From NCBI GenBank assembly GCA_030390025.1, contig CM059453.1, positions 6,200,001 to 6,264,000 of the forward strand: a stretch of DNA of 64,000 nucleotides, given 5' to 3'. Below the pieces are notes generated by a model. The model saw only the letters and a list, made by a program, of their open reading frames with translations. It was not told the DNA's origin and made no database searches. Source of the DNA: Squalus acanthias. Lineage: Eukaryota. This document shows, in pieces, positions 1 to 64,000 of this stretch. Every line of letters starts with the position of its first letter. Positions within the stretch are counted from its first letter, which is position 1. The translations under genes were made by a program, and so were the position numbers.

Positions 1-615
1 ATGGGAACAAACGAAGATAGTTAACCTTTTCCTCTCCCTGAAGACCATCTGCAGCGCTCCTATCAGGACCTTAAATGAGGTCAAATTAATTATAGCCAAG
101 AGTTAAATTCACCCCTGTGCCTCATAGGGTAAATTAAGCGTTTCACGTCACACTGAGCCATTAGTCTAAGAGTATCCAAGATTCTATCCCAACTGCAGAT
201 ATGGAACATAATCTTGGACCCAGTTTTCTATGTTTTGTCGGACCTAATTTTGAGTTGAAACACTTCTGTGCAATAGAGTGGTGACTGAACTATACTAAAC
301 TGGCCAACAATGAATAACTCATGTTATATATTGGGTCATAATTAGGTTCAGGAACACATATAACAACCGATTGCTTACGTAACCATTAAGTAATAACTGA
401 CAATAGGTTCCTTCCCCTGCACCATAGAGTCATAACGGCACAGAAGGAGGTCATTCGGTCCATCGAGTCCGTTCCGTCATAAGATATTAAGTGCAAAAAA
501 ATATTGTTTTTATTCAAGCTATTATCTAAGGCGTTGGGCTGAATCGCCTTGACTTTCACTACACTTTTTTTGCATTGAAAGGCACTGTAACGCGAATTCC
601 TTTCCCTCCTTACAG

Positions 616-2472
616 ATAAGTCATGGATATCAGTCTCTGGGGAACTGATTGCTGGACAACCAGCACATTTGATCTGCTCAGTCACCACCAGTTTCCCGTC
701 CGCCAAACCTGAACTGATGTGGATTCAGGACGAGGATAAACTTCCTTCACTGCAAGAGACTAAAACTTCAATACACAATGGCGAAAGTTTGGAGGGTTCC
801 TGGACGATTTCATCAACTTTCACCTTCTCCCCATCACTGGACCATAAAGGGAGATGGATGGGATATAAGCTTGTAGTCGATGGTGTCGTGGGTACTGTTC
901 AAGAAACACTTACACTGGACTGTAAGTAACTGCTGTACCCTTCATTTTCCCATCGTGTTGTTAAATCGAATCCAAACATGTCTTTATTCTCAGTGGAGTG
1001 ATAGCTGGCCTGGAAAATTGAAAAATTCAAAACTGCGATGGATAGATTTTTTTTGTTAAGTTTATTAAGGGTTACAGTAAAGCAAATGCGGGTAGACGGA
1101 GTTACGATATGGATTAACCATGATCAAATTGATTAGTGGAACAGACTGGAAGTGCTGAATGGCCTATGTTTCTATAATCAATGAATCAAATTGACGAGCT
1201 GAGATTTATTGTAAGTTGTATTATTTAACATTGATACAGACACATGGAGTAATATTGGTCGCTCCGTGGTTGTCGTTTACGTCAAATATTACTCCAAAGG
1301 CTCTTAATTCCTGATATAGTTGCAGACAGAGAGTAGCTGACACAGAGGGTCTGTGTCGAGTTGGCTAGGGCGGTGTCCAGGTTACTAGAATTGACCTAAA
1401 CAGCTCTGTTTAAAAAGGATGTGAGAGCCCATTGTTCTTGCTCTGGGAGGAATGGCCGCTTGATTGACGTATCTGTGGAGCAGAAACACGTCCAGGCAGT
1501 CACTACAACTCTTTGAAGAGAAGAGGAGGAAAGGTTCAGTTAAAGCATGTTTCAGATCTAAATATGCTTGTCGGTGGAACATCAACAATCTCAAGCTGGC
1601 TTTTCAATTTACAGTTGACAATATAACCATCAAATCTGCTTCAATATTCTTCGTTGGTTGTCAACCGGATTTTTTTTTAAACCTCTGCTCCGACATTCTC
1701 CAATAACATCAATAATCTCGCTTGTTTCACATGCACTGTGGAAACCAAGCGTCAATTCCTCTATAGTAACAGTGGAAGGAAGTTCATTATTATTATACTG
1801 AACGGCCATGGGGAACCCGCCGGTCAGTTTAACATTGCTCCGAGTTCGGACAGAGATCAGCAGGCCTTCCACCGGTGAACTAAAGCAGATATTTCACAGC
1901 ATTTGTTCTGAAGATGAGGGGGAGTATTGAGGCGTGGCTGAAAACAACCTGGGCACCGCAAACAGCTCAACTCAGATTTCTGTACAAAGTAAGTGTTATG
2001 TGAACCTATTAAATGTCAAAAGGGATATTGATGGTTCGTCTCAAATGTTGTTTAATACCGCTCCTCTGAACGTTCGCGGCGCTATCTAAATCAGACGGCT
2101 ATGTGTTGAGGAGGGGGAAATACTCTTGGCGCGCCAGTACTCGGTGCCAGCGGAAGCCCAAGGTTTCCTTTTCGAGGCAGAAGGAGCTGAATAGGACATT
2201 TAGAATGGTGGCAGTGATGGAATAAATCGGGTTATTCTGGTACAGTAAGCGCAGTCTCACTCGGTTCAGTAGCTCCACATCTAACGCACTACTTTCTGTT
2301 ACAGAGACAAGACAAATATAGAAACAGTTGTGTGAGAGGGGCTCCATTAAACCAGTCAGCTCAAAGTGAAGAGGTCCTGTATGCAGCTGTCAGTGTTTCA
2401 AACGTTCGAAAGCAGGAGCGATATCTCCAGCACGAGGAGTCCAGTGAATAAGCCGCAATTAAAAGCCAATGA
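616..2472 (+). pseudogene. Siglec-like receptor pseudogene, inverted paralog of genes A/B (exons 616-921 C2 Ig, 1731-1988 Ig, 2305-2472 ITIM tail); 5' part lies outside the window
   Basis: Exon 616-921 (tacag|..|gtaagt) gives DKSWISVSGELIAGQPAHLICSVTTSFP..GYKL, homologous to A/B domain 2 but with two Cys lost. Exon 1731-1988 matches A/B domain 3 but has acceptor AG->AC and TGA stops at 1799-1801 and 1928-1930. Exon 2305-2472 gives ..EEVLYAAVSV..SSE*AAIKSQ* with TAA at 2449-2451 in place of the distal Tyr. Confidence 0.9.
985..1175 (+). mobile_element. Short degenerate CR1 LINE 3' tail fragment
   Basis: gatggatagatttt..aagggttac..gctgaatggcctatgtttctat resembles the 3' ends of the CR1 copies elsewhere in the window. 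Confidence 0.55.
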
Positions 2473-2799
2473 AAATCAGCGGCATTCACCTATTCTGACA
2501 GATGGAACTGATCAATCTCTTCACACAATTGTTTTTTATGATTTCGAACAGAAACTCGCACTCCAGGAAGTGCTGTGATAATGGATATCATTCCGAGAGT
2601 AATAGCTACTATTTAAAAATCTCTTTGTGAGACGATTTGATTTACAATCCCTAGTTTGTTCACTCCAAACATACTTCCGAAACTGTGCAGAAGGGGGCGT
2701 GAATGGTCAATGTAATTTTAAACATTTTTAGCTGCTTTAATAATAAAATAACTATTTCACAGTTCGAAATTTTATTTCATTTCGGAACAAAAATAACAG

Positions 2800-3625
2800 A
2801 AAGACTTGCATTTCTATTGCGCCATTTACGACGTCCCAAAGTGCTTTACAGCTAATGAAATACTTTTGAAGTGTGGTCACTGTTCAAATTTTGGAAACGT
2901 GGCAGCCAATTTGCGCACAGTAAGCTCCCAAAAAAAATATAATAATGACCAGATCATCTGTTTTTGTCATGTTGATTGAGGGATAAATATTGTTCCATGA
3001 CACCGGGGATAATTCCACTGCTCTTCGTCGAAATAGTGGAAACGGGGCCTTGCTTGAATGTCTCATCCGAAAGACGGCACCTCCGGATGTGCAGCACTCC
3101 CTCAGTACTGCCCTCCGACAGTGCGGCGCTCCCTCAGTACTGTCTCTCCGACAGTGCAGCGCTCCCTCACAACTGCCGCTCCGAAAGTGCAGCGCTCCCT
3201 CAGTACTGCCCTTCCATCAGTCTGTGTCGCTCCCTCAGTACTGCCCCTCCGACAGTGCGGCGCTCCCTTAGTATTGGCCCTGCGACAATGCAGCACACCC
3301 TCAGAACTGAGCCTCCAATAGTGAGCGCTTCCTCAGTACAGTGCTCCGACAATGCCACGCTCGCTGAGGACATCCATGCCGACAGTGCGGCGCTCCCTCA
3401 GTACTGCCACTCCCACAGTGCAGCGCCCGGCCAGTAGTGTCCCTCCAACAGTACGGCGCATCCTCAGTACTGCCCCTACGACATTGTAGCGGTCCCGCAG
3501 TACTGCCCCTCCCACAGTGCAGCACTCCCTCAGTACTGCCCCTCCGACAGTGCAGCACTCCCTCAGTAATGCAATGGAGTGTAAGCCTAGATTGTTCTGC
3601 TCAAGTCTCTGGAGCGGGACCCTTC
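2800..3625 (-). mobile_element. Deu-domain-type SINE fragment containing an expanded minisatellite
   Basis: gacttgcatttcta..gtcccaaagtgctttacagctaatgaaatacttttgaagtgtggtcactgtt and ..cactccctcagta..ggagtgtaagcctagatt..ctcaagtctctggag recall DeuSINE sequence (from memory). The reverse complement of its 3' end recurs at 60460-60605. Confidence 0.65.
3091..3570. repeat. 32-bp minisatellite (gcagcactccctcagtactgccctccgacagt), ~15 degenerate copies
   Basis: Directly visible tandem units. They explain the overlapping SAALPQY / VRRSLST ORFs. Confidence 0.95.
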
Positions 3626-4124
3626 CCTATTATGTTATTAAATAGCCCTGCCGGATAACGTTGACTCTCTCTGTCGGTGGCGGGGTTAGATTTGCACACT
3701 CTCCCAGCCCAGTGAAATAAACCTTCACCTTCCTGTCAACTTCCAACTGTTTCCTTCACTACAGCAGCTAAACTTCCATAAATATTTATTCAGATTCCAT
3801 CGGTATCCTTCTGAAAGGATGGAATTATAAAGAGGCGGGTCTGCGATTAATTCAACTTGAGCTTCATGATTAGAATATTTTTCGACACGCTACCGCGACA
3901 TACGATGGCAAAGAATGTATTTCATTCTCATCCATGGCCGCACTGAGTTTGATTCGACTGAGTGGCATTCATCAGCTAGTAGGTCACTCTCTGAGATTCC
4001 AGCTTTTTTACGTGCAGATTTGTAAAACCTGCTGTCACATTCTCAAACTACCATGTTTGGATTTGAACTCTTATTCTCTGGATTACTCTCATTGCATTCC
4101 CTACCGGTTAGTAAAGTGAGAAAC

Positions 4125-4690
4125 AAACTTTAATTCAGCTCCCCATTCCCACTCTGACCTCTCTGTCCTCCGCCTCCTACATTGTTCCAATGAAGCCAAA
4201 TGGAAGCTCGAGGAACAGCACCTCATCTTTCGATTAGGCACTTTAGAGCCTTCCGGACTCAACATTGAGTTCCACAATTTCAGTTCATAACCTCTGCCCA
4301 CATTTTGTCGGACGGAAGCTGATGCTGATGATTCTGCTATTTCCATTTACATCTCCTCCAAATCCATCTTTTGTTTATTTACTTGTCCCATACCATATAC
4401 TTTCACCTTGCACCATCATCCTTTTTGTCACTTAATCTCCACTGCCGTCCACCCTATCACAGAACTTCCCTCTTGTTTCTTTCCTCCCCTCCCCCTTACC
4501 CTGCCTCTGCACTTGCTTAAAACCTATTACATCTCTAACTTTTTCCAGTTCTCATGAAACTTCACCGACCTTAAACGTTAACTCTGTTTCTCTCTCCACG
4601 GATGCTGCCTGAGCTGCTGAGTATTTCTAACATTTTCTGTTTTCATTTCAGGTTTCCAGGATCTGCAATCATTTGCTTTTGTATTTTATT
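4125..4690 (+). mobile_element. Penelope-like retroelement 3' fragment (GIY-YIG C-terminus plus tail)
   Basis: Translates FNSAPHSHSDLSVLRLLHCSNEAKWKLEEQHLIFRLGTLEPSGLNIEFHNF*. Followed by a tail (ctctgtttctctctccacggatgctgcctg..) that also occurs inverted at 35540-35950 and 56205-56620. Confidence 0.8.
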
Positions 4691-5029
4691 TACAATAACT
4701 TATTTGCTGGCACAGTGTAATACATTCCAAAGTCCCAGTTAAATTAAAAAGCACGCTGATTGCCATAAAATGACTGTGTTCAAACGGCAACCAGATAATA
4801 AGCATGAAGTGAAGCAAAGAGTCACCTTGGTAAATCGCCACCCTTTACTATAATTCAAAATAATACACACAGGATATGTTGTTAATAGGAACAAGCATTC
4901 CAACAGGAACTTTACAAGCTTCACTATGTTTTCCGTTTAAGATTCCCGTCAGCTAATTGGAACTTCCTGTGCTTTCACTGCAATGTGGTTCAAATGGTCT
5001 TTGCGCTGTTCCTTCCATCGACAGGATGT

Positions 5030-6890
5030 CCGTAAAGCGACCAGTTCATAAAAACTGACTGTAAAATCTTCTATAGATATGTGAAGAGAAAAAGATTGTT
5101 GAAGTCAAGCGTACGTCCCTTGCAGTCAGAATCAGGGGAATATATTATGGGAAACAAAGAAATGGCAGACCAATTAAATACATACTTTGGTTCTATCTTC
5201 ACAAAGGAGGATACAAATAACCTCCCAGAGATGTCGGGGAACATAGGATCTAATGAGAGGGAGGAATTGAATGAAATCAATATTTGTAGGGAAATAGTGT
5301 TCGGGAAATTGACGGGATTGAAGGCCGATAAATCCCCAGCGCCTGATAATCTACATCCTAGGGTACTTAAGGAAGTGGCCCTAGAAATAGTAGATTAATT
5401 GCTGGTCATCTTCCAAAATTCTATAGACTCTGGAACAGTTCCCATGGATTGGAGGATAGCTAATGTAACCCCACTATTTAAAAAAGATGGCAGTGAGAAA
5501 ACGGGGAATTATAGACCGGTAAGTATGACATCGGTAGTGGGGAAAATGCTTCAGTCCATTATAAAAGATGTAATAGCAGAGCACTTGGAAAACAGTGACA
5601 GGATAGGACCAAGTCAACATGGATTTACAAAAGGTAATTCATGCTTGACTAATCTATTGGAATTTTTTGAGGATGTAATTGGCAGAATAGATAATGGAGA
5701 ACCAATGGATGTGGTGTATTTGGACATTAAGAAGGCTTTCGATAAGTAGCCGCATAAGAGATTAGCGTGCAAAATTAAAGCACACGGGATTGGGGGTAAG
5801 GTACATTCTTGGATAGAGAACTGGTTGGCAGACAGGAAGCAAAGAGTTAAAATAACCGGGTCTTTTTCCGAGTAGCGTAGCAGGCAGTGACTAGTGGGGT
5901 ACCGCAGGGATCGGTGCTGGGACCCCAGCTATTCACAATATATATAGATGATCTAGACGAGGGAACTAGATGTAATATCTCCAAGTTTGCAGACGGCACA
6001 AAGCTGGGTGGGTGTGTGTGTCGTGAGGAGGCTGCAGATAAACTCCAGAATGATTTGGACAGATTGGGTGATTGGCCAGATGCATGGCAAATGTAGTATC
6101 ATGTGGATAAATGTGAGGTTATCCAGTTCGGTGGAAAAAACAGAAAGACAGATTATTACCTGAACGGCAACAGATTGGGAAAAGGGGAAGTGCAACGAGA
6201 CCTGTGTGTCCTTGTGCACCAGTCGCTGAAGGTAAGCATGCAAGTGCAGCAGGCGGTTATGAAGGCAAATAGTATGTTGGCCTTCATAGCGAGAGGATTT
6301 GAGTATAGGAGCAAGGATGTTTTGCTGCAGTTGTACAGGGCCTTGGTGAGACCGCACCTTGAGTATTGTGTGCAGTTTTGTTCACCTTATCTGAGGAAGG
6401 AAGTTATTGCCATGGAGAGAGTGCAGCGAAGATTCAACAGACTGATACCTGGGATGGCAGAAATGACGTATGAAGAGAGATTCGGTCGATTAGGCTTATA
6501 TTCGCTAGAGTTTAGAAGAATGAGAGTGGATCTCATTGGAACTTATAAAATGCTAACAGGACTAGACAGACTAGATGCGGGGGAGTAAAGAACCAGGGGT
6601 CACAGTCTAAGGATCAGTGGTAAGCCATTTAGGACAGAGATGAGGAGGAATTTCTGCACCCAGAGAGTGGTTAACCTGTGGAATTCTCTCTCACATAAGG
6701 CAGTTGGGGACAATTCATTAAATATATTCAAGAAGGAGTTAGATATATTTCTTAACGCTAAAGGGGTCAAGGGATATGGGGAGAAAGCAGGGACAGCGTA
6801 CTGAATTTGAATGATCAGTCATGATCTCATTAAATAGCGGAAAAGGCTAGAGGGGCCGAACGGCCTACTCCTGCTCCTATCTTCTATGAA
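5030..6890 (+). mobile_element. 5'-truncated CR1 LINE (ORF2 reverse transcriptase, disrupted)
   Basis: [60 protein letters not shown] motifs with stops; 3' tail cctactcctgctcctatcttctatg. Confidence 0.95.
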
Positions 6891-7529
6891 AAAAAGTTAT
6901 CTGAAAAAGCAGACGCCATCTGATGGACAACGGAAGCAAGTGCCTCGCATCATGCAAACAACATTCTCCAGCCATATCTGCTTCGTTTAACGCACCTGCA
7001 CATAATTAAACAGTCTAGGTTGGGGAAGTTGAGGTAAACTAGCTGTTTGTATGGGCAAGATGCGGGATTTATGATCCCTGTTGGACTCAAACGTGTCTGA
7101 TGATACAGTGACAGATCGCCTATGTAATGCTATCGGCTTGCCACTGTGTGGCGCTGCTGGATTGCAAACCCTTCTTCCGCACAGAACATGGAACAAGCAA
7201 GAGCCCGGGCTGCAGGAGGAATGAGAGAAATTACAACAAAGTGTAATTTAAATTCAGATTGTAGATTGTCCAACAGTCTGAAAAACCAAGGACCAATTCA
7301 GCAATTAGTCTGTCCGCTTTCTAGCTCAACTGGGCGATGCACTTAATGTCAGTCAGAGCTCCCGCTACTTTTATAAATCCCGCCGACACTCGCTTTGAGG
7401 CTTGCAAACTAAAATCTGATTATTTGAGAGCTACCGGCGGGACGCACATTTCAACAAGAAACAAGAAGTCCAGAAGAGGGGCTTAATTGCAAAATTAGCC
7501 GTGGGAAAAATGCAGGGGAGATTTTAAAA

Positions 7530-8021
7530 ATAACTATCGGCGGTGGGCCTCGCTGGCAAAGCCGGCATTTATTGCCCATCCCTAGATTCCCTTGAGAAGG
7601 GGCTGCTGAGGCGCCTTCTTGAACAGGTGCAATATTTTCGTTTATTCATTCACGGGATGTGCGCGCCGCTGTCAAGGCCAGAATTTATTGCCTATCCCTA
7701 ATTGCCCTTAACTTAGTGGCTTGCTCCGCCATTTAACCGGGCAGTTAAGAGTTAACTACATTGCCGTGGTTCCGGAGTCACATGTAGGCCAGTCCGGGTA
7801 AGGACGGCAGATTTCCTTCCCTGAAGGACATTAATGAAACAGTTGGGTTTTTCCAACTATCCGGTAGTTTAAAGGTCAGCGTTACTGATACTAGCTTTCT
7901 ATACCAGATTTATTTAATAAACTGAATTTAAATTCCCCGGCTGCCCTGGTGGATTTGAACTCATGTCTCCGGATCATTAGTTCAGGCCTCTGGTTTACTA
8001 GTCCAGTAACACAACCATTAT
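7530..8021 (-). mobile_element. tRNA-derived SINE (7640-8021) plus an extra tail fragment (7530-7625)
   Basis: Reverse complement of the SINE at 59150-59570; B-box-like GAGTTCAAATCC on the minus strand; tail gggcaattagggataggcaataaa. Confidence 0.75.
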
Positions 8022-9124
8022 GTGGACCTGCAAATTGCCAAAAAAATTTAACTAATCATCCTTATAGTGAAAGCGTATTAATAATCCGGTTGGCTCTCCT
8101 GTTTAATAGTCTATTGATACATTGCATTATATTTTTGGAAGCAGCTAAACGTGATTCAATAACAGGCAATAGTCAACACAAAGGCAGTAGCAATAATTTT
8201 TTTGTGCTCAGGGGCAGCAACATGGGTCTGCACTGCACCCATTGGTCCAAATCGTCCATCAGTGTACAGCGTGTTTAACATTTCTAATCCGATGAGAAGG
8301 CTGTTTACTGTCCGTCAGATTTCCCCTACACTGTATCTATCGGATGGGCACTCGGAAATGTAGCATTATGGAGACCAGAGTGCACGGTTTCACGTTCCTC
8401 CCCATTCCTTCTTTCGCGGACGCTTCCTCCTTAGGTAATAAATCAGCTTTCGGTGATCCAGGATGGCAGTGCGCTGCATCGCACACTTTAACCGATGGAG
8501 TTGAGCAATGCAGCTCCGAAAGTAATCAATTCGCTCATTGATCAATCTTGGCTGCGGGAATCCTAATGGACTCGGAGCCCCGGGTTAGAGAGGCGCAATT
8601 TATCCATAGTCTTTATCACAGTTCAGTGAACCCTTCTGCAAGTAGTCTTTTCAATATCCAGTGTGGACAGGAGCAGACGCCGGGGTATTGGGCCTCGGGT
8701 CAAACCTCGTAGTGAAGGGAGGCATCTGCAAATAAAGCAGCTTAAGAGAGTGATTGGAGAAATCGAACTCCAGCAAGGGTTCAAGTTGGAAGTGAAGAAT
8801 ACTGGGGCAAATAGTGCAAGCAAGAACAACGAGCGTTTCCAATGTCTTGATTGTAAAAACCTGTATTATCTCTTCGTTGTTATCATTGGATCTATTTGAA
8901 AAAGAAACTTTGTAATTCAGAGAAGCGTCCTCTCTACCTTCTGGTCCTTTTCAGGTAAATTTAATAGCTGCATATTCGCTGATCTCCTTGCTATGTACAT
9001 ATCCGTGCCCTTGAGGAATAGTTGAAAAGCGCACACTGGCGTAAGTATTTTCTTCCTTCTGCTCAGTTGAGTTGGATATCACCTCCAGCAGTCACTTTCT
9101 GGATGATCCCTCTGCAACAGAAAG

Positions 9125-9232
9125 AACACGTGCAGCGTATAAAAGAGGATACGTGGTACAGATACTGAAATAACACGGGGTACAAATAGACAAAGAACAC
9201 GTGGTACAGATACACAAATAACACGTGGTACA
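9125..9232. repeat. 24-bp tandem repeat (aacacgtggtacagatacacaaat), 4-5 copies
   Basis: Visible tandem units; they give the VPRV repeats in the minus-strand ORF. Confidence 0.85.
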
Positions 9233-9405
9233 GCGATATCAAGAAGGTTTCCTGATTCGATTATAACAGAATCAGTGTTGTGAAACACAACATACGGGGA
9301 TAGAGAGACTCACGCTGTTCTCTCTTACCATTGCATTCTGTGTGTTAGCGACATGTAAATATAGTTATTATGGCGAGTTCGGATGAAAGTATAGTTTCTG
9401 GCTAC

Positions 9406-9420
9406 GGCCAGCAGGTGGCG
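9406..9420 (+). promoter_or_regulatory. CTCF-like motif (forward)
   Basis: GGCCAGCAGGTGGCG matches the CTCF core CCASYAGRKGGCR. Confidence 0.5.
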
Positions 9421-10049
9421 TGTTGGAGCCACTGTATTTAATCCCGTGACACGCTGTCAGTACACGGGAGATCTAATTCTATTTACTACTAACTGACTGT
9501 TGTTGTCAGTTCCCTGTGTATCTTTTCGTTTCAGAACACGTTGGAGTAGGATTTGTCTTGGACGGAAGCGCAAAACGGAACGGCCGCCTGCTACATTGCC
9601 TTTTACTATTTAATTCCCTGCGATGCGATAACGCCAGTTTTAGGCTAGCGCCCCCGATTAATTTCTACTCTGGGTAGCGCACGTTTATAGGGCTTTCAAT
9701 TGTTCACTGGGATCCACTGGACATTGTTAACTCAAGCGCTCTGGCTGCCAGTGGGCTCCGTGCACACAGTTGTGCCTGACCCTGGGCTTACGCGGTCAAA
9801 ATACGGGCCCGGTGACGAGATGGGAAGGGGTCACTCGGCAGTGATCAGGAATTGGATCACTGGCTGTTTCATTCCATTTAGCGTCGATGTCATTCATGGT
9901 GCGGCCGCTGCCAGCCTCGCACAGACCTGCGAATAAAGCATGGGACCGTTTACCACCTGAGCAGACTTCACCCTCAGACTGTATGTGTTAGCTCTGATAT
10001 AAACCAGCGAGGCAATTAGGCCATAGTTAATCCTTTGGTTGCACAGCAC

Positions 10050-10760
10050 GTTCTATATATAAACCACCCGAACCCCTTGATTATATTCCAGCCTGTAACT
10101 CTCTCGCCGAGTATCCGTTATTCTTTATATAAATCCCGCGACTCCTCGATTAGAATCCAGCCTGTAACTCTCTCCCGGGTGTCTGTAATTCAACATATAA
10201 ATCCTCCTCCGAACCCTTAGATTAGATTCCAGCCTGTAACTCAATCAAAAATGTTATTCTGTATATAAATCACACGAACCCCTCGATTAGATTCCAGTCT
10301 GTAACTCACTCCCGGGTATCTGTTATTCTATATATAAACCCCCCGAACCCCTCAATTAGATTCCAGCCTGTAACTCACTCCCGGGTACCTGTTATTCTGT
10401 ATACAAACCACACTGACACACCTCGATTATATTCCGATCTGTAACTCACTCCCAGTTATCTGATATTCTTTCTATAACACCGCCCTCTCCCGAACTCCTC
10501 GATTAGATTACAGACTTTAACTCACTCCCAGGTATCTGTTAGTTTATATATAATCACACAAAACCACTCGATTAGATTCCAGCCTGTAACTCAGTCCCGA
10601 GTAACCGTTATTCTACATATAAACCACCAAAACAATAGATCAGAATCCAATCGCGAAGTCATTGTTGGGTATCTGTTAATGTACACATAAGCGATTCGAA
10701 ACTCTTCGTTAGATTTCAGCCTATGACCTACATTTAGCTATCCTTTTCCCTACTTATAAA
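10050..10760. repeat. ~65-75-bp minisatellite (tatataaaccacccgaacccctcgattagattccagcctgtaactcactcccgggtatctgttattc), ~10-11 copies
   Basis: The ttccagcctgtaactc core recurs near 10086, 10156, 10227, 10292, 10361, 10432, 10509 and 10577, decaying towards the right end. Confidence 0.95.
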
Positions 10761-11199
10761 CAGTAAAACTGCTAGATTGGATCCATTAGCGAAAACATTT
10801 GGCTGGTATGTGATCTGTCTTCAACTCTTTTCGATTTCACTGAGAATGCAAATTGGAGATAATCATCAGGAACCATTGCTGGTGTCAATGCATCCATCAC
10901 ACGGTGCATCTCTTGTCTCAGTTACGCTATCAACAGTCGCAGTTCAACAGCTCTCCTGCACAGTTTTGACGTTTAAAAAGTGTCATGCCTTTGTAGCCTC
11001 GCTTTGATTAACTGTCCGTTTAACGATGATTTAAAGATGACCCATTTTGATATTTCTACCATTCCCTATCCATGGCACTGCTCAAACTCTCCATATCAAA
11101 CGCTTATATCTAACAACAATAAGAGATCACATCGCATTTCACTGAGATAGTTTTCAATTATTGAAGATAGGTGATGTAGAAATTTGTTATCTCACTTTG

Positions 11200-11945
11200 C
11201 ACTCCCAGTATCCTTTAGCCACAATATTTTATATTGGCGCGGTTTTTGTAGTAGGTGTTGCGAGGTAGAGTACGGTGCAATTCCTTCTTTGAAATCCACC
11301 GCAAGTTCGGGATTTCTGCATGCGCCTTTTGGATCTTGCGGTCTGTCAGCGTACGTGCTGATAGGCCAGCCGCGCGGACCAAGAGAAAGCGATTGCTGGC
11401 CAGAAATTGCACACGGAAATTTTACGGTTGATGCGGACAGGCGAAGAGCCTGTTTGCATCTGCGTAAGAAGATTTTTCTGGCATGATTGAAACATATTAA
11501 AGTCGTAAATTATACACATACACTGTATCAAATGAGTTTCCGCAAATATTGGCCCAACTTAGAGTTTTCAAGATGTTGAAAATGATCAAAAATTACATTT
11601 TAAGTGAGGTTGGTGGACTGATGCAAATTACGATCTAAATTCCAATTCTGTAAATTGTAATTAAATTAGATTTTGGGATTCTATTACATCGCATCACGAG
11701 ATTCCATTCGGAAATGATTAAAATCGAATTCTGCTTTTTGATTGGAGGACCAGGCCCACGTGAGCCCTGGTAAACTTTCGCACCGCCTGCGACCCTGGGA
11801 TATTTAGGGCATTGCAGTGCCCTCCGCCTCGCATCCTGAGACTGCAGGTTTTCGCAGCCTCGCCGCCATCAGATAGGTGCATAATTATTTCACCCGTCGG
11901 AGGCGTACGCTGTAGGCACACCTCCAAGCGCAATTATTGCCCATT
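11200..11945. mobile_element. Degenerate copy of a GC-rich non-coding dispersed repeat (putative MITE family)
   Basis: Shares blocks (tgcgc..gatct..ctgtc; gattgg..ggcccacgtga) with 14095-14868 and 15088-15861. Confidence 0.5.
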
Positions 11946-12524
11946 AGATACAGTCTTTTCCTGAATTAAGACTATTAATAATGATCGACAATATCCGTAT
12001 TAGTTTGTTGCTGGTTCTGCGTGTGCAGCATGCACCAGTCCACGATTCATGTCGAGTCAAAATGAGAATCGATGAGCCAAAGTTTCATTCAAGGCACACA
12101 GATGTAATTCAACTCTTTGGTTAATCGAGTTTTGTTTTCATGATCAGAAAGGGAAAATTTTCAGCCTTTAATTTATATTGTTTGACCATGTACAAATACA
12201 GGACTGATTTTAAATGGCACGGTGTGATAGTTGTGCATGAATAATTTACTAGCCTTAGATTAATACTGTGTGATAATAACTTACGAATGTTTAACACATA
12301 AACAACTTGAAATGGCAATCTGGGAATCGGTGCAAGGGAGAACCTAGTGTTGAGATGTCACTGTGTCAGAATAGCGTAGGAATTCTAAACAGCACATTGA
12401 AAAGACATCGATGTAGATTATTAACATGAGCTCGGTCGTTGTAATTCGACAGTCTATTAATATTAATCAATTTAAGACAGATTCCACAACTTCACTTTTG
12501 TGTCGGTGTGTAACTGATGATATA

Positions 12525-12712
12525 NNNNNNNNNNNNNNNNNNNNNNNNNNNNNNNNNNNNNNNNNNNNNNNNNNNNNNNNNNNNNNNNNNNNNNNNNNNN
12601 NNNNNNNNNNNNNNNNNNNNNNNNNNNNNNNNNNNNNNNNNNNNNNNNNNNNNNNNNNNNNNNNNNNNNNNNNNNNNNNNNNNNNNNNNNNNNNNNNNNN
12701 NNNNNNNNNNNN
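12525..12712. other. Assembly gap (188 N)
   Basis: Run of N. Confidence 1.
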
Positions 12713-13754
12713 TCGCTATACCTCTACCTATTTATTTATCATTGGCTGTCTCTCTGGTTAACTTTCGTATTGTAAGGTTTTTTCCTTGAATAAGAAAAAA
12801 GTTTTATTTTGAAAACAAACAATGCATGTTTGAGGGGAAGAAAGAGGAAAGGAGGATAGGAACGTGAGGGAAAGGATACTCGGAAAACAAGCTGAAGAGA
12901 TGTCGCTCCGATATTACCCTTATGACAAACTATTGTAATGAAGAGACAGTTACCAAAGTAACAAGTGGAATTTGACAGAGTTATGGGTAATTCTAGTCGT
13001 GTGGAAATTATAAAAACGTGAGGGAGTAGTGGGAGTTTGACGGGGTAGGCGATGGGACTGGATTGAGGAGATTGGGGAAGCATAAATGACTGGGGAACAG
13101 GTGGGAAGGGAGTAGGCGTGCCGCATTTTCCCTGAATTTGACAGGACAAATTCATCATACAGGCATTCGTGACTCCTTTCTGCACCGCATCATGCAATAC
13201 CAATGCCACTGAAAGTAAATAAGAAAGTGACAGAAATATAGAGAATCAGTCGGGGGCGAGACAAAAGTGGGAAGAGTTAATTGGTGAGAAGCACAAGAGA
13301 TCAGAGAACGAGTGAACGAGAGAGTGACAGAAGCGAACGAGGAAATAAAGGGGGCAAAATGGCAATGAGAAGTCTTCAGCGACACGTAACAGAGACCGCA
13401 CTCTCTGACCTGCCACGCGTCACGTGACTGGGAAAATCTAATAATAAAATATTTTTAAAATGCATCTGAAGCAATTACAGTCAACATTTCCCACGATAAG
13501 TTCCTGTGCCCTAATTTCGAATGGAACCTGTCTGTGTGAACTGTTCAAACTGTAATTGCACCCTCCCGCAGTTTCAACTGGGTACATGGCCAGCTATGTT
13601 GGCGGAGCCTGATTGGAGCAAATTTAAACTTTAAAAAAAAGCAGAAACTCACCTGTTGTCGTGAGTGAGCATAAAACAGATTTCCAGATCCTGTGATTTT
13701 TTTCTGTCCAGATGCACAATGGAGGCTGAAATTAAATACGTCGAAATAAATGGT

Positions 13755-14050
13755 GGGCTGGAAATTAAGGCTGGAGGTATCCCTCCAGAGGACGCTTCCG
13801 ACCCGCCAAACAATTACGAAATCACCTGTTGGCGGGCAGGCTGCGAAAAGTTGCGGTCTCGGACCTCATGGCGGAGAGCAGCGTAATGGGCCACAGATCA
13901 AAGGGGCACAGGCAGTGCGGCAGCGAACCTGGGATCACATGGGCTTGGTCCTCCAATGACAAAGGAGATTTCCAATGCAGTCACTTCCGAAGGGAATCCG
14001 CTAATGATATGCAAGGGAATCCCGAAATGTAAAACTTATACAGTTAACAG
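13755..14050 (-). mobile_element. Truncated inverted copy of the putative MITE
   Basis: ggatcacatgggcttggtcctccaat..gaagggaatccgctaatg is the reverse complement of the 14600-14870 block. Confidence 0.6.
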
Positions 14051-14094
14051 AATTGGAATTTTAATCCTAATTACCTTCATTCCACCAAAGTCAA

Positions 14095-14868
14095 TGGGCC
14101 AGAATTTATGGTGTCTTTGACGGCATACGCTCAGCCTATGCCATCCTAATCCTTCAGTTTGGGCTCCGCAAATTCCAGGTGTACTAATGTGTTGCGCTTG
14201 CGCGCAAATCAGGAACCTGCGATCTGTCCAGGTACGCCTTGAGAAATCGAAAGAACCGACAGAGAAATCATATTCTCTGGCGCAGAGATGGGCTATTTGC
14301 CCAACTATTGCCCAACAATTGCTCACGAAACACTGATGGCGATTAAAGAATGCGTTGTGTCTGCTTTCACTATCGTAGCAGTTAATATAAATCATGATTT
14401 AAAATTTAAAAATCAAAACTGATGCACAAACAATTAAAATTCCTTTATGCAAATATTGGCCCAGCTTAAAGTGTTTAAAATTATTTTTCAAAATAATAAT
14501 TTTTTACTGCATTTGGTGTGATTGAGGGACTTTCAAATAAATTTGAAAAACAGAACATTTATATTTATTAGAGTTGTCAGAATTTTCTAATTATTCATGG
14601 CTTCCCTTGCACAGCATTAGCGGATTCCCTTCGAAAATGACTGCAATGGAATCCCCCATTCTGATTGGAGGACTCGGCCCACGTGATCCCAGTGACGCTT
14701 CCGGACCGATGACGTTCCTGGGATCCTTCAGCTTTTATCAGGCGAACGCCCGGAATCCCAGCATCCGAACTCTCCGCAGCTGTGCAGCCAAGGGCTTCGT
14801 TCGGAAATATTTCGCAAATGAGAGGTGTACTCAGGAAATATGCCTCCGACCGCAAATTCAGGACCAAT
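14095..14868 (+). mobile_element. Putative MITE with imperfect terminal inverted repeats
   Basis: Left end ATGGGCCAGAATTT, right end reverse complement ATTGGTCCTGAATTT; GC-rich arms around an AT-rich core; no coding capacity. Confidence 0.6.
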
Positions 14869-15087
14869 AAAAAAATATATTTTTGATAATTTCATACATC
14901 ATTAAAACAGTAATCGGGCCGATGTCTGCAAACACTCATTTAATACTATGTATGTGCATAATTTTGGGGTTTTAAATGTTTTATTGAAGCCTTAGATATG
15001 CCAATACGCTGTTGTAAACAGGCACTTTGCCTTAAGGATCTCTTTAAATAAGCCCCTGCTTTTTAGGCGCACCAGTAAGTAAAATTT

Positions 15088-15861
15088 AGGAGCCGAATTT
15101 GGCGACGCCTGCAGGTGCGTTCGAGATGAGTACGCACCTGCAGTGGCCGCGCAATTGCCGGGTTCAGGCATGCGAAGCGCATGCGCTAATACCGGACACT
15201 TTCTATCTGTCAAGAATCTTCTTGACAGATCCACCGCATCCACTGGAGAAGTGCCTCCGCGGGTGGAGATTTGCGCTTTTTGCACAACTTCCGCTCGCTG
15301 AAAGACAATATAATTCTTACGCCTAGTAAAAGCAGGCGTCAGGCCTGATTTTACTAGCATAAGAGTTTAAAATAACATTACAATTATTGTTTTCAATCAT
15401 TTAAACATTAAAATACATTTCCAATAATGTAAGTTTTTATTAGATGCTTTAAAACATTTAAATTTATTTTTCAAAAAACTACATTTCTGTTTAAAATATT
15501 TAATAAAACGGCATTTTAATTAATGTTATAAATGTAATGGTTTTTATTTATTTAATTCAGTGAGTTGGTGTATTTTTGTAGTCATCCCCATTTATACATT
15601 TGACAGTTCTGTGCGGACGCAACTGTCAAAGGTTTGAAGGGGGATTCCCTTCTTCCATTGGTTCGTCTGTCCCACGTGATCTCAGGGGCGCTTGGGAAGC
15701 GCATCTGCCCGTGGGATATTTGGGCTTTTGCGCACTTCGAAGAGGAGAGGCCTAGGATCGCAAACCTTGGTATCTACGGAACCAGCAGGTAGGTTCGTAG
15801 ATTTTTTTCCGATCAGAGGCCTCCGCCCGCAGGAAGCCTCCGAACGGAAATTCAGTGTCCT
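15088..15861 (+). mobile_element. Putative MITE, same family
   Basis: Left end AGGAGCCGAATTT, right end reverse complement AGGACACTGAATTT; internal palindromes gcgcatgcgc and ctgtcaag..cttgacag. Confidence 0.6.
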
Positions 15862-16157
15862 TGTCTCTGTTGTTTAATTGCAAGCTTTTTTGGCAACATG
15901 GTCCCCGGTTGTGAGGGTTCCTACTGCGGGCCAATGGATTACAGTGGATTAACAGACAGAGACGATGTTAGCTATGGTTTGTAAAATTATTATTTTCAAA
16001 CAATAGATGAAAAAAAATTGAAAAGTTACAATGATGAAAAATTAACACTCTCAACTGTATTCCAATGAACTCCACTTTGAGAACTTAAATCATAACATGC
16101 GACCGATTTTCTCAACAATCGCCATTCTCATAATGCTTATTTCAATATAATGTTTGA

Positions 16158-16163
16158 TTTATT
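16158..16163 (-). terminator. Candidate polyadenylation signal of gene A
   Basis: AATAAA on the minus strand ~75 nt after the stop codon. Confidence 0.5.
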
Positions 16164-16237
16164 TTATGTCATCAGGAGTTTTAAAGTATTGTCAGTTTCA
16201 AGACCATCCGCGCTGACAGTATAACTCCTGTCAACTT

Positions 16238-16405
16238 TCACTTATGCTTCATTGCTGCATATTCGCAGGTCTCCTCATTTTGAATATATTGATCATGTTT
16301 GCGGAAGTTTGAGAAATTGACGGTCGCGTACACAATCTCGTCATTCTGAGCTGGTTTAGTCGATTGAGCGGCGCCATGACCAGCCTCTGTACACTGATGG
16401 TCCCT
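16238..16405 (-). CDS. Gene A exon 8: terminal cytoplasmic exon with ITIM IVYATV and distal motif TCEYAAM
   Basis: cctttcgttacag|RDHQCTEAGHGAAQSTKPAQNDEIVYATVNFSNFRKHDQYIQNEETCEYAAMKHK*; homologous to 2305-2472 and 39503-39644. Confidence 0.88.
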   Translation of the reverse strand, partial: RDHQCTEAGHGAAQSTKPAQNDEIVYATVNFSNFRKHDQYIQNEETCEYAAMKHK

Positions 16406-19400
16406 CTGTAACGAAAGGAATTTGTGTTAGATGTGGAGCTGCAGTGAGGAAAGAGTTAAAATGACATTACTGGCAGTTTCACTGAATAGTGTAAAAAGGC
16501 AGGGGCTAAAATGAAGGGCCACATCTATAAAGATGTGGTCAAAGATAGCTGACCTTTGGAGTGATATAAAACAATTAAATGGAGACAGGATGTCCAACAC
16601 TTCAACTGCGTGTAAGAACTTTATTACCTAGGTCCCATTCCAAGGTATCTTTTAATTAGCATTCAGAAGTTTGAGTGATTGATTGAAGAGGCAGCTTATA
16701 CATGCTTATATTAAGATTCGTAACCAATCCGTGAAGGTGCATGCGGGCCAAGATGCAATCAGGTGGCAGGAGTGAATTGAGCATGAGATGGCCATGTGTA
16801 TTGTAATGTATAAAAATGTCGTGTTTGCTGTATCAATTTGGAGAAGTCTGGCTAGGAAAGAGCAGACTGTTTCCCCACCGGTGTAATAAAGACAACGTGA
16901 CTATCGATCTAAACCCTTGTGTCGAGTGTTGGTTTAAAATACTCCACAACAGAGCTATTGCAGATATGTGGTAAGTGGAGCAGGTCAGAGGCTGGGTATT
17001 CTGCGGCGATTGTCTCACCTCCTGGCTCCCCAAGCCTTTGCGCCATCTACAAGGTACAAGTAAAGAGTGTGATGGAATATTCTCCACTTGCCTGGATGAG
17101 TGCTGCTCCAACAACACTCAAGAAGCTCGACACCATCCAGGACAAAGCAGCCCGCTTGATTGGCAACCCTACCAACACCTTAAACATTCACTCCCTCCAC
17201 CACCGCACAGTGGCTGTAATGTGTACGATCTACAAGATGCACAGCAGAAATTTACCAAGGCTTCTTCCGCTGCACCTACCAAACACGCAACGTCTTCCTG
17301 CAAGAAGGATAAGGGCAGCAGGCGCATGGGAACGCAACCACCTCCAATTTCCACATCTCACTTAGAAGTATATCGCCGATCCTTCATTGTCGGTGGGTCA
17401 TAATCCTGGAACTCCCTCCCTAACAGTACTGTGGGACTACCTTCAGCGGTTCAAGAAGGCGGCTCACCACCACAGTTTCAAGGTCATTTAGGGATGCTCA
17501 ATAAATGCTGGCCTTGCCAGCGACGCCCACATCCCATAAACGAATAAAATAAAATATGGACCTGAATGCAATGGCAGTGTGCTGTCTGCACCAGAAAAAA
17601 ACAACTATTATCCCTAATAAGCTTTATAATGGGGCTGTTCAATGAGACGAGCATTGTTTTATCTTGATGCAAGAAACAAAGACCTGTCAATTGTATATCC
17701 AGACGAGTCGATAAGACTGGGGTGTGGGACTAAATTGGAAACTTCTTTCTAAGATCCAGCACAGGTACAACATTCCGAATATTGGCCTTCTGTACTGTAA
17801 AATGAGTCTAAGGCTTGGAAATAGCATTCTTGATCCGGCCTTTGAGAAATTGAGTTACAGATTTTGAAGACAAGGAAAATACGCTGAACCTTTATACATC
17901 AGTGGTTAGCCCTCGGCTGACGGATTCTGTCCAAATCTTTGCATAACACCGTCGAAAGGTTGTCAATGAATTAAAGAGGATACAGAGCAGTTTTACTAGA
18001 ATTATAGGAGGAATGAGGGACTGAACTTAAACATATAGTCCATGGAAACTGGGATTGTGTTTCCTTGGAGAAGATAATGTTAAAGAGAGCTTAGATATTG
18101 GTGATCAAAATTCTGCAGAATTTTGACACAAAATTTAGGAGAGAATGTTTCCACTGGCAGGAGGGTCGCTAACCAGAGGACACAGATTGGAAATATTTGG
18201 GACAAGAACCAAATAGGAGGTGAGAGTTTTTTTTTAGCTCAGCGAGTTGTGATCTGGAATGCGCTGCCTGTAGGTCGGTGGCAGCAGATACAACAATTAC
18301 TTTCAAAAGGGAATTGGATATAAGCGTGAACTTGAAAAAAAAATCAAATCAAGGCTAAGGGCAAACAGCAGACTAGTGTAACTAATTGGATAGCTCTTTA
18401 AAAGAGTCAGCACAGGCACCGTGGGCTGAATGGTCTGCTTCTGGGCTGCATGATTCTACGATTATTAAGACCGAAGCACTGCTATGCAATTAATATATTT
18501 TGATTTCCAGCCTCTGTTGTAGAAAAAATGCAGCAAACAGTTAATTGGATGAATGGCGAATTAATCTGTTTTAGCTGGTGTTCATTGAGGGAGAAATGTT
18601 TGTAAGTGCACTGGGAAAACTTTCATCCATCCCCACAATAGGACCAAGTTATCGATTCCCTCCATAGCAAGAAACAAACTGGGCCTCGTTTAACATCTAA
18701 TGAAAAAGGACGGGTCTTATGGCAATGCTGCACACGTTCAGTGCTGAAATGAGGTTTCAGCCCAGATCATATGTTCAAATGCTGGAGCGAAGCTTGAAGC
18801 CACAACATTCTTAACCAAAGGTGATGAACATGGGGCCCACTTCTGCAGCAAGATGCAACTCGGAAGTTGCACATAAACCTGAGGAATGGCAACGATTATC
18901 CCCTCTGGGGTCGCTGACACATTGTGATCTTGTTGGGCATTTAACAGATCAAACCTAATTGGAAGGGCTAAGATGACGTTGGAAACACATTCTTATGTTA
19001 CGAATTTGTTTTTTGAAGGAACGCCAAGGTGAGAAATACTCCCTAATTGGATTTAATCGGTCACTACACGTAGAGCCTGTTGCTATGTTGCTCTCTTGGC
19101 GACGTCAGGCGGTTAATCCTCCCTTAATGGCCGACACGTTTCTGATACTCCAGTTTATCTGTTGGGTACGGCCCGTTATGAATCACTTGCTGGTTGAAAG
19201 CACACAAAACATCCTACAATTGGCAGCCCAGCTTGGCGTCACTTACGTCAGTGTTTACTGCCTTATGCACCGTACTGTAAATCACCAAATTATCGTGTGC
19301 TTCGGTGACACGTGCAGCTTCTCCCTGTTTCTTTCTGAACAATAAAACATGCAAATTAGGCACTTCTCATAATTAACTGGAATGTTTAGTGAAAGTACTC

Positions 19401-22400
19401 GATGCCTGCGCGATGAAGGACGTCAGTAGGTCACGAAAGACTTAAGAACATAAGAACATAAAAATAGGAGCAGGAGTTGGCCATTCGAGACCCTCAAGCC
19501 TGCTCCGCCATTCAATAAGATCATGGCTGATCATCGACCTCAACTTCACTTTCCCAAACCATCTCTGTATACCTTGACTCTCCTAGAGTCCAAAGATTTA
19601 TTTATCTCAGCCTTGAAAATACTGAAAGACTCAGCATTCACAGCCCTCTGGGGCAGGGAATTCCAAAGCTTCACAACCCTCTGAGTGAAGAAATTCCTCC
19701 TCATCTCGGTCTTAAATGGACGACCCCTTATCCTGAGACTATCACCCAGAGTTCTAGTCACTCCAGCCAGGGAGAAACAACCTCTCAGCATCTACCCTGT
19801 CAATCCCCTTCTGAACCTTTTATGTTTCAATGAGACCACCTCTCATTCTTCTAAACTCCAGAGTGTTTTGGCAAATTGTACACAATCTATCATCAGAGGA
19901 CATCACTCTCACCCCAGGAATCAATCTAATGAAACTTCGTTGCACTGTCTCGAAGGGAAGTATATCCTTCCTTAGAGAAGGAGACCAAAATCGTGCACAG
20001 TACTCCAGGTGTGTTCTTATCTGTACAATTGTAGCAAGACTTCCTTACTCTTATACTCCACCCCCCTTGCAATAAAGGCCAACATGCCATTTGCCTGCCT
20101 TATTGCTTGCTGTACCTGCATGCTAGCTTTCTGTGTTTCTTGCACGATGACAGCCAAATCTCTCTGAACACCAACATTTAAAAGTTTCTCATCATTTCTA
20201 AAATATTATGTTTTTCTATTCTTCCTACCAAAGTGAATAATCTCAAATTTCCCTACATTATACTCTATCTGCCAACTTACTGCCCACTAATTTAATCTAT
20301 CCATATCCCTTTGCAGACTCTTTATGTTCTCCTCACAGCTTACTGACCGACCTAGCTTTGTATCAACAAACTTGGATACATTACACTCGGTCCCTTCATC
20401 TAGGTCATTAATATAAATTGTAAATTGCTGAGGCCCCAACAGTGATCCTTGCGGCACCCCACTAGTTGCAGCCTGCCAACCTGAAAAAGAATCGTTCATC
20501 CCCACTCTCTGTTTTCTGTCCGTTAACCAACCCTCTATCTATGCTACGATATTAGCCTCAACCCCATGAGTCCTAATCTTGTGTTCTAACCTTTTATGTG
20601 GCACCTTGTGGCAATTACTTCTCCTGATTAGCACAGACCAGATCCGAAACCAAATCTTTTCAATTTCCAACAACCAACATTTCAAAAGGGAACATTTTAC
20701 TTTATCTATGATAGGTGTTAATGGCACGGAGCTGATTGCTCTTGGTGAAAGATGAGTGTGATAAATAACGGTCAGTGAGAGGTTTATTAATGATTTCAAC
20801 CTGGTTAAATAGCAGATGCAAGTGTTTCAATCCTTTCTATTATTACGTAGACCACTTCAACACATTGGAGTTAGAAATCAGGAATAAATCAATATTCTTC
20901 ATCAATCTTTTTGCGATCATTGATTAGTTGATATTATTAAGCATGGAATTGCCTTCTTTATATATATCATTGTACATGAAGGGTTAAAAGCTGGCACCAC
21001 TCACACGAGTGTTTATGATAATTTTGTTGCGGTTTTTGTCGAAACATTGGCTGTTGAGGGGCGGCGCCTGTCCGAGGAGCAACGTCATAGATTTCAATTG
21101 AAAGCATTATGTCTGATTGGTTGAAGTATAAATTTGATTGGCAGCAGATTGCAAACCGATCTGGTTGTCATTTGAATTCACTGGGAGCCGTTCACAATTC
21201 TGAAGCTAATTATCAGCCTGCCTTTTAAAAGAAGGGAGTCTGTCTACGGCTTTCAGTGACAACTAGTCAGACCAAATAGCTTAAGTCACTGGTAAGAATA
21301 AGATAACAAGTGCAGCATAAATAATTGCTTGTTTCATACCTTAGTACATCATTGAAAACAATTTTGAAATATAATGTTCTATTCCTGGAGCCAACCAAAC
21401 TTAACACGTAATATAAACATATGTGTCACGTTACTTTTGCTATTTGCTTGTTGTTAGGCTGTTTGCTTGACTAGCTTGATTGTTAAAACTTAAGTATCAT
21501 TCTTGTGTAGTAATGTCGTTAGAGCTTGACATGATAAGGATGCTCGTGTGAGGGTGCCCAAATAAAACTAGCAGCAGAAACAAACTTAAATGGATTCTCC
21601 GCCTATTCTTTGAGCATGCTGCAAACTTTATCCAGATTACAACGGAGATGAAAACAATCACTGGCCTATAGGGTCATCTTTAAAACACCATTCTATGAAA
21701 TTAAGAATCACACATACCTTTGTATCTTCAGCATGAGCACGACTGCAATTAGAATAACAAGCCCTGTGGCTCCTCCTCCTATTATGAGGACGATTGTCGT
21801 GGAGAATATTCCTAAAATGTTGGGGAAAAAACATTGATGTACATTACGAAGTTGGGTTTAAACAACAATCTTCGAAGCACATTTATGAGCGTGAGGAAGC
21901 AAGTTTCCTTTCTGTTCGGATCAGAAAGCTAATGGAAAGTGAGGTAAATTAGGTACTCCGCTTGTCTCAACCTCATGATCCTTGCGTAAAAGCTTTTAAT
22001 TCCTGTGTTTCATCCTGGTGTAAATTGGAATTAATAATTGAAAATTCGCTGATGTAAAAATCTCAATTGATAAATTAAGTTCACGCGACAACCCACCCTC
22101 GGAAAATCAGTGTACATTATCTAATCGGATTACATTCCCGCCAAGCTCCCCAGTTACAGCGGTAAGATTTATAATCTATCGAGATAAAGCAATTTCGCTT
22201 AGTTTATTATATATCGGCGTTACACACTCAAATGAGTTTGATCAAGATAGAGATGAGCATTTATCTACAAACTGGTTGATTGCAGTTTGCTATCATGTAT
22301 TGAGAGCAATTTGGATTTTCTAAAAAAATATCTTAATTCAGAAGAATTTGTTTTCCAAGATCACTGGCTACTGCTGGTGCTCAGATAATTCCATCTTGTC

Positions 22401-25400
22401 TTGAAAATATAAACCGAACAGGTTTCAGAAGAATGAAAGTTAAAATGGATAATGCCGACGCAACCTTTCAGTTGCTGATTGACCACTGATCGAAAGAGGT
22501 CCTTACACTAATTAGAGATAGATTCAGTATGGACCTGCTTAATGGAGCTGGTATTTGCTGAAACTAACACCGTTCAGTTAGTGACTGACTATGATGGACC
22601 AACTCCCTTATAGTATTAAATTACAGACAATTTAAACATGTACCCTTAGAGTGGAGCTGGTATTTGCTGACAGAATCACCGTGCTCGTTTGCTGCAACAC
22701 ATGAGAGCAGGTTTCCGGTTCCGGTTGGGTGAGTGAATCTCAGGGAGCTCTCCATGAGGTGGCTTTTCACCGCCCAGGAGATGATATCCACATCTGACCT
22801 GTCCCCAGTGAGCCTTCTCCCGTTGAGGCACCACGTGATGTTTCCCGGCGGATTGGCTCTGATCCGGCAGCTACAATTCGTCCAATTCTCTGAGCTGGTG
22901 CATTTCGGGCCTATTAAAATTTTGGGTTTATCTAGAAAAAATGGAAACTTCAAAAGGAAATGATCATGTAAACAGTTGCAGTTTCGAAATACAATTAAGT
23001 AATGACTTGAACTAACGTAATAGTTCTGGTTGTTATATTTTAAGAAGTAGCTTTCATATGTTGCACCAGTTGAAGGCTTATTATATTTTCACGTATAAAA
23101 GGTGAGCTCGTTAGGAACAATTTCATATTAAGTCCAATGAGTGTTCAGTCCATCAATACCTCTCCTGACAGATGTTGTGAGGGACCCTCAGACGGAGCTA
23201 GCTCAGAGTTTTGATTATGTATAATATACCCACAAACGTGTCTCACCCGTCACTGTTTTAAAAGGTCAAGTCATTTAAATTTCTTCACTTTGTTTACTAT
23301 TTTAAACATCTTCATTTGTGGTGGACTTACGTGATTCTTCAATAAACGTCCGGCTAACAGGGCGACACGTCAAAGAAACAAGTCTCGGAATGTTACACAA
23401 TTAACTCCATATTATAACAAGTAATAGGAGTTGGCTTAACACCATGTTATCACACTTTTTTTAGAGAGAATTTGTGCTCATCAAACTGCTGCAAATCAGT
23501 TCTAAGTATTGGAAAATTCTTTATTTCATACTACGAGTATTATTTGTGAACAATTAGCTATAGAATAAAGGTCACAGTAAATGTGCTCCTGTCGCAACTG
23601 CATAAATGTATGAACTGCTGCATTTATGCCACAATGTGCCATCTTCCACTCCTGTCATACTGAGCGAGATGCCAGGTTAGTTTCCATTATTGGAGCCAGA
23701 GAGGTAGTTTGCCGCTATTTCCGCGGGAAGGGGTGAAACTATCCCGAACTCATGCACATGTGCACCTTAAAGCAAGCAGGCAAGAGAAAATTGGAATTTA
23801 ATCCAGAGTTCGTGAAATGAAAGGCTACTATCTAATTGGTAACTTAATACATACTTACATTGTACTGAAATCTGTGTGGAGCAGTTGGCGGTGCATAAGG
23901 CATTTTCAGCTATGCACCAATATTCATTATCGTCCTCAGAACGAATGTTGTGGAATATCTGCTTTAGTTCACCAGTGGAAGACCTGCTGGTCTCTTCACC
24001 ATTTTTCAACCAACTTAAACTGACCTGGGGTTTTTCCCAGGCCGTGCAGTATAATAATAATGAACTTCCTTCCACAGCTACTATAGAGGAGTTAATTGTT
24101 TGGATTTCCAGTCCATCTGAAACAGGCGTTAACGCAAAACGGGATTGCTTAATAAGCATAATTAAGCTCCGAATTAATTCATTATATTGGGTATGGGGAT
24201 CAGACGGGTAATTGGAGTTGAGTTCGATATTCCGCCATGATTGCCGGAGTGGCGGAGCAGGCTCGAAGGGCCGTATGGCCTACTCCTGTTCCTAATTCTT
24301 AAGTTCGTATTAAGCCCAACGAGAGCTGAGATCTGGTGTCATAGCTTCAGATCCTAACTCGGCATGGCTTTTGTTGCTTCCATGTCTGATTGATTAACTC
24401 AGAACTTGACTGGAAGTTCATAGAATAAAGATTAACTATCACGTTAAAAAATCTGTTGGAGGCACCATCATTGATTCATGGATATGAATGTCTCAAATGT
24501 AATACGACTGATGCGAATTAGAGGAGAGCCATCCCGAACCATTGATTATCGAATTGAGCTCCCCTGGTACAGAGGCTGAGCGTTTCATGATGCATTCTTT
24601 GATGCAGTTCTAATCACTAATAAATTACTTGTGGTAAAAGTGCAAATGTTTTTCCCCTTGGCATAAGTCTGTTTACTTTAGACCGGACACTTAGTGCAAT
24701 TTGTCACAGAGTGCAACTCGGAACAGAGTGTTAAGGTGCGAGTTTGGTTAGTGAGGGAGTTCGGGGAGGGAGGTGTTCCTTTCTTTTTCTATCTTTGTCA
24801 GCGTTCAGGAGAGCAGGAGCTAAAAAGCTGCACAAGAGCGGACAGAAAACCAGCGGGAGTTCGGCTCTGTGACACCCCCCAACCGGATCTGCAGAAAAAT
24901 AAAAGTTCAGTTCAAACAGAGTGCTGCGAATTGGGAATTGGTTCCTACTTTACACAAAGGAAAGAGTCCGAGAGCAGGAGCAGTCAAACAACAACAACTG
25001 CGAAAACGCTAAAGTGACTTCATAAACAGGGAAGGTGCTGATTGGTATCGAGGACCTGGTGAGTATTTGTACAGTCCAGTCGTTCAGGTAAAGTAAGATC
25101 TCTAGTTTAGAGTAAGTAGTATTTAAAGGGAAGTAAGGTCCCTAGTGTATTTAATATTCGTTCAAATAAAGTAAGTAAATGGCGTAAATTAAGGGTAGGG
25201 CGTGGCAGGGCAGGTCGGCAGCGTGAAGTGCTCCTGCTCTGCTCTGTGGGAAGTCAGGGACACTTTAGGTGTCCAAGGCGAACACATGTGCAGGAAGTGT
25301 CTCCAGCTGCAGCTACTGGAAATCCGCTTTTCGGAACTGGAGCTGCGGCTGGAGTCACTGCGGAGCACCCGCGAAACTGAGATCTTCCTGGATAGCACGT

Positions 25401-28400
25401 TTAACGAGGTGGTCACACCGAAGGTAAAGAGTGTCCAGGCAGACAGGAAATGGGTGACCGCCAGACAGAGTAAAAGAACTAGGAACATAGTGCAGGATTC
25501 CACTGGGTCCATCTACCTCTCCAACAAATTTTCCATTTTGGATACTGATGGGGGAGATGGTTGCTCAGGGGAATGCAGCAAGAGCCAAGTCCGTGGTACT
25601 ACGAGTGGCTCAGCTGCACAGGAGTGGGGGAAAAAGAGTGGGAGAGCAATAGTTTTAGGGCATTCTATCGTAAGGGGAACAGAGAGACGTTTCTGTGGCC
25701 GCAGACGTGACTCCAGGTGCCTATGTTGCCTCCATAGTGCCAGGGTTAAGCATGTCACTGAAAGGCTGAAGGACTTCTGAAGGGTGAGGACGAAAAGTCA
25801 GAGGTACTGGTTAACATTCTTACCAACGGCATGGGTAGAAAGATGGATGAGGTCCTGCAACAAGAATTTGGGAAGCTAGGTATCAGATTAAAAAGCAGGA
25901 CCTCAAAAGTTGTACTCTTGTGATTACTCCCGGTGCCACGTGCTAGTGAGTATAGGAATATGTGGGTAGAGCAGATGAAAGCGTTGCAAAAGAGTTGATG
26001 CAGGAGGGAGGGCTTTAGATTCCTGGATCACTGTGTCTGCTTCTGGGGAAGGTGCGACCTGTACAAGTAGGATGGTTTGCACTTGAACAGGAACTGTTCC
26101 AACATCCTTGCGGGGAGGTTTGCTAGTACTGTTGCGGGTGGGGGCGGGGGGGAGTGTGCAAGGTTAAACTTATTCGGCAGTGGGATGGGATACAGAGCGG
26201 ATCTATAGTAGGGGGTGACGCACAGCCAAATATACAGGAAAAAACAAGTTAGCCTGCAGAGCAAATATATGACGGCACATGGGAGTATGGCAAGGCTGGA
26301 TGGCATTTGTTTTAATGCAATTAGACTTGCGAGTAAGGCAGATGAATTGAAGGTGTTGATGAACACTTGGGAGTATGATATTGTTGTTATCACAGATACA
26401 TAGTTAAGGGAGGCGCAGGATTAGCCGCTCAATATTCCAGGGTGTAGAATCTTCAGGCGAGAAAGAGGAGGTTGTAAAAGAGGAGGGGTTGTCGAAATAT
26501 TAATCAAGGAGACAATTACTGCTGTAAGGTGGGATGATATCTCAGCAGGTTCCTCTAATGAGGCTATATTGGTAGAATTTAAAAACAAAAAGGGGGCAAG
26601 CACTTTGCTGAGAGTGTACTAAAGGGCCCCATACAGTGAGGTGGAGAAGAGGAACAGATATGTAGGGAAATCTCAGAAAAGTGTAGAAATAATAGGATAA
26701 TAACAGTAGGGGATTTCAACTTCCCCAGTATTAACTGGGATAGTCCGAGTGTGAAAGGCTTAAAGGGTGCAGATTTCTTAAAGTGAATCCAGGAGAGCTT
26801 TTTGAGCCAGCATGTAGAAAGTCCGACAAGAGAGTGGGCGGTACTGAACCTAATTCAAGGGAATGTAGCCGGGCAAGTGGTAGAAGTGTCAGTAGGCGAG
26901 CTTCTTGGTGACAGTGACGATAATTCGGTGAGATTTAAGGTAGTTAAGGAAAAGAATAAAGATGGACCTGAAATAAAGGTTCTAATTGGGGGAAGGCCGA
27001 TTTTAATATGATAAGGCAGGATGTGGCCAAAGTGGACTGGGATCAGCTACTTGTAGGAAAAAACACATCAGAGCAGTGGGAGTCTTTCAGAAAGGAAATA
27101 CAAAGTACACAACGCCAGCATGTTCCCGTAAAGGTGAAGGGTGAGACCAACAAGCCGAGGGAACCCTGGATGACAAAGGATATACAAGAATGGATTAGGT
27201 AAAAGAGGGATGCTTTTGGCAGACACAAAGGACAAATAACAGTGGAAGCCCTTGAGGAGCATATAATGAGCAGGGGGTACTTCAAACAATAAATTAGGAG
27301 AGCGAAGAGGGGGCATGAAAATACACTGGCGGGCAAAATAAAGGAAAATCCCAAGATGTTTTATAAGTATATTATGGGCAAGAGGATAACGAGGGAAAGA
27401 GTAGGGCACATTAGGTACCAAAGTGGAAATCTGAGCGTAGAGCCGGAATATGTAGGTGAGGTTTTAAATAAATATTTTGCAGCTGTGTTTACGATGGAGA
27501 AGGCTGATGTAGGTATAGAAATCAGGCAGGGGGATATACTTGAACAAATTAGTATTGAGAGGGAGGAGGTACTAGCGGTTTTAGCGGGCTTAAAAGTGGA
27601 TAACTCCGCAGGCCCTGACGGGATGTATCCCAGGGTACTGTGTGAGGCAAGGGAGGAGATTGCAGGGGCACTGACACAAATTTTCAGAACCTCTCTGGCC
27701 ACAGGGGAGGTGCCAGAGGACTGAAGAACAGCTAACCTAGTACCATTATTCAAGAAGGCTAGTAGGGATGAACCAGGGAATTACAGGCCAGTGAGCCTAA
27801 CATCGGTGGTAGGGAAATTATTGGAAAAAATTCTGAGGGACAGAATTAGACCCCACCTGAAGAGGCAAGGATTAATCAAGGATAATCAGCATGGCTTTTG
27901 TCAGGGGTTATCGTGTCTAACCAATTTGATTCAATTTTTCGAGGGGTTGACTAGGTGTGTGGATGAGGGAAGTGCAGTTGCTGCAGTCCACATTGACTTC
28001 AGTAAGGATTTTGACAAAGTCCCTCATGGGAGACTGGTCAAGAAGATAATAGCCCATGGGATCCTGGGCAATTTGGCACATTGGATCCAAAATTGGCTTC
28101 GTGGCAGGAGGCAGATGGTGATGGTCGAAGGTTGTTTTTGTGACTGGACGCCTGTGTCCAGTGGTGTTACGCAGGGATTGGTGCTGGGTCCTTTGCTGTT
28201 TGCAGTGTACATGAATGATTTTCATATGAATGTAGGAGGTATGATCAGTAAGTTCGAAGATGACACGAAAATTGGTGGACTGGTAAATAGCGAGGAGGGA
28301 AGACTTAGGCTACAGGACGGTATAGAAGGGTTGATTAGATGAGCACAACAGTGGCAAAAGGAATGTATCCCTGAAAAGTGTGGGGTGATGCATTTAGAAA

Positions 28401-31400
28401 CAAAGAAACATAGAAGATAGGAGCAGGAGTACGCCATTCAGCCCCTCGAGCCTGCTCCGCCATTCAGCGAGATCATTGCTGATCATCCAAATTCAGTACC
28501 CTTTCCCTGCATTCTCTCCATATCCCTTGATCCCTTTAGCTTTAAGAAATATATCTAACTCCTTCTTGAATATATTTAATGAATTGGCCTCTACTGCCTT
28601 CTGTTGTAGAGAATTCCATAGGTTCACCACTCTCTGAGTGAAGAAATTCCTCTTCATCTCAGTCCTAAATGGCTTACCCCTAATCCTTCGACTATGACCC
28701 CTGGTTCTTGAATCCCCGGCCATCGTAATATCCTTCCTGCATCTAGTCTGTCTAGTCCTGTTAGAATTTTTGAAGTTTCAATGTGATCCCCTCTCATTCT
28801 TCTAAACTCCAGCGAGTATCAGCCAAATCGACCCAATCTCTCCTCATACAACATTCCTGCCATCCCAGGTATCAGCCTGGTGAATCTTTGGTGCACTTCC
28901 TCCATGGCAAGAATAACCTTCCTCAGAGAAGGCGACCAAATCTGCACACAATACTTAAGATGTGTTCTCACAAAGGTCCTCTACAACTGCAGCAAGATAT
29001 CCATTTTGGGAGGACTAATAAGTCAGGGGAATACACAATGAGTGCTAAGACCGTAGGAAGGACAGCGGATCAGAGGGACGTTGTTGTGCATGTATATATA
29101 TATCCCTGAAGGCAGCAAGAACGGTAGATAAGGTGTTTAAAAAGCCAGATGGAATACTTGCCTTCATTAGCCGAGGCATAGAATATAACAGCAGGGAGGT
29201 TTTGATGGAGCTATACAAATGCTATTTATGCCACAGCTGGAATACTGTGTGCAGTTCTATTCGCCACACTAGAGGATGGATGTGATTGCATTGGAGAGGG
29301 TGCAGAGGAGATTCATCAGGATGTTACCTGGGCTGGAGCGCTTCAGCTTTGAAGAGAGACTGGACAGGCTGGGGTTGTTTTCCTTAAAGCAGAGAAGGCT
29401 GAGTGGTGACCTGATTGAGGTGTACAAAATTATGAGGGGCATAGATAGGGTCGATAGAAAGGAACTTTTCCACTTAGTAGAGGGGTCAATAACCAGGGGG
29501 CATAGTCTCAATGTAAGGGGCAGGAGGTTTAGAGCGGATTTGAGGAAAAACTGTTTCATCCAAAGGGTGGTTGGAATCTGGAACTCACTGCCTGAAAGGA
29601 TGGTAGAATCAGGAACCCTCACAACATTCAAGAAGCTTTTAGATGAGCACTTGAAACGCCATCGCATACAAGGCTACGGACCAAGTGCTGGAAAATGGGA
29701 TTAGAATAGAGAGGGCTTGATGGCCGGCGTGGACATGATAGACCGGAGGGCCTCTTTATGTGCTTTATAACTGTATGACTTACATTTAATCTCCAAGGTA
29801 AAATTTTGTGCTGAAGGAGTTGTTATACCATCAATTAGAATTGTGCATCCCAGAATGTTCCCGTCATTAGCAGATGATGGTGTGAAGATGATCACGGATG
29901 AAACTGTCCGAGAACCTGAATTTTCATTGCTAATTTCTGCTCCATCTTGAGTATCCATGGCGGGAGGAAGGGACACATTGTAATTAATCCACTTCAGTTT
30001 CAGTTTGCCATCCGGGCAGTTGTGGGTGACAGAACAGGACAATCGTGCAGTTTGTCCAGCGGTCAATTCCCCATAACCTGCTATCTCTGGCTTTTCTATA
30101 ATAACGGGAGAAAACCATCTTGTTAGGTGCATTTCAATGTTAAAACGGGCGACTGATGGCTCACAACTAAATCTGAGAAAGAATTAACAAGACAATCATT
30201 TTTTTATTTTTTTTCTCTGCTACGTGTTGCAAGTTTGTTCTCCCTTCTCACTAACTCCTCGCAGATGTAATGTAGTTTTATGCCTCATCGGGTAACATGT
30301 GGCCCCACTTAATTAAACAATAGTCGTTATATCTCCTAAATTATTTTTATCATGGATATTCTCCAGTGAACCAATTTTACAGGCTGGACTTAGAATCAAC
30401 GTTAACTCCTCAAATGTCACGAATATTTCATCCTCTCTTATGATTCCTTCTGCACCAGTACCTCCCAATGTAATGGAGACTAATGCAGACCCAGAGAGAT
30501 CTCGATTCTGTTGCCAAGAAACTTCAATGGAGAACGACAATGTTCAAGAAAGGGACAGAACAGACAAAGGGCGGATAACATCGCCTTGTGCGGGAGCAAC
30601 AGGGCAGTTTCCTCTCTTGTAAATCTCATGAAGGCTTCAGCAGAACCAGCATTTTTGACGTGGGATTAGAATGAACAAATAAATTATAACTTGAACTGAT
30701 TTTCACGTTACTGTAATATCTACTTTTTATTTAAGATCTAATTAAAAGCGTGGTAAATGAGCGCTGGATAGCGAAAGGCACGAACAAAGATTGCATTAAT
30801 TCGGCGCCGTTTAACTCCTGGCGACATCAAAAGACGCTTCACCAAAAAGTAACTTGAAATGTAATCAGCCAGCCATTGTCGACGGTAAACACAGGAGATT
30901 ATTGGAGAATATATTAAGATATTTGGAATTAAGGATAATGTAGAAATTGCAAAATAAACTGTTTGCAAGGGACGATGCAGTCAGTGGCCGTTACGTGCAT
31001 TTCCTCAGAATGGTTGGATCTGAGTACGATGTCCCACGGGGCTGTGCTGTGGGATTGCTTTTACTCACTGTGTGCATCAATAATTTGGAGAAGGCGCCAA
31101 AGAGACTGAAGTCCAAATTTCCCGTTACGAGTTAATTGGATTCCAACAAAATGAAAATTGGACAGTGTGTACAATGAGAGGCGCATCCAATATCGCCAGT
31201 TTGACAACCATGACAAAGTTGCAAGTACAACTCCCAGGAAATAACTAGAGAACTAAAGGGAGTTACAAACGGATACTAGAGATATTGTAGAATGGGGACA
31301 TAAGAGGCAGATATAATTCAAGGTCAGAAAATATGAGATGGTAGATGTTAATTTGAACCGTAGGAATCTGGGAGATGTGGAAGAGCAGAGGAATTTGGGG

Positions 31401-33843
31401 TCAGTTTCATAAGACAGTAAAAGCAGCACCTCCAGTGGAAAAATGTATGAAAATGTTTCTGGAGCTCTGAGTTTAATGGCAGGAGATCTGTAATATAAAT
31501 TCGAGATTTTTGGCGATTCTAAAGAGAACAGTAGTTATTTCGCATTTGGAGTAAGAATACGGGTATTGGCCGCCAGTCTATAGGAAGGCTACAGGGCTGA
31601 TTCGCGTAGTTTCTGTCTGGTATGATGAAGTACAATTAGCAAGAAAGTATTTAAAAATTGAGGCAGATTTTATTAGGCTTCAACAGATTTTGGGATGATT
31701 TGACAGAAGTGCTTAAACTTTATAAGCAGCGGGACAGAGAAGATAGAAGCAGACTGAGATATAATTTGAAATGGCCGCCCTGGTTAAAACTGTCATTCCA
31801 GACAAGTCACCCATTCTAGCAACCAACCTAGTTCCATTACCTTTCATGTCATTGTAGCTAATGAGCTGTTGGTTTATGTATTGTAAGGTACGACCAACAA
31901 TGTCAGCTTCAGGTTCAGTCAACACTTAGTAAATCTATCCTCATGTGTACATTTCAGAATCGGCTCGACAGGTGTTGGAAGGGAATTGCAATAAAGGGAT
32001 ATGGGAACTGAGCAGGCACATGCGATTCGGAGTGTTGATCATGTGAAGGACAAACAGCAACACGGGCTGGCTGGACCGAACGGCCTGATTTACTGCTGTA
32101 ATTTCTATATACCTCTGTGCTTAAGATATGAATGCCTGCGTCTCTTATCAGTACCCCTGCCCGCTATATTTCCACTAATCTTAATATTCGGCCAGAGAAA
32201 TCAAAAAAAATTGCACACTTTACAAATAGGATGTGAAGGCCCTGAAGAGGGTGCAGAGGAGATTTACCAGAATGGTTCCGGCAGATGGGGGATCTTAGCT
32301 AATAGGATAGGTTGGAGAATCTGGATTTGTTTTCATTGGAGCAAAGGAGGTTGAGGGGTGATTTGATAGAAGTGTACAATATAATGACGGGTTTGGATAG
32401 GCTAGACGGGGAAAGGCTGTTCCCACTAGTTGATGGTACAAGGACCAGGAGACAGAGATTAAGGTTTTGGGCAAGAGATACAGGGGGAATGTGAGTAAAA
32501 ACTTTTTAACGCAGCGAGTGGTGAGGACCTGGAACTCGCTGCCGACGGAAGTGGTGGAAGCGGAGACACTCAATGTTTTCAAGGGGAGACTGGATAGGAA
32601 CTTGAGGGAAATAAACTTGCAGGGCTACGGGGATAGAGCGGGGAAACGGGACTGACTGGATTGCTCTAAAAAGACCCGGCACGCACTCGATGTGCCGAAT
32701 AACCTCCCTCTGTGCCGTTATAAATCTATGAATCTATGTTGATTCATACTAAAACAATGGAATAAAAATGTACAAGAAGAATAAATGGCAAACTCACCTA
32801 AAACAGAAAGAAAGACTTCAGAACGGGCAATGCGATGTGTAATAGAATTTCTGCCCGAGGTGATGGCTGTGATGAACTGATATGCACCCTGATCACGTTT
32901 TCGGACATCCTTTATCAGGAGGGAGCATTGTCTTTTTTCAAGATTGCCCTTGAACTCAGCTCTGCCAATATAATTATAATGCTGCCTGAATGGACCATTC
33001 GAATCATAGATAATGGATTCATTGGGTGTTCCAGGACCAGGTTCCCTCTTAATCCACCTCCCGTTCAGGTTGGCGATGTAGCCCATGTTCTCAAATTTAC
33101 ACGGGATCTCTGCACAAGAACCCAACACCGCCGACACATCTTTTGGCATCACCACAGAACATTGAACACTACAAAAGGCTGAGAAAATAAAAGATTAGAC
33201 GGCCTTTAAGTATCCATTCAAAAAGCATTGGAATTGCTTAAGCATCCATGAAATTGCTTGTTGATTGACTAAAAGCCTCCCAGCACATTAGCAATTTAAA
33301 TATCAGTTAAAGACTATTCAAAATCAATTAAAATGCTGACTAAATAACAATCGCAAAAATTATTGACATGTTCATTGGAATATATATTTGATAGTAGTTT
33401 TATCAACAAATAATATGTATATTTAAGACTCATCTGAAAACCGAACACATATCCACTAAGAAGCAAGTGAATGCCCTATAAAATCTTCATTAAATATAAA
33501 TTAAAATTAATATTAATTAGAATGAACATTACACTTCTATTGACTCTCCCTTGAATTACTCAATTAATATGAATTAGCATGCTATTAAATGTGCATTACA
33601 ATTCTCATTAAAGATAACTTGAAAAGCCCTATAATTAAATATTGTTTGAATAGGCAATCACATGCAATAAAACACTTATGGAATACCAACTCGCCGTTGC
33701 GACAATCAATTAAAAAAATTATTTTAGGTACTGTCCTGTTCTTTTCCAACCAGATATTAATCAGCTGTTTTAGAAATTAGTAAAAACGTAAGAAATGTAC
33801 CTTCGTTCAATACCATGAGAGAAACCAACAGGCAAGTCCTCAT
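16238..33843 (-). CDS. Gene A: Siglec-like (V-set + 3 C2-type Ig) inhibitory-type receptor, 543 aa; complement join 33801-33843, 32798-33178, 29784-30095, 23859-24116, 22644-22931, 21718-21811, 19247-19334, 16238-16405
   Basis: All eight exons have GT-AG boundaries, intron phases are 1,1,1,1,1,2,0 and the frame is open for 1632 nt. Siglec Cys pattern (GSCAEIPC..QCSLLI; D2 HNCP), uncharged TM and ITIMs. Confidence 0.88.
16975..17550 (+). mobile_element. Non-LTR retrotransposon 3' fragment (RT C-terminus, family distinct from the CR1 copies)
   Basis: AIYKVQVKSVMEYSPLAWMSAAPTTLKKLDTIQDKAARLIG; tail cagcggttcaagaaggcggctcaccacca..aataaatgctggccttgccagcgacgccc. Confidence 0.8.
17800..18460 (+). 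mobile_element. Old degenerate CR1 3' fragment (gene A intron 7)
   Basis: Remnants such as FFLAQRVVIWNALP and a CR1-type tail. Confidence 0.7.
19247..19334 (-). CDS. Gene A exon 7: cytoplasmic exon with ITIM VIYSTV
   Basis: ttattgttcag|(R)KKQGEAARVTEAHDNLVIYSTVHKAVNTD|gtaagt; phase 2 in and phase 0 out fit the flanking exons. Confidence 0.87.
19441..20610 (-). mobile_element. CR1 LINE 3' fragment specific to gene A intron 6
   Basis: Minus-strand SGVPQGSLLGP, SKFVDTKL, RRNFFTQRVV; ends in (ttcttatg)n tail. Confidence 0.92.
21718..21811 (-). CDS. Gene A exon 6: transmembrane (no charged residue)
   Basis: cattttag|GIFSTTIVLIIGGGATGLVILIAVVLMLKIQ(R)|gtatgt. Confidence 0.92.
22644..22931 (-). 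CDS. Gene A exon 5: membrane-proximal Ig domain
   Basis: tttttctag|YKPKILIGPKCTSSENWTNCSCRIRANPPGNITWCL..SCVAANEHG..LHSK|gtacat. Confidence 0.92.
23859..24116 (-). CDS. Gene A exon 4: Ig domain 3
   Basis: gtttcag|YGLEIQTINSSIVAVEGSSLLLYCTAW..W..DDNEYWCIAEN..ISVQ|gtaagt. Confidence 0.92.
24700..29780 (+). mobile_element. Near full-length decayed CR1 LINE (5'UTR, ORF1 zinc-finger/SGNH esterase, ORF2 APE endonuclease + RT) in gene A intron 3, antisense to the gene
   Basis: ORF1 CSCS..CRKC..LE, IVLGHSIVRG and DGLHLN. ORF2 YDIVVITDT, GDFNFP, SGVTQGLVLGP, SKFEDDTK and CFIQRVVGIWNSLP. Many stops. Confidence 0.95.
28396..29001 (-). mobile_element. CR1 3' fragment nested inside the intron-3 LINE
   Basis: Flanked by CATTT duplication (28391-28395, 29002-29006); minus-strand KRNFFTQRVVNLWNS. 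Confidence 0.9.
29784..30095 (-). CDS. Gene A exon 3: C2-set Ig domain 2
   Basis: ttattatag|EKPEIAGYGELTAGQTARLSCSVTHNCPDGKLKLKW..GNILGC..LEIK|gtaagt. Confidence 0.93.
30950..31720 (+). mobile_element. Very old LINE RT remnant (paralog at ~51640-52380)
   Basis: gtcccacggggctgtgctgtgggattgcttttactc..atcaataatttgg is a decayed [16 protein letters not shown]. Confidence 0.5.
32220..32735 (+). mobile_element. CR1 3' fragment in gene A intron 2
   Basis: LFSLEQRRLRGDLIEVY, NFLTQRVVRTWNSLP; tail tctatgaatctatg. Confidence 0.9.
32798..33178 (-). CDS. Gene A exon 2: Siglec-type V-set domain
   Basis: ttttctcag|AFCSVQCSVVMPKDVSAVLGSCAEIPCKF..W..YDS..GRAEFKGNLEKRQCSLLIKDVRKRDQGAYQF..LSVL|gtgagt. Confidence 0.94.
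33801..33843 (-). CDS. Gene A exon 1: signal peptide
   Basis: gcaATG MRTCLLVSLMVLNE G|gtacat, phase 1. Confidence 0.85.
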
Positions 33844-33959
33844 TGCTGGAAAAGCAGCAGATTTCACTCTTAAAATGAAGAAGTGTTTCACAATTAAGAC
33901 CATTCAGGTTTTTGCATTCTTCTTCCCAGTCACATCTTGGATTTTTTTGCTAATCAACA

Positions 33960-34450
33960 TCAGACTTTCGGGGAAGTCCGATTCGGTTCCTACCGATGTG
34001 TCGGAACAGTGCTCACTCACTCAGCTCCGTAGCTGAGGTAGGCAGCCAGCACATCATGTACATGGGCTGCTTGTGACCGACTGTTACTGAATATGCTGTT
34101 AAAGCATGTCTAACAGTTGCTGAAGAATACTTAATACAGAAACAACATCTCACTCTCTCACGCACAAACACACAAAGGTACTGTTATTTATGATATAAAT
34201 AATTGGAGTCTGCGACAGATTGGCACCGCCCACGCTTGCAGGCGCCTCTGACTCACATTTCACACACATTCAGCTTTCTGGCAGCTAATACGAGCTGAAT
34301 GTTGCAGAGGTTTGACTTCAGTTAGTTAGCTTGCTGCAGTCTGTAGCCGTGTGGTTTCGTCACCTTCATTAATAAGCGCTCCAACATGCATCTCTGACGT
34401 CATAGATAGGAGCTGTTTGACAGTAAACCGTTTGACTCTGTGGTAAAGAG
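33960..34450 (-). promoter_or_regulatory. Candidate promoter/enhancer of gene A (ETS/PU.1-like, AP-1, RUNX and CRE motifs)
   Basis: GGGGAAGT 33970-33977, TGACTCA 34249-34255, TGTGGTT 34350-34356, TGACGTCA 34395-34402; all retained upstream of gene B. Confidence 0.4.
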
Positions 34451-34839
34451 ACTTGTTTCCAATTTAATTACATTCACGGACAAGCTCTCTAAATTATCGA
34501 AATTAACTAAAAATTCATCTCTATTTGCAGCAGTACTTTTTTTTGTTGAAAATTTTGACATGAGGTCTGGGACCTGTGAAAAGAACGCGAGGTTTCTGTC
34601 ATAAATGCAAACACCGCTAGAAAATACATAGCTTAAAGTGATTGAAACAACTGGTCCTGCAAACTGATCAGTGAGCTACAAACCTGGAGGCGTGTAACAG
34701 GCGGCCGATCCGATATCCCATTTTCTACCCTCCTGATCAAACGTTACATGAATCCCCCATAATTCCCACCGGCTATTATCACGATTAGTTAGGTTTAGCC
34801 TTGGAATATCACAAGCTTTAGTTCAAATTGCGACACAAA

Positions 34840-35540
34840 TAAAATGGCCCGGACTTTCCAGGGCCTATTTCGAGATACACACAGCATACGCGACCGTAAG
34901 GGCCCCGCATGTTCTGTGTTTCCACTTGCAATGTCCATGAGCTAAAACACGGAATTTGCGATCTGTCAACATTGTCCTTGTCAGATCGTACCCAACCGCA
35001 GGAAATGGACATTCGCTGGCACAGAGTAGGGTTATTTGCCAACTGCTGCCCAGCGAAAGCCCACGAAACCCATACGCCTAGTAAAAAAAGGTGTAACACC
35101 TTCTTTAAAAAACATAAGAGCTTAAATATATATATATATTAAAATATATGTTTTTCAGCTATGTAACTATACAAAGATAGTTAAAGTTAGCTTAGGTTAT
35201 ATTTGCCCCTTGAAAATGTTTAGATTTATTTTTCAAAAAATTAATTTTTGTTTCAAATGTTTAAGTAAATTGTATTTTGATTAATTTTGACCATGAGATG
35301 ATATATTTTTATTTCAGTGTGTTTTTTAGGTGATTTCTAAGATGCTTTTGGGGATTTTGTCCGTAAATGGAATTCTTTAAGCACAATGGGAAAGCCCCAT
35401 TTGATAGGTTGGGCTAACCCATCTGATCCCAGGGAGGCTTATGAACCGCATGCGCTCCTGGGATATGTGGGCTATACACAGGCGTACGCCTGCAGGCTCA
35501 GGGCCGCAAGAGTCGGAAGGTGCTGAGGCACCAGGTAGGT
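34840..35540 (+). mobile_element. Putative MITE-family copy (paralog ~55510-56205)
   Basis: gcgatctgtc..gacattcgctggcacagag..ggttatttgcc block shared with 14200-14320. Confidence 0.55.
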
Positions 35541-35950
35541 GCAGAGTTTAAAATAACAACAGAAAATGCTGGAAGCACTCAACAGGCCAGGCAGCATCCG
35601 TGGAGAGAGAAACAGAGTTAACGGTACCCGGTCTTGGACCTTTCATCAGAACTGGAAGAGGCGAACGGTGTAACAGATTTTAAGCAGGTGCAGAGGCAGA
35701 GAAAGGGGAGGGAAGAGGAGGAAGGAACTAAATGTATATTATGTGCTAAGGTAGGAGGAAGGAAAGATTAAATGTTGCAAATGGGGATGGCAGAATCATA
35801 AACAGCCTGAAAAATGGTGGCAGAGCTTATAGCCTGAAACTGTTGAAATCAATGTTGAGTCCAGAAGGTTGTAAAGTGCCTAATCGAATGATGAGGTGCT
35901 GTTCCTCGAGCTTAGGTTGAGCTTCATTGTAAGGTGCCGAGGACAGCGAG
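35540..35950 (-). mobile_element. Penelope-like 3' fragment (paralog ~56205-56620)
   Basis: Reverse complement of 4190-4680 (aatgttgagtccagaagg..gtgcctaatcgaatgatgaggtgctgttcctcgagctt). Confidence 0.8.
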
Positions 35951-36899
35951 ATCAGACTTCACTTGATGTTGGGAGGCTTTCGCCCTTGAGAAGACTCCAA
36001 CCACAATTTCCAGCCCAATAAGTCAGTGCAAACATCAGGCAGTTTATTGAGTTAGTCAACTGTATCTCCGCTACGAGTGTCCACCTCTGCCCTTCGTCGT
36101 TTTTTTCTTGCTGAGGACACCAGGACCGCTCAGTAGGTTGCAATTTGAAGTCAATGCTGTAAGTCACCAGGTGTGCTACGTTTTCTGTGTCCGCTTCACC
36201 ATTAATAACTGAATGTCTCTTTATAAATGAGGCTGGCATTCTTCCTTAAGAAATCGCCAATGTTGTGAAAATTAAAGAACATTGATGATAAAGATAGGCG
36301 GACAATGAGCCACATTGAATTAGTGAAGTTTGTGCAGTTCTCATTGGTCTTTGGATTCTTCTCCTTGACACAAAGGACAGAATGACTTTTTGCTCTTATT
36401 ACTGAGAGATATGAGCATCAGTCTGTGTAATAAAATGACAACCAGTGAGATGGGTAGCATTGGTCAATAAAACTAAGAGATAGAAAGGGATGAAAACCTC
36501 TTAGAATATTTTAGCACCTGAAATGAACAGCAGCCCCATGACTAAATTGCAGTCAGAAGCAGTCACGTGCCCAGAATAGAGCAGCAGCTTGTGTAAAAGA
36601 GTAATGTTGATCAGGAAATTGTTTACCAAAATATAATACAGCGAGAATCTTCCCACTATATGGACACTGACCGTGCAACATATATACCAGAGGGAATCTT
36701 CCAACTATATCTGCAGTTCCCTTTCCTCAAATAGATTAGAATGAATGCTCCCAATATTTCTAAACTCTCTACTACACAGATACCAGAGGGAACCTTCCCA
36801 CGATATACACAGTATCCCTACCATGAATAGATTAGAATGAAACTTCCAATTATTTGTACACTTCCCCTACAACACAGAGACAAGATGAAATACTTCAAG

Positions 36900-37165
36900 T
36901 ACATAAGAACATAAGAATTAAGAGCAGCAGTAGGCCATACGGCCCATTGAGCCTGCTCTGTCATTCAATAAGATCGTGGCTGATCTTTGACCTCAACTCC
37001 ATTTTCCAGCCTGATCCCCATATCGCTTGATACCACTCGAGTTTAAAATTCTATCGATCTCAGCCTTGAATATTTTCAACGATTCAGCATCCACAGCCCT
37101 CTGGGGTGGAGAATTCAAAAGATTCACAGCCATCTGAGTTAAGAAATGTCTCCGTATCTCAGTCT
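36900..37165 (-). mobile_element. CR1 3' fragment cut at the duplication junction
   Basis: Matches 57450-57713, then stops abruptly after ..atctcagtct. Confidence 0.85.
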
Positions 37166-38948
37166 ATCTGACTCTGAATGTACAGAAGAAAATAACAAAA
37201 ATATAGAGAATCGCAAGTGGGCGAAATGTAAGTGAAAGGAATTTAATTGGGGAAAGCACAAGAGTGCAGAAAACGAGGGAACGAGAGATGGAGAGAGAAG
37301 CGGAAGAGGAGCTGGAGGGAGCAAAATGACAACGAGAAGTCCGCAGAGAGGTAAGAGAGACCACACTCTCTGACTTGCCATGAGATGTGTGACTGGGGAG
37401 ATCGAATAATAAAATGTTTGAAACATGTACCTGATGCAATTCCATCGTAAGTTCCTGTGACCTCATTTCTAAAGGATCCTGTCTGTGTGAACTAATGAAA
37501 CTGTAATTACACCCTCCCGGAAGTTCAAGCAATGCAGCTCCAACAATCCCAGCAAGGTATAATTACAGTGAATCACCTTTGCATAAGGTACTTCCGGTAT
37601 ATCGGTGGAGATGTGCATTTACCATTGACATATAGACATACCAAACATAACCAGCGCAATTTCAAGCGTATTCGGTCGCAGTTTCTAGATTACGCCCAAA
37701 AGAGTAAACTATGCGCTTGAACTTGCGCTTGTTAGTTTAGGCTTCAGATTTCCGCTAAAATTCGTTTGCAGTGCACAAACTTAAGATCGTGCATGAACCA
37801 ATGCGATCGTGCATCGTAGCAGAACGGAATTGCATCGTTTTTACCATTAAAATGTATTCCTTCTAAGAATGTATCCTGGTGCAGTATTATTCAGACAGCT
37901 TTAAATGGATTAATCAGCAAATACACATATTTCTTAAGGGTGACCAGTCCTCCACCTGTAAACTGATTTAAAGTAACAGAAAATGACGAAAAGTATGATA
38001 CTGAAACATTTAATAGTGTAATTGTTGTACAGCAGACTGTGGCTTAGAAATTAACTTTGTTTTGATATGAGGAAACTATTAAAATATGCCTAATCCTGCC
38101 TTTGCTCCCAAGAAAATGAGCGCAATTGTATGAGCATTTCAGAATCAGCGCAATCTCGCTTTTCCGACCTGCGTGCAAGGCCAGTTTTGTGGGCGGAACC
38201 TGATTGGATAAAATTAAATTTTGAAACTGCGTAAAGATGAAGGAAAACATTCAGCGTAAGTGGTCGTGGGCGTAGCTCACTTATGTGTAAAATTCCACAC
38301 TCTTTAGCTCTGATTCGGCCAATTTGCCTGAATTGTGCTGACATAACTAGTGGAAACAAGCAGAAACTCGAGTGTTGTGCTGGGTGAGCGGAAAACTGAC
38401 TGAAATGCCCTGGGAATATCTGTCCATTTTCACAATCGCGGCACAAATCAAATACGTCCAGATGAATGACTATTGACAATTGTCTGGAACTCTCGCCAGA
38501 AGTCGTCTACGCCCATATTCATGGTTCTCTTGTAATTCGCAACTGATTTTCAGGCGCAGTAGCAAATAAAGTGTATTTTCTGCTGTTCAATTGTAATTTT
38601 TTTGGCACCTGCTACACGGTTTTGTGGGTTCATACTGTGGGCCAATACATTTCAGCAGATTAACAGACAAAGACGATGTTAGAAATGCTTTGTAAAATAG
38701 TTATTTTCGCAGAATAGAGAAAAATGTTGAACATTTACATTCACAAAAAATTCAAACTCCCTACTGTATTTCAAGTCACTCGAGATTGTGAATTTAAATA
38801 AAAAACAATCCACTTATTTTCTGAAAGATCTCCATTCTCATAGTCCTCATTGTATTGTAATGCTGTCTGTTTTACTTCATAACATCAGGTGTGTTCAGGC
38901 ATTTTCAGTTTCAAGAACATCCTCGCTAACAGTTAACTTTCACTTATG

Positions 38949-39502
38949 TACTGGAGTACTGCTTGCAGTTTTGGTCTCCTTATTTCAGGAGGGATATACT
39001 TGCATTGGAGGCAGTTCAGAGATGGTTCACTAGGTTGATTCCTGGGGTGAAGTGGTTGTCTTATGAGGAAAGGTTGAGCAGGTTGGGCCTATACTGAATG
39101 GAGTTTAGAAGAACTTATTGAATCATATCAGATTCTGAGGGGGCTTGACAGATGGGATGCATAGACGATGTTTCCCCTCGTGGGGGAATCTATAACTAGG
39201 GGGCATAGTTTCAGGATAAGGGGGCGCCCATTTAAGACTGAGATGAGAAGGAATTTATTCTCTCAGAGGGCCATGAATCTTTGGAATTCACTACCCCAGA
39301 GAGCTGTGGAGGCGGAGTCATTGAATATATTCAGGGAGGAGATAGACAGATATTTTAAATACTGGGGAGTGAAGGGTTATGTTGAGAGAGCGGGAAAGTA
39401 GAGTTGAGGCCAAGATCAGATCAGCCATTATCTTATTGAATGGCGCAGCAGGCTCGAGGGGCCGAATGGCCTTCTCCTGCACCTATTTCTTCTTTTCTTA
39501 TG
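38949..39502 (+). mobile_element. CR1 3' fragment inserted at the ancestral stop codon of gene B's terminal exon
   Basis: LEYCLQFWSP, RRNLFSQRAMNLWNSLP; CTTATG duplicated at 38943-38948 and 39497-39502. Confidence 0.92.
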
Positions 39503-39596
39503 TTTAATTGGTGCCTAATCGCAGGTCTTCTTATTTGGGCTATATGCTTCATGATTGCGGAAGTGTGAGACATTGACAGTCACGTACACAATTTCT

Positions 39597-39644
39597 TCAT
39601 TCTGAGCTGGTTGAGTCGATTGCGGGGCTCACGTGATCGTCTCT
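39597..39644 (-). CDS. Gene B exon 8: frameshifted terminal exon (RDDHVSPAIDSTSSE*)
   Basis: cttccgttacag acceptor is homologous to A. It has 22 nt versus 39 nt in A before CAATCGACT, so the IVYVTV remnant is out of frame. Confidence 0.72.
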   Translation of the reverse strand, partial: RDDHVSPAIDSTSSE

Positions 39645-42600
39645 CTGTAACGGAAGACATTCGTCTTAGATATAGAGTTATTGCAAATTTAGAGCTGAAC
39701 ACGATGGGAGTGCGCTGTCTGCACCAGAGCAAAGCTAACTATTTAATCTCTGGTAACTTTTCCAATGGAGCTCATTCATGAGATATGCGTTTTTAGGTCT
39801 TGATGGAAGAAATAAATAACATCCAAATTGCGGCTCAGCACCATATTTTCAAGGGCAATTAGGGATAGGCAATAATTGCTGTCATTGCCAGCGACGCCCA
39901 CATCCCAGGAACGTTTTAAAAAAACAATCCACAGCGTCCGTCGATATACTTCACTCTCAGTGGCTAGTCCTCCCTTAAAAACACTAGTGACCAAATTTCT
40001 GAAAGTCCCATTTATCTATTGGGATTTTGCCTGTTCTGGTTCACTCGCTCGTTGAAAACACAACAAAAATCCTACAACTGTCACTCCAGATTGGCTTCAC
40101 TTACCTCAACGTTTAGATCCCCAGTGTACACCAGCGCACCACTAGCTGTTTTCGGCACACATGCAGTCTCACTGCTCTTCTTCCTAAAAAATAACAAATA
40201 ATAGATAATCGATAACTTAAATGTTTACTGAATGTATACTGTGAAGGACGTCCGTAGGTCAGGAGAGACAGATGTCTTTTAGGTTTTCCGATTAGCACAG
40301 ACCACGTCCGCTCTCCAATTATTTTCAATTTACATCTGCCTGCATTTTAAAAGGGAACTGTTGACTTTATCAATGAAGCTCGTTAATGGCGCGGTGTTGC
40401 TTGCTCATGTTGAAAGCTGATTGTGCTGTTTGGACATAGGAGGATCATTCAATATGTTAACACCTTATTAAGTAGCAGATGGAAGAGTTTCAGCGTGCAA
40501 ACACATTATAATCTATGATTACTAGAGCTATAACCCTTTCATTTAGTGCATTTCAAATGCTAACCACTTTTTGCTTAACAAAAGTTTGTCCAGATGTCGC
40601 ATTTGGTTGATTTGCCAATCGCCTGAAACCTGTGCATCTGGTTAACGACATTTGAGGCATTGTAATCAATTTATCGTTATTTACTTTATCTAAATCCTTC
40701 ATGATTTTGAACATATCTATCAAATCTCCTGTTAGCCTTCGCTGCTCTAAGGACAACAGCCCCTGCTTCTCCAGCCTATCCACATCACTGTAATCCCTCA
40801 TCCCTGGAACAATTCCAGTAAATCTCTTCTGCTCCCTCTCCAAAACCTTCACCTCATTCCTATAGCGTGGTGCCCAGAATTGTACACAATACTCCAGCTG
40901 GGGCCGAACCAATGTTTTCTATAGGTTCAGCACAACTTGCTGCTTTTGTGCACTGTGCAAATATGTATAAAGTCCAGGCTTCCATAATCTTTATTGACTG
41001 CTTTGTTCAACTGTCCTGCCAATTACAAATTGTCGTGCATAAGCAGCCCAACGTCTCTCTGTTCCCGCACCAACTTTAAAATTGTACCATTTAGCATGTC
41101 TTGTCTCTCCTCATTCTCCCTACCCAAATCTAACACCTCACAATTTTCTGTGTTGACTTTCATCTGCCATGTGTACACCCATTCCATCAGCATGTCTCTG
41201 TCCAAATGAAGTCTATTACAATCTTCCTCACTCTTCACTACACTTCCACGTTCGGTGCCATCTGCAAAGTTCGAAATTGTGCCCTGTACCCGCAAGGCCA
41301 AGTCATTAATATATATCAAAATTTGAGTGTGAAATGGGGAATACATCAATGTTCCCTTGAACCACGTTGAGATCCTTCCTCAGTATCTCTGAAAGAAGCT
41401 TTTATATATTAGTTAGCATGGAATTGGCATCTTTAATACTGACATGGTACAAGAAGGGTTATAATCGAGCACCACTCACAAGAGTGTTCTAACTCATCTT
41501 GTTATGTTTGTTGCCGAATCATTGGCTGTTGTGGAGGGCGTCCACCTGAGGAGCCCGTCACTGATTTCAATTGTAAACATCGTTTGTGATTTGTTGAAGA
41601 GTAATTTTGGTTTGCAGCAGATTGTAAACCGAATAGATATAATTGGAATTCACTTGGAGCCATTCATCTCCTTGAAGCTAATTATCAGCCTATCCATTAT
41701 AAGCGGGGATTCTGTCGAGAGCATTCCGTGAGAGCTCGTCAGACCAAATAGATTAAGTCACTGGTAAGAATAAGATAACCATCCCAACATAAATAATCGT
41801 TTAGATCATACTTTAGCACATCAGTCACACCCAATTTTGAAACATAATATTCTACTCCTGCAGCCAAACAAACTGAACCACTACTGTAAACATGTGTGTC
41901 ACGTTAATTGTACTATTTGTTTGTTGTTTTACAGTTTGCTGGACTTGCTTGATTGTTAGAATTTAAAATCATTCAGGTTTAGTGTTATGCTGGGAACCTG
42001 ACATGGCAAGGAGGCTTGTGTGAGGGTGCCCCGTAAAAACAGCAGCAGAAACTAACTGAACGGGTTTCTCTGTCCATTCTTTGAGAATACTGCGAATTTT
42101 ATCTAGATTACACGTTAGTTGAAAACAATCCCTGGCACATAGCACCCCAGGGATCAGAAGTCCAAAAATGTCAGTTTAAACATAAGCAACAAACCGCAAT
42201 AATATAACAAGAAGAATGCACAGATACCCTCATTCAAGTAGACACTAATATTACTCCATAGCTGATGCTGGGAGATGCGGGCGACTGGTCAGGGGACGAT
42301 TGACCCACCTCGTTTCCGCTTCGATTCAGGCAGGTGCTCACTCTGCTCACAGGAGATTAATTTCAACGAGCTTTTGATACAAGGAATTTCTGATGCAGGA
42401 TCCCCTTTAAAACTCCATTTTATGTAATTAGGAATCACTCATACCTTTGTATCTTCAGCAGGAGCACGACTGCAATTAGTAACACAATCCCAGTGGCTCC
42501 TCCTCTTATGATGAGAAGAATTGTCCTGGAGAATATTCCTAAAAAATTGCAAAGAAACATTGCTGTACCTTAGGGAATTGGATTTAAACAACAATCTTCG

Positions 42601-45600
42601 AAGCACATTTATGAGTGTGAGGTATCAAGTTCCCTTTATGTTCGGATCGGAAAGCTAATGGAAAGTGAAACACTCCACTTGTCTCAAACTTGCGTAAAAG
42701 CATTTTATTCATGTGTTGTGGCCTGGCGTAAATTTGAAATAAATAATTTAAGATTCGCTGGTGTAAAATTGAAAAATTAAGTTTACGCGACAACACACCC
42801 ACGGAAAAACAGTGGGCATAAACCAATCTGAATACCGGCCCGCCAAGGTCACCAGTTACAGCGGTAAGATTTATAATCTTTTGAGAAAATTCAGTTTCAC
42901 ATAGGTAATTAAATATCGGCTTTACATACTTAAATGAGTCTGAACAAGATAGAAATGAGCATGTACATACAAAAGGGTAGATTGCAGTTTGCTATCCTGT
43001 ATTAAGAGTAATTTGGATTTTCTAAAGGGTTTATCTTAATTCAGAGGAATTTGTATTCCAAGATCACTGGCTATTTCTGGTGTTCAGATAATTTCATCAT
43101 ATGTAAAAATATAAAACTAGCCAGTTTCAGAAGACTGAAAGTTAAAATGGATAATGCCGACCACACCTTTCAGTTGGTGATTGACCACTGATGGAAAGAG
43201 GTTCTTACACTAATTCGAGAGAGATTCAGTATGGACCTGCTGAATTTAGGTCGTATTTGCTGACACTAACACCGTTCAGTTAGTGACTGACCAGAGATGG
43301 ACCAACTCCCTAATAGTATTAAATTACAGATAAATTAAACACATACCCTTCGAGTGGAGCTGGTATTTACTGACAGAATCACCGTGCTCGTTTGCTGCAA
43401 CACAAGAGATCAGGTTTCCGGTTCCGGTTGGGTGAGTCAATCTCAGGGAGCTCTCCATGATGAGACTATTCACTGCCCAGGAGATGATTTCCGCATCTGA
43501 CCTGTCCCCAGTGAGAATTCTCCCATTGAGGCCCCACGTGATGTTTCCCTTGGGATTGGCTCTGATCCGGCAGTTACAATTCGTCCAATTCTCAGAGCTG
43601 ATGCATGTCGGGCCTGCTAAAATTGTGTGTTTATCTAAAAAAAATGGAAAATGCAAGAGGAAATGATCATGAAAACAGTTGTAGATTCGAAATACAATTA
43701 AGTAATGAGTTGAACTAACCATCATGGTTCTGGCTGTTATATTTTAAGATGAAGCAGCCGATGTTGCACCAGTTCACAGCTTATTATATTTTCACTTATA
43801 ACTGGTGAGCTCGTTAGGAACAATTCCATGTTAAATAAATGAGTGTTCAGTCCATCAATACATCTCGTGACAGATGTTGTGAGGGACCCTCAGACCGAGC
43901 TAGCTCAGAGATTTGATTATATGTAATATACCCAGAAAGGTGTCTCACCTGTCACTGATTTAAAAGGTCAATTTATTTCAATGTCTTCACTTTGTGTACT
44001 GTTTTAAACATCTTCATTTGTGGTGGACTGACGTGATTTTTCAATAAACGTCCGGGTCACAAGGCGACATTTCAAAGAACCAAGTCGCGGGAATATTACA
44101 CTATTAACTCAACGTTAATACAAGTAACAGGAGTTGTCTTAACATCATTTTATCACACTTTTTTTGGAATGAATTTCTACTCATCAAATTGCTGCAAGTC
44201 AGTTCTAATGATTGGAAAATTGTTTATTTCAGACGACGAGTATAATTTATGAACAATTAGTTGTAGAGTAAAGGTCACAGTAAATGTGCTTGTGTCGCAA
44301 CCTCATAAATGCAAGACCTGCTGCTTTTATGAGACATTGTGCCATATTCCACTCCTGTCATACTGAGCGAGATGCCAGGTTAGTTTCCATTATTGGAGCC
44401 ATCGAGGTAGTTTGCCGCTATTTCCGCGGGAAGGGGTGAAACTATCCCAAACTCATGCACATGGTCGCCTTCCAGCAAGCAGGCAAGAGAACATTGGAAT
44501 TTAATCCGGAGTTCGTGAAATGAAAGGCTACTCTCTAATTGATAAATTAATACATACTTACATTGTACAGAAATTTGTGTGGCGCGGTTTGTGGTGCCTA
44601 GGGCATTTTCAGCTATGCACCAATATTCACCGTCGTCCTCAGAACGAATGTTGTGGAATATCTGCTTTAGTTCACCAGTGGAAGACCTGCTGGTCTCTTC
44701 TCCATTTTTCACCCATCTTAAACTGACCAGGGGTTTCCCCCAGGCCGTGCAGTATAATAATAATGAACTGCCGTTCACAGCTACTATAGAGGAGTTGACG
44801 GTCGGGATTTCCAGTCCATCTGAAACAGGCGTTAACGCAAAATGTGATTGCTGAATAAGCATAATTAAGCTCCTAATTAATTCATTATACTGTGTAGAGG
44901 GATCGAGTGGGAAATTGGAGTTGATTTCGATGATCAGCCATGCTTGCCGGAGTGGCGGAGCAAGGTCGAAGGTCCGTATGGCCTAATCCTGTTCCTCATT
45001 CTTAAGTTCTTATTATGCCCAACCAGAGCTGTTATCTGGTGTCCGAGCTTCAGATCCTAACTCAGCATGGATTTTGTTGCCTCCATTTATGACTGACTAA
45101 ACTCAGAACCTGACTGGAAGTTCATAGAATAAAGATTGACAATCACTTTAAAATATCTGTTGGAGGCACCATCATTGCTTGATGGATATGAATGTTTCTA
45201 ATATAATCTGACTGATGAGAATTAGATGAGAGCAATTCCGAACCATTGAGTATCGAAGTGAGCTCTCCTGGTACAGAGGCTGAGTTTTTAACGATGCATC
45301 CTTTGATGAAGTTCTAATCCATAATAAATTACTTGTGGTAAACGTGCAAATTTTGTGCCCGTTGGCCGACAGGATAAGTCTGTTTACTTAAGACCGGACA
45401 CTTCATGCAATTTGTCACAGAGTGCAACTCGGAACAGAGTGTTAAGCTGCGAGTTTGTTTAGTGAGGGATTTCGGGGAGGGAGGTGTTCCTTTATTTTTC
45501 TATCTTTGTCAGCTTCCAGGAGAGCAGGAGCTAAAAAGCTGCACAAGAGCGGACAGAGAACCAGCGGGAGTTCGGCTGTGTGACACCCCCCAACCGCATC

Positions 45601-48600
45601 TGGAGAAAAATAAAAGTGCGGTTTAAACAGAGTGCTGTGAGTTGGGAATTGGTTCTTACTTTACACCAAGGAAAGAGTCTGACAGCGGCAGCAGTCAAAC
45701 AACAACAACTGCGAAACCACAAAGTGACGTCATAACCAGGGAAGGAGCTGATTGGTAACTACGAGCTGGTGAGTATTTCTACAGTCCAGTCGTTAAGGTA
45801 AAGTAAGATCTCTAGTTTCGAGTAAGTAGTGTTTAAAGGGAAGTAAGGTCCCTAGTGTATTTAATATTCGTTAAAGTAAAGGAAGTAAATGGAGTAAATT
45901 ACGGGTTGGACATGGCAGGGCAGGTCGGCAGCGTGGAGTGCTCCTCCTGTGCTATGTGGGAGTCAGGGACACTTTCGGTGTCCAGTGCGAACAGGTGTGC
46001 AGGAAGTGTCTCCAGCCGCAGCTACACGAAATCTGCGTTTCGGAGCTGGAGCTTCGGCTGGAGTCACTGTGGAGCATCCGCGAAACTGAGATCTTCGTGG
46101 ATAGCACGTGCAACGAGGTGGCATCACCGCAAGTAAAGAGTGCCCACGCAGAGAGGTAATGGGTGACCGCCAGACAGAGTAAAAGAACTAGGAGCATAGT
46201 GCAAGCATCTCCCTCTCCAACAGATTTTCCATTTTGGATACTGATGGGGGAGTTGTTTGCTCAGGGGAATGCAACAAGAGCCAAGTCCGTGGCACTAGTC
46301 GTGGCTCAGCTGCACAGGAGGGGAGGAAAAAGAGTGGGAGAACAATAGTGATAGGGGATTCTATCGTACGTGGAACAGATAGACGTATCTGTGGCCGCAG
46401 ACGTGACACCAGGGTCGTATGTTGCCTCCCTGGTGCCAGGGTCAAGGATGTCACTGAACGGCTGAAGGCCTTCTGAAGGTCCGAGGTCGTGGTTCACATT
46501 GGTACCAACGACATGGGTAGAAAGAGGGATGAGTTCCTGCAACAAGAATTTAGGCAGCTAGGTAGCAGATTAAAAAGCAGGACCTCAAAGGTTGTAATCT
46601 CTGGATTACTCACGGTGCCACGTGCTAGTGAGTAAGGAATATGAGGGTAGAGCAGATGAATGCGTTGCAAAAGAGTTGGTGCAGTAGGGAGGGTTTTAGT
46701 TTCCTGCATCACTGGGTCTGCTACTGTGGAAGGTGGGACCTGTACAACTCGGACGGGTTGCACCTGAACAGGAACGGGTCCAACATCCTTGCGGGGAGAT
46801 TTGCTAGTACTATTGCAGGGGGGATTGGGTGGTTAAACTGACTTGGCAGGGGGATGGGATACGGAGTGGAGCTATATAGGGGGTGATGCACAGCCAAACA
46901 TACAGGAAAAAAACAAGTCAGCCTAGAAGGCAGAGCAAATATATAACGCCACAAGGGACTACGGCAAGGCTGGATGGCATTTATTTTAATGCATGGAGTC
47001 TTGCGAGATGGCAGATGAATTGAAGACATTGAGGAACACCTAGGAGTATGATATTGTTGCTATCACAGAGACATGGTTGAGGCAGGGGCAAGACTAGCAG
47101 CTCAGTATTCCGAGGTGTATACTCTCCAGGCGAGAGAGAGGGAGGTGCAAAAGAGGAGGGGGTGCGGCAATATTTATCATGGAGACAATTAATGCTGTAA
47201 ACTGGGATGATATCTTAGCAGGTTCCTCTAATGAGGCTTATGAGCAGAACTTAGAAACAAAAAGGGGGCAAGCAATTTGCTGGGAGTGTACTATAGGCAC
47301 CCATACAGTCAGGGGGAGAAGAGGAACAGCAATGTAGGGAAATCCCTGAGAAGTTTAGAAATAATAGGATAATAATAGTAGGACATTGCAACTTCCCCAG
47401 TATTAACTGGGATAGTCAGAGTGTGAAAGGCTTAGTGGGTGCAGAATTCCTAAAGTGAATCCAGGAGATCTTTTTGAGCCAGCATGTAGAACGTCCGACA
47501 AGAGACTGGGCGGTACTGGACCTAATTCTAGCAAATGGTAGAAGTGTCAGTAGGAGAGCATTTTGGTGACAGTGAGCATAATTCGGTGAGATTGAAGGTA
47601 GTTATGGAAAAGAATAAAGATGGACCTGAAATTAAGGTTCTAATTGGGGGAAGGCCGATTTTAATATGATAAGGCAGGATCTGGCCAAAGTGGACTGGGA
47701 TCAGCAACTTGAAGGAAAATCCACATCAGAGCAGTGGGAGTCTTTCAGAAAGGAAATAGAGAGAGTACAACACCAACATGTTCCCGTCAAGGTCAAGGGT
47801 GGGACCAACAAGCCGAGGGAACCCTGGATGACAAGGAGATATACAAGAATGGATTATGTAAAAGAGGGAGGCTTTTGGCAGACACAAAGGACCAAAAACA
47901 GTGGAAGCGCCAGAGGAGTATATAATGCGCAGGGGGTGCTTAAAAAAATAAATTAGGAGAGCGAAGAGGGGGCATGAAAAAACACTGGTGGGCAAAATAA
48001 AGGAAAATCCCAAGGTGTTTTATATGTATATTAAGGGCAAGAAAATAACGAGGGAAAGAGTAGGGCACATTAGGGACCAAAGTGGCAATCAGAGTGTAGA
48101 GCCGGAAGATGTAGGTGAGGTTTTAAATAAATATTTTGCAGCTGTGTTTAAGATGGACAAGGGTGATGCAGGTATAGAAATCAGGCAGGGGGATATACTT
48201 GAACAAATTAGTATTGAGAGGGAGGAGCTACTACCGGTTTTAGCGGGATTAAAAGTGGATAGCTCCCCAGGCCCTGACGGGATGTATCCCAGGGTGCTGT
48301 GTGAGGCAAGGGAGGAGATTGCAGGGACACTGACACACATTTTCAGAACCTCTCTGGCCACAGGGGAGGTGCCAGAGGACTGGAGAACAGCTAACGTAGT
48401 ACCATTATTCAAGAAGGCTAGTATGGATGAACCAGGGAATTACAGGCCAGTGAGCCTAACATCGGTGAGAGGGAAATGATTGGAAAACATTCTGAGGGAC
48501 AGAATTAGTCTCCACTTGAAGAGGAAAGGATTAATCAAGGACAATCAGCATGGCTTTGTCAAGGGGAGATCATGTTTAACCAATTTGATTGAATTTTTCG

Positions 48601-51600
48601 AGGGGGTGACTAGGTGTGTGGATGAGGGTAGTGCAGTTGCTGTAGTCTACATAGACTTCAGTAAGGATTTTGACAAAGTCCCGCATGGGAGACTTGTCAA
48701 GAAGATATGAGCCCATGGGATCCTGGGCAATTTGGCACATTGGATCCAAAATTGGCTTAGTGGCAGGAGGCAGATGGTGATGGTCGAAGGTTGTTTTTGT
48801 GACTGGTCGCCTGTGTCCAGTGGTGTACCGCAGGGATCGGTGCTGGGTCCTTTGCTGTTTGTAGTGTACATTAATGATTTTCATATGAATGTAGGAGGTA
48901 TGATCAGTAAGTTCGCAGATGACACGAAAATTGGTGGAGTGCTAAATAGCGAGGAGGGAAGCCTCAGGCTACAGGACGATATAGAAGGGTTGGTTAGATG
49001 AGCACAACAGTGGCAAAAGGAATTTAACCCTGAAAAGTGTGGGGTGATGCATTTAGAAACATAGAAACATAGAAGATAGGAGCAGGAGAAGGCCATTCAG
49101 CCCCTCGAGCCTGCTACGCCATTCAGCGAGATCATTGCTGATCATCCAAATTCAGTACCCTGTCCCTGCCTTCTCTCCATATCCCTTGATCCCTTTAGCT
49201 TTAAGAAATATATCTAACTCCTTCTTGAATATATTAATGAAATGGCATCTACTGCCTTCTGTTGTAGAGAATTCCATAGGTTCACCACACTCTGGGTGAA
49301 GAAATTCCTCTTCATCTCACTCCTAAATGGCTTACCCCTAATCCTGAGACTATGACCGCTGGTTCTGGACTCCAGAGCCATCGTAACATCCTTCCTGCAT
49401 CTAGTCTGTCTAGTCCTGTTAGGATTTTATAAGTTTCAATGAGATCCCCTCTCATTCTTTGAAACTCCAGCGAGTATAAGCCCAATCGACCCAATCTATC
49501 CTCAAACAACATTCCTGCCATCCCAGGTATCAGCCTGGTGAATATTTGGTGCACTCCCTCCATGGCAAGAATAACCTTCCACTGATAAGGCGACCAAAAC
49601 TGCACACAATACTTAAGATGTGGTCTCACCAAGGTCCTGTACAACTGCAGCAAGACATCCATTTTAGGAGGACTAATAAGGCAGGGGAATATACAGTGAG
49701 TGGTAAGACCCTAGGAAGGACAGAGGATCAGAGGGACGTTGGTGTGCATGCATATATATATATCCCTGAAGGCAGCAAGAAAGGTAGATAAGGTGTTTAA
49801 AAAGCCAGATGGAATACTTGCCTTCATTAGCCGAGGCATAGAATATAACAGCAGGGAGGTTGTGATGGAGCTATACAAAACGCTATTTATGCCACAACTG
49901 GAATACTGTGTGAAGTTCTACTCGCCACACTAGAGGAAGGATGTGATTGCATTGGAGAGGGTGCAGAGGAGATTCATCAGGATGTTACCTGGGCTGGAGC
50001 GCTTCAGCTATGAAGAGAGACTGGACAGGCTGGGGTTGTTTTCCTTAGAGCATAGAAGGCTGAGTGGTGACCTGATTGAGGTGCACAAAATTATGAGGGA
50101 CATAGATAGGGTCGATAGAAAGGAACTTTTCCCCTTAGTAGAGGGGTCAATAACCAGGGGGCATAGTCTCAAGGTAAGGGGCAGGAGCTTTAGAGCGGAT
50201 TTGAGGAAAAACTGTTTCTCCCAAAGGATGGTTGGAATCTGGAACTCGCTGCCTGAAAGGATGGTAGAAGCAGGAACCATCACAACATTCAAGAAGCATT
50301 TAGATGAGCACTTGAAACGCCATCGCATACAAGGCTATGGACCAAGTGCTGGAAAATTGGATTAGAATAGACAGGGCTTGATGGCCGGCGTGGACACGAT
50401 AGACCGGAGGGCCTCTTTATGTGCTGTATAACTCTATGACTTACATTTAATCTCCAAGGTAAAATTTTGTGCTGATGGAATTGTGATACCATCAATTAGA
50501 ATTGTGCATCCTAGAATTTTCCCGTCATTAGCAGATGATGGTGTGAAGATGATCACGGATGAAACTGTCCGAGAACCTGAACTTTCATTGCTAATTTCTG
50601 CTCCATCTTGAGTATCCATTGCGGGAGGAAGGGACACATTGTAATTAATCCACTTCAGTTTCAGGTTGCCATCCGGGCAGTTGTGGGTGACAGAACAGGT
50701 CAATCGTGCAGTTTGTCCAGCGGTCAATTCCCCATAACCTGATATATCTGGCTTTTCTATAATAACGGGAGAAAACCAGCTTGTTAGGTGCATTTCAATG
50801 TTAAAACGGGCGATTGATGGCTTACAACTAAATCTGAGAAAGAAGTAACAAGAAAATCATTTTTAATTTTTTTTCTCTGCTAGGTGTTGCAAGTGTGTTC
50901 TCCATTCTCAATTACTCCTCGCAGATGTAATGTAGTTTTATGCCTCATCGGGTAACATGTAGCCCCACTTAATTAAACAATAGTCGTTATATCTCCTAAA
51001 TTATTTGTATCATGTATATTCTCCAGTGAACCAATTTTACAGGCTGGGCTTAGAATCAACGTTCACTCTTCAAATGTCACGAATATTTCATCCTCTCTTA
51101 TGATTCCTTCTGCACCAGTACCTGCCAATGTGATGGTGACTAATGCTGACCCAGAGAGATCTCGATTCTGTTGCCAAGAAACTTCAATGGAGAACGACAA
51201 TGCTCAAGAAAGGGACAGACCAGACAAAGGGCAGATAACACCGCCTTGTCTGGGAGCAACAAGGCAGGTCCCTCGCTTGTAAATCTCATGAAGGCTTCAG
51301 CAGAACCAGCATTTGTTGAAGTGGTATTAGAATGAACAAATAAATTATAACTTGACATGATTTTCACGTTACTGAAATATCTACTTTTTATTTAAGATCT
51401 AATTAAAAGCGTGGTAAATGAGCGCTGGATAGGGAAACGCACGAACAAAGACTGCATTAATTCGGCGCCGTTTAACTCCTGGCGACATCAAAAGACGCTT
51501 CACCAAAAAGTAACTTGAAATGTAATCAGCCAGCCATTGTCGACGGTAAACACAGGAGATTATTGGAGTATATATTAAGATATTTGGAATTAAGGATAAT

Positions 51601-54503
51601 GTAGAAATTGCAAAATAAACTGTTTAGAAGGGACGATGCAGTCAGTCGCCGTTAAGTGCAGTTGCTCAGAATGGTTGGATCTGAGTATGGTGTCCCATGG
51701 GGCTATGCTGTGGGATTGCTTTTACTCACTGTGTGCATCAATAATTTGGAGAAGGCGCTAAAGAGACTGATGTCCAAATTTCCCGTTACGAGTTAATTAG
51801 ATTCCAACAAAATGAAAATTGTGCAGTGTGTACAATGGGAGGCGCATCCACTATCGCCAGTTTGACAAACATGACAAAGTTGCTAGTACAACTCCCAGGA
51901 AATAACTAGAGAACTAAAGGGAGTTACAAATGGATACGAGAGATATTGTAGAATGGGGACATAAGAGGCAGATATAATTCAAGGTCAAAAAATATGAGGT
52001 GGTAGATGTTAATTTGAACCGTAGGAAGCTGGGAGATGTGGAAGAGCAGAGGAATTTTGGGTCAGGTTCATAAGACAGTAAAAGCAGCACCTCCAGTGGA
52101 AAAGTGTATGAAAATGTTTCTCGAGCTCTGAGTTTCATGGCAGGAGATCTGTAATATAAATTCGAGATTAGTGGCGATTCTAAAGAGAACAGTAGTTTGT
52201 TCGCATTTTGAGTAAGAATACGGATATTGGACGCCAGCCTATAGGAAGGCTACAGGGTTGATTCGCATAGTTTCTGTCTGGTATGATGAAGTACAATTAG
52301 CAAGAAACTATTTAAAAATTGAGGCAGATTTTATTAGGCTAAAACAGATTTTGGGATGATTTGACAGAAGTGCTGAAACTTTTTAAGCAACAGGACAGAG
52401 GAGAAAGAAGCAGACTGAAGTCGAATTTGAAATGGCCGCCCTGGTTAAAACTGTCATTCCAGACAAGTCACCCATTCTAGCAACCAGCCGAGTTCCATTA
52501 CCTTTCATGTCATTGTAACTAATGAGCTGCTGGTGAATGTATTGTAAGTACGACCAAAAATGTCAGCTTTAGGTTCAGTCAACACTTAGTAAATCTATCC
52601 TCATGTGGACATTTCAGAATAGTCTCGACAGGTGTTGGAAGGGAATTGCAATAAAGGGATATGGGAACTGAGCAGGCACATGCGATTCGGAGTGTTGATC
52701 ATGGGAAGGACAAACAGCAACACGGGCTGGCTGGACCGAACGGCCTGATTTACTGCTGTAATTTCTATATACCTCTGTGCTTAAGATATGAATGCATGCG
52801 TCTCTTATCAGTACCCCTGCCCGCTATGTTTCCACGAACCTTAATGTTCGGCCAGATAAACCAAAAAAATTGAAATCTTTAAAAATAGGATGTGAAGGCC
52901 CTGGGGAGGGGGCAGAGCAGATTTACCAGAATGGTTCCGGCAGATGGGGGATCTTAGCTAATAGGATATGTTGGAGAATCTGGATTTGTTTTCATTTGAG
53001 CAAAGGAGGTTGAGGGGTGATTTGATAGAGGTGTACAATATTATGACGGGTTTGGATAGGCTAGACGGGGAAAGGCTGTTCCCACTAGTTGATGGTACAA
53101 GGACCAGGAAACAGAGATAAAGGTTTTGGGCAAGAGATACAGGGGGAATGTGATTAAAAACTTTTTAACGCAGTGAGTGGTGAGGACCTGGAACTCGCTG
53201 CCGACGGAAGTGGTGGAAGCGGAGACACTCAATGTTTTCAAGGGGAGACTGGATAGGCACTTGAGGGAAATAAACTTGATAGGGCTACGGGGATAGAGTG
53301 GGGAAATGGGACTGACTGGATTGCTCTAAAAAGACCCGGCACGCACTCGATGTGCCGAATAACCTCCCTCTGTACCGTTATAAATCTATGAATTGATGTT
53401 GATTCATACTAAAACAATGGAATAAAAATGTACAAGTACAATAAATGGCAAACTCACCTAAAACAGAAAGAAAGACTTCAGAACGGAAAATGCGATGTGT
53501 AATAGAATTTCTGCCCGAGGTGATGGCTGTGATGAACTGATATGCACCCTCATCACTCTTTCGGATATCCTTTATCAGGAGGGAGCATTGTCTTTTTTCA
53601 AGGTTGCCCTTAAACTCAGCTCTGCCACTATAATTATAATGCTGCCTGAATGGAACATTCGAATCATAGATAATGGTGTCATTGGGTTTTCCAGGACCAG
53701 GTTCCCTCTTTATCCACCTCCCGTTCAGGTTGGCGATGTAGCCCATGTTATCAAATTTACACGGGATCTCTGCACAAGAACCCAACACCGCCGACACAAC
53801 TTTTGGCATCACCACAGAACATTGAACACTACAAAAGGCTGAGAAAATAAAATATTAGACTGCCTTTAAGAATCTATTCAAAATGTATTGCAAATTCTTA
53901 AGCATCCATAAAATTGCTTGTTGATTGACTAAAAGCCTCCCAGCACAATAGCAATTTAATTATCAGTTAAACACTATTCAAAATCAAGTAAAATACTGAC
54001 TAAATACCAATCGCAAAAATTATTGACATGTTCATTGGAATATATATTTGATAGTAGTTTTATCAACAAATAATATGCATATTTAATACTCATCTGAAAA
54101 CCGAACACATATCCACTAAGAAGCAAGTGAATGCCCTATAAAATCTTCATTAAATATAAATTAAAATTAATATTAATTAAAATGAACATTACACTTCTAT
54201 TGACTCTCCCTTGAATTACTCAATCAATATGAATTAGCTTGCTATTAAATGTGCATTACAATTCTCATTAAATATAACTTGAAAAGCCCTATATTTAAAT
54301 ATTGTTTGAATAGGCAATCACATGCAATAACACACTTATGGAATACCAACTCACCATTGATACAATCAATTAAAAAAATTATATTAGGTCCTGTCCTTTT
54401 CTTTTCCCAGCAGATATTAATCAGCTGTTTTAGAAATTAGTAAAAACGTAAGAAATGTACCTTCGTTCAATACCATGAGAGAAACCAACACGCAAGTCCT
54501 CAT
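39597..54503 (-). CDS. Gene B: Siglec-like (V-set + 3 C2-type Ig) receptor with TM arginine and no intact ITIM (putative activating type), 500 aa; complement join 54461-54503, 53458-53838, 50445-50756, 44562-44819, 43347-43634, 42445-42538, 40105-40183, 39597-39644
   Basis: All exons GT-AG with the same phases as A and an open frame of 1503 nt. TM TILLIIRGGATGIVLLIAVVLLL; tail RKKSSETACVPKTASGALVYTGDLNVERDDHVSPAIDSTSSE*. Confidence 0.82.
40105..40183 (-). CDS. Gene B exon 7: cytoplasmic exon, ITIM degraded to LVYTGD
   Basis: attttttag|(R)KKSSETACVPKTASGALVYTGDLNVE|gtaagt; 9 nt shorter than A. Confidence 0.82.
40520..41330 (-). mobile_element. CR1 fragment specific to gene B intron 6
   Basis: Minus-strand IYINDL..SNFADGT, RPQLEYCVQFWAP, LEQRRLTGDLI. 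Confidence 0.9.
42445..42538 (-). CDS. Gene B exon 6: transmembrane with Arg (AGA at 42506-42504)
   Basis: attttttag|GIFSRTILLIIRGGATGIVLLIAVVLLLKIQ(R)|gtatga. Confidence 0.92.
43347..43634 (-). CDS. Gene B exon 5: membrane-proximal Ig domain
   Basis: ttttag|YKHTILAGPTCISSENWTNCNCRIRANP..SCVAANEHG..LHSK|gtatgt. Confidence 0.92.
44562..44819 (-). CDS. Gene B exon 4: Ig domain 3
   Basis: gtttcag|YGLEIPTVNSS..LYCTAWGKP..W..DDGEYWCIAENALG..ISVQ|gtaagt. Confidence 0.92.
45410..50440 (+). mobile_element. Paralogous near full-length CR1 LINE in gene B intron 3, with nested minus-strand CR1 fragment at 49055-49659
   Basis: ORF1 ATG at 45912, IGDSIVRG, HIGTND, DGLHLN; ORF2 [17 protein letters not shown]; same nested insertion and CATTT duplication as in A. 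Confidence 0.95.
50445..50756 (-). CDS. Gene B exon 3: C2-set Ig domain 2
   Basis: EKPDISGYGELTAGQTARLTCSVTHNCP..GKILGC..LEIK|gtaagt. Confidence 0.93.
52880..53395 (+). mobile_element. CR1 3' fragment in gene B intron 2
   Basis: Paralog of 32220-32735. Confidence 0.88.
53458..53838 (-). CDS. Gene B exon 2: Siglec-type V-set domain
   Basis: AFCSVQCSVVMPKVVSAVLGSCAEIPCKF..QCSLLIKDIRKSDEGAYQF..LSVL|gtgagt. Confidence 0.94.
54461..54503 (-). CDS. Gene B exon 1: signal peptide
   Basis: gccATG MRTCVLVSLMVLNE G|gtacat. Confidence 0.85.
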
Positions 54504-57449
54504 GGCTGGAAAAGCAGCCGATTTCACTCTCAAAATGAAGAAGCTGTTTCACAATTAAGACCATTCAGGTTTTTGCATTCCTCTTTCCAGTCACATATTG
54601 GATTTCTTTGCTAATCAGCATCAGACTTTCGGGGAAGTCCGATTCGGTTCCTACCGATGTGTCGGAACAGTGCTCACTCCCTCAGCTCCGTTGCTGAGGT
54701 AGGCAGCCAACACATCATATACATGGGCTGCTTGTGACCGACTGTTACTGAATATGATGTTATGGTATTTCTAACAGTTGCTGAAGAATACTTAATACAG
54801 AAACAACATCTCACTCTCTCACGCACAAACACACAAAGGTACTGTTATTTATGATATAGATAATTGGAGTCTGCGACAGATTGGCACCGCCCACGCTTGA
54901 AGGCGACTCTGACTCACATTTCACACACATTCAGCTTTCTGGCAGCTAATACGAGCTGAATGTTGCAGAGGTGTGACTTCAGTTAGTTAGCTTGCTGCAG
55001 TCTGTAGCCGTGTGGTTTCGTCACCTTCATTAATAAGCGCTCCAACATGCATCTGTGACGTCACAGATAGGAGCTGTTTGACAGTAAACCGTTTGACTCT
55101 GTGGTAAACAGACTTGTTTCCAATTGAATTAACTCTCTATGTTAATGGACACTCTCTCTAAATTATCGAAATTAACTAAAAATTCATCTCTATTTGCAGC
55201 AGTACTTTTTTTTGCTGGAAATTTTGACATGAGGTCTGGGACGTGTGAAACGAACGAGAGCTTTCTGACATAAATGCAAACACCGCTAGAAAATACATAG
55301 CTTAAAGTGATTGAAACAACTGGTCCTGCAAACTGATCAGTGAGGTACACACCTGGAGGCGTGTAACAGGCGGCCGGTCCGATATCACATTTTCTACACT
55401 CCTGATCATACGTTACATGAAACCCCCATAATTTCCCAGCGGCTATTATCACGATTAGTTAGGTTTAGCCTTGGAATATCACAAGCTTTAGTTCAAATCG
55501 CGACACAAATAAAATGGCCCGGACTTTCCAAGCCCTATGACTAGATACCCACAGCATACGCGACCGTAAGTGCCCCGCAAGTTCTGGGTTTCCACATGCA
55601 ATGACCATGGGCTAAAAGACGGAACTTGCGATCTGTCAAAATTGTCCTTGTCAGATCGTACCCATCCGCAGGAAATGGACATTCGCTGGCACAGAGTAGG
55701 GTTATTTGCCCAACTGCTGCCCAGCGAATTCCCACGGAACCCATACGCCTAGTAAAAAAAAATGTGTAACACTTTCTTTAACAAACATAAGGGCTTAAAT
55801 ATATATTAAAATAAATGTTTTTCAGTTGTTTAACTGCAGAAAAATCTTTAAAGTTAGCTTAGGTTATTTTTGCCCCTTGAAAATGTTTACATTTATTTTT
55901 CCAAAAATACATTTCTGTTTCAAATATTTAATTAAATTGTATTTCAACTGATTTTGACCATGAGATGATGTATTTTTATTTCAGTATGTTTTTTAAGTGA
56001 TTTCTAAGATGCTTAAGGGGATTCTGTACGTCAATGGAATTCTTTAAGCATAATGGGAAAGCCGCATTTTGATAGGTTGGGCTAACCCACCTGATCCCAG
56101 GGAGGCTTATGAACCGCATGCGCTCCCGGGATAGGTGGGCTATACGCAGGCGTACGCCCGCAGGCCCAGGGCAGCAAGAGTCGGATGGTGCTGAGGTACC
56201 AGGTAGGTGCAGAGTTTAAAATAACAACAGAAAATGCTGGAAGCACTCAACAGGCCAGGCAGCATCCGTGGAGAGAGAAACAGAGTTAACGGTTCCGGTC
56301 AGGGACCTTTCATCAGAACTGGAAGAGGCGAGAGATGTAACAGATTTTAAGCAGGTGCAGAGGCAGAGAAAGGGGGAGGGAAGATGAGGAAGGAACTAAA
56401 TGTATATTATGTGCTAAGGTAGGAGGAAGGAAAGATTAAATGTTGCTAATGGGGATGGCAGAATCAAAAACAGCCTGAAAAATGGTGGCAGCGCTTATAG
56501 CCTGAAACTGTGAAACTAATGTTGAGTCCAGAAGACTGTAAAGTGCCTAATCGAATGATGAGGTGCTGGTCGTCGAGCTTACGTTGAGCTTCATTGTGAG
56601 ATGCCGAGGACAGCGAGATCAGAGATTACTTGCTTTCGCCCTTGAGAAGACTCCAACCACAATATCCAGCCCAATAAGTCAGTACAAACATCAGGCAGTT
56701 TATTGAGTTAGTCAACTGTATCACCACTACGAGTGCCCACCTCTGCCCTTCGTCGTTTTTTTCTTGCAGAGGACACCAGGACCGCTCAGTTGGTTGCAAT
56801 TTGAAGTCAATGCTGTCAGTCACCAGGTGTGTTAGGTTTTCTGTGTCCACTTCACCATTAATAACTGAATGTCTCTTTTAAATTTGGCTGGCATTCTTCC
56901 TTAAGAAATCGCCAATGTTGTGAACATTAAAGAACATTGATGATAAAGATAGGCGGACAATGAGCCACGTTGAATTAGTGTAGTTTGTGCAGTTCTCATT
57001 GGTCTTTGGATTCTTCTCCTTGACACAAAGGACATAATGACATTTTGCTCTGATTACTGAGAGATATGAACATCAGTCTGTGTAATAAAATGACAACCAG
57101 TGAGATGGGTAGCAAAGGTCAATAAAACTAAGCAGCTTGTGTAAAAGACTAAAGTTGATCAGGAAATTGTTTACCAAAATATAATACAGCGAGAATCTTC
57201 CCACTATATGGACACTGACCGTGCAACATATATACCAGAGGGAATCTTCCAACAATGTCTGCAGTTCCCTTACCTCACATAGATTAGAATGAATGTTCCC
57301 AATATTTCTACACTCTCTAATACACAGATACCAGAGGGACCCTTCCCAGGATATACACAGTGTCCCTACCATGAATAGAGTAGAATTAAACTTCCAATTA
57401 TTTGTACACTTCCCCTACAACACAGAGACAAGATGAAATACTTCCAGTA

Positions 57450-58210
57450 CATAAGAACATAAGAATTAAGAGCAGCAGTCGGCCATACGGCCCCTTGAGC
57501 CTGCTCTGTCATTGAATAAGATCGTGGCTGATCTTTGACCTCAACTCCATTTTCCAACCTGATCCCCATATCACTTGATTACCCTCCAGTTTAAAATTCT
57601 ATCGATCTCAGCCTTGAATATATTCAACGATTCAGCATCCACAGCCCTCTGGGGTGGAGAATTCCAAAGATTCACAGCCATCTGAGTTAAGAAATGTCTC
57701 CGTATCTCAGTCTTAAATGGCCGACCCCTTATCCTGAGACTGTGCCCCCTAGTTCTAGACTCCCCAGTCAGGGGAAACAATCTCTCAACATCTTCCCTGA
57801 CAATCCCCCTCAGAACCTTATATGTTTCAATTAGATCACCTCTCATTCTTCTAAACTCCAGAAATATAGGCTCAATCCACTCAATCTCTCCACAGAGGAC
57901 ATCCCTCTCATCCCAGGAATCAATTTAATGAATCTTCTCTGCACTGCCTCAAATGTAAGTATATCCTTCCTCAGATAGGGAGACCAAAACCGTGCACAAT
58001 ACTCCAGATGTGGTCTCACCTAATCCCTGTACAATTGTAGCAAGACTTCTTTACCATTGTAATCTAAGCCCTTGCAATAAAGGCCAACATGCCATTTGCC
58101 TTCCTAATTGCTTGCTGTACCTGCATGTTAACTCTCTGATTTTCCTGTATGAGGACACCTAAATGTCTCTGAAAACCAACATTTATATATTTCTCAATAT
58201 TTATTAATAT
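57450..58210 (-). mobile_element. CR1 3' fragment
   Basis: Minus-strand MRGDLIETYK..RRHFLTQMAVNLWNS; (ttcttatg)n tail. Confidence 0.92.
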
Positions 58211-59149
58211 TATGCATCCCATCCGGAATGAGTGAAATCACTACTTATCTATGAAGCGATATAATGACGTTTTTTTCTAACAGTATCGTAGGAAGAAACC
58301 TGATTTTCTTAAGGTTTTAACTTAGTTCCGAACGGTGTATGTTATTAAAGGTCAGAGGCTCTCCCAGGTGTTTATTTAAGTTCTTCCAAATTTGAGAATT
58401 ACAAACAGATGGGAAACTGATATTTAAAAGGGATAATTCCGATCACAGCCTCCAGTCTGTGAGCGGCCATTAATGGACCAGCTCCCCTTCAAGTATCTAA
58501 ATTCCAGATAAACTCAATATTTTCCTGCTGAATTGAGTTGTTTTTTGCTGCAAATAATATAATTTGGATAGTGTCTGGTCTTGATGGACCAGATCTATAC
58601 ATGATCTAAATTACAGGTGAATTCAGCATGTATCTGCCGAATGGAGCTGATATTTGCTGACAATAACACTGTGCTCGTTAACTGCAACACATGAGATCAG
58701 TTTTACTGTTTCAGGTGGGTGACCCATTCTTAGGGAACGCTGCACCACGTGACTGTTCACTTCCCAGGAGATGCATTCGACATCTGGCCTGTTTCCAGTG
58801 ATGATTCTCCCATTATGGACCAAAGTGAAGTTTGCTGGGCGGGGATGGTTGCTTCAAACGCTGCAGATACAATAAGTCTAATTCTCAGCGCTGGTACTGC
58901 TCGGACTTGATATTATTCTGTGTTTATCTAAAAAAAACATTCCTGTATGAAACGTGTTTGTATCAATCAGTTGCGATGTATGGAAACATATGCGTTTGGT
59001 GTTACACTCTCAAGGAGATCCTGGCAGAGTCCAGTTAAATATTAAGCAGCCGATGTTACTGCAGTTTAGTAGCTTATTACTTATTCCACTGTTAACAATT
59101 CAGCACGTTAGCTGCACCTTTATATTCAATCCAATGAACGCATAATTTA

Positions 59150-59570
59150 ATCGGGAACGGCAGCATAGTGGTTATGTTACTGAACTAGTAATGCAAAAGT
59201 CTGGTTAATGATCTAGAAGGCGTGAGTACAAATCGCACCACGGCAGCCGTGGAATTTTAATAGTTAAAAAAATAATCGAGAATGTAAAAGCTAGTATCAG
59301 ATAATGGTGACCCTGAAACGATCAGGTTGTTATAAAAACCCATCTGGTTCACTGATATATTTTAGGAAAGCAAACCTGCCGTCCTTAGTTGGTCTGGCCA
59401 ATATGTGACTCCTGACTCACAGCAATGTGGTTCACTCTTTACTGATCTCTGAAATTACTTAGCAAGCCACTCAGTTGCAAGAACAGCGGTTCAAGAAGTC
59501 GGCTCACCACCACCTTCTCAAGGACAATTAGGGATGGTCAATAAATGCTGGCCTTGCCGATTACATCCCA
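59150..59570 (+). mobile_element. tRNA-derived SINE
   Basis: A-box-like ggcagcatagtgg, degenerate B-box gagtacaaatcgc, and a 3' tail that matches the 17445-17540 LINE tail. Confidence 0.75.
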
Positions 59571-60019
59571 GAAACAAAAAACAAAACAATACTTCTCCTG
59601 GCAGAACTTGTGGAGTTTTCAGAATGGGTGGAGGCTCAGACTGGTATCTTGATATAATATACCGACCAATGAGCCTCACCTTTCAATCTGCAAGAAAGGA
59701 CAATCAATTTCAATTTCTTTACGAGTTGTATTTTTTTAAATATCTTCCCTTTGTGGTGGACGGATGTGTTGCTTCAAAAGATGTGCACCGAACATATATA
59801 TATCGTGCAAATGATGGAGCCTCTGATTATTAAATTGTGAACTTAGTATTTATACACATAATATTGATTGGGTTTCCCACAATATTTTGGATGTTTGTGT
59901 GGAATCTGTAATCATGAAAGTGAGAGAGTTCAGTTCTGGGGAATGCAATATTATTAATGTTAGTGTTAGATGGAGACTGCGGCTCGCAGTAAAGGTGCTA
60001 CTGAACCAATTTCAGAAAA

Positions 60020-60033
60020 GCGCCACCTGCTGG
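60020..60033 (-). promoter_or_regulatory. CTCF-like motif (reverse)
   Basis: gcgccacctgctgg reads CCAGCAGGTGGCGC on the minus strand. Confidence 0.55.
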
Positions 60034-60344
60034 ATTGCTATTACTTTCTGCCAAGTGGAGCCCCGATCACCCTGAGCGAAACATCCAATTCACTTTGTGT
60101 GATTGGAGATAGCGAGGTTGTTTGCTGTGGGTTGACTAGACTGTCTCGAATTGATTTCACATTACAGATTTACTCCAAACAGGGAAAGTTATATTTTAAC
60201 GCCGATTCCAGGAAATGAAATGTAACTATCTAATTGGACAAAACATGCATCACTAACATTCTACAGAAATCTCTGGTGAGCTGTTCGCTGTATCCAAGAC
60301 ATTTTCAGCCACTCAAAAATACTCACATTCAATATTTTAAAAAA

Positions 60345-60605
60345 AATATTGTTTATTCGTTCCTGGGAGGTGGGCGTCTCTAGCAAGGCCAACATTTATT
60401 GCCCGTCCCTAATTGCCTCAACCAAAAATCACTAAAGCAGACTTCTGGACATTATCACGCTGTTGGTATGTGGGATTTGTTATGTGCAATATGACTGGCA
60501 ATTTTCCTACACTACAACAGTGACCACACTTCAAACGTATTTCATTGGCTGTAAAGCGATTTTGGATGTCTTGAGGTCGTAGAAGGCGATATATAAAAGC
60601 AAGTT
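60345..60605. mobile_element. Two SINE tail fragments that truncate the copy-C exon remnant
   Basis: 60350-60420 is a minus-strand tRNA-SINE tail; 60460-60605 is a Deu-type SINE 3' end. Confidence 0.6.
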
Positions 60606-61638
60606 TTTTACTTTGTTGTTGTGAGGTTATTGGAAGAAGTGTTGGTCTAATCCCAGCTCCCAGCAGTTCTCTTCCCAGCGAACTTCGCTGATTTACTGAA
60701 TAAATTGTTTGACTTTATCACTTCCTGTGGTGACTTTGCGACATGTAGGCATATTTCGCAAAGTGCACAATTGATTCGAAAGGGATAAGAGGTAGGATTA
60801 GGAATGCACCCCGCAGAAAGCACGTGTGGCGGTGTGCAAAATATTCTCCTTTCAAAGGTACTGAGGACAGGGATAGGAATCCATTGGCGTAATGGACAAG
60901 TTGTATTGTATTCGCATTTTGTAAATGTAATGCCTGAATGAAACATTTTTACAATCTGGTTCCTTGTCACAGCTCTAAATGTTTCAGTTCCAACACCAGA
61001 AGATTACACCCCATTGCATTGGTTAGTCATTTTCATTTCAGTTGAAAGGGTAAATCCAACGGGTAATGAAAGAAATTCTGCGGGCAGTATGCTCCACCAC
61101 CTGACATCAGTCCCACTGATCAATACTGGCAGAGTCATATCGGACCCGGGTGTTGTCATGTCGACCAACCCAGCAATGTCATTGGCAACGCGTGTAGTTT
61201 ATATCATTTCATTTCATACCAAGCGCATGATTTATGTGTTCCTGATGGTGCTACTATAGTGGGAAGATTATCTCTGTGTGTTAGTGACAGTGTCCATTTA
61301 CATTGCGTTCACAGCACCGAAAGAGGCCATACTGCCCAACTGGTACATGGCTCACACGAGCGTCCTTCCACCGCTCTTCTTTTCACGCTATTAGCATAAC
61401 CTTATATTATTTTCTCCCTCTTGAGCTTATCTAGCTCCCCCTTAAATTAATCTATGCAATGCCCCTCAACTACTCCATGTGGTAGCGACTTCCACTTTCA
61501 AACCACTTTCTAGGAAGTAAATTTACACAGGGAGCATTTAATTTGATGATTCTCTTTGGTCTTATTATTACTACTTTAATTTTACGCTATTATCACTTCT
61601 GTCATTAAATCCGCTCCTGTTCTCCACCTAATCACTTC

Positions 61639-62991
61639 TGTAGGGGGTTTTGTGGTAGGGGTCAGCCTCACCTCTGACTCAGTGAGCGGTTGGAATCGCT
61701 CTCACGCCGCTGGTTCTAGACCTTGGGATTATTTAGGGGTTGTGAACAAAGATGCAGTAGACAACCGGTTCTGATGAAAGAATTTTGACTTTATTAAAAG
61801 AAAAAGGTAACAAACTTAAAACACACTTAAGACTTAAACACAGATGGCGAACACGCGGTACAGGCGAGGTAAATAACATTAGAAGAATACTTCACCCCTC
61901 CCAATCCCACTTCACTAGCTAGGTTGGACTCTGGAGAACCAGGGATAATGCTCACCAAACGAATCCTTGACAGTTGAGAGTAAGGGGTTAGAGTCATTTG
62001 AGTAAAAGGTTTCGTAAGGCCCTTGTTGCCGCGAGGTGTACGATGGTCATTGAGGCAGTCGCTCTGGTTTCTTCTTGCGTGTCGGGCTGCTTGTGAAGTT
62101 GTTGGCCTTCTTAGTTGAACTTCTTGCTGTAACTCTGCCTCTGTTTAAACTCTCTTCTTCCGAGCTGTGGAACTGCCTTCTTGCAGAAATGTGGAAACTG
62201 CCTTCTGCCTGCTTGTCCTGAACTCTGTTACTGCAGCCCTGACTTCTTGCTGAAAACAGGCTTTTTGATTGAACTGCAGAACTGCCTTCTGTTGAACTTG
62301 AACTGTAACTGTTTGATGGGCCTTCAGTTATACTAAATTGAAGTGGCCTTATTGTGTTTTTCGCGCCAAAACCGCTTTACTAAATCGGTATCGTGTTGAA
62401 GTGATTCAGGTTTCGGTTGAGGCCTGTTCATTCTATTGTCTTAGGTTTTGGCGGGCTCGTTAAGTTTGATGATTTTAACTTTGTGTAAACTTGTCCTTTT
62501 GGCTTCCGATTGTTTTCAGGCTTCTAGCATCCTGTTTGTGCCTGGGGATTTCAAAAGGGGTCTTGGATTATTCATTTTTGAATGTGTTTGTGAGGTTTTG
62601 GATGAGGCTCATCCTCCTTGGTTGGATTGCAGTGCAAACATCTTCCAGACAGCTTGACTGTGGCCCAAAATCAAAAGCTGTCCACTACCTCAACACCCCC
62701 TGCCCGCAGCCTGTATTGTTTCTGTGACTGCAAGGTTTCATTCAAAGTCATTTTTCCTCAGGGCTTTTCTTCCCTGATCCTTAAAAATGTCCAAAACTGA
62801 GGTTTTGACCTCAAATTCCTTCACAGCCTTTTCTCCCTTTACAGGCCCAGACATGTTTTTAAAATGACAAAACTTGGTTTTTGGTCTTAAATTCCTTATG
62901 TTAGGCCCAAATGCATTTTTATCACTCTGGGTTAGTTCCAAAGTCCTTTTTCCTTAGGCTTTGGGGATCTGCAAATGTTGGAAACCTTACA
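61639..62991 (-). repeat. 3' LTR (~1.35 kb) of an LTR retrotransposon
   Basis: On the minus strand a PPT-like GGGGGGAC is followed directly by TGTAAGG, and the LTR ends CCCTACA. TATAA lies near 62328 and AATAAA at 61790-61795. Confidence 0.8.
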
Positions 62992-64000
62992 GTCCCCCCA
63001 TCGATACTTTGAGTTCACTACAGTATCGTCCTGGGTGGACAGAATTCCAGATCCCCGAAATCCAACCTTCCCATGTATTACCTATACTAAAATCCCAAAC
63101 ATACATTCCCCTTGAAATGTGGTGTTTCAGGTACATACAGGTCAGAATCAATAATACATACACATCCAATCACAGAGGAGGTCCAACACCCCTACACCAC
63201 TTGGAAAACTATAATACATACATAGTAAAATAATACACGATCACAAACTGTATTTATTTTAATAAAAACAAATTAAGGTTTGCCCTAAACCTGGCCATAG
63301 GCTTTATTGGAATGCTGGTCCCATGCTTTCTCATGTCGGGACCGGAGCATTCTGCCCTTTGACTGCCGATTTCTTTGCAGTAGGGACACACAAAACTGAC
63401 AGCCATGTCCCGAGAAGGTTCTTTGGCTGGACAGGTGATCGATTCTCGAGAAACTTTCAAAATTACTCACTAAAATCCTTAATTCTTAAAAATTATAAAA
63501 CTACCAAACTGTAAAACACTAAAATACATTAAAACTCTGTACATTCGCCGCCCGTCTCCCAGCGGCCAGACTAAACCCTGTTCGGGGTCTGCCTTTTGCT
63601 GCTTCTGAGCAGCCGGTAAGGTAGCCTGTCCCGCAGGATCCTGAGAGTCCTTCTACTACAGCACACTGCCTCCTTTGGTGTGGCTTCTTCTGAGACCCTG
63701 TCCTGTCCTGCGGGTTCCTCGCAGCCTGAGACCGCAGGCTGGGGACCCTTCTTGTGTTCTTGGCTCACAGCTGCCTCTGTGAGATCCTCTCTGCAGGAGG
63801 CTGTAGGCTGAGGAACCTTGTCCTCAGAATGATCCCTGACCTTGGGCGTTTATTTGCGGGTGACAACCCTTTTGGGTGGGACCCTTTAAACTGGTACACT
63901 GGAGACCAGGATGGTTTAGGCTTTGGTGTGCGGGGAGACCTTCTTAGGGCTCTGGCCACTGGGGGAGTGCCTGAGTCCCACATGATTGATGGCGTATACC
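61639..64000 (-). mobile_element. Ty3/Gypsy-like LTR retrotransposon 3' end (runs off the window)
   Basis: LTR and PPT as above; upstream low-complexity pol-tail motifs LRRSPRTPKPKP and SRRTLRILRDRLPY. Confidence 0.65.

Follow-up and report, generated by a model that had tools for sequence, protein, structure and literature searches.

Two tandem receptor genes of Squalus acanthias, here called A and B, carry similar ligand-binding ends and dissimilar signalling ends, and the question is how this arrangement arose. Both lie within 64,000 nucleotides of contig CM059453.1 (assembly GCA_030390025.1, positions 6,200,001 to 6,264,000 of the forward strand), hereafter the window, whose coordinates are used in Table 1. 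A preliminary description had read the A/B similarity as a 5'-to-3' identity gradient produced by gene conversion of the ligand-binding end. The divergence along the pair and the ancestry of its parts among other paralogs point to a different history, in which B is a fusion gene.

Structure of genes A and B

Genes A and B are linked, 20.7 kb apart, and both have the architecture of a type I membrane protein that opens with a V-set domain and continues with C2/I-type Ig domains. The best structure-bank matches of the V domain were sialoadhesin (E 1.4e-10), MAG and Siglec-8, those of domain 2 (D2) were Siglec-8 and MAG, and Pfam returned V-set and Ig_CD22. Siglecs are marked by a cysteine pattern in which the V domain has one Cys in the E strand and two at its N-terminal end, lacks the F-strand Cys, and domain 2 carries an extra Cys. 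The same pattern was found here, the V cysteines aligning with sialoadhesin and that of domain 2 with Siglec-8/MAG, so that fold and cysteines resemble those of sialoadhesin, MAG and the CD33-related Siglecs. The resemblance ends at the binding site: sialic acid is held in Siglecs by an essential F-strand Arg, whereas both A and B have Ile at the site aligned to this residue of sialoadhesin, and among the 37 V exons, of which 33 are readable and 4 out of frame, only 3 of the readable ones have the Arg. Because the essential Arg is absent from A and B, their binding of sialic acid appears doubtful, and the two genes are termed Siglec-like and not classed as Siglecs. Nor would a shared ligand specificity be assured, since the V domains differ at 11 residues; D2 differs at 7.

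The tail of gene A contains two ITIM-fitting motifs, VIYSTV and IVYATV, and a third, distal Tyr motif, while its transmembrane (TM) segment has no charged residue. In gene B, the best hydrophobic TM 19-mers contain Arg 439, and the former distal Tyr codon of the last exon is aligned to a stop. The two thus have the make-up of a paired-receptor set, A with ITIMs and B without an ITIM and with a basic TM residue, a contrast of tails like that of SIGLEC5/14. Moreover, with the ITIM-less gene upstream of the ITIM gene and direct repeats of 9.9 kb, this layout could indeed yield A/B fusion-deletion alleles, as had been suggested. The LINE in intron 3 accompanies a D2-D3 distance of ~5.7 kb in A, B and their relatives P1-P5, as opposed to <2 kb in the 29 other genes having D3.

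Table 1. Features of the A/B locus in window coordinates.
Feature	Position	Strand	Description
Gene A	16238..33843	-	543 aa, inhibitory type; AG/GT sites, open frame
Gene A exons 1-3	signal 33843-33801; V 33178-32798; D2 30095-29784	-	
Gene A exons 4-6	D3 24116-23859; D4 22931-22644; TM 21811-21718	-	
Gene A tail exons	tail-1 19334-19247; tail-2 16405-16238	-	
Gene B	39597..54503	-	500 aa, ITIM-less type; canonical splice sites, open frame
Gene B exons 1-3	signal 54503-54461; V 53838-53458; D2 50756-50445	-	
Gene B exons 4-6	D3 44819-44562; D4 43634-43347; TM 42538-42445	-	
Gene B tail exons	tail-1 40183-40105; tail-2 39644 to stop at 39597	-	
Arg codon, upper half of gene B TM helix	42504..42506	-	residue 439; Gly in A
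Gene B last exon	39497..39644	-	net 17-nt loss: frame shifted, stop ahead of old ITIM
LINE fragment just ahead of gene B's old stop codon	38949..39496	.	7-nt target-site duplication
~5-kb LINE, intron 3	24200..29700	+	limits approximate; only in A, B, P1-P5
Shared 5' tract, A copy	27288..37165	-	5.4% from B; 524 of 9747 sites
Shared 5' tract, B copy	47947..57713	-	upstream to mid-intron 3
Middle level	21670..27287	-	B 42397-47946; 11.6% A/B divergence, 642 of 5530 sites
Gene B fusion point	44210..44655	-	diagnostic sites switch from A/P subfamily to g6416/g6552 lineage, D3 end / intron 4 start
Gene B 3' module (intron 4, D4, TM, tail, flank)	37166..44500	-	
Non-homologous junction	37160..37175	.	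B 3' flank meets truncated LINE upstream of A
A segment nearest P4	17166..23165	-	2.5-5.6%; P4 = inverted copy 1.3 Mb away

Divergence between A and B

The divergence of A 21670-37165 from B 42397-57713 proved to be stepped. It was 5.7% upstream, 5.3% in intron 1, 5.0% in intron 2 and 5.9% in the 5' part of intron 3, and rose beyond this to 11.1, 11.5 and then 14.8%; beyond the TM exon, towards the tail, alignment was limited to 11 isolated blocks with ~17-27% divergence. A single step at A 27288 fitted better than a logistic slope (log-likelihood -4027 vs -4043), which replaces the smooth gradient of the preliminary description. The non-uniformity is far beyond chance (2dLL of the best split 186, against a maximum of 17.4 across 200 permutations), and therefore the uniform neutral divergence named there as the counter-case was not found. 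The underlying hand counts were reproduced exactly: 16/381 differences in the V exon (12 nonsynonymous, 4 synonymous), 11/312 in D2 and 12/94 in the TM exon, with 12 residue differences in D3, 16 in D4 and much more diverged tail exons. The only indel longer than 14 nt in the compared regions is a 107-nt piece upstream, present in A only; all transposable elements upstream and in introns 2-3 are consequently common to both genes, and those towards the 3' end are copy-specific, also as described.

The similarity is not centred on the ligand-binding exon, contrary to expectation. Divergence of the V exon (4.2%) did not differ from that of non-exon DNA (5.5%; Fisher p 0.30), and the longest identical run was 116 bp, with 113 expected. 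The 12:4 ratio of changes in V matches the neutral expectation from site counts (binomial p 0.78), and gives no sign that V has been under positive selection in this pair. Sequencing error as the source of the low A/B transition/transversion ratio (0.54-0.62) was rejected, as every young pair in the cluster has a comparable value (0.47-0.71) and the low ratio is not peculiar to A/B.

Gene B as a fusion gene

Gene B has a two-part ancestry with a switch point. When it was painted against 36 other genes, the nearest relatives were A and P1-P5 down to 44514, and from 44513 to 37166 they were the ITIM-less genes g6416, g6552 and g7315 (3-7%). Its front, through Ig domain 3, falls in A's seven-member subfamily, while from intron 4 to the last exon its divergence is 4.98 +/- 0.6% from g6416, located at C30:6.416 Mb, and 5.41% from g6552, at 6.552 Mb, two genes with a V exon 29% away from that of B. 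Accordingly, the divergence of B from g6416 falls along the gene, from 28.9% in V to 8.3% in D2, 8.1% in D3, 4.2% in D4 and 1.1% in TM. A closer donor may exist outside the 37 sampled genes. The gene now upstream of B, g6290, was rejected as sole donor in a duplication crossover, being 9.1% from the B 3' module and having a different flank type.

The block map shows the same break: the window tracks a sister block, jumps from ~65 kb to ~5 kb in block coordinates near 44400 and returns to ~52 kb at 37165. At the latter junction ~40 kb of the sister-block spacer is missing, the microhomology is 2-5 nt, and the LINE cut there runs on in B and P1-P4.

Gene B thus joins an A-subfamily front (promoter, signal, V, D2, D3) to a cluster-wide ITIM-less, TM-Arg 3' module, presumably by unequal crossover or template switch within the D3/intron-4 homology. 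One long non-reciprocal copy, either conversion-like or the duplication itself, may have turned the fronts of A and B into sisters close to the time of the fusion, as the divergences of 5.0% and 5.4% are indistinguishable, and earlier or later exchanges with P1, P4 and others could have supplied the remaining patchwork. One genome does not suffice to fix the order and direction of the events; whichever scenario is chosen, a minimum of one further exchange has to be assumed.

Repeated conversion between A and B, in which selection on the ligand-binding end gives the gradient as in SIGLEC11/16, is an improbable alternative and as a repeated process largely refuted. It would agree with the sister grouping of A and B from the V exon through mid-intron 3 (100/100), with the concentration of sites common to A and B only at A 32400-28400 (47 of 74), and with the three 5' exons pooled being slightly closer than non-exon DNA (3.8% vs 5.5%, p 0.05); the step at 27288 could moreover mark where a single long conversion tract ends. 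However, from promoter to intron 1 gene B groups with P4 (90/92), the A+B grouping being unrejected (p 0.11), and its V exon is 2.9% from P1 as opposed to 4.2% from A. GENECONV-type scans, from which P3 was left out as a near-copy of P2, gave A-B fragments without significance (Bonferroni p 1 and 0.32) and significant fragments elsewhere in the family. Divergence stays near 5% along the whole tract, and no younger stretch stands out within it (94.6% identity over 9.9 kb, in one genome only), whereas SIGLEC11/SIGLEC16 show 97-99% over ~2 kb and species-specific clustering across primates (PMC5701461). Other donors account for the lower identity: the levels of 11% and 20%+ are not older A/B conversions but arise because the 3' half of B comes from another lineage and that of A is nearest another paralog. 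What survives of the conversion claim is a recent ancestry common to the 5' parts only: the tree keeping A and B together was rejected for D4-TM (p 3.5e-6), and support for their sister grouping does not extend to the middle level (A 21670-27287). Conversion that targets the ligand-binding end, or that continues there, is not supported.

That A and B, or the joints, are wrongly joined haplotypes or paralogs is very improbable, even though the cluster is highly repetitive and no contig from four public DNA runs bridges the 37165 junction (the contigs are short, and the gap proves nothing). The two tail classes are ~20% apart, A and B differ by substitutions and few indels, each has an open frame, and D3 shows an enrichment of synonymous changes (11 of 25). 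Runs X1 and X3, from one sample, contain a 509-nt contig of A's own upstream region that differs at 1 position. Furthermore, in P5 an A-subfamily front is again joined to an ITIM-less tail, and its switch point and sub-lineage are not those of B.

The ITIM-less module and the function of gene B

The window sits in a Siglec-like cluster with 124 V-exon matches. The 37-gene set comprised the 40 TM-region matches minus 4 on small contigs, plus 1 from the V search, and does not extend to the remoter V subfamilies that the 124 matches include; D3 counts are given without those of g196 and g2693. The 11 ITIM-less genes stand on a single side of one branch in the TM, tail-1 and tail-2 trees (100/100, 100/100 and 100/99), and need 7, 7 and 5 changes on the V, D2 and D4 trees, where the AU test rejected one ITIM-less clade (p 3e-54, 8e-28 and 0.009, respectively). 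One tail clade is thus scattered over the ectodomain trees, and therefore ectodomains and tails have recombined repeatedly in the cluster. The tail frameshift is common to 10 of the 11, P5 having a further deletion there, and the LINE insertion point ahead of the old stop is identical in all 11. All carry the TM Arg; a single base change suffices to produce this residue, and it is not confined to the class, since an Arg at or beside the same position was seen in 4 of 25 ITIM-class genes.

The fusion-built B is fairly likely to be an activating or decoy partner of inhibitory A, acting through a putative FcR-gamma-type adaptor. PIR-A is reported to be a TM-Arg receptor coupling to FcR-gamma/zeta. 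The genome holds two PF11628 TM exons, which we take to be one zeta-like and one FcR-gamma-like. A complex prediction of the B TM with two FcR-gamma-like TM chains scored 0.09, against a mark of 0.34, and in one presumed RNA run only repeat pieces matched; neither outcome counts for or against the proposed function. A broader reading, offered tentatively, is that, within a cluster of about a hundred Siglec-like V exons that for the most part lack the sialic-acid Arg, the FcR-gamma-type tail (frameshift plus TM Arg) may have been grafted repeatedly onto different inhibitory ectodomains, B being a complete and working graft beside its inhibitory template; paired Siglec-like receptors would then have an origin independent of primates.

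The same recombination could also be a neutral patchwork, in which the ITIM-less genes are decaying pseudogene tails and B has no signalling role and is at most a passive decoy, its frame being open only through a front acquired recently from an intact gene. This we consider rather unlikely. In its favour, duplicated blocks at 50-kb spacing recombine throughout the cluster, the A/B changes in V are neutral in pattern, the ITIM-less tails end at three different stops, and the TM exon of the class, with very few changes, gave a pN/pS of 1.24 and no purifying signal. A stop or frameshift was found in an Ig exon of 10 of the 11 members, only B being clean, compared with an exon or splice lesion of any kind in 11 of 25 ITIM genes. 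However, 7 of the 10 lesioned genes are broken in D3 alone, an exon whose putative skipping would keep the frame, and the different lesions among the 37 genes (manual count) number at least 9 in D3, about 5 in V, 1 in D2 and 3 in D4. This pile-up, ITIM genes included, fits a dispensable exon better than dead genes. The D4 pN/pS of the class (0.57) is close to that of the ITIM genes (0.54), these pairwise values sharing ancestry; the TM Arg and the TM splice sites are retained in all 11, and the B frame is still open after ~5% divergence. All four points argue against the neutral reading.

Paired receptors that arise via ectodomain exchange are known in mammals and frogs. Searches of open-licence PMC and bioRxiv papers returned no account of a Siglec-like cluster or pair of such kind in cartilaginous fish. 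The A/B locus resembles SIGLEC5/SIGLEC14 in being a fusion-prone tandem with the ITIM-less gene upstream of the ITIM gene and with 5' ends similar across the first two Ig domains (PMC4042635). There, conversion is described as ongoing, the known fusion deletes the activating gene, and the adaptor of Siglec-14 is DAP12 (PMC4042635). Here, in contrast, the similarity is one old flat 9.9-kb tract, and the fusion created the ITIM-less gene, whose tail serves several ectodomain lineages; Siglec-5/14 logic would have been reached through fusion and one long copy. With SIGLEC11/SIGLEC16 the locus shares a stepped identity, high 5' and lower 3', and frequent non-functional activating partners, there as alleles (PMC5701461). 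The mammalian CEACAM1 receptors likewise formed and maintained pairs via duplication, conversion and signalling-exon exchange, with inverted sub-blocks in the cluster; they are most alike at the N-domain exon, with little similarity reaching into the introns, whereas that of A/B is flat over introns, and their activating tail has an ITAM-like motif, whereas that of B is motif-less with the TM Arg only (PMC2832619). CD89, NKp30 and NKp46 take up FcR-gamma/zeta dimers through an Arg near the TM top, and B is like them in its upper-half TM Arg and short ITIM-less tail (PMC13107469). It differs in an unrelated ectodomain, in a coupling that is putative, and in lacking the polar residues that CD89 has one turn above the Arg (QNLIR; PMC13107469).

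If B signals, the same counter-measure to pathogen mimicry would have evolved a separate time close to where jawed vertebrates began, and the cluster would offer a testable system. The locus also calls for caution, as a two-gene 'conversion gradient' resolved into fusion and a mosaic of blocks when the other paralogs were brought in. The natural swaps of ectodomains and tails that such a system would provide are many and of differing ages. In a second, far younger pair, the V of g7464 (ITIM) and that of g6679/g7500 (ITIM-less) differ by 0.5-0.8%.

Stepped divergence of the A/B pair

Comparison of the window with itself revealed one long direct repeat in two pieces, with scattered blocks at 73–83% identity below it. 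Both the ITIM-bearing Siglec-like gene A and its ITIM-less neighbor B have eight exons (signal, V, D2, D3, D4, TM, tail-1, and tail-2), an open frame, and canonical splice sites. The V exon matched the Pfam families V-set and Ig_CD22, and its structural matches were sialoadhesin, MAG, and Siglec-8; D2 matched Siglec-8 and MAG, and D4 matched contactins best and MAG weakly. Across the 3.7-Gb genome, the V exon had 124 matches, mostly at 6.0–8.0 Mb of CM059453.1; beyond A and B, five of them reached 87–91% identity (paralogs P1–P5), and the remainder did not exceed 68%.

Features of the A/B locus in window positions
Feature	Position	Strand	Remark
Gene A	16238–33843	-	543 aa
Gene B	39597–54503	-	500 aa
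Direct repeat, first piece	21670–36477 vs. 42397–57132		91.3% identity
Direct repeat, second piece	36583–37165 vs. 57131–57713		95.5% identity
5' tract of A	37165 to 27288	-	524/9747 sites differ from B
Middle tract of A	27287 to 21670	-	642/5530 sites differ from B
D3 exon of A	24116–23859	-	258 nt
Ancestry change in B, painting	44514	-	
Ancestry change in B, diagnostic sites	between 44655 and 44210	-	
Joint upstream of A	37165		microhomology 2–5 nt
Broken paralog	617–2471	+	
Tandem repeat	3089–3572		33-nt unit
Tandem repeat	10051–10623		69-nt unit
Tandem repeat	36676–36885		96-nt unit; upstream of A, shorter counterpart upstream of B

A 5'-to-3' identity gradient had been taken in the preliminary description to suggest gene conversion of the ligand-binding end. 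The underlying hand counts were all exact and the conversion reading was partly supported, but the gradient itself was not: divergence is strongly non-uniform yet rises in steps, from 5.4% to 11.6% and then to 17–27% in the 11 blocks of the tail region. The main step falls within a LINE of intron 3, with the V exon 5.5 kb upstream, while a further step near A 22422 was borderline (2ΔLL 15.3, within the permutation range). The divergence of the V exon was not exceptional compared with its surroundings (p = 0.30), its 12:4 ratio of nonsynonymous to synonymous differences was neutral (p = 0.78), and no identical A/B run exceeded 116 nt, against 113 expected under an even 5.4%. The 5' similarity is therefore a single old, long tract and not the outcome of recurrent homogenization of the binding exon. 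No significant A–B fragment emerged from a GENECONV-type scan (1000 permutations), although 9 of 15 pairs had some at a laxer setting.

Ancestry of B and the shared ITIM-less tail

When A, B, and P1–P5 were aligned as a seven-gene subfamily, the 5' tract differed by 5.4% between A and B and by 6.1–8.2% between either of them and the P genes. Segment trees clustered B with P4 from the promoter to intron 1 and A with B (100/100) from V to mid-intron 3; the remainder of intron 3 gave no resolved groupings, and D4–TM yielded B + P5 and A + P4, with A + B rejected. Painting of B in 400-nt windows assigned its front to A/P ancestry and the part below the change to that of g6416, g6552, and g7315 (cluster genes named by contig position in kb). 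The TM region of B has 10 further copies at 94–98% identity, nine of which sit behind V exons with just 52–56% protein likeness to A. The exon plan was common to all 37 genes sampled (the subfamily and 30 more), of which 11 carry a B-type tail, 25 an ITIM-type tail, and one another type. Every B-type tail has the TM Arg, no in-frame ITIM, and a LINE at the old stop. In the TM and tail trees a fully supported branch sets these 11 genes apart from the rest, the tail-1 tree not being independent of the label because the group was defined by that exon beforehand; in the V, D2, and D4 trees they require 5–7 changes, and grouping them as one clade is rejected. B is very probably of fusion origin. 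P5 is a second and separate case in which this V subfamily has been grafted onto the ITIM-less tail, and it is now broken. A far younger pair in V is formed by g7464 (ITIM) and g6679/g7500 (ITIM-less), with V exons 0.5–0.8% apart; if recent conversion is sought, this exchange, much younger than that of A/B, is the better candidate.

The repeating unit of the cluster is made up of an ITIM-less gene, ~40 kb of spacer, and a P-type gene. Starting at g6290 and up to and including D3 of B, the locus tracks one of these blocks, with those of P4/P5 nearest; after D3 it switches to a P1/P2-type block, at its ITIM-less gene, and the joint then carries it ~40 kb ahead, into the LINE lying upstream of the P-type gene, here A. 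In one history, a fusion-deletion between tandem blocks was followed by one long copy of the B front over the A front; in the other, a P4-like gene was duplicated once by template switching, capturing the tail in the process, before the remaining intron 3 was replaced. Both histories fit, each requires at least one extra exchange, and we prefer neither and assign no direction. Under either, the 5' likeness is one event of about the age of the fusion, since the A/B tract stands at 5.4% and the 3' module of B at 5.0 ± 0.6% from g6416.

Predicted roles of A and B

A has an inhibitory layout, and B combines an A-type ectodomain with a TM helix whose upper half holds an Arg and with a short tail; the sole Tyr of that tail misfits the ITIM consensus. 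FcR-gamma or zeta dimers contact an Arg so placed in CD89, NKp30, and NKp46 (PMC13107469), and two TM exons of this adaptor family are encoded in the genome. By this analogy, the likely role of B is that of an activating or decoy counterpart, as for Siglec-14 and Siglec-16 (PMC4042635, PMC5701461, and PMC13358205). Lesions in 10 of the 11 members of the ITIM-less class, a TM exon without constraint in that class, and a similar TM Arg in 4 of 25 ITIM-class genes argue against such a role; that B itself signals has, judged from sequence, at best an even chance. Since the essential Arg is absent, A and B probably do not bind sialic acid in the usual way.

The logic of the pair is that of SIGLEC5/14, SIGLEC11/16, and the CEACAM pairs (the last in PMC2832619), so it does not represent a new kind of system. 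In contrast to those pairs, the route here is fusion onto a shared tail by many ectodomain lineages, with one old long tract, in another lineage, and with the lectin Arg missing. No description of such a Siglec-like cluster in cartilaginous fish was found in the open-licence PMC and bioRxiv literature searched. The whale shark genome paper (PMC8455134) reportedly mentions Siglec once.

Other features of the cluster

At least nine distinct D3 lesions occur over the 37 genes, one gene lacks D3 wholly, and D3 stops are present in g7464 (L139, 7.464 Mb), g6679 (L091, 6.680 Mb), and g7500 (L087, 7.501 Mb). In-frame skipping of the D3 exon is possible. D3 may be dispensable, and many seeming pseudogenes could thus yield three-domain receptors. 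D3 of A has two added cysteines (residues 320 and 324), absent from B and the other genes. Arg occupies the sialic-acid-binding position in only three of the sampled V exons, those of g6861, g7673, and g7315 (L089, L093, L095); these genes are all ITIM-less, two codons longer in V, and without a near ITIM partner among the 25 sampled ITIM genes (11–12% distant). The four ITIM-class genes with a TM Arg, g6828, g196, g7284, and g239 (L109–L114, L127), each carry a lesion as well, whether exonic, at a splice site, or in the tail. The broken paralog, third in the window, retains a D2-like exon, a D3-like remnant with a stop, and a remnant of the last exon in which a stop stands at the distal Tyr; no D4 or TM exon was seen before that last remnant. 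All young cluster pairs (A/B, P1–P5, L081–L140) showed transition/transversion ratios of only 0.47–0.71, in introns and exons alike, which may reflect a genome-wide mutation spectrum; the values for two LINE pairs of greater age within the window were 0.93 and 0.96.

What the first reader, a model, noticed from the sequence alone, without database searches (positions are those of the whole stretch)
16238..54503. Tandem inhibitory/activating paired Siglec-like receptors (Siglec-5/14-style) in an apparent cartilaginous fish
Seen in the sequence: two adjacent complete genes with closely similar ectodomains. A has an uncharged TM plus two ITIMs and a distal Tyr motif. B has an intramembrane Arg and no intact inhibitory motif. 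Established: paired receptors (human Siglec-5/14 and 11/16, LILRA/B, KIR, PIR) combine shared ectodomains with either ITIM tails or a TM basic residue that recruits DAP12/FcR-gamma. Inference: this is an independently evolved paired Siglec-like system, possibly countering pathogens that exploit the inhibitory receptor. The TM and tail exons are invisible in the ORF track, so automated annotation would probably miss the contrast.
Basis: partly seen in the sequence, partly recalled or inferred. Interest (0 to 1): 0.95.

Follow-up and report, generated by a model that had tools for sequence, protein, structure and literature searches.

The report
Paired shark Siglec-like receptor genes
Two neighbouring shark immune-receptor genes share almost the same outer part, but one carries inhibitory signalling motifs and the other has lost them and gained a charged membrane residue, so they may form an inhibitory/activating pair like those known in mammals.

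Summary
On the minus strand lie two complete 8-exon genes, A (33843-16238) and B (54503-39597). Each encodes a signal peptide, a Siglec-type V-set domain, three further Ig domains, a TM segment and a tail. All splice sites are kept and the ectodomains are about 89% identical. A has an uncharged TM, two ITIMs and a distal Tyr motif. B has a derived Gly-to-Arg change in the TM and has lost ITIM1. A 17-nt deletion puts its still-intact second ITIM out of frame.

New here:
- Identity between A and B falls from 95% to 73% along the genes, and the tails belong to different old lineages. The front halves were therefore homogenised, as in Siglec-5/14 and Siglec-11/16.
- B's ectodomain is under purifying selection: 10-19 derived replacements against 41 expected if neutral. 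A's ectodomain evolves faster.
- B's TM exon evolves at the neutral rate, and Gly-to-Arg is a likely chance outcome.
- Both V domains lack the sialic-acid-binding Arg.
- Public shark annotations already hold clearer pairs of this kind (Mustelus asterias).

No RNA data were available, and adaptor coupling is untested. The paired activating reading is plausible (about 0.4) but not shown. The scan had already noted similar clusters elsewhere in this genome.

The parts
16238..33843 (-). Gene A, the inhibitory-type 4-Ig Siglec-like receptor. It has 8 coding exons: 33843-33801 (signal), 33178-32798 (V-set), 30095-29784 (Ig2), 24116-23859 (Ig3), 22931-22644 (Ig4), 21811-21718 (TM), 19334-19247 (cyt1), 16405-16238 (last exon with stop).
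   Evidence: Searches give splice sites, phases and a total of 1632 nt. One search gives the Pfam Ig hits. One search shows all exons from V to the last one matching shark family proteins.
39597..54503 (-). Gene B, the ITIM-less counterpart with a TM Arg. It has 8 coding exons: 54503-54461, 53838-53458, 50756-50445, 44819-44562, 43634-43347, 42538-42445 (TM), 40183-40105 (cyt1), 39644-39597 (last exon, with stop after 15 codons).
   Evidence: Searches give the exons and a total of 1503 nt. Searches show that the ectodomain is constrained.
42504..42506 (-). Arg codon AGA in B's TM exon, where A has GGA. Four of the five shark outgroups have Gly here and none has Arg, so the Arg is derived in B.
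   Evidence: DNA alignment; polarisation: G->R derived in B, 4 outgroups against 0.
19268..19285 (-). A's ITIM1, VIYSTV.
16319..16336 (-). A's ITIM2, IVYATV.
16250..16267 (-). A's distal Tyr motif, CEYAAM. It matches the C-terminal xEYAxI motif of other shark family members.
39575..39592 (-). ITIM-coding sequence IVYVTV in B. It is intact, but the 17-nt deletion near 39634/39633 puts it out of frame when the acceptor at 39644 is used. An AG with first exon base 39601 would put it back in frame.
   Evidence: In one search this frame still matches P0162 at 56% identity (E 1e-10).
21670..37165 (.). A-side copy of the homogenised tract. It runs from about 3.3 kb upstream of the ATG through the TM exon.
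42397..57713 (.). B-side copy of the homogenised tract. Identity to the A side falls from about 95% (5' flank to Ig2) to 88-91% (Ig3/Ig4) and 85% (TM exon).
19435..20602 (.). Repeat copy in A's intron 6, absent at the matching place in B (a copy-specific insertion).
38951..39505 (.). Repeat of the same family, inverted, just 3' of B's last exon and absent from A's 3' end (a copy-specific insertion).
   Evidence: One search shows very high repeat depth over it.

Best explanation
A and B are two functional tandem members of an elasmobranch Siglec-like receptor family with one V-set and three further Ig domains. The family keeps the Siglec fold but not the sialic-acid-binding Arg.

Shown:
- Both genes are intact 8-exon genes.
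- The region from about 3 kb upstream of the ATG through the TM exon has been homogenised between them, more recently towards the 5' end.
- Their cytoplasmic exons come from different, older tail lineages.
- A encodes an uncharged TM, two ITIMs and a distal ITIM-like Tyr.
- With the conserved splice sites, B encodes a TM with a derived Arg and a tail of about 45 residues without an ITIM.
- B's ectodomain has been under purifying selection since it last shared sequence with A.

Inferred:
- A recruits SH2 phosphatases and inhibits.
- B reaches the cell surface with the same or a similar ligand specificity.
- B signals the opposite way by pairing its TM Arg with the TM Asp of an ITAM adaptor of the FcR-gamma or DAP12 type. 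That would make it a paired receptor like Siglec-5/14.

My odds: B is a functional gene about 0.75. B is adaptor-coupled and activating about 0.4.
For: - Gene models and splice sites.
- TM and tail contrast.
- Homogenised 5' part: identity is about 95% from the 5' flank to Ig2, 88-91% at Ig3/Ig4 and 85% at the TM exon, then 77% and 73% beyond.
- Tails of different lineages: B's cyt1 carries the ACVP signature of P0160, P0168, P0170, P0025 and P0002. A's cyt1 resembles P0005, P0159 and P0162.
- Selection on B's ectodomain: 10 B-derived replacements, 27 A-derived and 9 ambiguous. About 41.4 nonsynonymous changes per lineage are expected if neutral. Poisson P is 5.5e-9, or 8e-5 if all ambiguous sites are given to B.
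- No indel falls in 1359 coding nt from signal to TM. About 4 are expected from 0.045 indels per substitution in the introns.
- The Arg is derived: four of five outgroups have Gly at that site and none has Arg.
- Only 16 uncharged residues separate the Arg from the cytoplasmic Lys, too few to span a membrane, so the Arg sits inside it.
- ITIM-less members with a basic TM residue exist in other sharks: P0122 (Mustelus), P0035 (Cetorhinus) and P0172 (Stegostoma).
- P0122 and the ITIM-bearing P0012 have consecutive accessions on one contig and 77% identical ectodomains.
- An ectodomain under selection implies that the TM still anchors the protein, so the Arg must be tolerated or used (inference).
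Against: - No transcript evidence. None of the 3 listed runs held the stretch, and the laid contigs covered only repeats, apart from one 255-nt unspliced piece at 95% identity.
- B's TM exon evolves at the neutral rate: 5 B-derived replacements against 4.9 expected.
- 18 of 144 possible nonsynonymous single-base changes in the TM core give Arg. Four apolar changes plus one Arg is what drift would give (P 0.39).
- In the same family a basic residue near the outer TM end coexists with ITIMs: P0159 has Lys and 2 ITIMs, P0002 has Arg and 1 ITIM.
- B's tail is not short, at about 45 residues.
- An AG at 39601, with the same pyrimidine count (11 of 20) as the conserved acceptor, would restore the IVYVTV ITIM in frame.
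- The nucleotide outgroups (Ig3 and Ig4 only) show more A-derived changes at synonymous sites too (12 against 5). Part of the A/B asymmetry may therefore come from patchy conversion by other paralogues, not from selection.
- A 2014 survey found no FcR-gamma in the shark data then available (PMC4016189, passages read). I could not look for adaptors in this genome.
Confidence: 0.42

Rival explanations
1. B is a functional surface receptor but is not coupled to an adaptor. It could be an ITIM-less non-signalling or decoy partner that competes with A for ligand. It could also be a weaker inhibitory isoform made by using the downstream AG, which restores the second ITIM. On this reading the TM Arg is a tolerated residue that snorkels to the outer leaflet.
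For: - B's ectodomain is constrained, while its TM exon drifts at the neutral rate.
- Basic residues near the outer TM end coexist with ITIMs in P0159 and P0002.
- ITIM-less members with uncharged TMs are common: P0163, P0161, P0169 and isoform P0154.
- The cryptic acceptor at 39601 gives an in-frame IVYVTV.
Against: - Only 16 uncharged residues follow the Arg, fewer than in P0159 and P0002 (18 each), so the Arg lies deeper.
- The conserved acceptor at 39644 is intact.
- The ITIM frame has a TGA 12 codons upstream of the motif.
- The distal Tyr codon is a stop in that frame.
Confidence: 0.3
2. B is a dying or dead gene. An old ITIM-less or pseudogenic 3' end was joined to a copy of A's 5' part by unequal crossing-over or conversion. 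The 5' part looks intact only because it was refreshed recently, and the TM Arg is one more neutral lesion.
For: - The tail exons carry two deletions (9 and 17 nt), a lost ITIM1 and a stop at the distal Tyr codon.
- B's last exon differs from A's mostly by replacements.
- The TM exon evolves at the neutral rate and Arg is a likely random outcome.
- Nonfunctional partners persist and take part in conversion in primates (SIGLEC16P; PMC5701461, abstract and passages read).
- No expression data exist.
Against: - Since the last homogenisation B has far fewer replacements than neutrality predicts, and fewer than A (10 against 27, binomial P 0.008).
- There is no stop, frameshift or lost splice site in 6 exons that carry 92 nucleotide differences.
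- The cyt1 exon keeps a strong acceptor and a GTAAGT donor.
Confidence: 0.22
3. A and B are two haplotypes of one gene that the assembler placed in tandem.
For: None beyond the high similarity of the 5' parts.
Against: - Intron divergence is 5-14% in the aligned tract and 23-27% beyond it, far above any plausible allelic divergence.
- The cytoplasmic exons belong to different tail lineages.
- The repeat insertions are copy-specific.
- The window holds further family fragments, and the scan's notes describe a larger cluster.
Confidence: 0.02

Closest known systems
[quoted passage not shown]
   Same: - The genes are closely linked and their 5' parts (upstream region plus ectodomain exons) are kept alike by gene conversion, while the TM and tail parts differ.
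- One partner carries ITIMs. The other has a basic TM residue and no ITIM.
- I read passages of PMC13358205 and the abstract and passages of PMC5701461. That Siglec-14 uses a TM Arg and DAP12 is partly from those passages and partly recalled.
- The window shows the same identity step between the 5' part and the tails.
   Different: - The lineage is a cartilaginous fish, and the pair arose independently within a shark-specific family.
- Both partners lack the sialic-acid-binding Arg.
- B's Arg sits in an inhibitory-type TM that differs by single substitutions. It is not a distinct activating TM exon.
- B's tail is about 45 residues long.
- The homogenised tract is about 15.5 kb.
- Here the inhibitory partner's ectodomain evolves faster.
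- Adaptor binding and co-expression are not shown.
Annotated shark pair in Mustelus asterias: XP_078093182.1 (P0012) and XP_078093181.1 (P0122), with the same TM type in Cetorhinus maximus XP_078392811.1 (P0035)
   Same: - They belong to the same elasmobranch Siglec-like family.
- P0012 has two ITIMs. P0122 has an Arg in the TM (..FPIRV..) and a 12-residue tail.
- Their ectodomains are 77% identical in BLASTP.
   Different: - They belong to another subfamily, some members of which keep the F-strand Arg.
- The activating-type TM and tail form a distinct module shared by two shark orders, so it is old and conserved. B's Arg is a lineage-specific point change.
- No exon of that TM type is present in the window. 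One search gave only chance-level hits.
Other paired IgSF receptor families: KIR, LILR/PIR, and, recalled and not looked up here, teleost NITR and LITR and skate MDIR
   Same: - Each family combines ITIM-bearing and charged-TM members with related ectodomains in tandem clusters that evolve by birth and death.
- I read passages on paired receptors in PMC4016189. NITR, LITR and MDIR are recalled only.
   Different: The Ig domain types and loci differ. The family here has the Siglec V-set hallmarks.

Membership tests
Siglec family (sialic-acid-binding Ig-like lectins) | An N-terminal V-set Ig domain most similar to Siglec V-sets, followed by C2-type Ig domains. | tested here: met
   - Pfam V-set (E 1.6e-10 and 7.7e-9) and Ig_CD22 (E 1.8e-9 and 9.8e-8) match the V exons.
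- The best solved relatives are sialoadhesin (E 1.4e-10 and 2.5e-10), MAG, Siglec-8, CD33 and Siglec-5.
Siglec family (sialic-acid-binding Ig-like lectins) | The Siglec cysteine pattern (recalled as a hallmark): a B-E intrasheet disulfide in place of the usual B-F one, an extra Cys in the V domain, and a CSxxxxC motif in the next domain for an interdomain bond. | tested here: met
   - In the HMMER alignment to sialoadhesin, the query's GSC..IPC and ..QCSL align with the chain's GSC..IPC and ..VCNL. The F strand has Y-x-F, not Y-x-C.
- Ig2 has LSCSVTHNC in A and LTCSVTHNC in B, like LTCSVPWAC in a mammalian Siglec-like hit, P0062.
- The bonds themselves are inferred.
Siglec family (sialic-acid-binding Ig-like lectins) | The essential F-strand Arg that binds the sialic-acid carboxylate (Arg97 of sialoadhesin; the residue number is recalled). 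| tested here: not met
   - GAYQFITAI in A and B aligns with GTYNFRFEI of sialoadhesin, so Ile stands at the Arg position.
- The closest shark relatives also lack it: QFI, CFI, YFS, EFL.
- I therefore file these genes as Siglec-like, not as shown sialic-acid lectins.
Siglec family (sialic-acid-binding Ig-like lectins) | Binding of sialylated glycans. | not testable with these tools
   This needs a glycan array or binding assays with recombinant V-Ig2-Fc protein.
Paired inhibitory/activating receptors | Closely linked genes with highly similar ectodomains, kept alike by duplication or gene conversion. | tested here: met
   - The genes are tandem, about 20.7 kb apart start to start, with a 15.5-kb tract at 91% identity.
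- Ectodomain identity is 363 of 409 residues.
- There is an identity gradient, and the tails come from different lineages.
Paired inhibitory/activating receptors | An inhibitory member with cytoplasmic ITIM(s). | tested here: met
   A has VIYSTV and IVYATV plus a distal CEYAAM, all conserved in shark homologues. Phosphatase recruitment was not tested.
Paired inhibitory/activating receptors | An activating member with a basic residue inside the TM and a tail without ITIMs. | tested here: inconclusive
   - The Arg is present and derived, with 16 uncharged residues to the cytoplasmic Lys.
- The tail has no ITIM if the acceptor at 39644 is used.
- The ITIM returns in frame with the AG at 39601. 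The TM exon evolves neutrally. Basic TM-edge residues coexist with ITIMs in P0159 and P0002.
Paired inhibitory/activating receptors | Association of the activating member with an ITAM adaptor, and opposite signalling. | not testable with these tools
   No adaptor gene lies in the window. Literature searches for TYROBP or FCER1G in sharks gave nothing relevant in the top 10 of 49 and of 25 papers listed. PMC4016189 reported no FcR-gamma in the shark data of 2014.
Paired inhibitory/activating receptors | Expression of both partners in the same cells. | not testable with these tools
   No RNA run was listed as holding the stretch. The 3 runs of the same species label covered only repeats.

The most novel reading that the evidence does not exclude
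Elasmobranchs evolved their own paired Siglec-like receptor systems, kept in register by conversion of the 5' part. The A/B locus catches the birth of an activating partner in the act. A single Gly-to-Arg change turned an inhibitory-type TM helix into an adaptor-binding one, on a gene whose ITIM tail had already decayed. Meanwhile the inhibitory partner's ectodomain runs ahead (27 derived replacements against 10), as expected if a pathogen exploits it. That would place the paired-receptor arms-race logic, with Siglec-type domains that no longer need sialic acid, at the base of jawed vertebrates.
Probability: 0.3. Interest if true: 0.65.

Novelty: new member of a known kind. Interest (0 to 1): 0.45.

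Why it matters
Paired inhibitory/activating receptors are a recurring answer to pathogens that exploit inhibitory receptors. They have been worked out mainly in mammals.

- **Age of the design.** A pair in a shark, built on Siglec-type domains and kept alike at the 5' end as in Siglec-5/14 and Siglec-11/16, would show that this design and its genomic mechanism are very old or arise repeatedly.
- **A simple test.** B offers a natural one-residue test (Arg against Gly) of how an activating receptor is born.
- **Ligand.** The whole subfamily lacks the sialic-acid-binding Arg, which points to a non-sialic ligand.
- **State of the literature.** My searches of the open literature found no description of shark Siglec-like pairs. 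Automatic annotations of other sharks already contain clearer examples. Subscription journals and supplementary files were not searchable and may hold such a description.

Tried and rejected
**RNA evidence.** The look-up of sequencing runs on B's 3' half listed 3 small runs of the same species label, none holding the stretch. Laying them gave depth only over repeats, plus one 255-nt unspliced contig at 95% identity over 39606-39860. This says nothing on transcription.

**Search for an alternative activating TM exon.** I compared the C-termini of P0122, P0035 and P0172 (the FPIRV and mid-TM-Lys types) with the window by tblastn. Only chance-level hits came back.

**Depth of the basic residue as a discriminator.** The uncharged run after the basic residue is 16 in B, 17 in P0122, 18 in P0002 and P0159, and 19 in P0035. 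B's Arg is the deepest, but the margin is too small to separate activating from ITIM-bearing members.

**Test of the TM substitution pattern against drift.** It is not significant (P 0.39).

**Nucleotide outgroups inside the window.** I used the plus-strand Ig3-like exon near 1700-2000 and the Ig4-like relic near 58500-58940. They gave A-derived 26, B-derived 14 and ambiguous 12 in the exons, against 9 and 9 in the flanks. The direction matches the protein outgroups, but the numbers are too small for per-lineage dN/dS.

**Literature.**
- Siglec with cartilaginous fish, with shark plus ITIM, or with Callorhinchus found nothing on this family.
- Paired receptors with shark also found nothing on this family.
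- DAP12, TYROBP or FCER1G with shark or cartilaginous fish found nothing on shark adaptors beyond PMC4016189.
- The whale-shark genome paper only lists Siglecs among Ig families (one passage read).

**Species.** None of the 21 proteins, and none of the best hits, is close enough (at most 63% in the V domain) to come from the window's own species. No annotated model of A or B could therefore be consulted.

**Rejected reading.** 'B derives from A by four lesions' is rejected, because the tails belong to different lineages.

For that reason no whole-protein search, structure prediction or topology prediction was run.

Full report
**What is there.** The window is about 42% G+C and rich in repeats, with one N run at 12525-12712 outside the finding. 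ORF listing on the minus strand shows two sets of four long Ig-like ORFs. All eight hit Ig families in Pfam, and the first of each set hits V-set and Ig_CD22. Direct-repeat and self-BLAST searches show that the two sets belong to a tandem duplication with a spacing of about 20.66 kb. Region 21670-36477 matches 42397-57132 at 91.3% over 14.8 kb, and 36583-37165 matches 57131-57713 at 95.5%.

**Gene models.** I placed exon ends by reading frames, AG/GT sites and A/B alignments.
- Gene A (downstream): 33843-33801, 33178-32798, 30095-29784, 24116-23859, 22931-22644, 21811-21718, 19334-19247, 16405-16238. Total 1632 nt.
- Gene B (upstream): 54503-54461, 53838-53458, 50756-50445, 44819-44562, 43634-43347, 42538-42445, 40183-40105, 39644-39597. 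Total 1503 nt.
- Introns after exons 1 to 5 are phase 1, the intron after exon 6 is phase 2 and the intron after exon 7 is phase 0, in both genes.
- The signal-exon junction agrees in length with NCBI models from other sharks.
- The finding's ends are A's stop codon and B's start codon.
Everything below was done exon by exon.

**The contrast between the tails.**
- A's TM exon is uncharged. Its first cytoplasmic exon holds VIYSTV, and its last exon holds IVYATV and a distal CEYAAM.
- B's TM exon has GGA changed to AGA, which gives ..LLIIRGGATG...
- B's first cytoplasmic exon keeps excellent splice sites but reads ..ALVYTGD.. and has a 9-nt deletion.
- B's last exon keeps the acceptor but has a 17-nt deletion, so the frame stops after 15 codons.
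- The old ITIM (IVYVTV) is still intact in another frame, with a TGA 12 codons upstream of it. The distal Tyr codon is a stop in that frame.
- An AG whose first exon base is 39601 would put IVYVTV back in frame. Its pyrimidine count (11 of 20) equals that of the conserved acceptor. Only RNA data can exclude its use.

**What family.**
- Both V exons are closest, among solved structures, to sialoadhesin (E 1.4e-10 and 2.5e-10). MAG, Siglec-8, CD33 and Siglec-5 follow.
- The Siglec cysteine pattern is present.
- The F-strand Arg that binds sialic acid is Ile in both genes. It is also missing in the closest shark relatives.
- A search of 1.84 billion representatives with B's V exon gave 345 hits at E up to 0.001, and 4 at E up to 1e-30.
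- The best single-domain matches are from Heterodontus, Heptranchias, Cetorhinus, Mustelus, Chiloscyllium, Stegostoma and Narcine. NCBI names them Siglec-8, -13 or -14, or MAG-like.
- A search with the Heptranchias protein P0005 found 21 proteins at E up to 1e-30. Twenty are elasmobranch and one is a turtle MAG.
- The cartilaginous-fish origin is therefore supported. The window's own species is not among the annotated ones: the best V-domain identity is 63%.

**How the pair evolved.**
- Identity between A and B is about 95% from the 5' flank through Ig2, 88-91% around Ig3 and Ig4, and about 85% around the TM exon.
- It then drops to 77%, and to 73-75% in the alignable pieces beyond.
- B's first cytoplasmic exon carries the ACVP signature of one group of shark tails (P0160, P0168, P0170, P0025, P0002). 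A's resembles another group (P0005, P0159, P0162).
- The tails are therefore old and separate, and the 5' parts were homogenised later, probably more than once. This is the pattern described for Siglec-11/16 and Siglec-5/14 (PMC5701461, abstract and passages; PMC13358205, passages).
- Copy-specific repeat insertions (19435-20602 in A, 38951-39505 in B) and this divergence rule out falsely assembled haplotypes.

**Is B alive?**
- Between A and B, the exons from signal to TM differ at 92 of 1359 nt, with no stop or indel. Overall dN/dS is 0.53.
- I polarised the amino-acid differences with up to ten shark proteins. In the ectodomain this gives 27 changes derived in A, 10 derived in B and 9 ambiguous. 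In the TM exon it gives 1 in A and 5 in B.
- From local intron divergence, neutrality predicts about 41 nonsynonymous changes per lineage in the ectodomain. B lies far below that (P 5.5e-9, or 8e-5 with all ambiguous sites given to B). A lies at 27-36.
- The A/B asymmetry is significant (binomial P 0.008).
- Introns show 0.045 indel events per substitution, so about 4 indels were expected in the coding exons and none is seen.
- B's ectodomain has thus been kept by selection, and the inhibitory partner is the faster one.
- Caveat: with the two nucleotide outgroups in the window (Ig3 and Ig4 only), A also has more derived synonymous changes (12 against 5). Patchy conversion by other paralogues may contribute to the asymmetry.

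**Is the Arg meaningful?**
- For:
  - It is derived: four of five outgroups have Gly there and none has Arg.
  - It leaves only 16 uncharged residues before the cytoplasmic Lys, so it must sit inside the membrane.
  - A selected ectodomain needs a working anchor.
  - ITIM-less family members with a basic TM residue exist in three other sharks: P0122, P0035 and P0172.
  - In Mustelus asterias the ITIM-bearing P0012 and the Arg-TM P0122 have consecutive accessions on one contig and 77% identical ectodomains.
- Against:
  - B's TM exon has evolved at the neutral rate, 5 replacements against 4.9 expected.
  - 18 of the 144 possible nonsynonymous single-base changes in the TM core give Arg, because of the three GGA Gly codons. 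The observed mix fits drift.
  - P0159 (Lys, two ITIMs) and P0002 (Arg, one ITIM) show that a basic residue near the outer TM end does not by itself mark an activating receptor in this family.

**What could not be tested.**
- No RNA run was listed as holding the stretch. The three runs of the same species label covered only repeats.
- No adaptor gene lies in the window, and my literature searches gave nothing on shark adaptors beyond a negative 2014 survey.
- I found no paper describing paired Siglec-like receptors in cartilaginous fish. Subscription journals and supplementary files were outside my reach.

**Verdict.**
This is a real, tandem, 5'-homogenised pair of Siglec-like genes, one with ITIMs and one without, and both appear to be alive.
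- That B is an adaptor-coupled activating receptor is the single most likely reading, at about 0.4, but it is not shown.
- It is a new member of a known kind, not a new kind. Clearer examples already sit unremarked in public shark annotations.
- The scan's own notes report similar clusters elsewhere in this genome. I did not test those.

Noticed in passing
window 597-2463, + strand: This is a fragment of a further family member in the opposite orientation. It has an Ig2-like exon (597-998), an Ig3-like exon (1694-1993) and a last-exon-like piece (2299-2463). The last piece reads ..EEVLYAAVSVSNVRKQERYLQHEESSE*AAIK. No Ig4, TM or cyt1 exon lies between them, and the 5' part lies outside the window.
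   Followed up: partly
window 2299-2463 (+), 39500-39530 (-); protein P0164: The distal-motif Tyr codon is replaced by a stop in three places: the plus-strand fragment (..ESSE*), B's old ITIM frame (..TCD*), and the annotated Heptranchias protein P0164, which ends ..NEESSE. This recurrent one-base loss of the distal motif may be a common way of trimming the tail in this family.
   Followed up: no
window 58500-59162, - strand: An Ig4-like exon relic lies upstream of gene B (ORF 58623-58823). It is about 70% identical to the Ig4 exons of A and B and 54% to P0005. No other family exon was found beside it up to the window's end.
   Followed up: partly
window 43229-43276 and 22527-22574, - strand: A short relic of a second Ig4-type exon end lies in the Ig4-to-TM intron of both genes. 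It reads ..NGVSVSKYDLNSAGPY in B, and A's copy carries a stop. Some shark relatives (P0025, P0160) have a duplicated Ig4 domain.
   Followed up: no
window 22931-24116 (gene A, Ig3 and Ig4 exons): A has gained three extra cysteines in its ectodomain that B and most outgroups lack..ALCTANCST.. in Ig3 and ..ITWCLNG.. in Ig4. A's Ig4 donor is GTACAT where B has GTATGT. This is part of A's faster ectodomain evolution.
   Followed up: partly
window 27356-28342 and 47988-49001; also 19546-19791, 28493-28723, 39168-39401, 57571-57846, 5081-6588: Reverse-transcriptase-like ORFs of a LINE are shared by intron 3 of both genes, so they were inserted before the homogenisation. Many copies of a repeat encoding ..RGHSxRIRGRPFKTEMRRNFFTQRVVNLWNSLPQ.. 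occur in both orientations across the window.
   Followed up: no
window 3074-3572 and 10051-10722: Two tandem-repeat (minisatellite-like) blocks appear in the self-BLAST. The first lies in an ORF-rich, Ser/Pro/Leu-rich stretch.
   Followed up: no

Follow-up and report, generated by a model that had tools for sequence, protein, structure and literature searches.

Two Siglec-type genes and their V-set exons

The window, the whole stretch of 64,000 nucleotides of Squalus acanthias DNA analysed here, contains two Siglec-type genes, A and B, each an intact eight-exon model with open frames and GT-AG splice sites. Both lie on the minus strand, as do all exons and codons located below. Gene A comprises a predicted leader exon (33801..33843), a V-set exon (32798..33178), a C2-type D2 exon with the interdomain Cys in the motif HNCP (29784..30095), the Ig domain D3 (23859..24116), the membrane-proximal Ig domain D4 (22644..22931), an uncharged transmembrane (TM) exon (21718..21811), a first cytoplasmic exon (19247..19334) and a last coding exon (16238..16405). 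In gene B, the corresponding features are a predicted leader exon (54461..54503), the V-set exon (53458..53838), D2 (50445..50756), D3 (44562..44819), D4 (43347..43634), the TM exon (42445..42538), the first cytoplasmic exon (40105..40183) and the last coding exon (39597..39644). Three broken paralogue remnants are also found in the window, and decay is thus common at this locus.

The coordinates of the gene A V-set exon are exact; the exon is phase-1, with borders at 33178 (AG followed by CC) and 32798 (G followed by GT), and its protein is 91% identical to that of gene B, which carries the same Ile, Cys and Arg substitutions. The domain scores above the cut-off for Pfam V-set and Ig_CD22, and sialoadhesin and MAG rank top in both the sequence and the fold searches (best E 1.4e-10; sialoadhesin Z 17.4, rmsd 1.7 Å, 111 aligned residues; MAG Z 17.2). 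This structural alignment, which the preliminary description had called for, confirms the fold. The cysteine marks of a Siglec noted earlier, namely GSC..IPC, the E-strand Cys and HNCP in D2, are likewise all present. Cys26 and Cys84 would form the B-E strand pair, aligning with the sialoadhesin and MAG cysteines in a sequence alignment in which the F-strand Cys is absent, and in both genes V Cys21 and the HNCP Cys would make up a putative interdomain V-C2 pair.

The F-strand motif reads DQGAYQFI in A and DEGAYQFI in B, and an Ile codon (ATC; 32873-32871 in A, 53533-53531 in B) stands at the position of the essential Arg. In a phmmer search against PDB, the Ile of A aligned gap-free with the F-strand Arg of sialoadhesin (97 in the alignment's numbering) and with that of MAG, bearing out the original claim that both V-sets lack this residue. 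Of 204 homologous V domains in the alignment, counted with isoforms and repeated domains kept separate, 133 have the F-strand Arg, and its absence here is therefore not due to chance. The N-terminal Trp is also gone. In the structural alignment, residue 5 of the model is anchored on residue 1 of sialoadhesin and residue 3 on residue 19 of MAG, which places a Cys (QCSV; TGT at 33161-33159 in gene A), with no evident partner Cys, at the position of sialoadhesin Trp2 and MAG Trp22, as had been proposed. On the G strand, the aromatic position equivalent to MAG Tyr127 is Arg in both genes (CGC at 32834-32832 in gene A). The preliminary description was correct that A has no aromatic residue there, but the aromatic that it saw in B (THRIFRS) does not stand, as this Phe lies two residues from the site and therefore cannot rescue it.

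An annotation or assembly artefact, whether a misaligned register, an uncollapsed haplotype or a sequencing error, is largely refuted and in our view extremely improbable. The F-strand alignment has no gap across the DxGxY motif. Both paralogues and other species have the Ile, and a contig from an independent public run (X1) covering 32742-32937 differs at five listed letters, all outside the Ile codon; the residue is therefore not a sequencing slip. The reading of A and B as uncollapsed haplotypes was rejected because their tails are about 22% apart, far beyond haplotype divergence. What speaks for an artefact is the G-strand register, which derives from end-anchored structural alignment and multiple alignment rather than from residue-level structural output, and in which a shift of one residue would put His at the aromatic position.

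An old loss shared by sharks and rays

The V domains of A and B fall in a clade of 17 rows that covers eight shark and two ray species plus the window, and F-strand Arg is found in none of the 17, whereas the sister lineages nearest to the clade retain it. Loss of the Arg is thus old and clade-wide, and not peculiar to the A/B pair. Support for the clade is 100/95 with the full alignment and 92/95 without the three trait columns, when it is no longer starred. The trees are based on the V domain only, include no named mammalian CD33-related row and do not resolve the sister of the family; they separate the family from the MAG, sialoadhesin and CD22 rows (99/98). A and B were considered as MAG (Siglec-4) orthologues and rejected, as the MAG rows group in a starred clade of their own and the binding residues, equivalent to Arg118 and Tyr127, are altered in A and B. 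The family is undersampled: the protein word-index searches were shallow (1, 22 and 3 matches), and the search with 22 matches missed some members of the alignment. No chimaera protein was seen among the named rows (30 looked up, plus word-index matches); most matches of the wider search are unnamed.

In MAG, the mutations R118A and Y127A each abolish ganglioside binding, and the G-strand aromatic stacks on the glycerol chain, as reported in PMC5150538. Because both of these positions and the N-terminal Trp are altered here, loss of canonical binding is strongly implied, and A and B very probably do not bind sialosides in the canonical manner. Counting against this loss, a D-strand Arg that we take from the alignment to be probably the counterpart of Siglec-6 Arg92 is kept in 14 of 15 clade rows, and Siglec-6 is described as binding a sialoside, a sialylated glycolipid, independently of the canonical Arg (PMC10122656). 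Our best inference, in line with the preliminary description, is that the ligand of A and B is non-sialic, which we hold to be likely.

The Siglec-6 precedent also favours a rearranged anion site, in which the roles of the F-strand Arg and the G-strand aromatic have been swapped and the domain still binds an anionic glycan or lipid, be it sialic acid or some other, in a shifted mode. Such a site would show Ile on the F strand and Arg on the G strand, often with Tyr one residue before. The preliminary description had suggested that shifted G-strand Arg residues are used, and the aromatic position itself is indeed held by an Arg in A, in B and in four further clade rows, which come from sharks and a ray (5 of 15, with a Lys in one more), but it is missing from 10 of 15. 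Arg at this position occurs in 1 of 132 domains with F-strand Arg and in 13 of 70 without, a count by C-terminal anchor that includes isoforms and near-copies and is thus non-independent. The V domains of A and B have a net charge of +6, as would suit an anion site, but the charge ranges from -4 to +12 over the clade, as it does in Arg-bearing rows, and a basic patch was rejected as a clade-wide trait. In addition, the G-strand Arg fills the place of the residue that stacks on glycerol in MAG, and confidence of the predicted model in the F-G region is just ~74-75 pLDDT. We regard the rearranged site as unlikely.

The V framework (Cys26, Trp41, Tyr57, Cys84, Asp95, Gly97 and Tyr99) is invariant in 15 of 15 clade rows, and ITIM-type tails are found in 10 of 15 clade members outside the window. 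The front face of the V domain is highly variable, with no single new conserved ligand motif seen across the aligned clade rows, and V is the most divergent domain in comparisons with most shark members.

Divergent tails and homogenised ectodomains

The tail of gene A has two ITIMs, VIYSTV in the first cytoplasmic exon and IVYATV in the last coding exon, together with a distal Tyr motif (TCEYAAM, also in the last exon), as in CD33-related Siglecs, while that of gene B has neither. Three Tyr motifs have been lost from B, each through a separate lesion. A net 9-nt in-frame deletion in its first cytoplasmic exon removed one ITIM (now LVYTGD), a net 17-nt deletion in the last coding exon caused a frameshift that leads to TGA (39599-39597) ahead of the old ITIM, and the former distal Tyr codon is also TAG. 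In the TM exon, the Gly of A (GGA at 21779-21777) is replaced in B by Arg (AGA at 42506-42504); relative to five of five outgroup rows, this Gly439Arg is derived in B, and a single G-to-A change accounts for it. Gene B thus combines a TM Arg with the absence of an ITIM in its modelled tail, as paired-receptor partners do, and A and B are best read, from their predicted tails, as an inhibitory receptor and its non-inhibitory twin.

The NxxR motif that is tied to FcR-gamma (PMC2413239) was not found in the TM segment of B, which reads L-I-I-R. The TM Arg was rejected as proof of activation by B; it is not diagnostic, because two clade members, P0003 and P0164, have ITIM tails together with a basic residue close to where the TM segment begins. 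An activating role for B is a tentative reading at best, and a silent decoy and a decaying copy are each somewhat less probable than that.

Identity between A and B in non-coding DNA falls in steps from 5' to 3': 94.5% (8445/8937) in the most recently homogenised zone (upstream, leader, V and D2; 27258..37165 against ~47917-57713), 88.3% (4200/4756) in an older homogenised zone (D3, D4 and TM; 21670..27257 against ~42397-47916) and 77.5% (1457/1880) beyond it. These steps match gene-converted paired receptors such as Siglec-11/16 and Siglec-5/14 (PMC5701461, PMC6288428), and unequal crossover would yield similar ones. Polarised changes number 26 derived in A against 13 in B over the ectodomain, and 5 against 17 over the TM and first tail exons, so that B has the more conservative ectodomain; in D3, seven changes are A-derived, with two new Cys, against three B-derived. 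Constraint on the ectodomain shows in the A/B pN/pS, which is 0.54 for D2-D4 (p=0.015) and 0.51 for D2-TM (p=0.004). For the V domain it is 0.91 on 12 nonsynonymous and 4 synonymous changes, and with these 16 changes it differed neither from neutrality (p=0.53) nor from the other domains (p=0.56).

These patterns also bear on escape without replacement, whereby the site would have been lost in evasion of sialylated pathogens, leaving no trans ligand (inhibition being tonic or recruited in cis) and B as a decaying or silent duplicate. The variable binding face with no common new motif, the divergence of V and its pN/pS near 1, and the broken paralogues in the window all agree with it, and null alleles of activating Siglecs are reported to be common in humans (PMC6288428). 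Against it stand the persistence of framework residues and ITIM tails in both sharks and rays, the conservative ectodomain of B, and the fact that A and B have stayed most similar over the V-D2 end, which has no sensible explanation unless a ligand common to both is important. We judge escape to be improbable, slightly more so than the rearranged site.

Proposed explanation and comparison with known Siglecs

The explanation that we favour as a whole, with somewhat better than even confidence, is that A and B belong to a Siglec-derived elasmobranch subfamily with a non-canonical ligand and form an inhibitory/non-inhibitory pair. The canonical site would have been lost once, before the shark-ray split, and the subfamily would have gone on serving as immune receptors. 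The ligand of A, bound on the variable front face of V, would most likely be a protein or other non-sialic surface structure, host or microbial. There is a precedent for a pathogen protein, as GBS beta protein is reported to bind the Siglec-5 V domain independently of sialic acid (PMC2722167); against this reading, the Arg-mutant chimpanzee Siglec-5 is described as not binding it (PMC6288428, PMC2722167). Gene A would inhibit through its two ITIMs and distal Tyr motif, presumably by way of SHP-1/2. Gene conversion may hold the ligand-binding end of B near-identical to that of A, and B, with a tail unable to inhibit, would either be an activating receptor, its TM Arg recruiting an ITAM adaptor, or act as a decoy that competes for ligand.

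Arg-less and paired Siglecs are already known from apes, and the Arg-less Siglecs of primates are point losses often taken as decay. In the openly available literature searched, we found neither a published study of shark or ray Siglecs nor a prior report of Arg loss of such age and breadth. That the loss spans the shark-ray split with fold, ITIM tails and paired twins retained suggests that a stable change of ligand is possible. More speculatively, a cartilaginous-fish subfamily may have left the canonical site before that split, rebuilt the face for another class of ligand (in part by moving Arg from the F strand to the G-strand aromatic position) and come to run as gene-converted inhibitory/activating pairs, which we consider doubtful as a complete account. 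If true, no paired receptors of Siglec type would branch more deeply than these, and they would offer a natural test of whether pressure from pathogens drives Siglecs permanently away from sialic acid. Arg-bearing sisters (e.g. P0008, P0171 and P0012) can be compared directly with Arg-less members of the same genomes. The ITIM-tailed shark and ray family also qualifies the teleost-based statement in PMC7226832 that fish are without CD33-type inhibitory Siglecs.

The elasmobranch RefSeq proteins named 'sialic acid-binding Ig-like lectin 8/13/14', 'MAG-like' and 'Schwann cell myelin protein-like' are true relatives, with 33-61% V identity and the same architecture and tails as A/B. Their automatic names imply sialic-acid binding, which the sequences do not support, and we accordingly flag as unsupported the name 'sialic acid-binding lectin' on many shark entries in RefSeq. 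Sialoadhesin and MAG, the best matches to the V domain of A, share about 25-28% identity with it, and their binding residues have been lost in A and B.

Siglec-5 consists of a V domain and three C2-type domains, and Siglec-14 has a TM Arg, both of them points of likeness to A and B. Great-ape Siglec-5/Siglec-14, described as a gene-converted pair in PMC6288428, are like A/B an inhibitory and a non-inhibitory receptor with near-identical N-termini and without the essential Arg. Their loss of Arg, however, is a point loss in primates, whereas that of A/B is clade-wide and accompanied by loss of the Trp and the G-strand aromatic; Siglec-14 signals via DAP12. Human Siglec-XII (R122C), which is expressed, is an ITIM-family Siglec without sialic-acid binding (PMC6288428), as A would probably be, but its state is human-specific and drifting to null alleles, whereas that of A/B is common to sharks and rays in an expanded family. 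Finally, Siglec-11/16 resemble A/B in having opposite tails and a homogenised 5' region, in their case the product of gene conversion (PMC5701461), but they retain the Arg and bind sialic acid, and are arranged head-to-head with ~3 kb converted, whereas A/B, without the Arg, lie head-to-tail with homogenised zones of ~10 kb and 5.6 kb.

The V domain and the canonical sialic-acid site

The segment 32798-33178 is a single minus-strand exon encoding the V-set domain of gene A; that of the neighbouring minus-strand gene B lies at 53458-53838. Both exons score above the cut-offs for the Pfam V-set and CD22-like first Ig domains, and the top PDB sequence matches are sialoadhesin (E 1.4e-10) and MAG, with isoleucine opposite the F-strand arginine of both in a gap-free alignment. 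A public contig from sequencing run X1 spans the isoleucine codon with no change there. An AlphaFold2 model of the V domain, built from a 35-row alignment (pLDDT 84.9 overall, 74-75 near the F-G hairpin), matched the Siglec fold in structural alignment to sialoadhesin (Z 17.4, rmsd 1.7 Å, 111 residues) and MAG (Z 17.2), with the same outcome in Foldseek. By structural end anchors (model 3-126 on MAG 19-138), Cys6 would fall on MAG Trp22 and, given a gap-free strand G, Arg115 on MAG Tyr127; the multiple alignment supports the Arg115 register, its column holding Tyr in MAG-like rows and Trp in one sialoadhesin-like row. The preliminary description had claimed that both V-sets lack the F-strand arginine, that the N-terminal tryptophan is replaced by cysteine and that A has no G-strand aromatic residue, and all three claims were borne out; the three canonical positions are altered in both A and B. 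In the available part of one report, ganglioside binding by MAG is abolished by R118A and likewise by Y127A (PMC5150538). Because the defining arginine was tested for and is absent, A and B are Siglec-derived receptors, not Siglecs in the lectin sense.

No partner is apparent for the cysteine at the Trp position (33159-33161 and 53819-53821, minus strand), which might link two chains as a disulfide dimer. Two rows of the clade described below, P0001 and P0002, lack this cysteine and carry one in strand G instead.

Age and spread of the arginine loss

An exhaustive homologue search gave 262 matches at E <= 0.001, the best 150 of which, together with later matches, supplied the V-domain set; a length and score filter kept 202 of 394 domain matches. 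With A and B included and isoforms counted separately, 133 of 204 V domains carry the F-strand arginine and 20 carry isoleucine. The close relatives identified so far are all shark or ray proteins, which suggests that the window comes from an elasmobranch. A tree was built from 61 of the 204 rows, after removal of isoforms, partial domains and a single near-copy. It puts A and B in a clade of 17 rows (support 100/95), where this position is Ile in 12 rows, Ser and Thr in 2 each, Leu in 1 and Arg in none. Its members come from sharks (Heterodontus, Scyliorhinus, Stegostoma, Chiloscyllium, Carcharodon, Cetorhinus, Heptranchias, Pristiophorus) and rays (Narcine, Hypanus), and its nearest sister, the homologue P0008, retains the arginine. 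The clade persists at 92/95, under the star threshold, in a 42-row tree with three trait columns dropped. The simplest reading of these sequences is a single loss before sharks and rays split, some 250-300 million years ago. In the 61-row tree, the family's sister part lost the arginine independently three more times (to Ala, Lys and Thr), so arginine loss is common among fish Siglec-like receptors of this family, and the finding is less surprising. A second elasmobranch Siglec-like family (P0004, P0014, P0026 and P0034, from rays and sharks) has several tandem V-set domains, mostly Arg-bearing, and some of its members appear to lie on the same chromosomes as members of the present family, to judge from contigs of equal length.

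In the 15 clade rows that remain once B and one near-copy are set aside, the V framework is invariant or almost so and the front-face columns are highly variable. The Trp position holds Cys in eight rows and Trp in one; the G-strand aromatic column holds Arg in five, His in four, Lys in one and another residue or a gap in five, never Tyr, Trp or Phe. The main rival explanation, a shifted anion site built on Arg115, can draw on Siglec-6, for which sialoside binding independent of arginine is described in the available part of one study (PMC10122656); we regard it as rather unlikely. ITIM-type tails occur in 10 of 15 non-window clade members, three having a transmembrane (TM) segment without an ITIM and two no TM in the database record. 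Inhibitory tails kept across sharks and rays would argue for working receptors.

A tandem pair with divergent tails

Comparing the window with itself showed that 21670-37165 and 42397-57713 are tandem duplicates; downstream of them the similarity continues at a lower level. Exon models, predicted and constructed from coordinates, give A and B eight exons each (leader-V-D2-D3-D4-TM-tail1-tail2, D2-D4 being further Ig domains) with GT-AG splice sites and open frames, and predicted proteins of 543 (A) and 500 (B) residues. Non-coding identity drops stepwise toward the tail, from 8445/8937 (upstream-leader-V-D2) to 4200/4756 (D3-TM) and 1457/1880 (collinear tail stretches), in zones whose borders were set by eye. 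Derived changes number 13 in B versus 26 in A in the ectodomain, and 17 versus 5 in the TM and first tail exon. In D3 of A (23859-24116, minus strand), conserved glycine positions are altered non-conservatively and two cysteines are new; D3 is wholly absent from several clade members, and therefore the A exon may be dispensable.

The TM of A is uncharged, and its tail carries two ITIMs and a distal tyrosine motif. In B, the TM has Gly439Arg, derived relative to 5/5 outgroup rows; the first ITIM is disrupted by a net loss of 9 nt, the frame stops ahead of the second owing to a net 17-nt deletion, and the tyrosine of the third motif is a stop. Comparison of A with B indicates purifying selection on D2-D4 (pN/pS 0.54, p=0.015). 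Against an activating role for B, its TM lacks the NxxR motif (described in the available part of PMC2413239), P0003 and P0164 combine a basic residue at the TM start with ITIMs, and the old ITIM could conceivably be recovered through an in-frame AG right before it. In favour, two proteins of the Arg-keeping sister group have a TM arginine and no ITIM, P0100 (Mustelus asterias) with a short tail and P0031 (Cetorhinus maximus) with a tail lacking tyrosine. P0100 and the ITIM-bearing P0012 of the same species have adjacent accessions, contigs of equal length and 77% identity, and the gene model of P0100 may be a fusion; P0012/P0100 and P0031 are possible independent receptor pairs in that clade.

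At its end, the old last exon of B carries an inserted repeat (38951-39503) that resembles other copies in the window, which we take to be LINE-like. A broken paralogue on the opposite, plus strand (617-2463) lacks the F-strand Cys in D2, has two stops in D3, and retains an ITIM in a last exon with a stop at the distal tyrosine; D4 and TM exons were not found between its D3 and last exon. A minus-strand remnant of an older paralogue, upstream of B (58638-58925 and 60259-60324), comprises a stop-bearing D4 and a D3 fragment with about 70% nucleotide identity to A/B. An orphan Siglec-type last exon (8951-9110, minus strand; NTYASV and SEYAAI) is out of frame relative to its apparent acceptor, and no upstream exons were found for it in the window. 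Tandem repeats occupy 3089-3572, 10051-10623 and 36676-36885 (periods 33, 69 and 96), and an N gap of 188 bases lies at 12525-12712.

Proposed function and known systems

The preliminary description's interpretation, a non-sialic ligand or use of shifted G-strand arginines, is partly supported. We think it probable that the V-domain front face of A engages a non-canonical ligand and that A then recruits SHP phosphatases, while B would bind the same ligand without inhibiting. A third reading, ligand-free escape with B in decay, we consider improbable. As precedent, a bacterial protein binds the Siglec-5 V domain independently of sialic acid; Arg-mutant chimpanzee Siglec-5 did not bind it (both in the available part of PMC2722167).

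A search of openly accessible literature found no study of this elasmobranch family. In their available parts, a review places the arginine in virtually all Siglecs (PMC13358205) and a teleost study reports inhibitory CD33-related Siglecs absent from fish (PMC7226832), neither mentioning sharks, and a whale shark genome paper names Siglecs once, in passing (PMC8455134). Siglec-5/14 and Siglec-11/16 show the same pattern as A and B in the available parts of published accounts (PMC6288428, PMC5701461). Great apes already provide examples of Siglecs that lack the arginine, occur in pairs and have undergone gene conversion, so the kind is known.

Follow-up and report, generated by a model that had tools for sequence, protein, structure and literature searches.

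Gene B, one of 11 genes with a common tail clade inside a large Siglec-like cluster of dozens of genes in Squalus acanthias, is probably (at a rough probability of 0.6) the activating-type partner of the adjoining inhibitory gene A and would have originated in the same way as the activating KIR and Ly49 receptors, with expression and adaptor pairing being presumed. Both genes lie in the 64,000-nt stretch of DNA analyzed here (the window; assembly GCA_030390025.1, contig CM059453.1, forward strand, 6,200,001-6,264,000; Table 1). A tail without "off" motifs together with a gained charged residue in the membrane makes B a probable activating member of a receptor pair. In an inhibitory ancestor, a transmembrane (TM) Arg was gained and one frameshift removed both exon-8 tyrosine motifs; the altered signaling half afterwards reached at least 11 genes differing in their ectodomains, and B acquired its present ectodomain (exons 1-3, probably also 4) from the inhibitory A subfamily. 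If expressed, B could bind a ligand like that of A, probably not sialic acid, Arg439 could pair with an acidic residue of an ITAM adaptor, either FcR-gamma or CD3-zeta, and B would activate where A inhibits.

Table 1. Features of genes A and B in the window.
Feature	Position	Strand	Basis
Gene A, adjoining inhibitory-type paralogue, 8 exons, 543 aa, Gly439	16238..33843	-	
B exon 1, start codon and signal peptide, A-subfamily origin	54461..54503	-	identity profile
B exon 2, Siglec-type V-set domain	53458..53838	-	PF07686, PF24518
B exon 3, Ig domain 2, sister to exon 3 of A	50445..50756	-	tree support 97/91
B exon 4, Ig domain 3, 258 nt, phase 1-1, in-frame skippable, intact in B	44562..44819	-	
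Approximate chimera junction, mosaic and not sharp; A-subfamily upstream, L041/L042-like (b1/b2) downstream	44200..44600	-	
B exon 5, Ig domain 4, groups with b1/b2	43347..43634	-	tree support 99/93
B exon 6, transmembrane helix	42445..42538	-	
Arg439 codon AGA (GGA, Gly, in A and L011/L012), common to 11/11 tail-clade genes	42504..42506	-	
B exon 7, net 9-nt loss; Tyr codon 40128-40126, Y+3 Asp codon 40119-40117	40105..40183	-	
B exon 8, coding part following the 17-nt loss, ending with TGA at 39599-39597	39597..39644	-	
Former ITIM IVYVTV, out of frame, 3' of the stop	39575..39592	-	
TAG at the former distal Tyr, passenger, 4/11 clade genes	39515..39517	-	
CR1-type LINE 3' fragment, 5'-truncated, antisense to B, same site in 11/11 clade genes	38950..39496	+	
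AATAAA, point change from AAGAAA of the CR1	39254..39259	-	
Ancestral stop codon TGA, displaced by the CR1	38940..38942	-	

B combines a Siglec-type V-set with C2-type Ig domains (Pfam V-set and Ig_CD22, four Ig exons), and among solved structures it is matched best by sialoadhesin and MAG (E 2.5e-10 to 8e-8). The F-strand Arg, which is described in PMC6288428 as essential for sialic acid binding in Siglecs, aligns from sialoadhesin with an Ile in exon 2 of B; among the 37 V exons of the cluster, Arg is found at this position in b3, b5 and b7 only, with four exons being unreadable through frameshifts. B is Siglec-like and not a canonical lectin.

Besides two ITIMs, the tail of A carries a distal Tyr motif (CEYAAM), which falls outside both the ITIM and the ITSM definition of PMC2832619. 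The tail of B comprises ~42 residues, and its sole Tyr, with an Asp at position +3, does not match (I/L/V/S)xYxx(L/V); a short tail without ITIM is one mark of the activating member of a receptor pair. A preliminary description had counted four separate lesions removing inhibition from B, and all four are indeed present in the sequence. They are, however, not four independent steps and not B's own: three (9-nt loss, 17-nt loss and CR1, each in 11/11 genes) go back to a single ancestor of the clade, and two have no effect on signaling after the frameshift. Exon 7 of B (79 nt vs. 88 nt in A) reads LVYTGD where A has VIYSTV and does show the described net 9-nt loss, but the ancestral motif was LVYTEV, as in the sister genes L011/L012, and not VIYSTV. 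The deletion as destroyer of this ITIM was rejected: it falls beyond the Y+3 Val and leaves that Val in place, and MVYTEV or MVYTGV is still present in 5/11 tail-clade genes despite the loss, whereas in B the motif was broken by a point change from GTT to GAT, turning the Y+3 Val into Asp. Elsewhere in the clade, at least three other kinds of change also abolished the remaining exon-7 motif, i.e., a stop in b1-b3, an 11-nt loss in b4 and a Y+3 change plus donor loss in b10.

The net 17-nt loss in exon 8, which had been said to put IVYVTV out of frame, was seen in 11/11 clade genes, leading in B to the stop listed in Table 1. Since all 11 share the 9-nt loss, this frameshift and the CR1, an assembly error is excluded as its source. 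The frameshift alone removed both exon-8 tyrosine motifs, and the TAG, found at the distal Tyr codon as described, and the CR1 lie downstream of its stop, so that neither can affect signaling once the frameshift exists; TAG (4/11) and AATAAA (3/11) are late passengers. A cryptic exon-8 acceptor near 39602 could restore the IVYVTV frame and give B an isoform with inhibitory or dual signaling, Arg and ITIM together, for which an in-phase AG directly 5' of the old ITIM is available and the Tyr codon of IVYVTV is still kept in B. This seems highly improbable in view of an undamaged normal acceptor 43 nt further upstream, the loss of the same Tyr in 5/11 clade genes and the intron-like rate of exon 8 (exons 7 and 8 of the clade evolve at 0.28 and 0.29 vs. 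0.26-0.31 for introns).

The CR1 insertion beside the old TGA, which removes no motif, was confirmed together with a duplication; the latter, described as CTTATG, is, however, 7 nt long (39503-39497 and 38949-38943, minus-strand reading ACATAAG), and one copy of it overlaps the tail repeat of the CR1 itself. The described minus-strand AATAAA is likewise present. It occurs at that CR1 site in 3/11 copies and is missing in the three closest relatives of B, and with 0.8 AATAAA per kb on the minus strand of the window, one in ~550 nt is near chance. A role of the CR1 as poly(A) signal of the whole clade was considered and is unsupported, as only these 3/11 copies carry the hexamer.

Returning to the proposed activating partner, Arg439 lies within the hydrophobic helix, 16 residues ahead of the cytoplasmic Lys, and is included in the best 19-residue hydrophobic window of B (434-452); a positive charge within the TM helix is another mark of paired activating receptors. 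Gly is found at or beside position 439 in homologues from other sharks (P0001, P0008, P0010, P0013, and P0014). The genome also contains TM exons of a putative FcR-gamma-like (L082) and a putative CD3-zeta-like (L081) adaptor, both labels being read from translations. A complex prediction, in which the B TM exon was combined with the FcR-gamma-like one in two copies, scored 0.09 vs. a mark of 0.34 and has no bearing either way on pairing. Against the activating reading, the NxxR motif of FcR-gamma-binding receptors (PMC2413239), sought at the TM start of B, is absent there (B reads LIIR, with Leu at -3). The exchange of Gly439 for Arg, a derived state in 11/11 clade genes, was absent from the preliminary description. 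Also against the activating reading, Gly to Arg at GGA is a one-step change, which also occurred in the clear pseudogene L030/L057 and in L032, a gene with an intact ITIM tail. Thr432 to Arg was considered as a second B-specific charge and rejected, as Arg prevails at position 432 in both tail types.

The 11 genes form one tail clade with support of 100/100, on the stem of which Arg gain, 9-nt loss, frameshift and CR1 are all placed, their mutual sequence being left free. For exon 2 (p-AU 0.0001) as well as for exon 3 (p-AU 1e-46), a single clade of these genes was rejected, and in the trees of both exons B is nested within the A subfamily. Exons 1-3 of B and A share 96-98% DNA identity. B is a chimera, in which an A-subfamily ectodomain is joined near exon 4 to an older tail half; exons 1-3 come from the inhibitory A subfamily, and exon 4 probably does as well. 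As a consequence of this origin, A and B combine 91% identical V domains with opposite tails, and an ectodomain near-identical to that of an inhibitory paralogue is a further mark of paired receptors.

Exons 1-6 of B are open and 14/14 splice sites are AG/GT, in agreement with the description of undamaged upstream exons and kept splice sites. The intact ectodomain is nevertheless partly explained by recombination, which brought in exons 1-3 from the A subfamily, and 10/10 sister genes carry an ectodomain lesion. In this context, the tail clade could be decaying or spent, B looking intact via its recent A-subfamily exons while being silent or becoming a pseudogene, with Arg439 as a relic or neutral. 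Besides the lesions of the sister genes, three of which (b4, b6, and b10) are broken even with exon 4 skipped, the chimeric nature of B and the occurrence of the TM Arg in pseudogenes would fit such a scenario, and the dN/dS tests are weak: in the clade TM exon, 3 synonymous and 10 non-synonymous changes give a ratio that does not fall below 1, and the other exons of close sisters with a dead exon 4 show no synonymous excess (11 synonymous vs. 43 non-synonymous changes). As A-type exons 6-8 also reach 0.87-1.09, this test has little power in the family.

Several observations speak against decay, which we consider unlikely. The introns of B are ~3% diverged from both donors, whereas its exons changed at half that rate and carry no lesion; in changes private to B, exons 1-6 (25/1305) differ from introns (269/7499, p=0.0014), by which measure these exons show purifying selection, and dN/dS between A and B is 0.57 (p=0.015). 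Under neutrality ~3.7 disabling lesions would be expected in exons 1-6 and 0 were seen (P about 0.025), although conversion from unsampled copies may inflate the "private" rate of B and hence also the expected number. The clade TM exon appears constrained (13 derived alleles at 94 sites vs. 392 at 1509 flanking intron sites, p=0.007), with 7/7 changes in its hydrophobic core staying hydrophobic (p about 0.01), while the adjoining tail exons are not. Counting against an activating B, lesions in exons 1-6 affect 10/11 tail-clade genes vs. 10/24 A-type genes (Fisher p=0.009, the genes not being independent); outside exon 4 these values are 3/11 and 4/24 (p=0.65). Exon 4 is broken in 8/11 tail-clade genes, seven genes being damaged solely there, and, as a further point against decay, this skippable exon, with 19% of the coding length, received 11/19 hand-counted independent events (p=0.0002) or, in a stricter count, 9/17 lesions (p=0.002). 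The earlier conclusion of a functional switch instead of general decay has gained support from the invariant derived TM Arg, the neutral tail and the slower TM exon and B ectodomain exons; the argument originally offered for it fails through the overcount and the recombination. Contigs from three possibly-RNA runs, compared with 38500-45000, covered repeats and not exons 4-7, and one unspliced contig from possibly-RNA runs (95%) touches intron 7/exon 8 of B, all of which has no bearing either way on expression.

An alternative option, which we rate as somewhat less probable still, is a B that functions without signaling, e.g., as surface decoy or competitor for the ligand of A or for a pathogen exploiting A, with the Arg being tolerated or serving trafficking only. 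A constrained ectodomain, a hydrophobic helix and a neutral tail could all be explained in this way without any adaptor, and the absence of NxxR is in line with it. Yet it leaves unexplained why a helix-internal charge was kept in 11/11 copies (three invariant codon positions alone being too few for significance) and why a TM Arg at similar depth appears in separate shark lineages, namely in three models from other sharks (P0005, P0029, and P0033) that belong to another subfamily with another TM sequence.

An activating B would resemble known paired receptors in several respects. For activating KIR, Abi-Rached and Parham (2005; PMC2213150) describe the pattern seen here, a signaling half forming one clade and ectodomains scattered by recombination. 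Like B, activating short-tailed KIR and Ly49 derive there from an inhibitory ancestor in which few changes added a TM charge and removed the ITIMs once, and activating copies are often disabled, as in the clade of B. Unlike KIR/Ly49, the family of B has a Siglec-like V-set, belongs to cartilaginous fish and has a putative ligand and adaptor only; moreover, its clade is marked by a CR1 and its losses concentrate in one skippable Ig exon. Siglec-5/14 and Siglec-11/16 (PMC5701461, PMC4042635, PMC13358205, and PMC6288428) are adjoining genes whose 5' regions, introns included, are nearly the same but whose tails are opposite; the ITIM-less partner has a positive TM charge, and null forms are common, all of which recalls A/B. 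These Siglecs bind sialic acid via the essential Arg and use DAP12, whereas B has Ile there and its TM Arg near the outer helix end; in contrast to single Siglec pairs, B is one of 11 such tails, and its Siglec type is assigned by domains, not by orthology to mammalian Siglecs. The NxxR receptors LILRA2, PIR-A, NKp46, GPVI, OSCAR, Fc-alpha-R and Xenopus XFL share with B an Arg in the N-terminal TM part and a short ITIM-less tail (PMC2413239); unlike these FcR-gamma receptors, B has no Asn at -3, an Arg derived from Gly within the cluster and a Siglec-type ectodomain.

If B is activating, cartilaginous fish share the inhibitory-to-activating switch described for KIR, Ly49 and Siglecs of mammals, here within a cluster of dozens of genes. 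The cluster is also a candidate diversified leukocyte receptor system of sharks; a literature search, with most subscription journals outside its reach, found no report of such a shark cluster. A and B offer a ready test pair: their ectodomains are nearly identical, their tails are opposite, and the genome that contains them also encodes candidate adaptors. More tentatively, sharks might possess a large KIR-like paired-receptor system of Siglec-like genes mostly lacking the sialic-acid Arg, whose activating halves arose several times via an outer-end TM Arg (coupling to FcR-gamma or CD3-zeta, not DAP12), were swapped onto new ectodomains by recombination and were mostly cut to three Ig domains by exon-4 loss, B being an activating counterpart of A with four domains that was re-armed recently.

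Apart from the dogfish genes, Siglec-like, MAG-like or Schwann cell myelin protein-like proteins of other sharks (P0001, P0002, P0005-P0014, and others) have the same domain series and three-tyrosine tail as the family of B. They are automatic annotations without function, and the tail of B occurs in none of those retrieved; identity reaches up to ~70% in Ig domain 4, and P0009, P0012, and P0013 are without the exon-4 domain.

Genes A and B, two neighbouring Siglec-like genes of inhibitory and altered tail type, respectively, lie in the window (positions 6200001-6264000 of contig C30) in a genome of 3.7 Gb and share one product layout, with a leader, a V-set domain, three more Ig domains, a transmembrane (TM) helix and a tail on two exons; their named homologues are shark and ray proteins. 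In Pfam, the V domain corresponds to V-set and Ig_CD22, and its nearest solved structures are sialoadhesin and MAG, but Ile occupies the position of the sialic-acid Arg of sialoadhesin. Only three of 37 V exons examined carry Arg there (L043, L045 and L047, belonging to b3, b5 and b7 among the ten sister genes b1–b10 of B), and in all three it is joined to an Arg-bearing TM exon and a frameshifted tail, together with a common exon-4 frameshift. Searching the genome with the V exon of B gave at least 139 matches, fragments included (150 scored of 244 candidates), most of them on contig C30 at 6.0–8.05 Mb and 0.18–0.33 Mb.

Positions of the Siglec-like genes and associated features
Feature	Position	Strand	Remark
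Gene A, complete	33843-16238	minus	8 exons, 543 aa
Gene B, complete	54503-39597	minus	8 exons, 500 aa
Exon 4 of B	44819-44562	minus	third Ig exon, 258 nt, phase-symmetric
Junction in B, A-like to b1/b2-like	near 44600-44200		mosaic
Multi-kb LINE in intron 3	45500-50400; 24500-29700		in A, B and b10; marks the A-subfamily ectodomain
Exons 4 and 5 of A	24116-23859; 22931-22644	minus	extra Cys 320, 324 and 366, none in B
Decayed Ig exons of related genes	591-2000	plus	in-frame stops
Decayed Ig exons of related genes	58600-60400	minus	in-frame stops
Single exon	591-926		resembles another subfamily, that of the shark proteins P0029 and P0033

The preliminary description had attributed the loss of inhibitory signalling in B to four separate lesions behind an intact ectodomain. 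All four features are present in B where they had been placed, exons 1–6 are open and every splice site is canonical, and the CR1 element is indeed flanked by a duplication, albeit of 7 nt instead of the 6-nt CTTATG. These lesions are, however, not B's own. Separate DNA searches with exons 6, 7 and 8 of B each gave an identical set of 11 top-ranked loci on C30, and in a tree of exons 6–8 from 38 genes these 11, B and b1–b10 (L001–L010), form one clade (support 100/100) with five genes on other contigs as sister group. The 9-nt (net) and 17-nt losses are common to all 11, as is CR1 at the identical site, which excludes an assembly error behind the frameshift, whereas the sister genes L011 and L012 keep the ancestral full-length exon 7 with LVYTEV and have no CR1. 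Both exon-8 motifs are removed by the frameshift alone. The 9-nt loss did not destroy the exon-7 motif, as had been assumed, since it lies 3' of the Y+3 Val and b5–b9 keep MVYTEV or MVYTGV; this Val was lost through GTT to GAT in B and b1–b3. Exon 7 was damaged further within the clade: a stop later arose ahead of the Tyr in b1–b3, 11 nt were lost in b4, and b10 combines an altered Y+3 residue with a defective donor. The distal-Tyr TAG is found in 4 of 11 clade genes, CR1 lies directly 5' of the former stop codon without costing any motif, and the AATAAA within it arose from AAGAAA by a point change that 3 of 11 copies carry (background 0.8 per kb). The count of four was thus too high, and the effective changes are a frameshift common to the clade and a single point change that came later.

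A further change had been overlooked. Where A has Gly439, the TM exon of B encodes Arg, which falls within the best hydrophobic window; the cytoplasmic Lys follows 16 residues later. This derived Arg439 is present in 11/11 clade genes and not in L011 or L012, and Gly is found at or next to this position in named homologues from that subfamily. In partners of DAP12, the charge is more central in the helix. Two adaptor TM exons in the genome match PF11628, each with an acidic TM residue, and are read as CD3-zeta-like (L081, contig C5) and FcR-gamma-like (L082, contig C1222). In NxxR receptors, an Arg close to the helix start, as in B, accompanies FcR-gamma (PMC2413239), although B lacks the Asn of that motif. 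According to PMC13358205 and PMC2213150, activating paired receptors are marked by a positive TM charge combined with a short tail. We consider B to be an activating-type receptor (probability about 0.6), which would be expressed, bind a ligand in common with A and pair via its Arg with an ITAM adaptor, leading to activation. A non-signalling decoy, which would leave the clade-wide Arg unexplained, appears rather improbable; a dual-signal isoform is very improbable.

The TM exons of other genes vary as well. Among 26 exons read from genes with an A-like tail (A-type), three have Arg439 (one AGA, two CGA), one has Arg438 and two combine a 6-nt loss with charged residues, and Arg438 occurs in three sister-group copies. 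Such Arg residues at 438 or 439 (L027, L030, L032, L038 and L013/L015/L017) recur on other tails with at least two different codons, mostly alongside tail damage; L032 retains all three tyrosine motifs and is a possible dual-signal intermediate. In L040 and L084, the 6-nt loss is in frame and the helix contains Glu and Arg, in L084 with a full inhibitory tail. P0005, P0029 and P0033 of other sharks have a TM Arg 10–11 residues after the start of the exon, where the surrounding sequence differs; the tail of P0033 is short and without ITIM, while the tail models of P0005 and P0029 are possibly mispredicted.

Decay of the B lineage, which the preliminary description had dismissed in favour of a functional switch, is unlikely in our view, with rates pointing both ways. 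B-private changes affect 25 of 1305 exon sites versus 269 of 7499 intron sites (p=0.0014), rates that may contain conversion from cluster copies outside the sample, and those in codons are 8 synonymous and 11 non-synonymous. Exons 1–6 of B carry no disabling lesion versus ~3.7 expected at the intron rate (P ~0.025), and dN/dS between A and B is 0.57 (p=0.015). For the clade TM exon, distinct-allele counts, which are lower bounds, give 13 derived alleles at 94 sites versus 392 at 1509 intron sites (p=0.007), and 7/7 changes in the TM core remain hydrophobic (p ~0.01), with clade exons 7 and 8 evolving at the intron rate. The clade TM dN/dS of 1.3, from 13 changes, counts against selection, as does a value likewise of ~1 for A-type exons 6–8.

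B is the only clade gene with exons 1–6 all intact; 10 of 11 carry a lesion versus 10 of 24 A-type genes examined (Fisher p=0.009, the genes being related). Exon 4 has a stop or frameshift in 8 of 11 tail-clade genes and is likewise destroyed in 7 of 24 of the A type. A hand count of independent lesions, made without two outgroup genes that have no exon 4 (L079/L080), puts 11 out of 19 within this exon, which makes up 19% of the length (p=0.0002). Its omission yields an open frame in seven of the eight exon-4-damaged clade genes, and the corresponding domain is absent from P0009, P0012 and P0013, annotated proteins of three other sharks. These seven sisters, whose ectodomain damage is confined to exon 4, may thus be three-domain receptors, or else pseudogenes, as AG/GT is retained at both splice sites of their exon 4, and three- and four-domain forms may exist side by side in the cluster; b4, b6 and b10 are broken with or without exon 4. 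Across four close sister pairs, which are non-independent (b5 is in two of them), divergence is 3.8% in exon 4, 1.4% in other exons, 2.4% in introns 3–4 and 2.1% in other introns, with no synonymous excess in the other exons. An identical stop at exon-4 codon 81 in two genes with a B tail (b8 and b9; L048, L049) and one with an A tail (a40; L067) indicates that lesions cross tail types by recombination.

B itself is chimeric. Between the promoter and the end of intron 3 it is mostly 88–97% identical to A-subfamily genes, with 73–91% identity to b1/b2 (ectodomain loci L041/L042) in exons 1–3, and from intron 4 onward it is 92–98% identical to b1/b2 and 76–91% to A. In exon trees of 37 genes, the partner of B is A on exons 2 and 3, and b1/b2 on exon 5; a single clade for the 11 is rejected with p-AU 0.0001 on exon 2 and p-AU 1e-46 on exon 3. 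The A-like 5' half resembles the converted 5' regions described for SIGLEC11/16 and SIGLEC5/14, and the tail clade follows the pattern described for activating KIR, with a single signalling clade, recombination-scattered ectodomains and short-lived activating forms (PMC2213150). Inhibitory-to-activating conversion is already known from accounts of KIR, Ly49, Siglecs, CEACAMs (PMC2832619) and Xenopus FcR-like genes, and literature listings for sharks together with Siglecs or paired receptors contained nothing on this cluster. The feature first noted in B is real, its details having been misread, and B is most likely a new shark case of a known type of functional switch.

In gene A, residue 309 is Asn where Gly is usual; with this and its additional Cys residues, A may have membrane-proximal domains that are undergoing change or that dimerise.

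Follow-up and report, generated by a model that had tools for sequence, protein, structure and literature searches.

A transmembrane arginine and a shortened tail suggest an activating partner for an inhibitory Siglec-like receptor in Squalus acanthias

Introduction

Paired receptors in which one member carries a transmembrane (TM) Arg are a textbook principle. Two linked Siglec-like genes of the shark Squalus acanthias, here called A and B, raise the question of whether such a pair exists in this family, and whether one Gly-to-Arg codon difference marks B as its activating member. Both genes lie in a 64,000-nt stretch of genomic DNA (GenBank assembly GCA_030390025.1, contig CM059453.1, positions 6,200,001 to 6,264,000), referred to here as the window.

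No paper on paired Siglec-like receptors of sharks was found in the literature searched (mostly outside subscription journals). Siglecs receive a single passing mention in a paper on the whale-shark genome (PMC8455134), and a teleost study describes fish as having four regular Siglecs only and no inhibitory CD33-related ones (PMC7226832). Receptor pairing as such is known in cartilaginous fish because of the skate MDIRs, which are described as a multigene family of activating and inhibitory Ig receptors (PMC3031540); the MDIRs are CD300/TREM/pIgR-like, whereas the A/B family is Siglec/MAG-like. The principle seen at this locus is thus familiar, but no description of it was found for this lineage or this receptor family.

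Results

A and B are tandem duplicates with different cytoplasmic tails

The window contains a 15-kb tandem duplication with 91% identity overall, in which A and B lie 20.7 kb apart. Each is an eight-exon gene on the minus strand with open frames and AG/GT ends throughout (Table 1). The exons encode, in order, the signal peptide, a V-set, a C2 and an I-set domain, an Ig domain resembling MAG domain 5 (M), the TM segment, and the tail (two exons), giving products of 543 aa (A) and 500 aa (B). The V and C2 exons of the two genes are 95.8% and 96.5% identical at the nucleotide level. The 85-aa tail of A carries two ITIMs (VIYSTV and IVYATV) and an ITSM-like TCEYAAM, whereas the 42-aa tail of B has zero matches to [ILVS]xYxx[ILV].

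Decayed LINE reverse-transcriptase-like insertions, so labeled from a reading of their ORFs, occupy the C2–I intron of both genes (25200-29700 and 45800-50400), and A/B identity climbs from about 89% to 94% inside them. Contigs from three presumed-RNA sets and one DNA set that matched 36500-56400 fell mostly on LINE repeats; the C2 exon of B was covered by two contigs of low depth, and the matches listed for this interval included no splice joint and none at position 42506. No RNA match was listed for 41000-45000. These matches speak neither for nor against expression. Remnants of further Siglec-like genes are included in Table 1.

Table 1. Features of genes A and B and of related sequences; positions refer to the window unless a locus or contig is named.
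Feature	Position	Strand	Basis or remark
B signal-peptide exon	54461..54503	-	exon ends
B V-set exon, CD22/Siglec-type	53458..53838	-	domain match, alignment; F strand YQFI where MAG has YYFR
B second Ig (C2) exon	50445..50756	-	domain match
B I-set exon	44562..44819	-	exon check; 8 of 11 clade members have it broken, B has it intact
B membrane-proximal Ig exon, MAG domain-5-like	43347..43634	-	alignment
B TM exon, 94 nt	42445..42538	-	sequence, splice sites (AG/GT ends)
AGA codon, Arg439 of B, TM-exon position 11	42504..42506	-	sequence
B first tail exon	40105..40183	-	sequence; proximal ITIM degraded to LVYTGD
B second tail exon, coding part	39597..39644	-	sequence; 17-nt deletion, frameshift, stop just before distal ITIM
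B untranslated remnant of distal ITIM/ITSM-coding sequence	39497..39596	-	sequence; ITSM Tyr codon now a stop
B homogenised upstream-signal-V-C2 block	47500..57713	-	alignment; ~92-97% identical to A 26800-37165; edges approximate
A signal-peptide exon	33801..33843	-	exon ends
A V-set exon	32798..33178	-	domain match
A C2 exon	29784..30095	-	domain match
A I-set exon	23859..24116	-	domain match
A membrane-proximal Ig exon	22644..22931	-	domain match
A TM exon, 94 nt	21718..21811	-	sequence, splice sites (AG/GT ends)
GGA (Gly) codon of A, matching position	21777..21779	-	sequence
A first tail exon	19247..19334	-	sequence; ITIM VIYSTV
A second tail exon	16238..16405	-	sequence; ITIM IVYATV, ITSM-like TCEYAAM, then stop
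Siglec-like gene remnant	597-2463	+	C2 597-926; I with stops 1724-1993; last tail 2302-2463, its ITSM Tyr a stop; similar remnant in L112
Orphan-looking last tail exon	8957-9085	-	ends SEYAAIKF; 67% to Heptranchias P0012 C-terminus; different subfamily
Broken membrane-proximal Ig exon with stops	58638-58934	-	remnant of third copy upstream of B; homologous patches 59653-59777 and 60181-60325
L164 Arg-bearing TM exon, other type	L164:5226-5330 (G000:C30 about 6910730-6910830)	-	like P0044 and P0040; decayed tail exon after
L009/L126 pair, locus L123/L048	G000:C30:6679700-6699478		
L009/L126 pair, locus L126/L127	G000:C30:7464500-7484499		
Decayed extra V exon	loci L111, L113, L114, L116, L118, L120, L125		

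The TM exon of B carries an outer Arg

A first-pass annotation had noticed an Arg in the TM segment of B (LIIRGGATG) where A has Gly (LIIGGGATG), and the codons bear this out. Plus-strand TCT in B is AGA on the minus strand, and the minus-strand counterpart in A is GGA. That annotation called this a single difference, which holds for the 9-residue motif; across the whole exon, 12 of 94 nucleotides and 6 of 30 residues differ (T4R, V7L, G11R, L17I, I19L and M26L, from A to B). The Arg at position 4 is the majority state, present in 32 of 40 TM-exon copies in the genome.

Exactly 16 residues separate the Arg of B from the first cytoplasmic Lys, in agreement with the earlier count. About 16 apolar residues likewise follow the Arg in the FcR-gamma-coupled receptors of the LRC. 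All nine of the top Kyte-Doolittle windows (three each at 19, 21 and 23 residues) took in the Arg, the best ones as residue 6 of 21 or residue 7 of 23. On hydropathy alone, it is predicted to lie in the outer half of the TM helix. Searched against PDB sequences, the B TM segment gave chance matches only (5 hits, E at least 1).

Arg and tail truncation form a module shared by 11 paralogs

A DNA search of the S. acanthias genome yielded 43 candidate TM exons, of which 40 were scored, 35 of them on the contig of the window; the list is incomplete, two more divergent exons (L126 and L164) having been found separately. Arg occupied position 11 in 14 copies and position 10 in four, and neither position in 22; these counts are not independent events, because the copies are related. 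Only two other charged residues occurred at positions 5 to 27 across the 40 copies, and the neighboring Gly positions 12, 13 and 16 were Arg in 0, 1 and 0 copies.

Tails were resolved, within 10 kb, for 37 of the 40 copies; the other three all have Arg10, frameshifted V exons and stopped tails. Eleven copies, B included, combine Arg11 with a B-type tail, and we refer to these as the B clade. All 11 carry the 17-nt tail deletion, scored by anchor position (35 vs 52, or 67 vs 84), vs none of 25 other copies in which the anchor was found. A canonical ITIM is absent from all 11, whereas one or more persist in 21 of the 22 Gly copies; an ITIM-like M-x-Y-x-x-V (MVYTEV or MVYTGV) persists in five of the 11. 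Six clade members have 42-aa tails with canonical splice sites, three have 11-aa tails, one has a 10-aa tail, and one has broken splice sites. The possibility that the Arg of B is a rare variant or a sequencing error was rejected, as codon and deletion are common to the 11 paralogs.

Outside the clade, four Arg copies keep at least one ITIM: L022, L026 and L030 with Arg11, and L024 with Arg10 (loci L060, L062, L064 and L068 for L022, L024, L026 and L030, respectively). Three of these show tail erosion and L030 shows none; such genes are possible dual-signal receptors or intermediates. The distal ITIM is lost in 13 of 15 Arg copies vs 1 of 22 Gly copies as raw counts; once relatedness is corrected for, the association of Arg with ITIM loss comes down to four independent pairs, for which a sign test gives a nonsignificant p of about 0.5.

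Several genes form near-identical pairs (L008/L009, L007/L010, L021/L023, L031/L032 and L038/L039; G000:C30 about 6.6-6.9 Mb and 7.2-7.7 Mb), which suggests that a block was duplicated recently, or that the assembly contains duplicated haplotypes. These pairs inflate the copy counts.

B is a mosaic

We built a TM tree on the intron flanks only, leaving the exon out. The 11 B-clade copies formed one side of a branch with 100/100 support. A V tree of the 34 V exons tied to a TM exon gave a discordant picture: the V exons of the 11 required six changes, and their grouping as a clade was rejected (p-AU 1.1e-45). A single lineage of all Arg copies was also rejected, the 14 Arg11 copies not forming a clade (p-AU 1e-11); Arg11 therefore arose, or was copied in, more than once. 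Arg10 arose twice on the TM-flank tree.

Exon comparisons with flanks revealed the same discordance within B. Its signal, V and C2 exons are 93-96% identical to those of the ITIM genes A, L016 and L037, and its V exon is just 72% identical to that of its TM relatives L002/L003. Its M, TM and first tail (T1) exons are 94-96% identical to L002/L003; TM and T1 match L002 at 95% and 94% vs 81% and 74% for A. B is a mosaic of ITIM-gene-like signal, V and C2 exons joined to B-clade M, TM and tail exons. The I-set exon marks approximately where the A-like 5' part of the gene crosses over to the B-clade 3' part.

A second pair shows the same arrangement. The Arg copy L009 and the ITIM gene L126 are 99.3, 99.3 and 98.7% identical in V, C2 and I vs 74% in TM. 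This pair is very recent, and both genes carry identical I-exon stops; the L126 TM exon has three codons fewer and includes both a Glu and an Arg.

A and B are linked and have similar ligand-binding domains, one with ITIMs and the other ITIM-less with a basic TM residue. The discordance between V and TM-flank trees and the stepwise change in identity indicate a homogenised ectodomain attached to opposing signaling exons. Homogenisation of ligand-binding exons has been described for paired receptors (PMC3210942). For Siglec-5/14 and Siglec-11/16, conversion is described as spanning only the first two domains (PMC4042635); the B mosaic resembles Siglec-5/14 in this respect.

B is the only fully intact member of its clade

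B alone among the 11 has every exon intact (L008 and L009 were scored without the signal exon). Lesions in the clade affect the I exon in eight members, V in two and M in two, and C2 and TM in none. The I exon could be skipped in frame, and in seven copies it carries the sole lesion found. Among the Gly copies, 13 of 22 are intact from signal through M, and 6 of 22 lack a usable I exon.

TM-exon dN/dS within the clade gave no purifying signal and was not below 1; the clade is shallow by branch lengths, and this ratio is uninformative. The result gives no ground for ascribing the invariance of the Arg codon to selection. In seven B-clade genes the V exon is preceded, at a distance of a few kb, by a decayed V exon from another subfamily, which is inverted in two of them.

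The family is Siglec-like without the sialic-acid Arg

The named homologues are shark and ray proteins automatically annotated as Siglec-like or MAG-like. Among solved structures, the family member P0002 matched best to MAG (1e-15), CD22 (2e-10), Siglec-8, sialoadhesin and CD33. The Siglec arrangement of V and C2 domains is present, with matches to PF24518 (Ig_CD22) and V-set and with extra cysteines in P0002 aligned to MAG and CD22. Such extra cysteines have a disulfide role in Siglecs.

The F strand reads YQFI in both A and B, and the sialic-acid Arg was absent from 30 V translations of the family, some of them frameshifted; the shark relatives P0010 and P0029 keep YYFR. Given that the Siglec Arg is missing from the V domain, sialic acid bound in the canonical mode is probably not the ligand. 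MAG (Siglec-4) and CD22 resemble the family in V and C2 domains with extra cysteines, and MAG in its domain-5-like last domain. The YYFR Arg is present in MAG, which belongs to the four conserved Siglecs, whereas the shark family is a fast-turning multigene cluster without that Arg.

Outer-TM Arg residues recur in other sharks. Mustelus P0044 has one with a predicted tail lacking ITIMs, and the ITIM-bearing P0037, of consecutive accession, is 77% identical to it; Cetorhinus P0040 also combines an outer-TM Arg with a predicted ITIM-less tail. A Scyliorhinus model places its Arg 17 places before the Lys, like B. In Heterodontus P0001 (Arg) and Heptranchias P0017 (Lys) the basic residue lies two places further out; both have ITIM tails, and a basic residue in this region is therefore not diagnostic by itself. 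P0001, P0002, P0014, P0016 and P0027, all annotated as predicted models, lack the I-set domain. Short tails also accompany other TM designs: the TM of P0016 (Heptranchias) is polar, rich in Thr/Ser/Tyr and free of basic residues, and that of P0038 (Stegostoma) contains Lys.

The B-type TM was not found among the TMs of other species compared, in sparse searches, and is likely lineage-specific. L164, 647 kb beyond the window, holds an Arg at position 10 and is 46% identical to P0044 and 35% to P0040 over matched stretches. The B and L164 TMs gave no match at E 0.01. The B TM shares 87% identity with the Gly exon of A; the B clade therefore appears to be an independent and more recent origin of an Arg-TM form within the cluster.

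The Arg position suggests FcR-gamma or zeta as a possible partner

The genome encodes zeta/FcR-gamma-family TM exons with Asp: 2 of 52 candidates passed the PF11628 cut-off, L110 and L109, which on our reading of the sequence may be FcR-gamma-like and CD3-zeta-like, respectively. A PF07213 (DAP10) search gave seven weak matches, none above the cut-off; its target is a small spliced gene. CD89 is described as binding the gamma dimer via an Arg close to the upper end of its TM, a mode of binding gamma/zeta dimers that is assumed for NKp46 and NKp30 as well; the place of the CD89 Arg is tightly constrained, as moving it by one residue affects coupling (PMC13107469). LILRAs have an Arg near the TM top in the FcR-gamma mode (PMC10679719). 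DAP-type partners (DxxxT/S) are said to use a central Lys, NKG2D being an exception (PMC13107469).

The first-pass annotation likened B to FcR-gamma-coupled receptors. The likeness stands for the outer-TM Arg near the N-terminal end of the helix (by hydropathy), the ITIM-less tail and the adaptor TM exons in the genome. It fails for the NxxR motif described as common to the LILR/GPVI/NKp46 group and the Xenopus XFL TM1 receptors (PMC2413239), as all 11 clade copies have Leu at -3. Siglec-14, to which the first-pass annotation also likened B, has a TM Arg; a literature search on that residue found nothing. Siglec-14 signals via DAP12, not FcR-gamma (PMC4042635), and the activating human Siglec-14, -15 and -16 are all described as using DAP12 (PMC13358205, PMC4042635, PMC7226832). 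Because NxxR is absent and human activating Siglecs use DAP12, FcR-gamma/zeta coupling of B is inferred from Arg position only.

Discussion

B is probably an activating-type member, judging from its sequence features. This reading gains strong, though indirect, support from the loss of ITIMs, the occurrence of Arg and deletion in 11 paralogs, and an ectodomain homogenised with ITIM genes. Somewhat less firmly, we favor the fuller proposal that B may be the activating twin of inhibitory A, its Arg docking on an FcR-gamma or CD3-zeta dimer.

B could instead be a non-signaling decoy or dampener that lost its ITIMs and competes with A for ligand, the Arg being an interface passenger inherited by the clade. 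If the Arg snorkels, the 16 apolar residues and KIQ could be enough to cross the bilayer, and basic or polar residues occur near the Arg place in the ITIM-bearing P0001 and P0017 and in four ITIM-bearing copies here; the absence of NxxR, the lack of a selection signal on the TM exon and the nonsignificant independent-pairs test point the same way. Yet the Arg arose several times at one or two positions and almost nowhere else in the TM, every best hydrophobic window includes it, and an outer Arg without any ITIM is also seen in a TM lineage unrelated to this one, present in the cluster and in two other sharks. We regard a decoy role as unlikely.

That B is activating and couples to DAP12 or DAP10, as human activating Siglecs do, would fit its Siglec-like ectodomain and the use of DAP12 by Siglec-14, -15 and -16; the central Lys expected of such receptors, NKG2D excepted, differs from an Arg in the outer third, and this coupling seems quite improbable to us. 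Much the same holds for general decay, in which the Arg clade would consist of dying duplicates and B would be intact only through a recent 5' overwrite from a functional inhibitory gene. Ten of 11 clade members do have at least one lesion, several are near-identical block duplicates, and TM dN/dS is not below 1. However, the lesions fall mostly in the skippable I exon and spare C2 and TM, annotated shark relatives lack the I-set domain, six copies retain a 42-aa tail with canonical splice sites, and the M, TM and tail exons of B are intact; we think decay very improbable.

On the activating reading, an ancestral inhibitory gene would have gained the Arg (G>A) and lost the distal ITIM and ITSM. 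The TM-tail module may have been duplicated and repeatedly joined to inhibitory-gene ectodomains by unequal crossover or gene conversion. The ligand that triggers A, with SHP-1/2 recruitment, would trigger B too, with ITAM-Syk signaling, and B may serve as a counter to pathogens exploiting the inhibitory receptor.

The nearest parallels are the primate paired Siglecs. Siglec-5/14 and Siglec-11/16 are, like A and B, described as adjacent genes, one member with ITIM and ITSM and the other ITIM-less with a basic TM, and with the first two Ig domains homogenised (PMC4042635, PMC13358205). The shark family differs from them in lineage, in its MAG-like membrane-proximal domain and in lacking the V-domain sialic-acid Arg. 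It has at least 40 TM exons, with one activating-type module on several ectodomains, and the outer-TM Arg of B suggests FcR-gamma/zeta rather than DAP12. The FcR-gamma-coupled LRC receptors (CD89/FcalphaRI, LILRA, PIR-A, GPVI, OSCAR and NKp46) and XFL TM1 receptors are described as having, like B, an Arg near the TM top and a short ITIM-less tail (PMC13107469, PMC10679719, PMC2413239). Unlike them, B lacks NxxR, its TM is a point-mutated Siglec-family exon and not a TM1 module, and its ectodomain is Siglec-type, not KIR/LILR-type.

A wider scenario, which we hold tentatively and short of an even chance, is that sharks have their own CD33-Siglec-like paired system without sialic acid. The activating form would have been invented at least twice in one cluster, once as an old TM lineage common to other sharks and once as a young one made by the G>A change and the 17-nt deletion. 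The young TM-tail unit would be a portable cassette, recombined onto inhibitory ectodomains that need a counterweight, and the copies with both Arg and ITIM would be partway through further conversions.

Since a defined codon and a defined deletion set B apart from A, the fewest changes that turn an inhibitory receptor into an activating one become directly testable here. B also bears on whether one substitution without NxxR can create FcR-gamma coupling. If the reading is true, an expanded and recombining cluster of Siglec-like paired receptors in a shark would be a separate arrival at the primate-type solution in cartilaginous fish.
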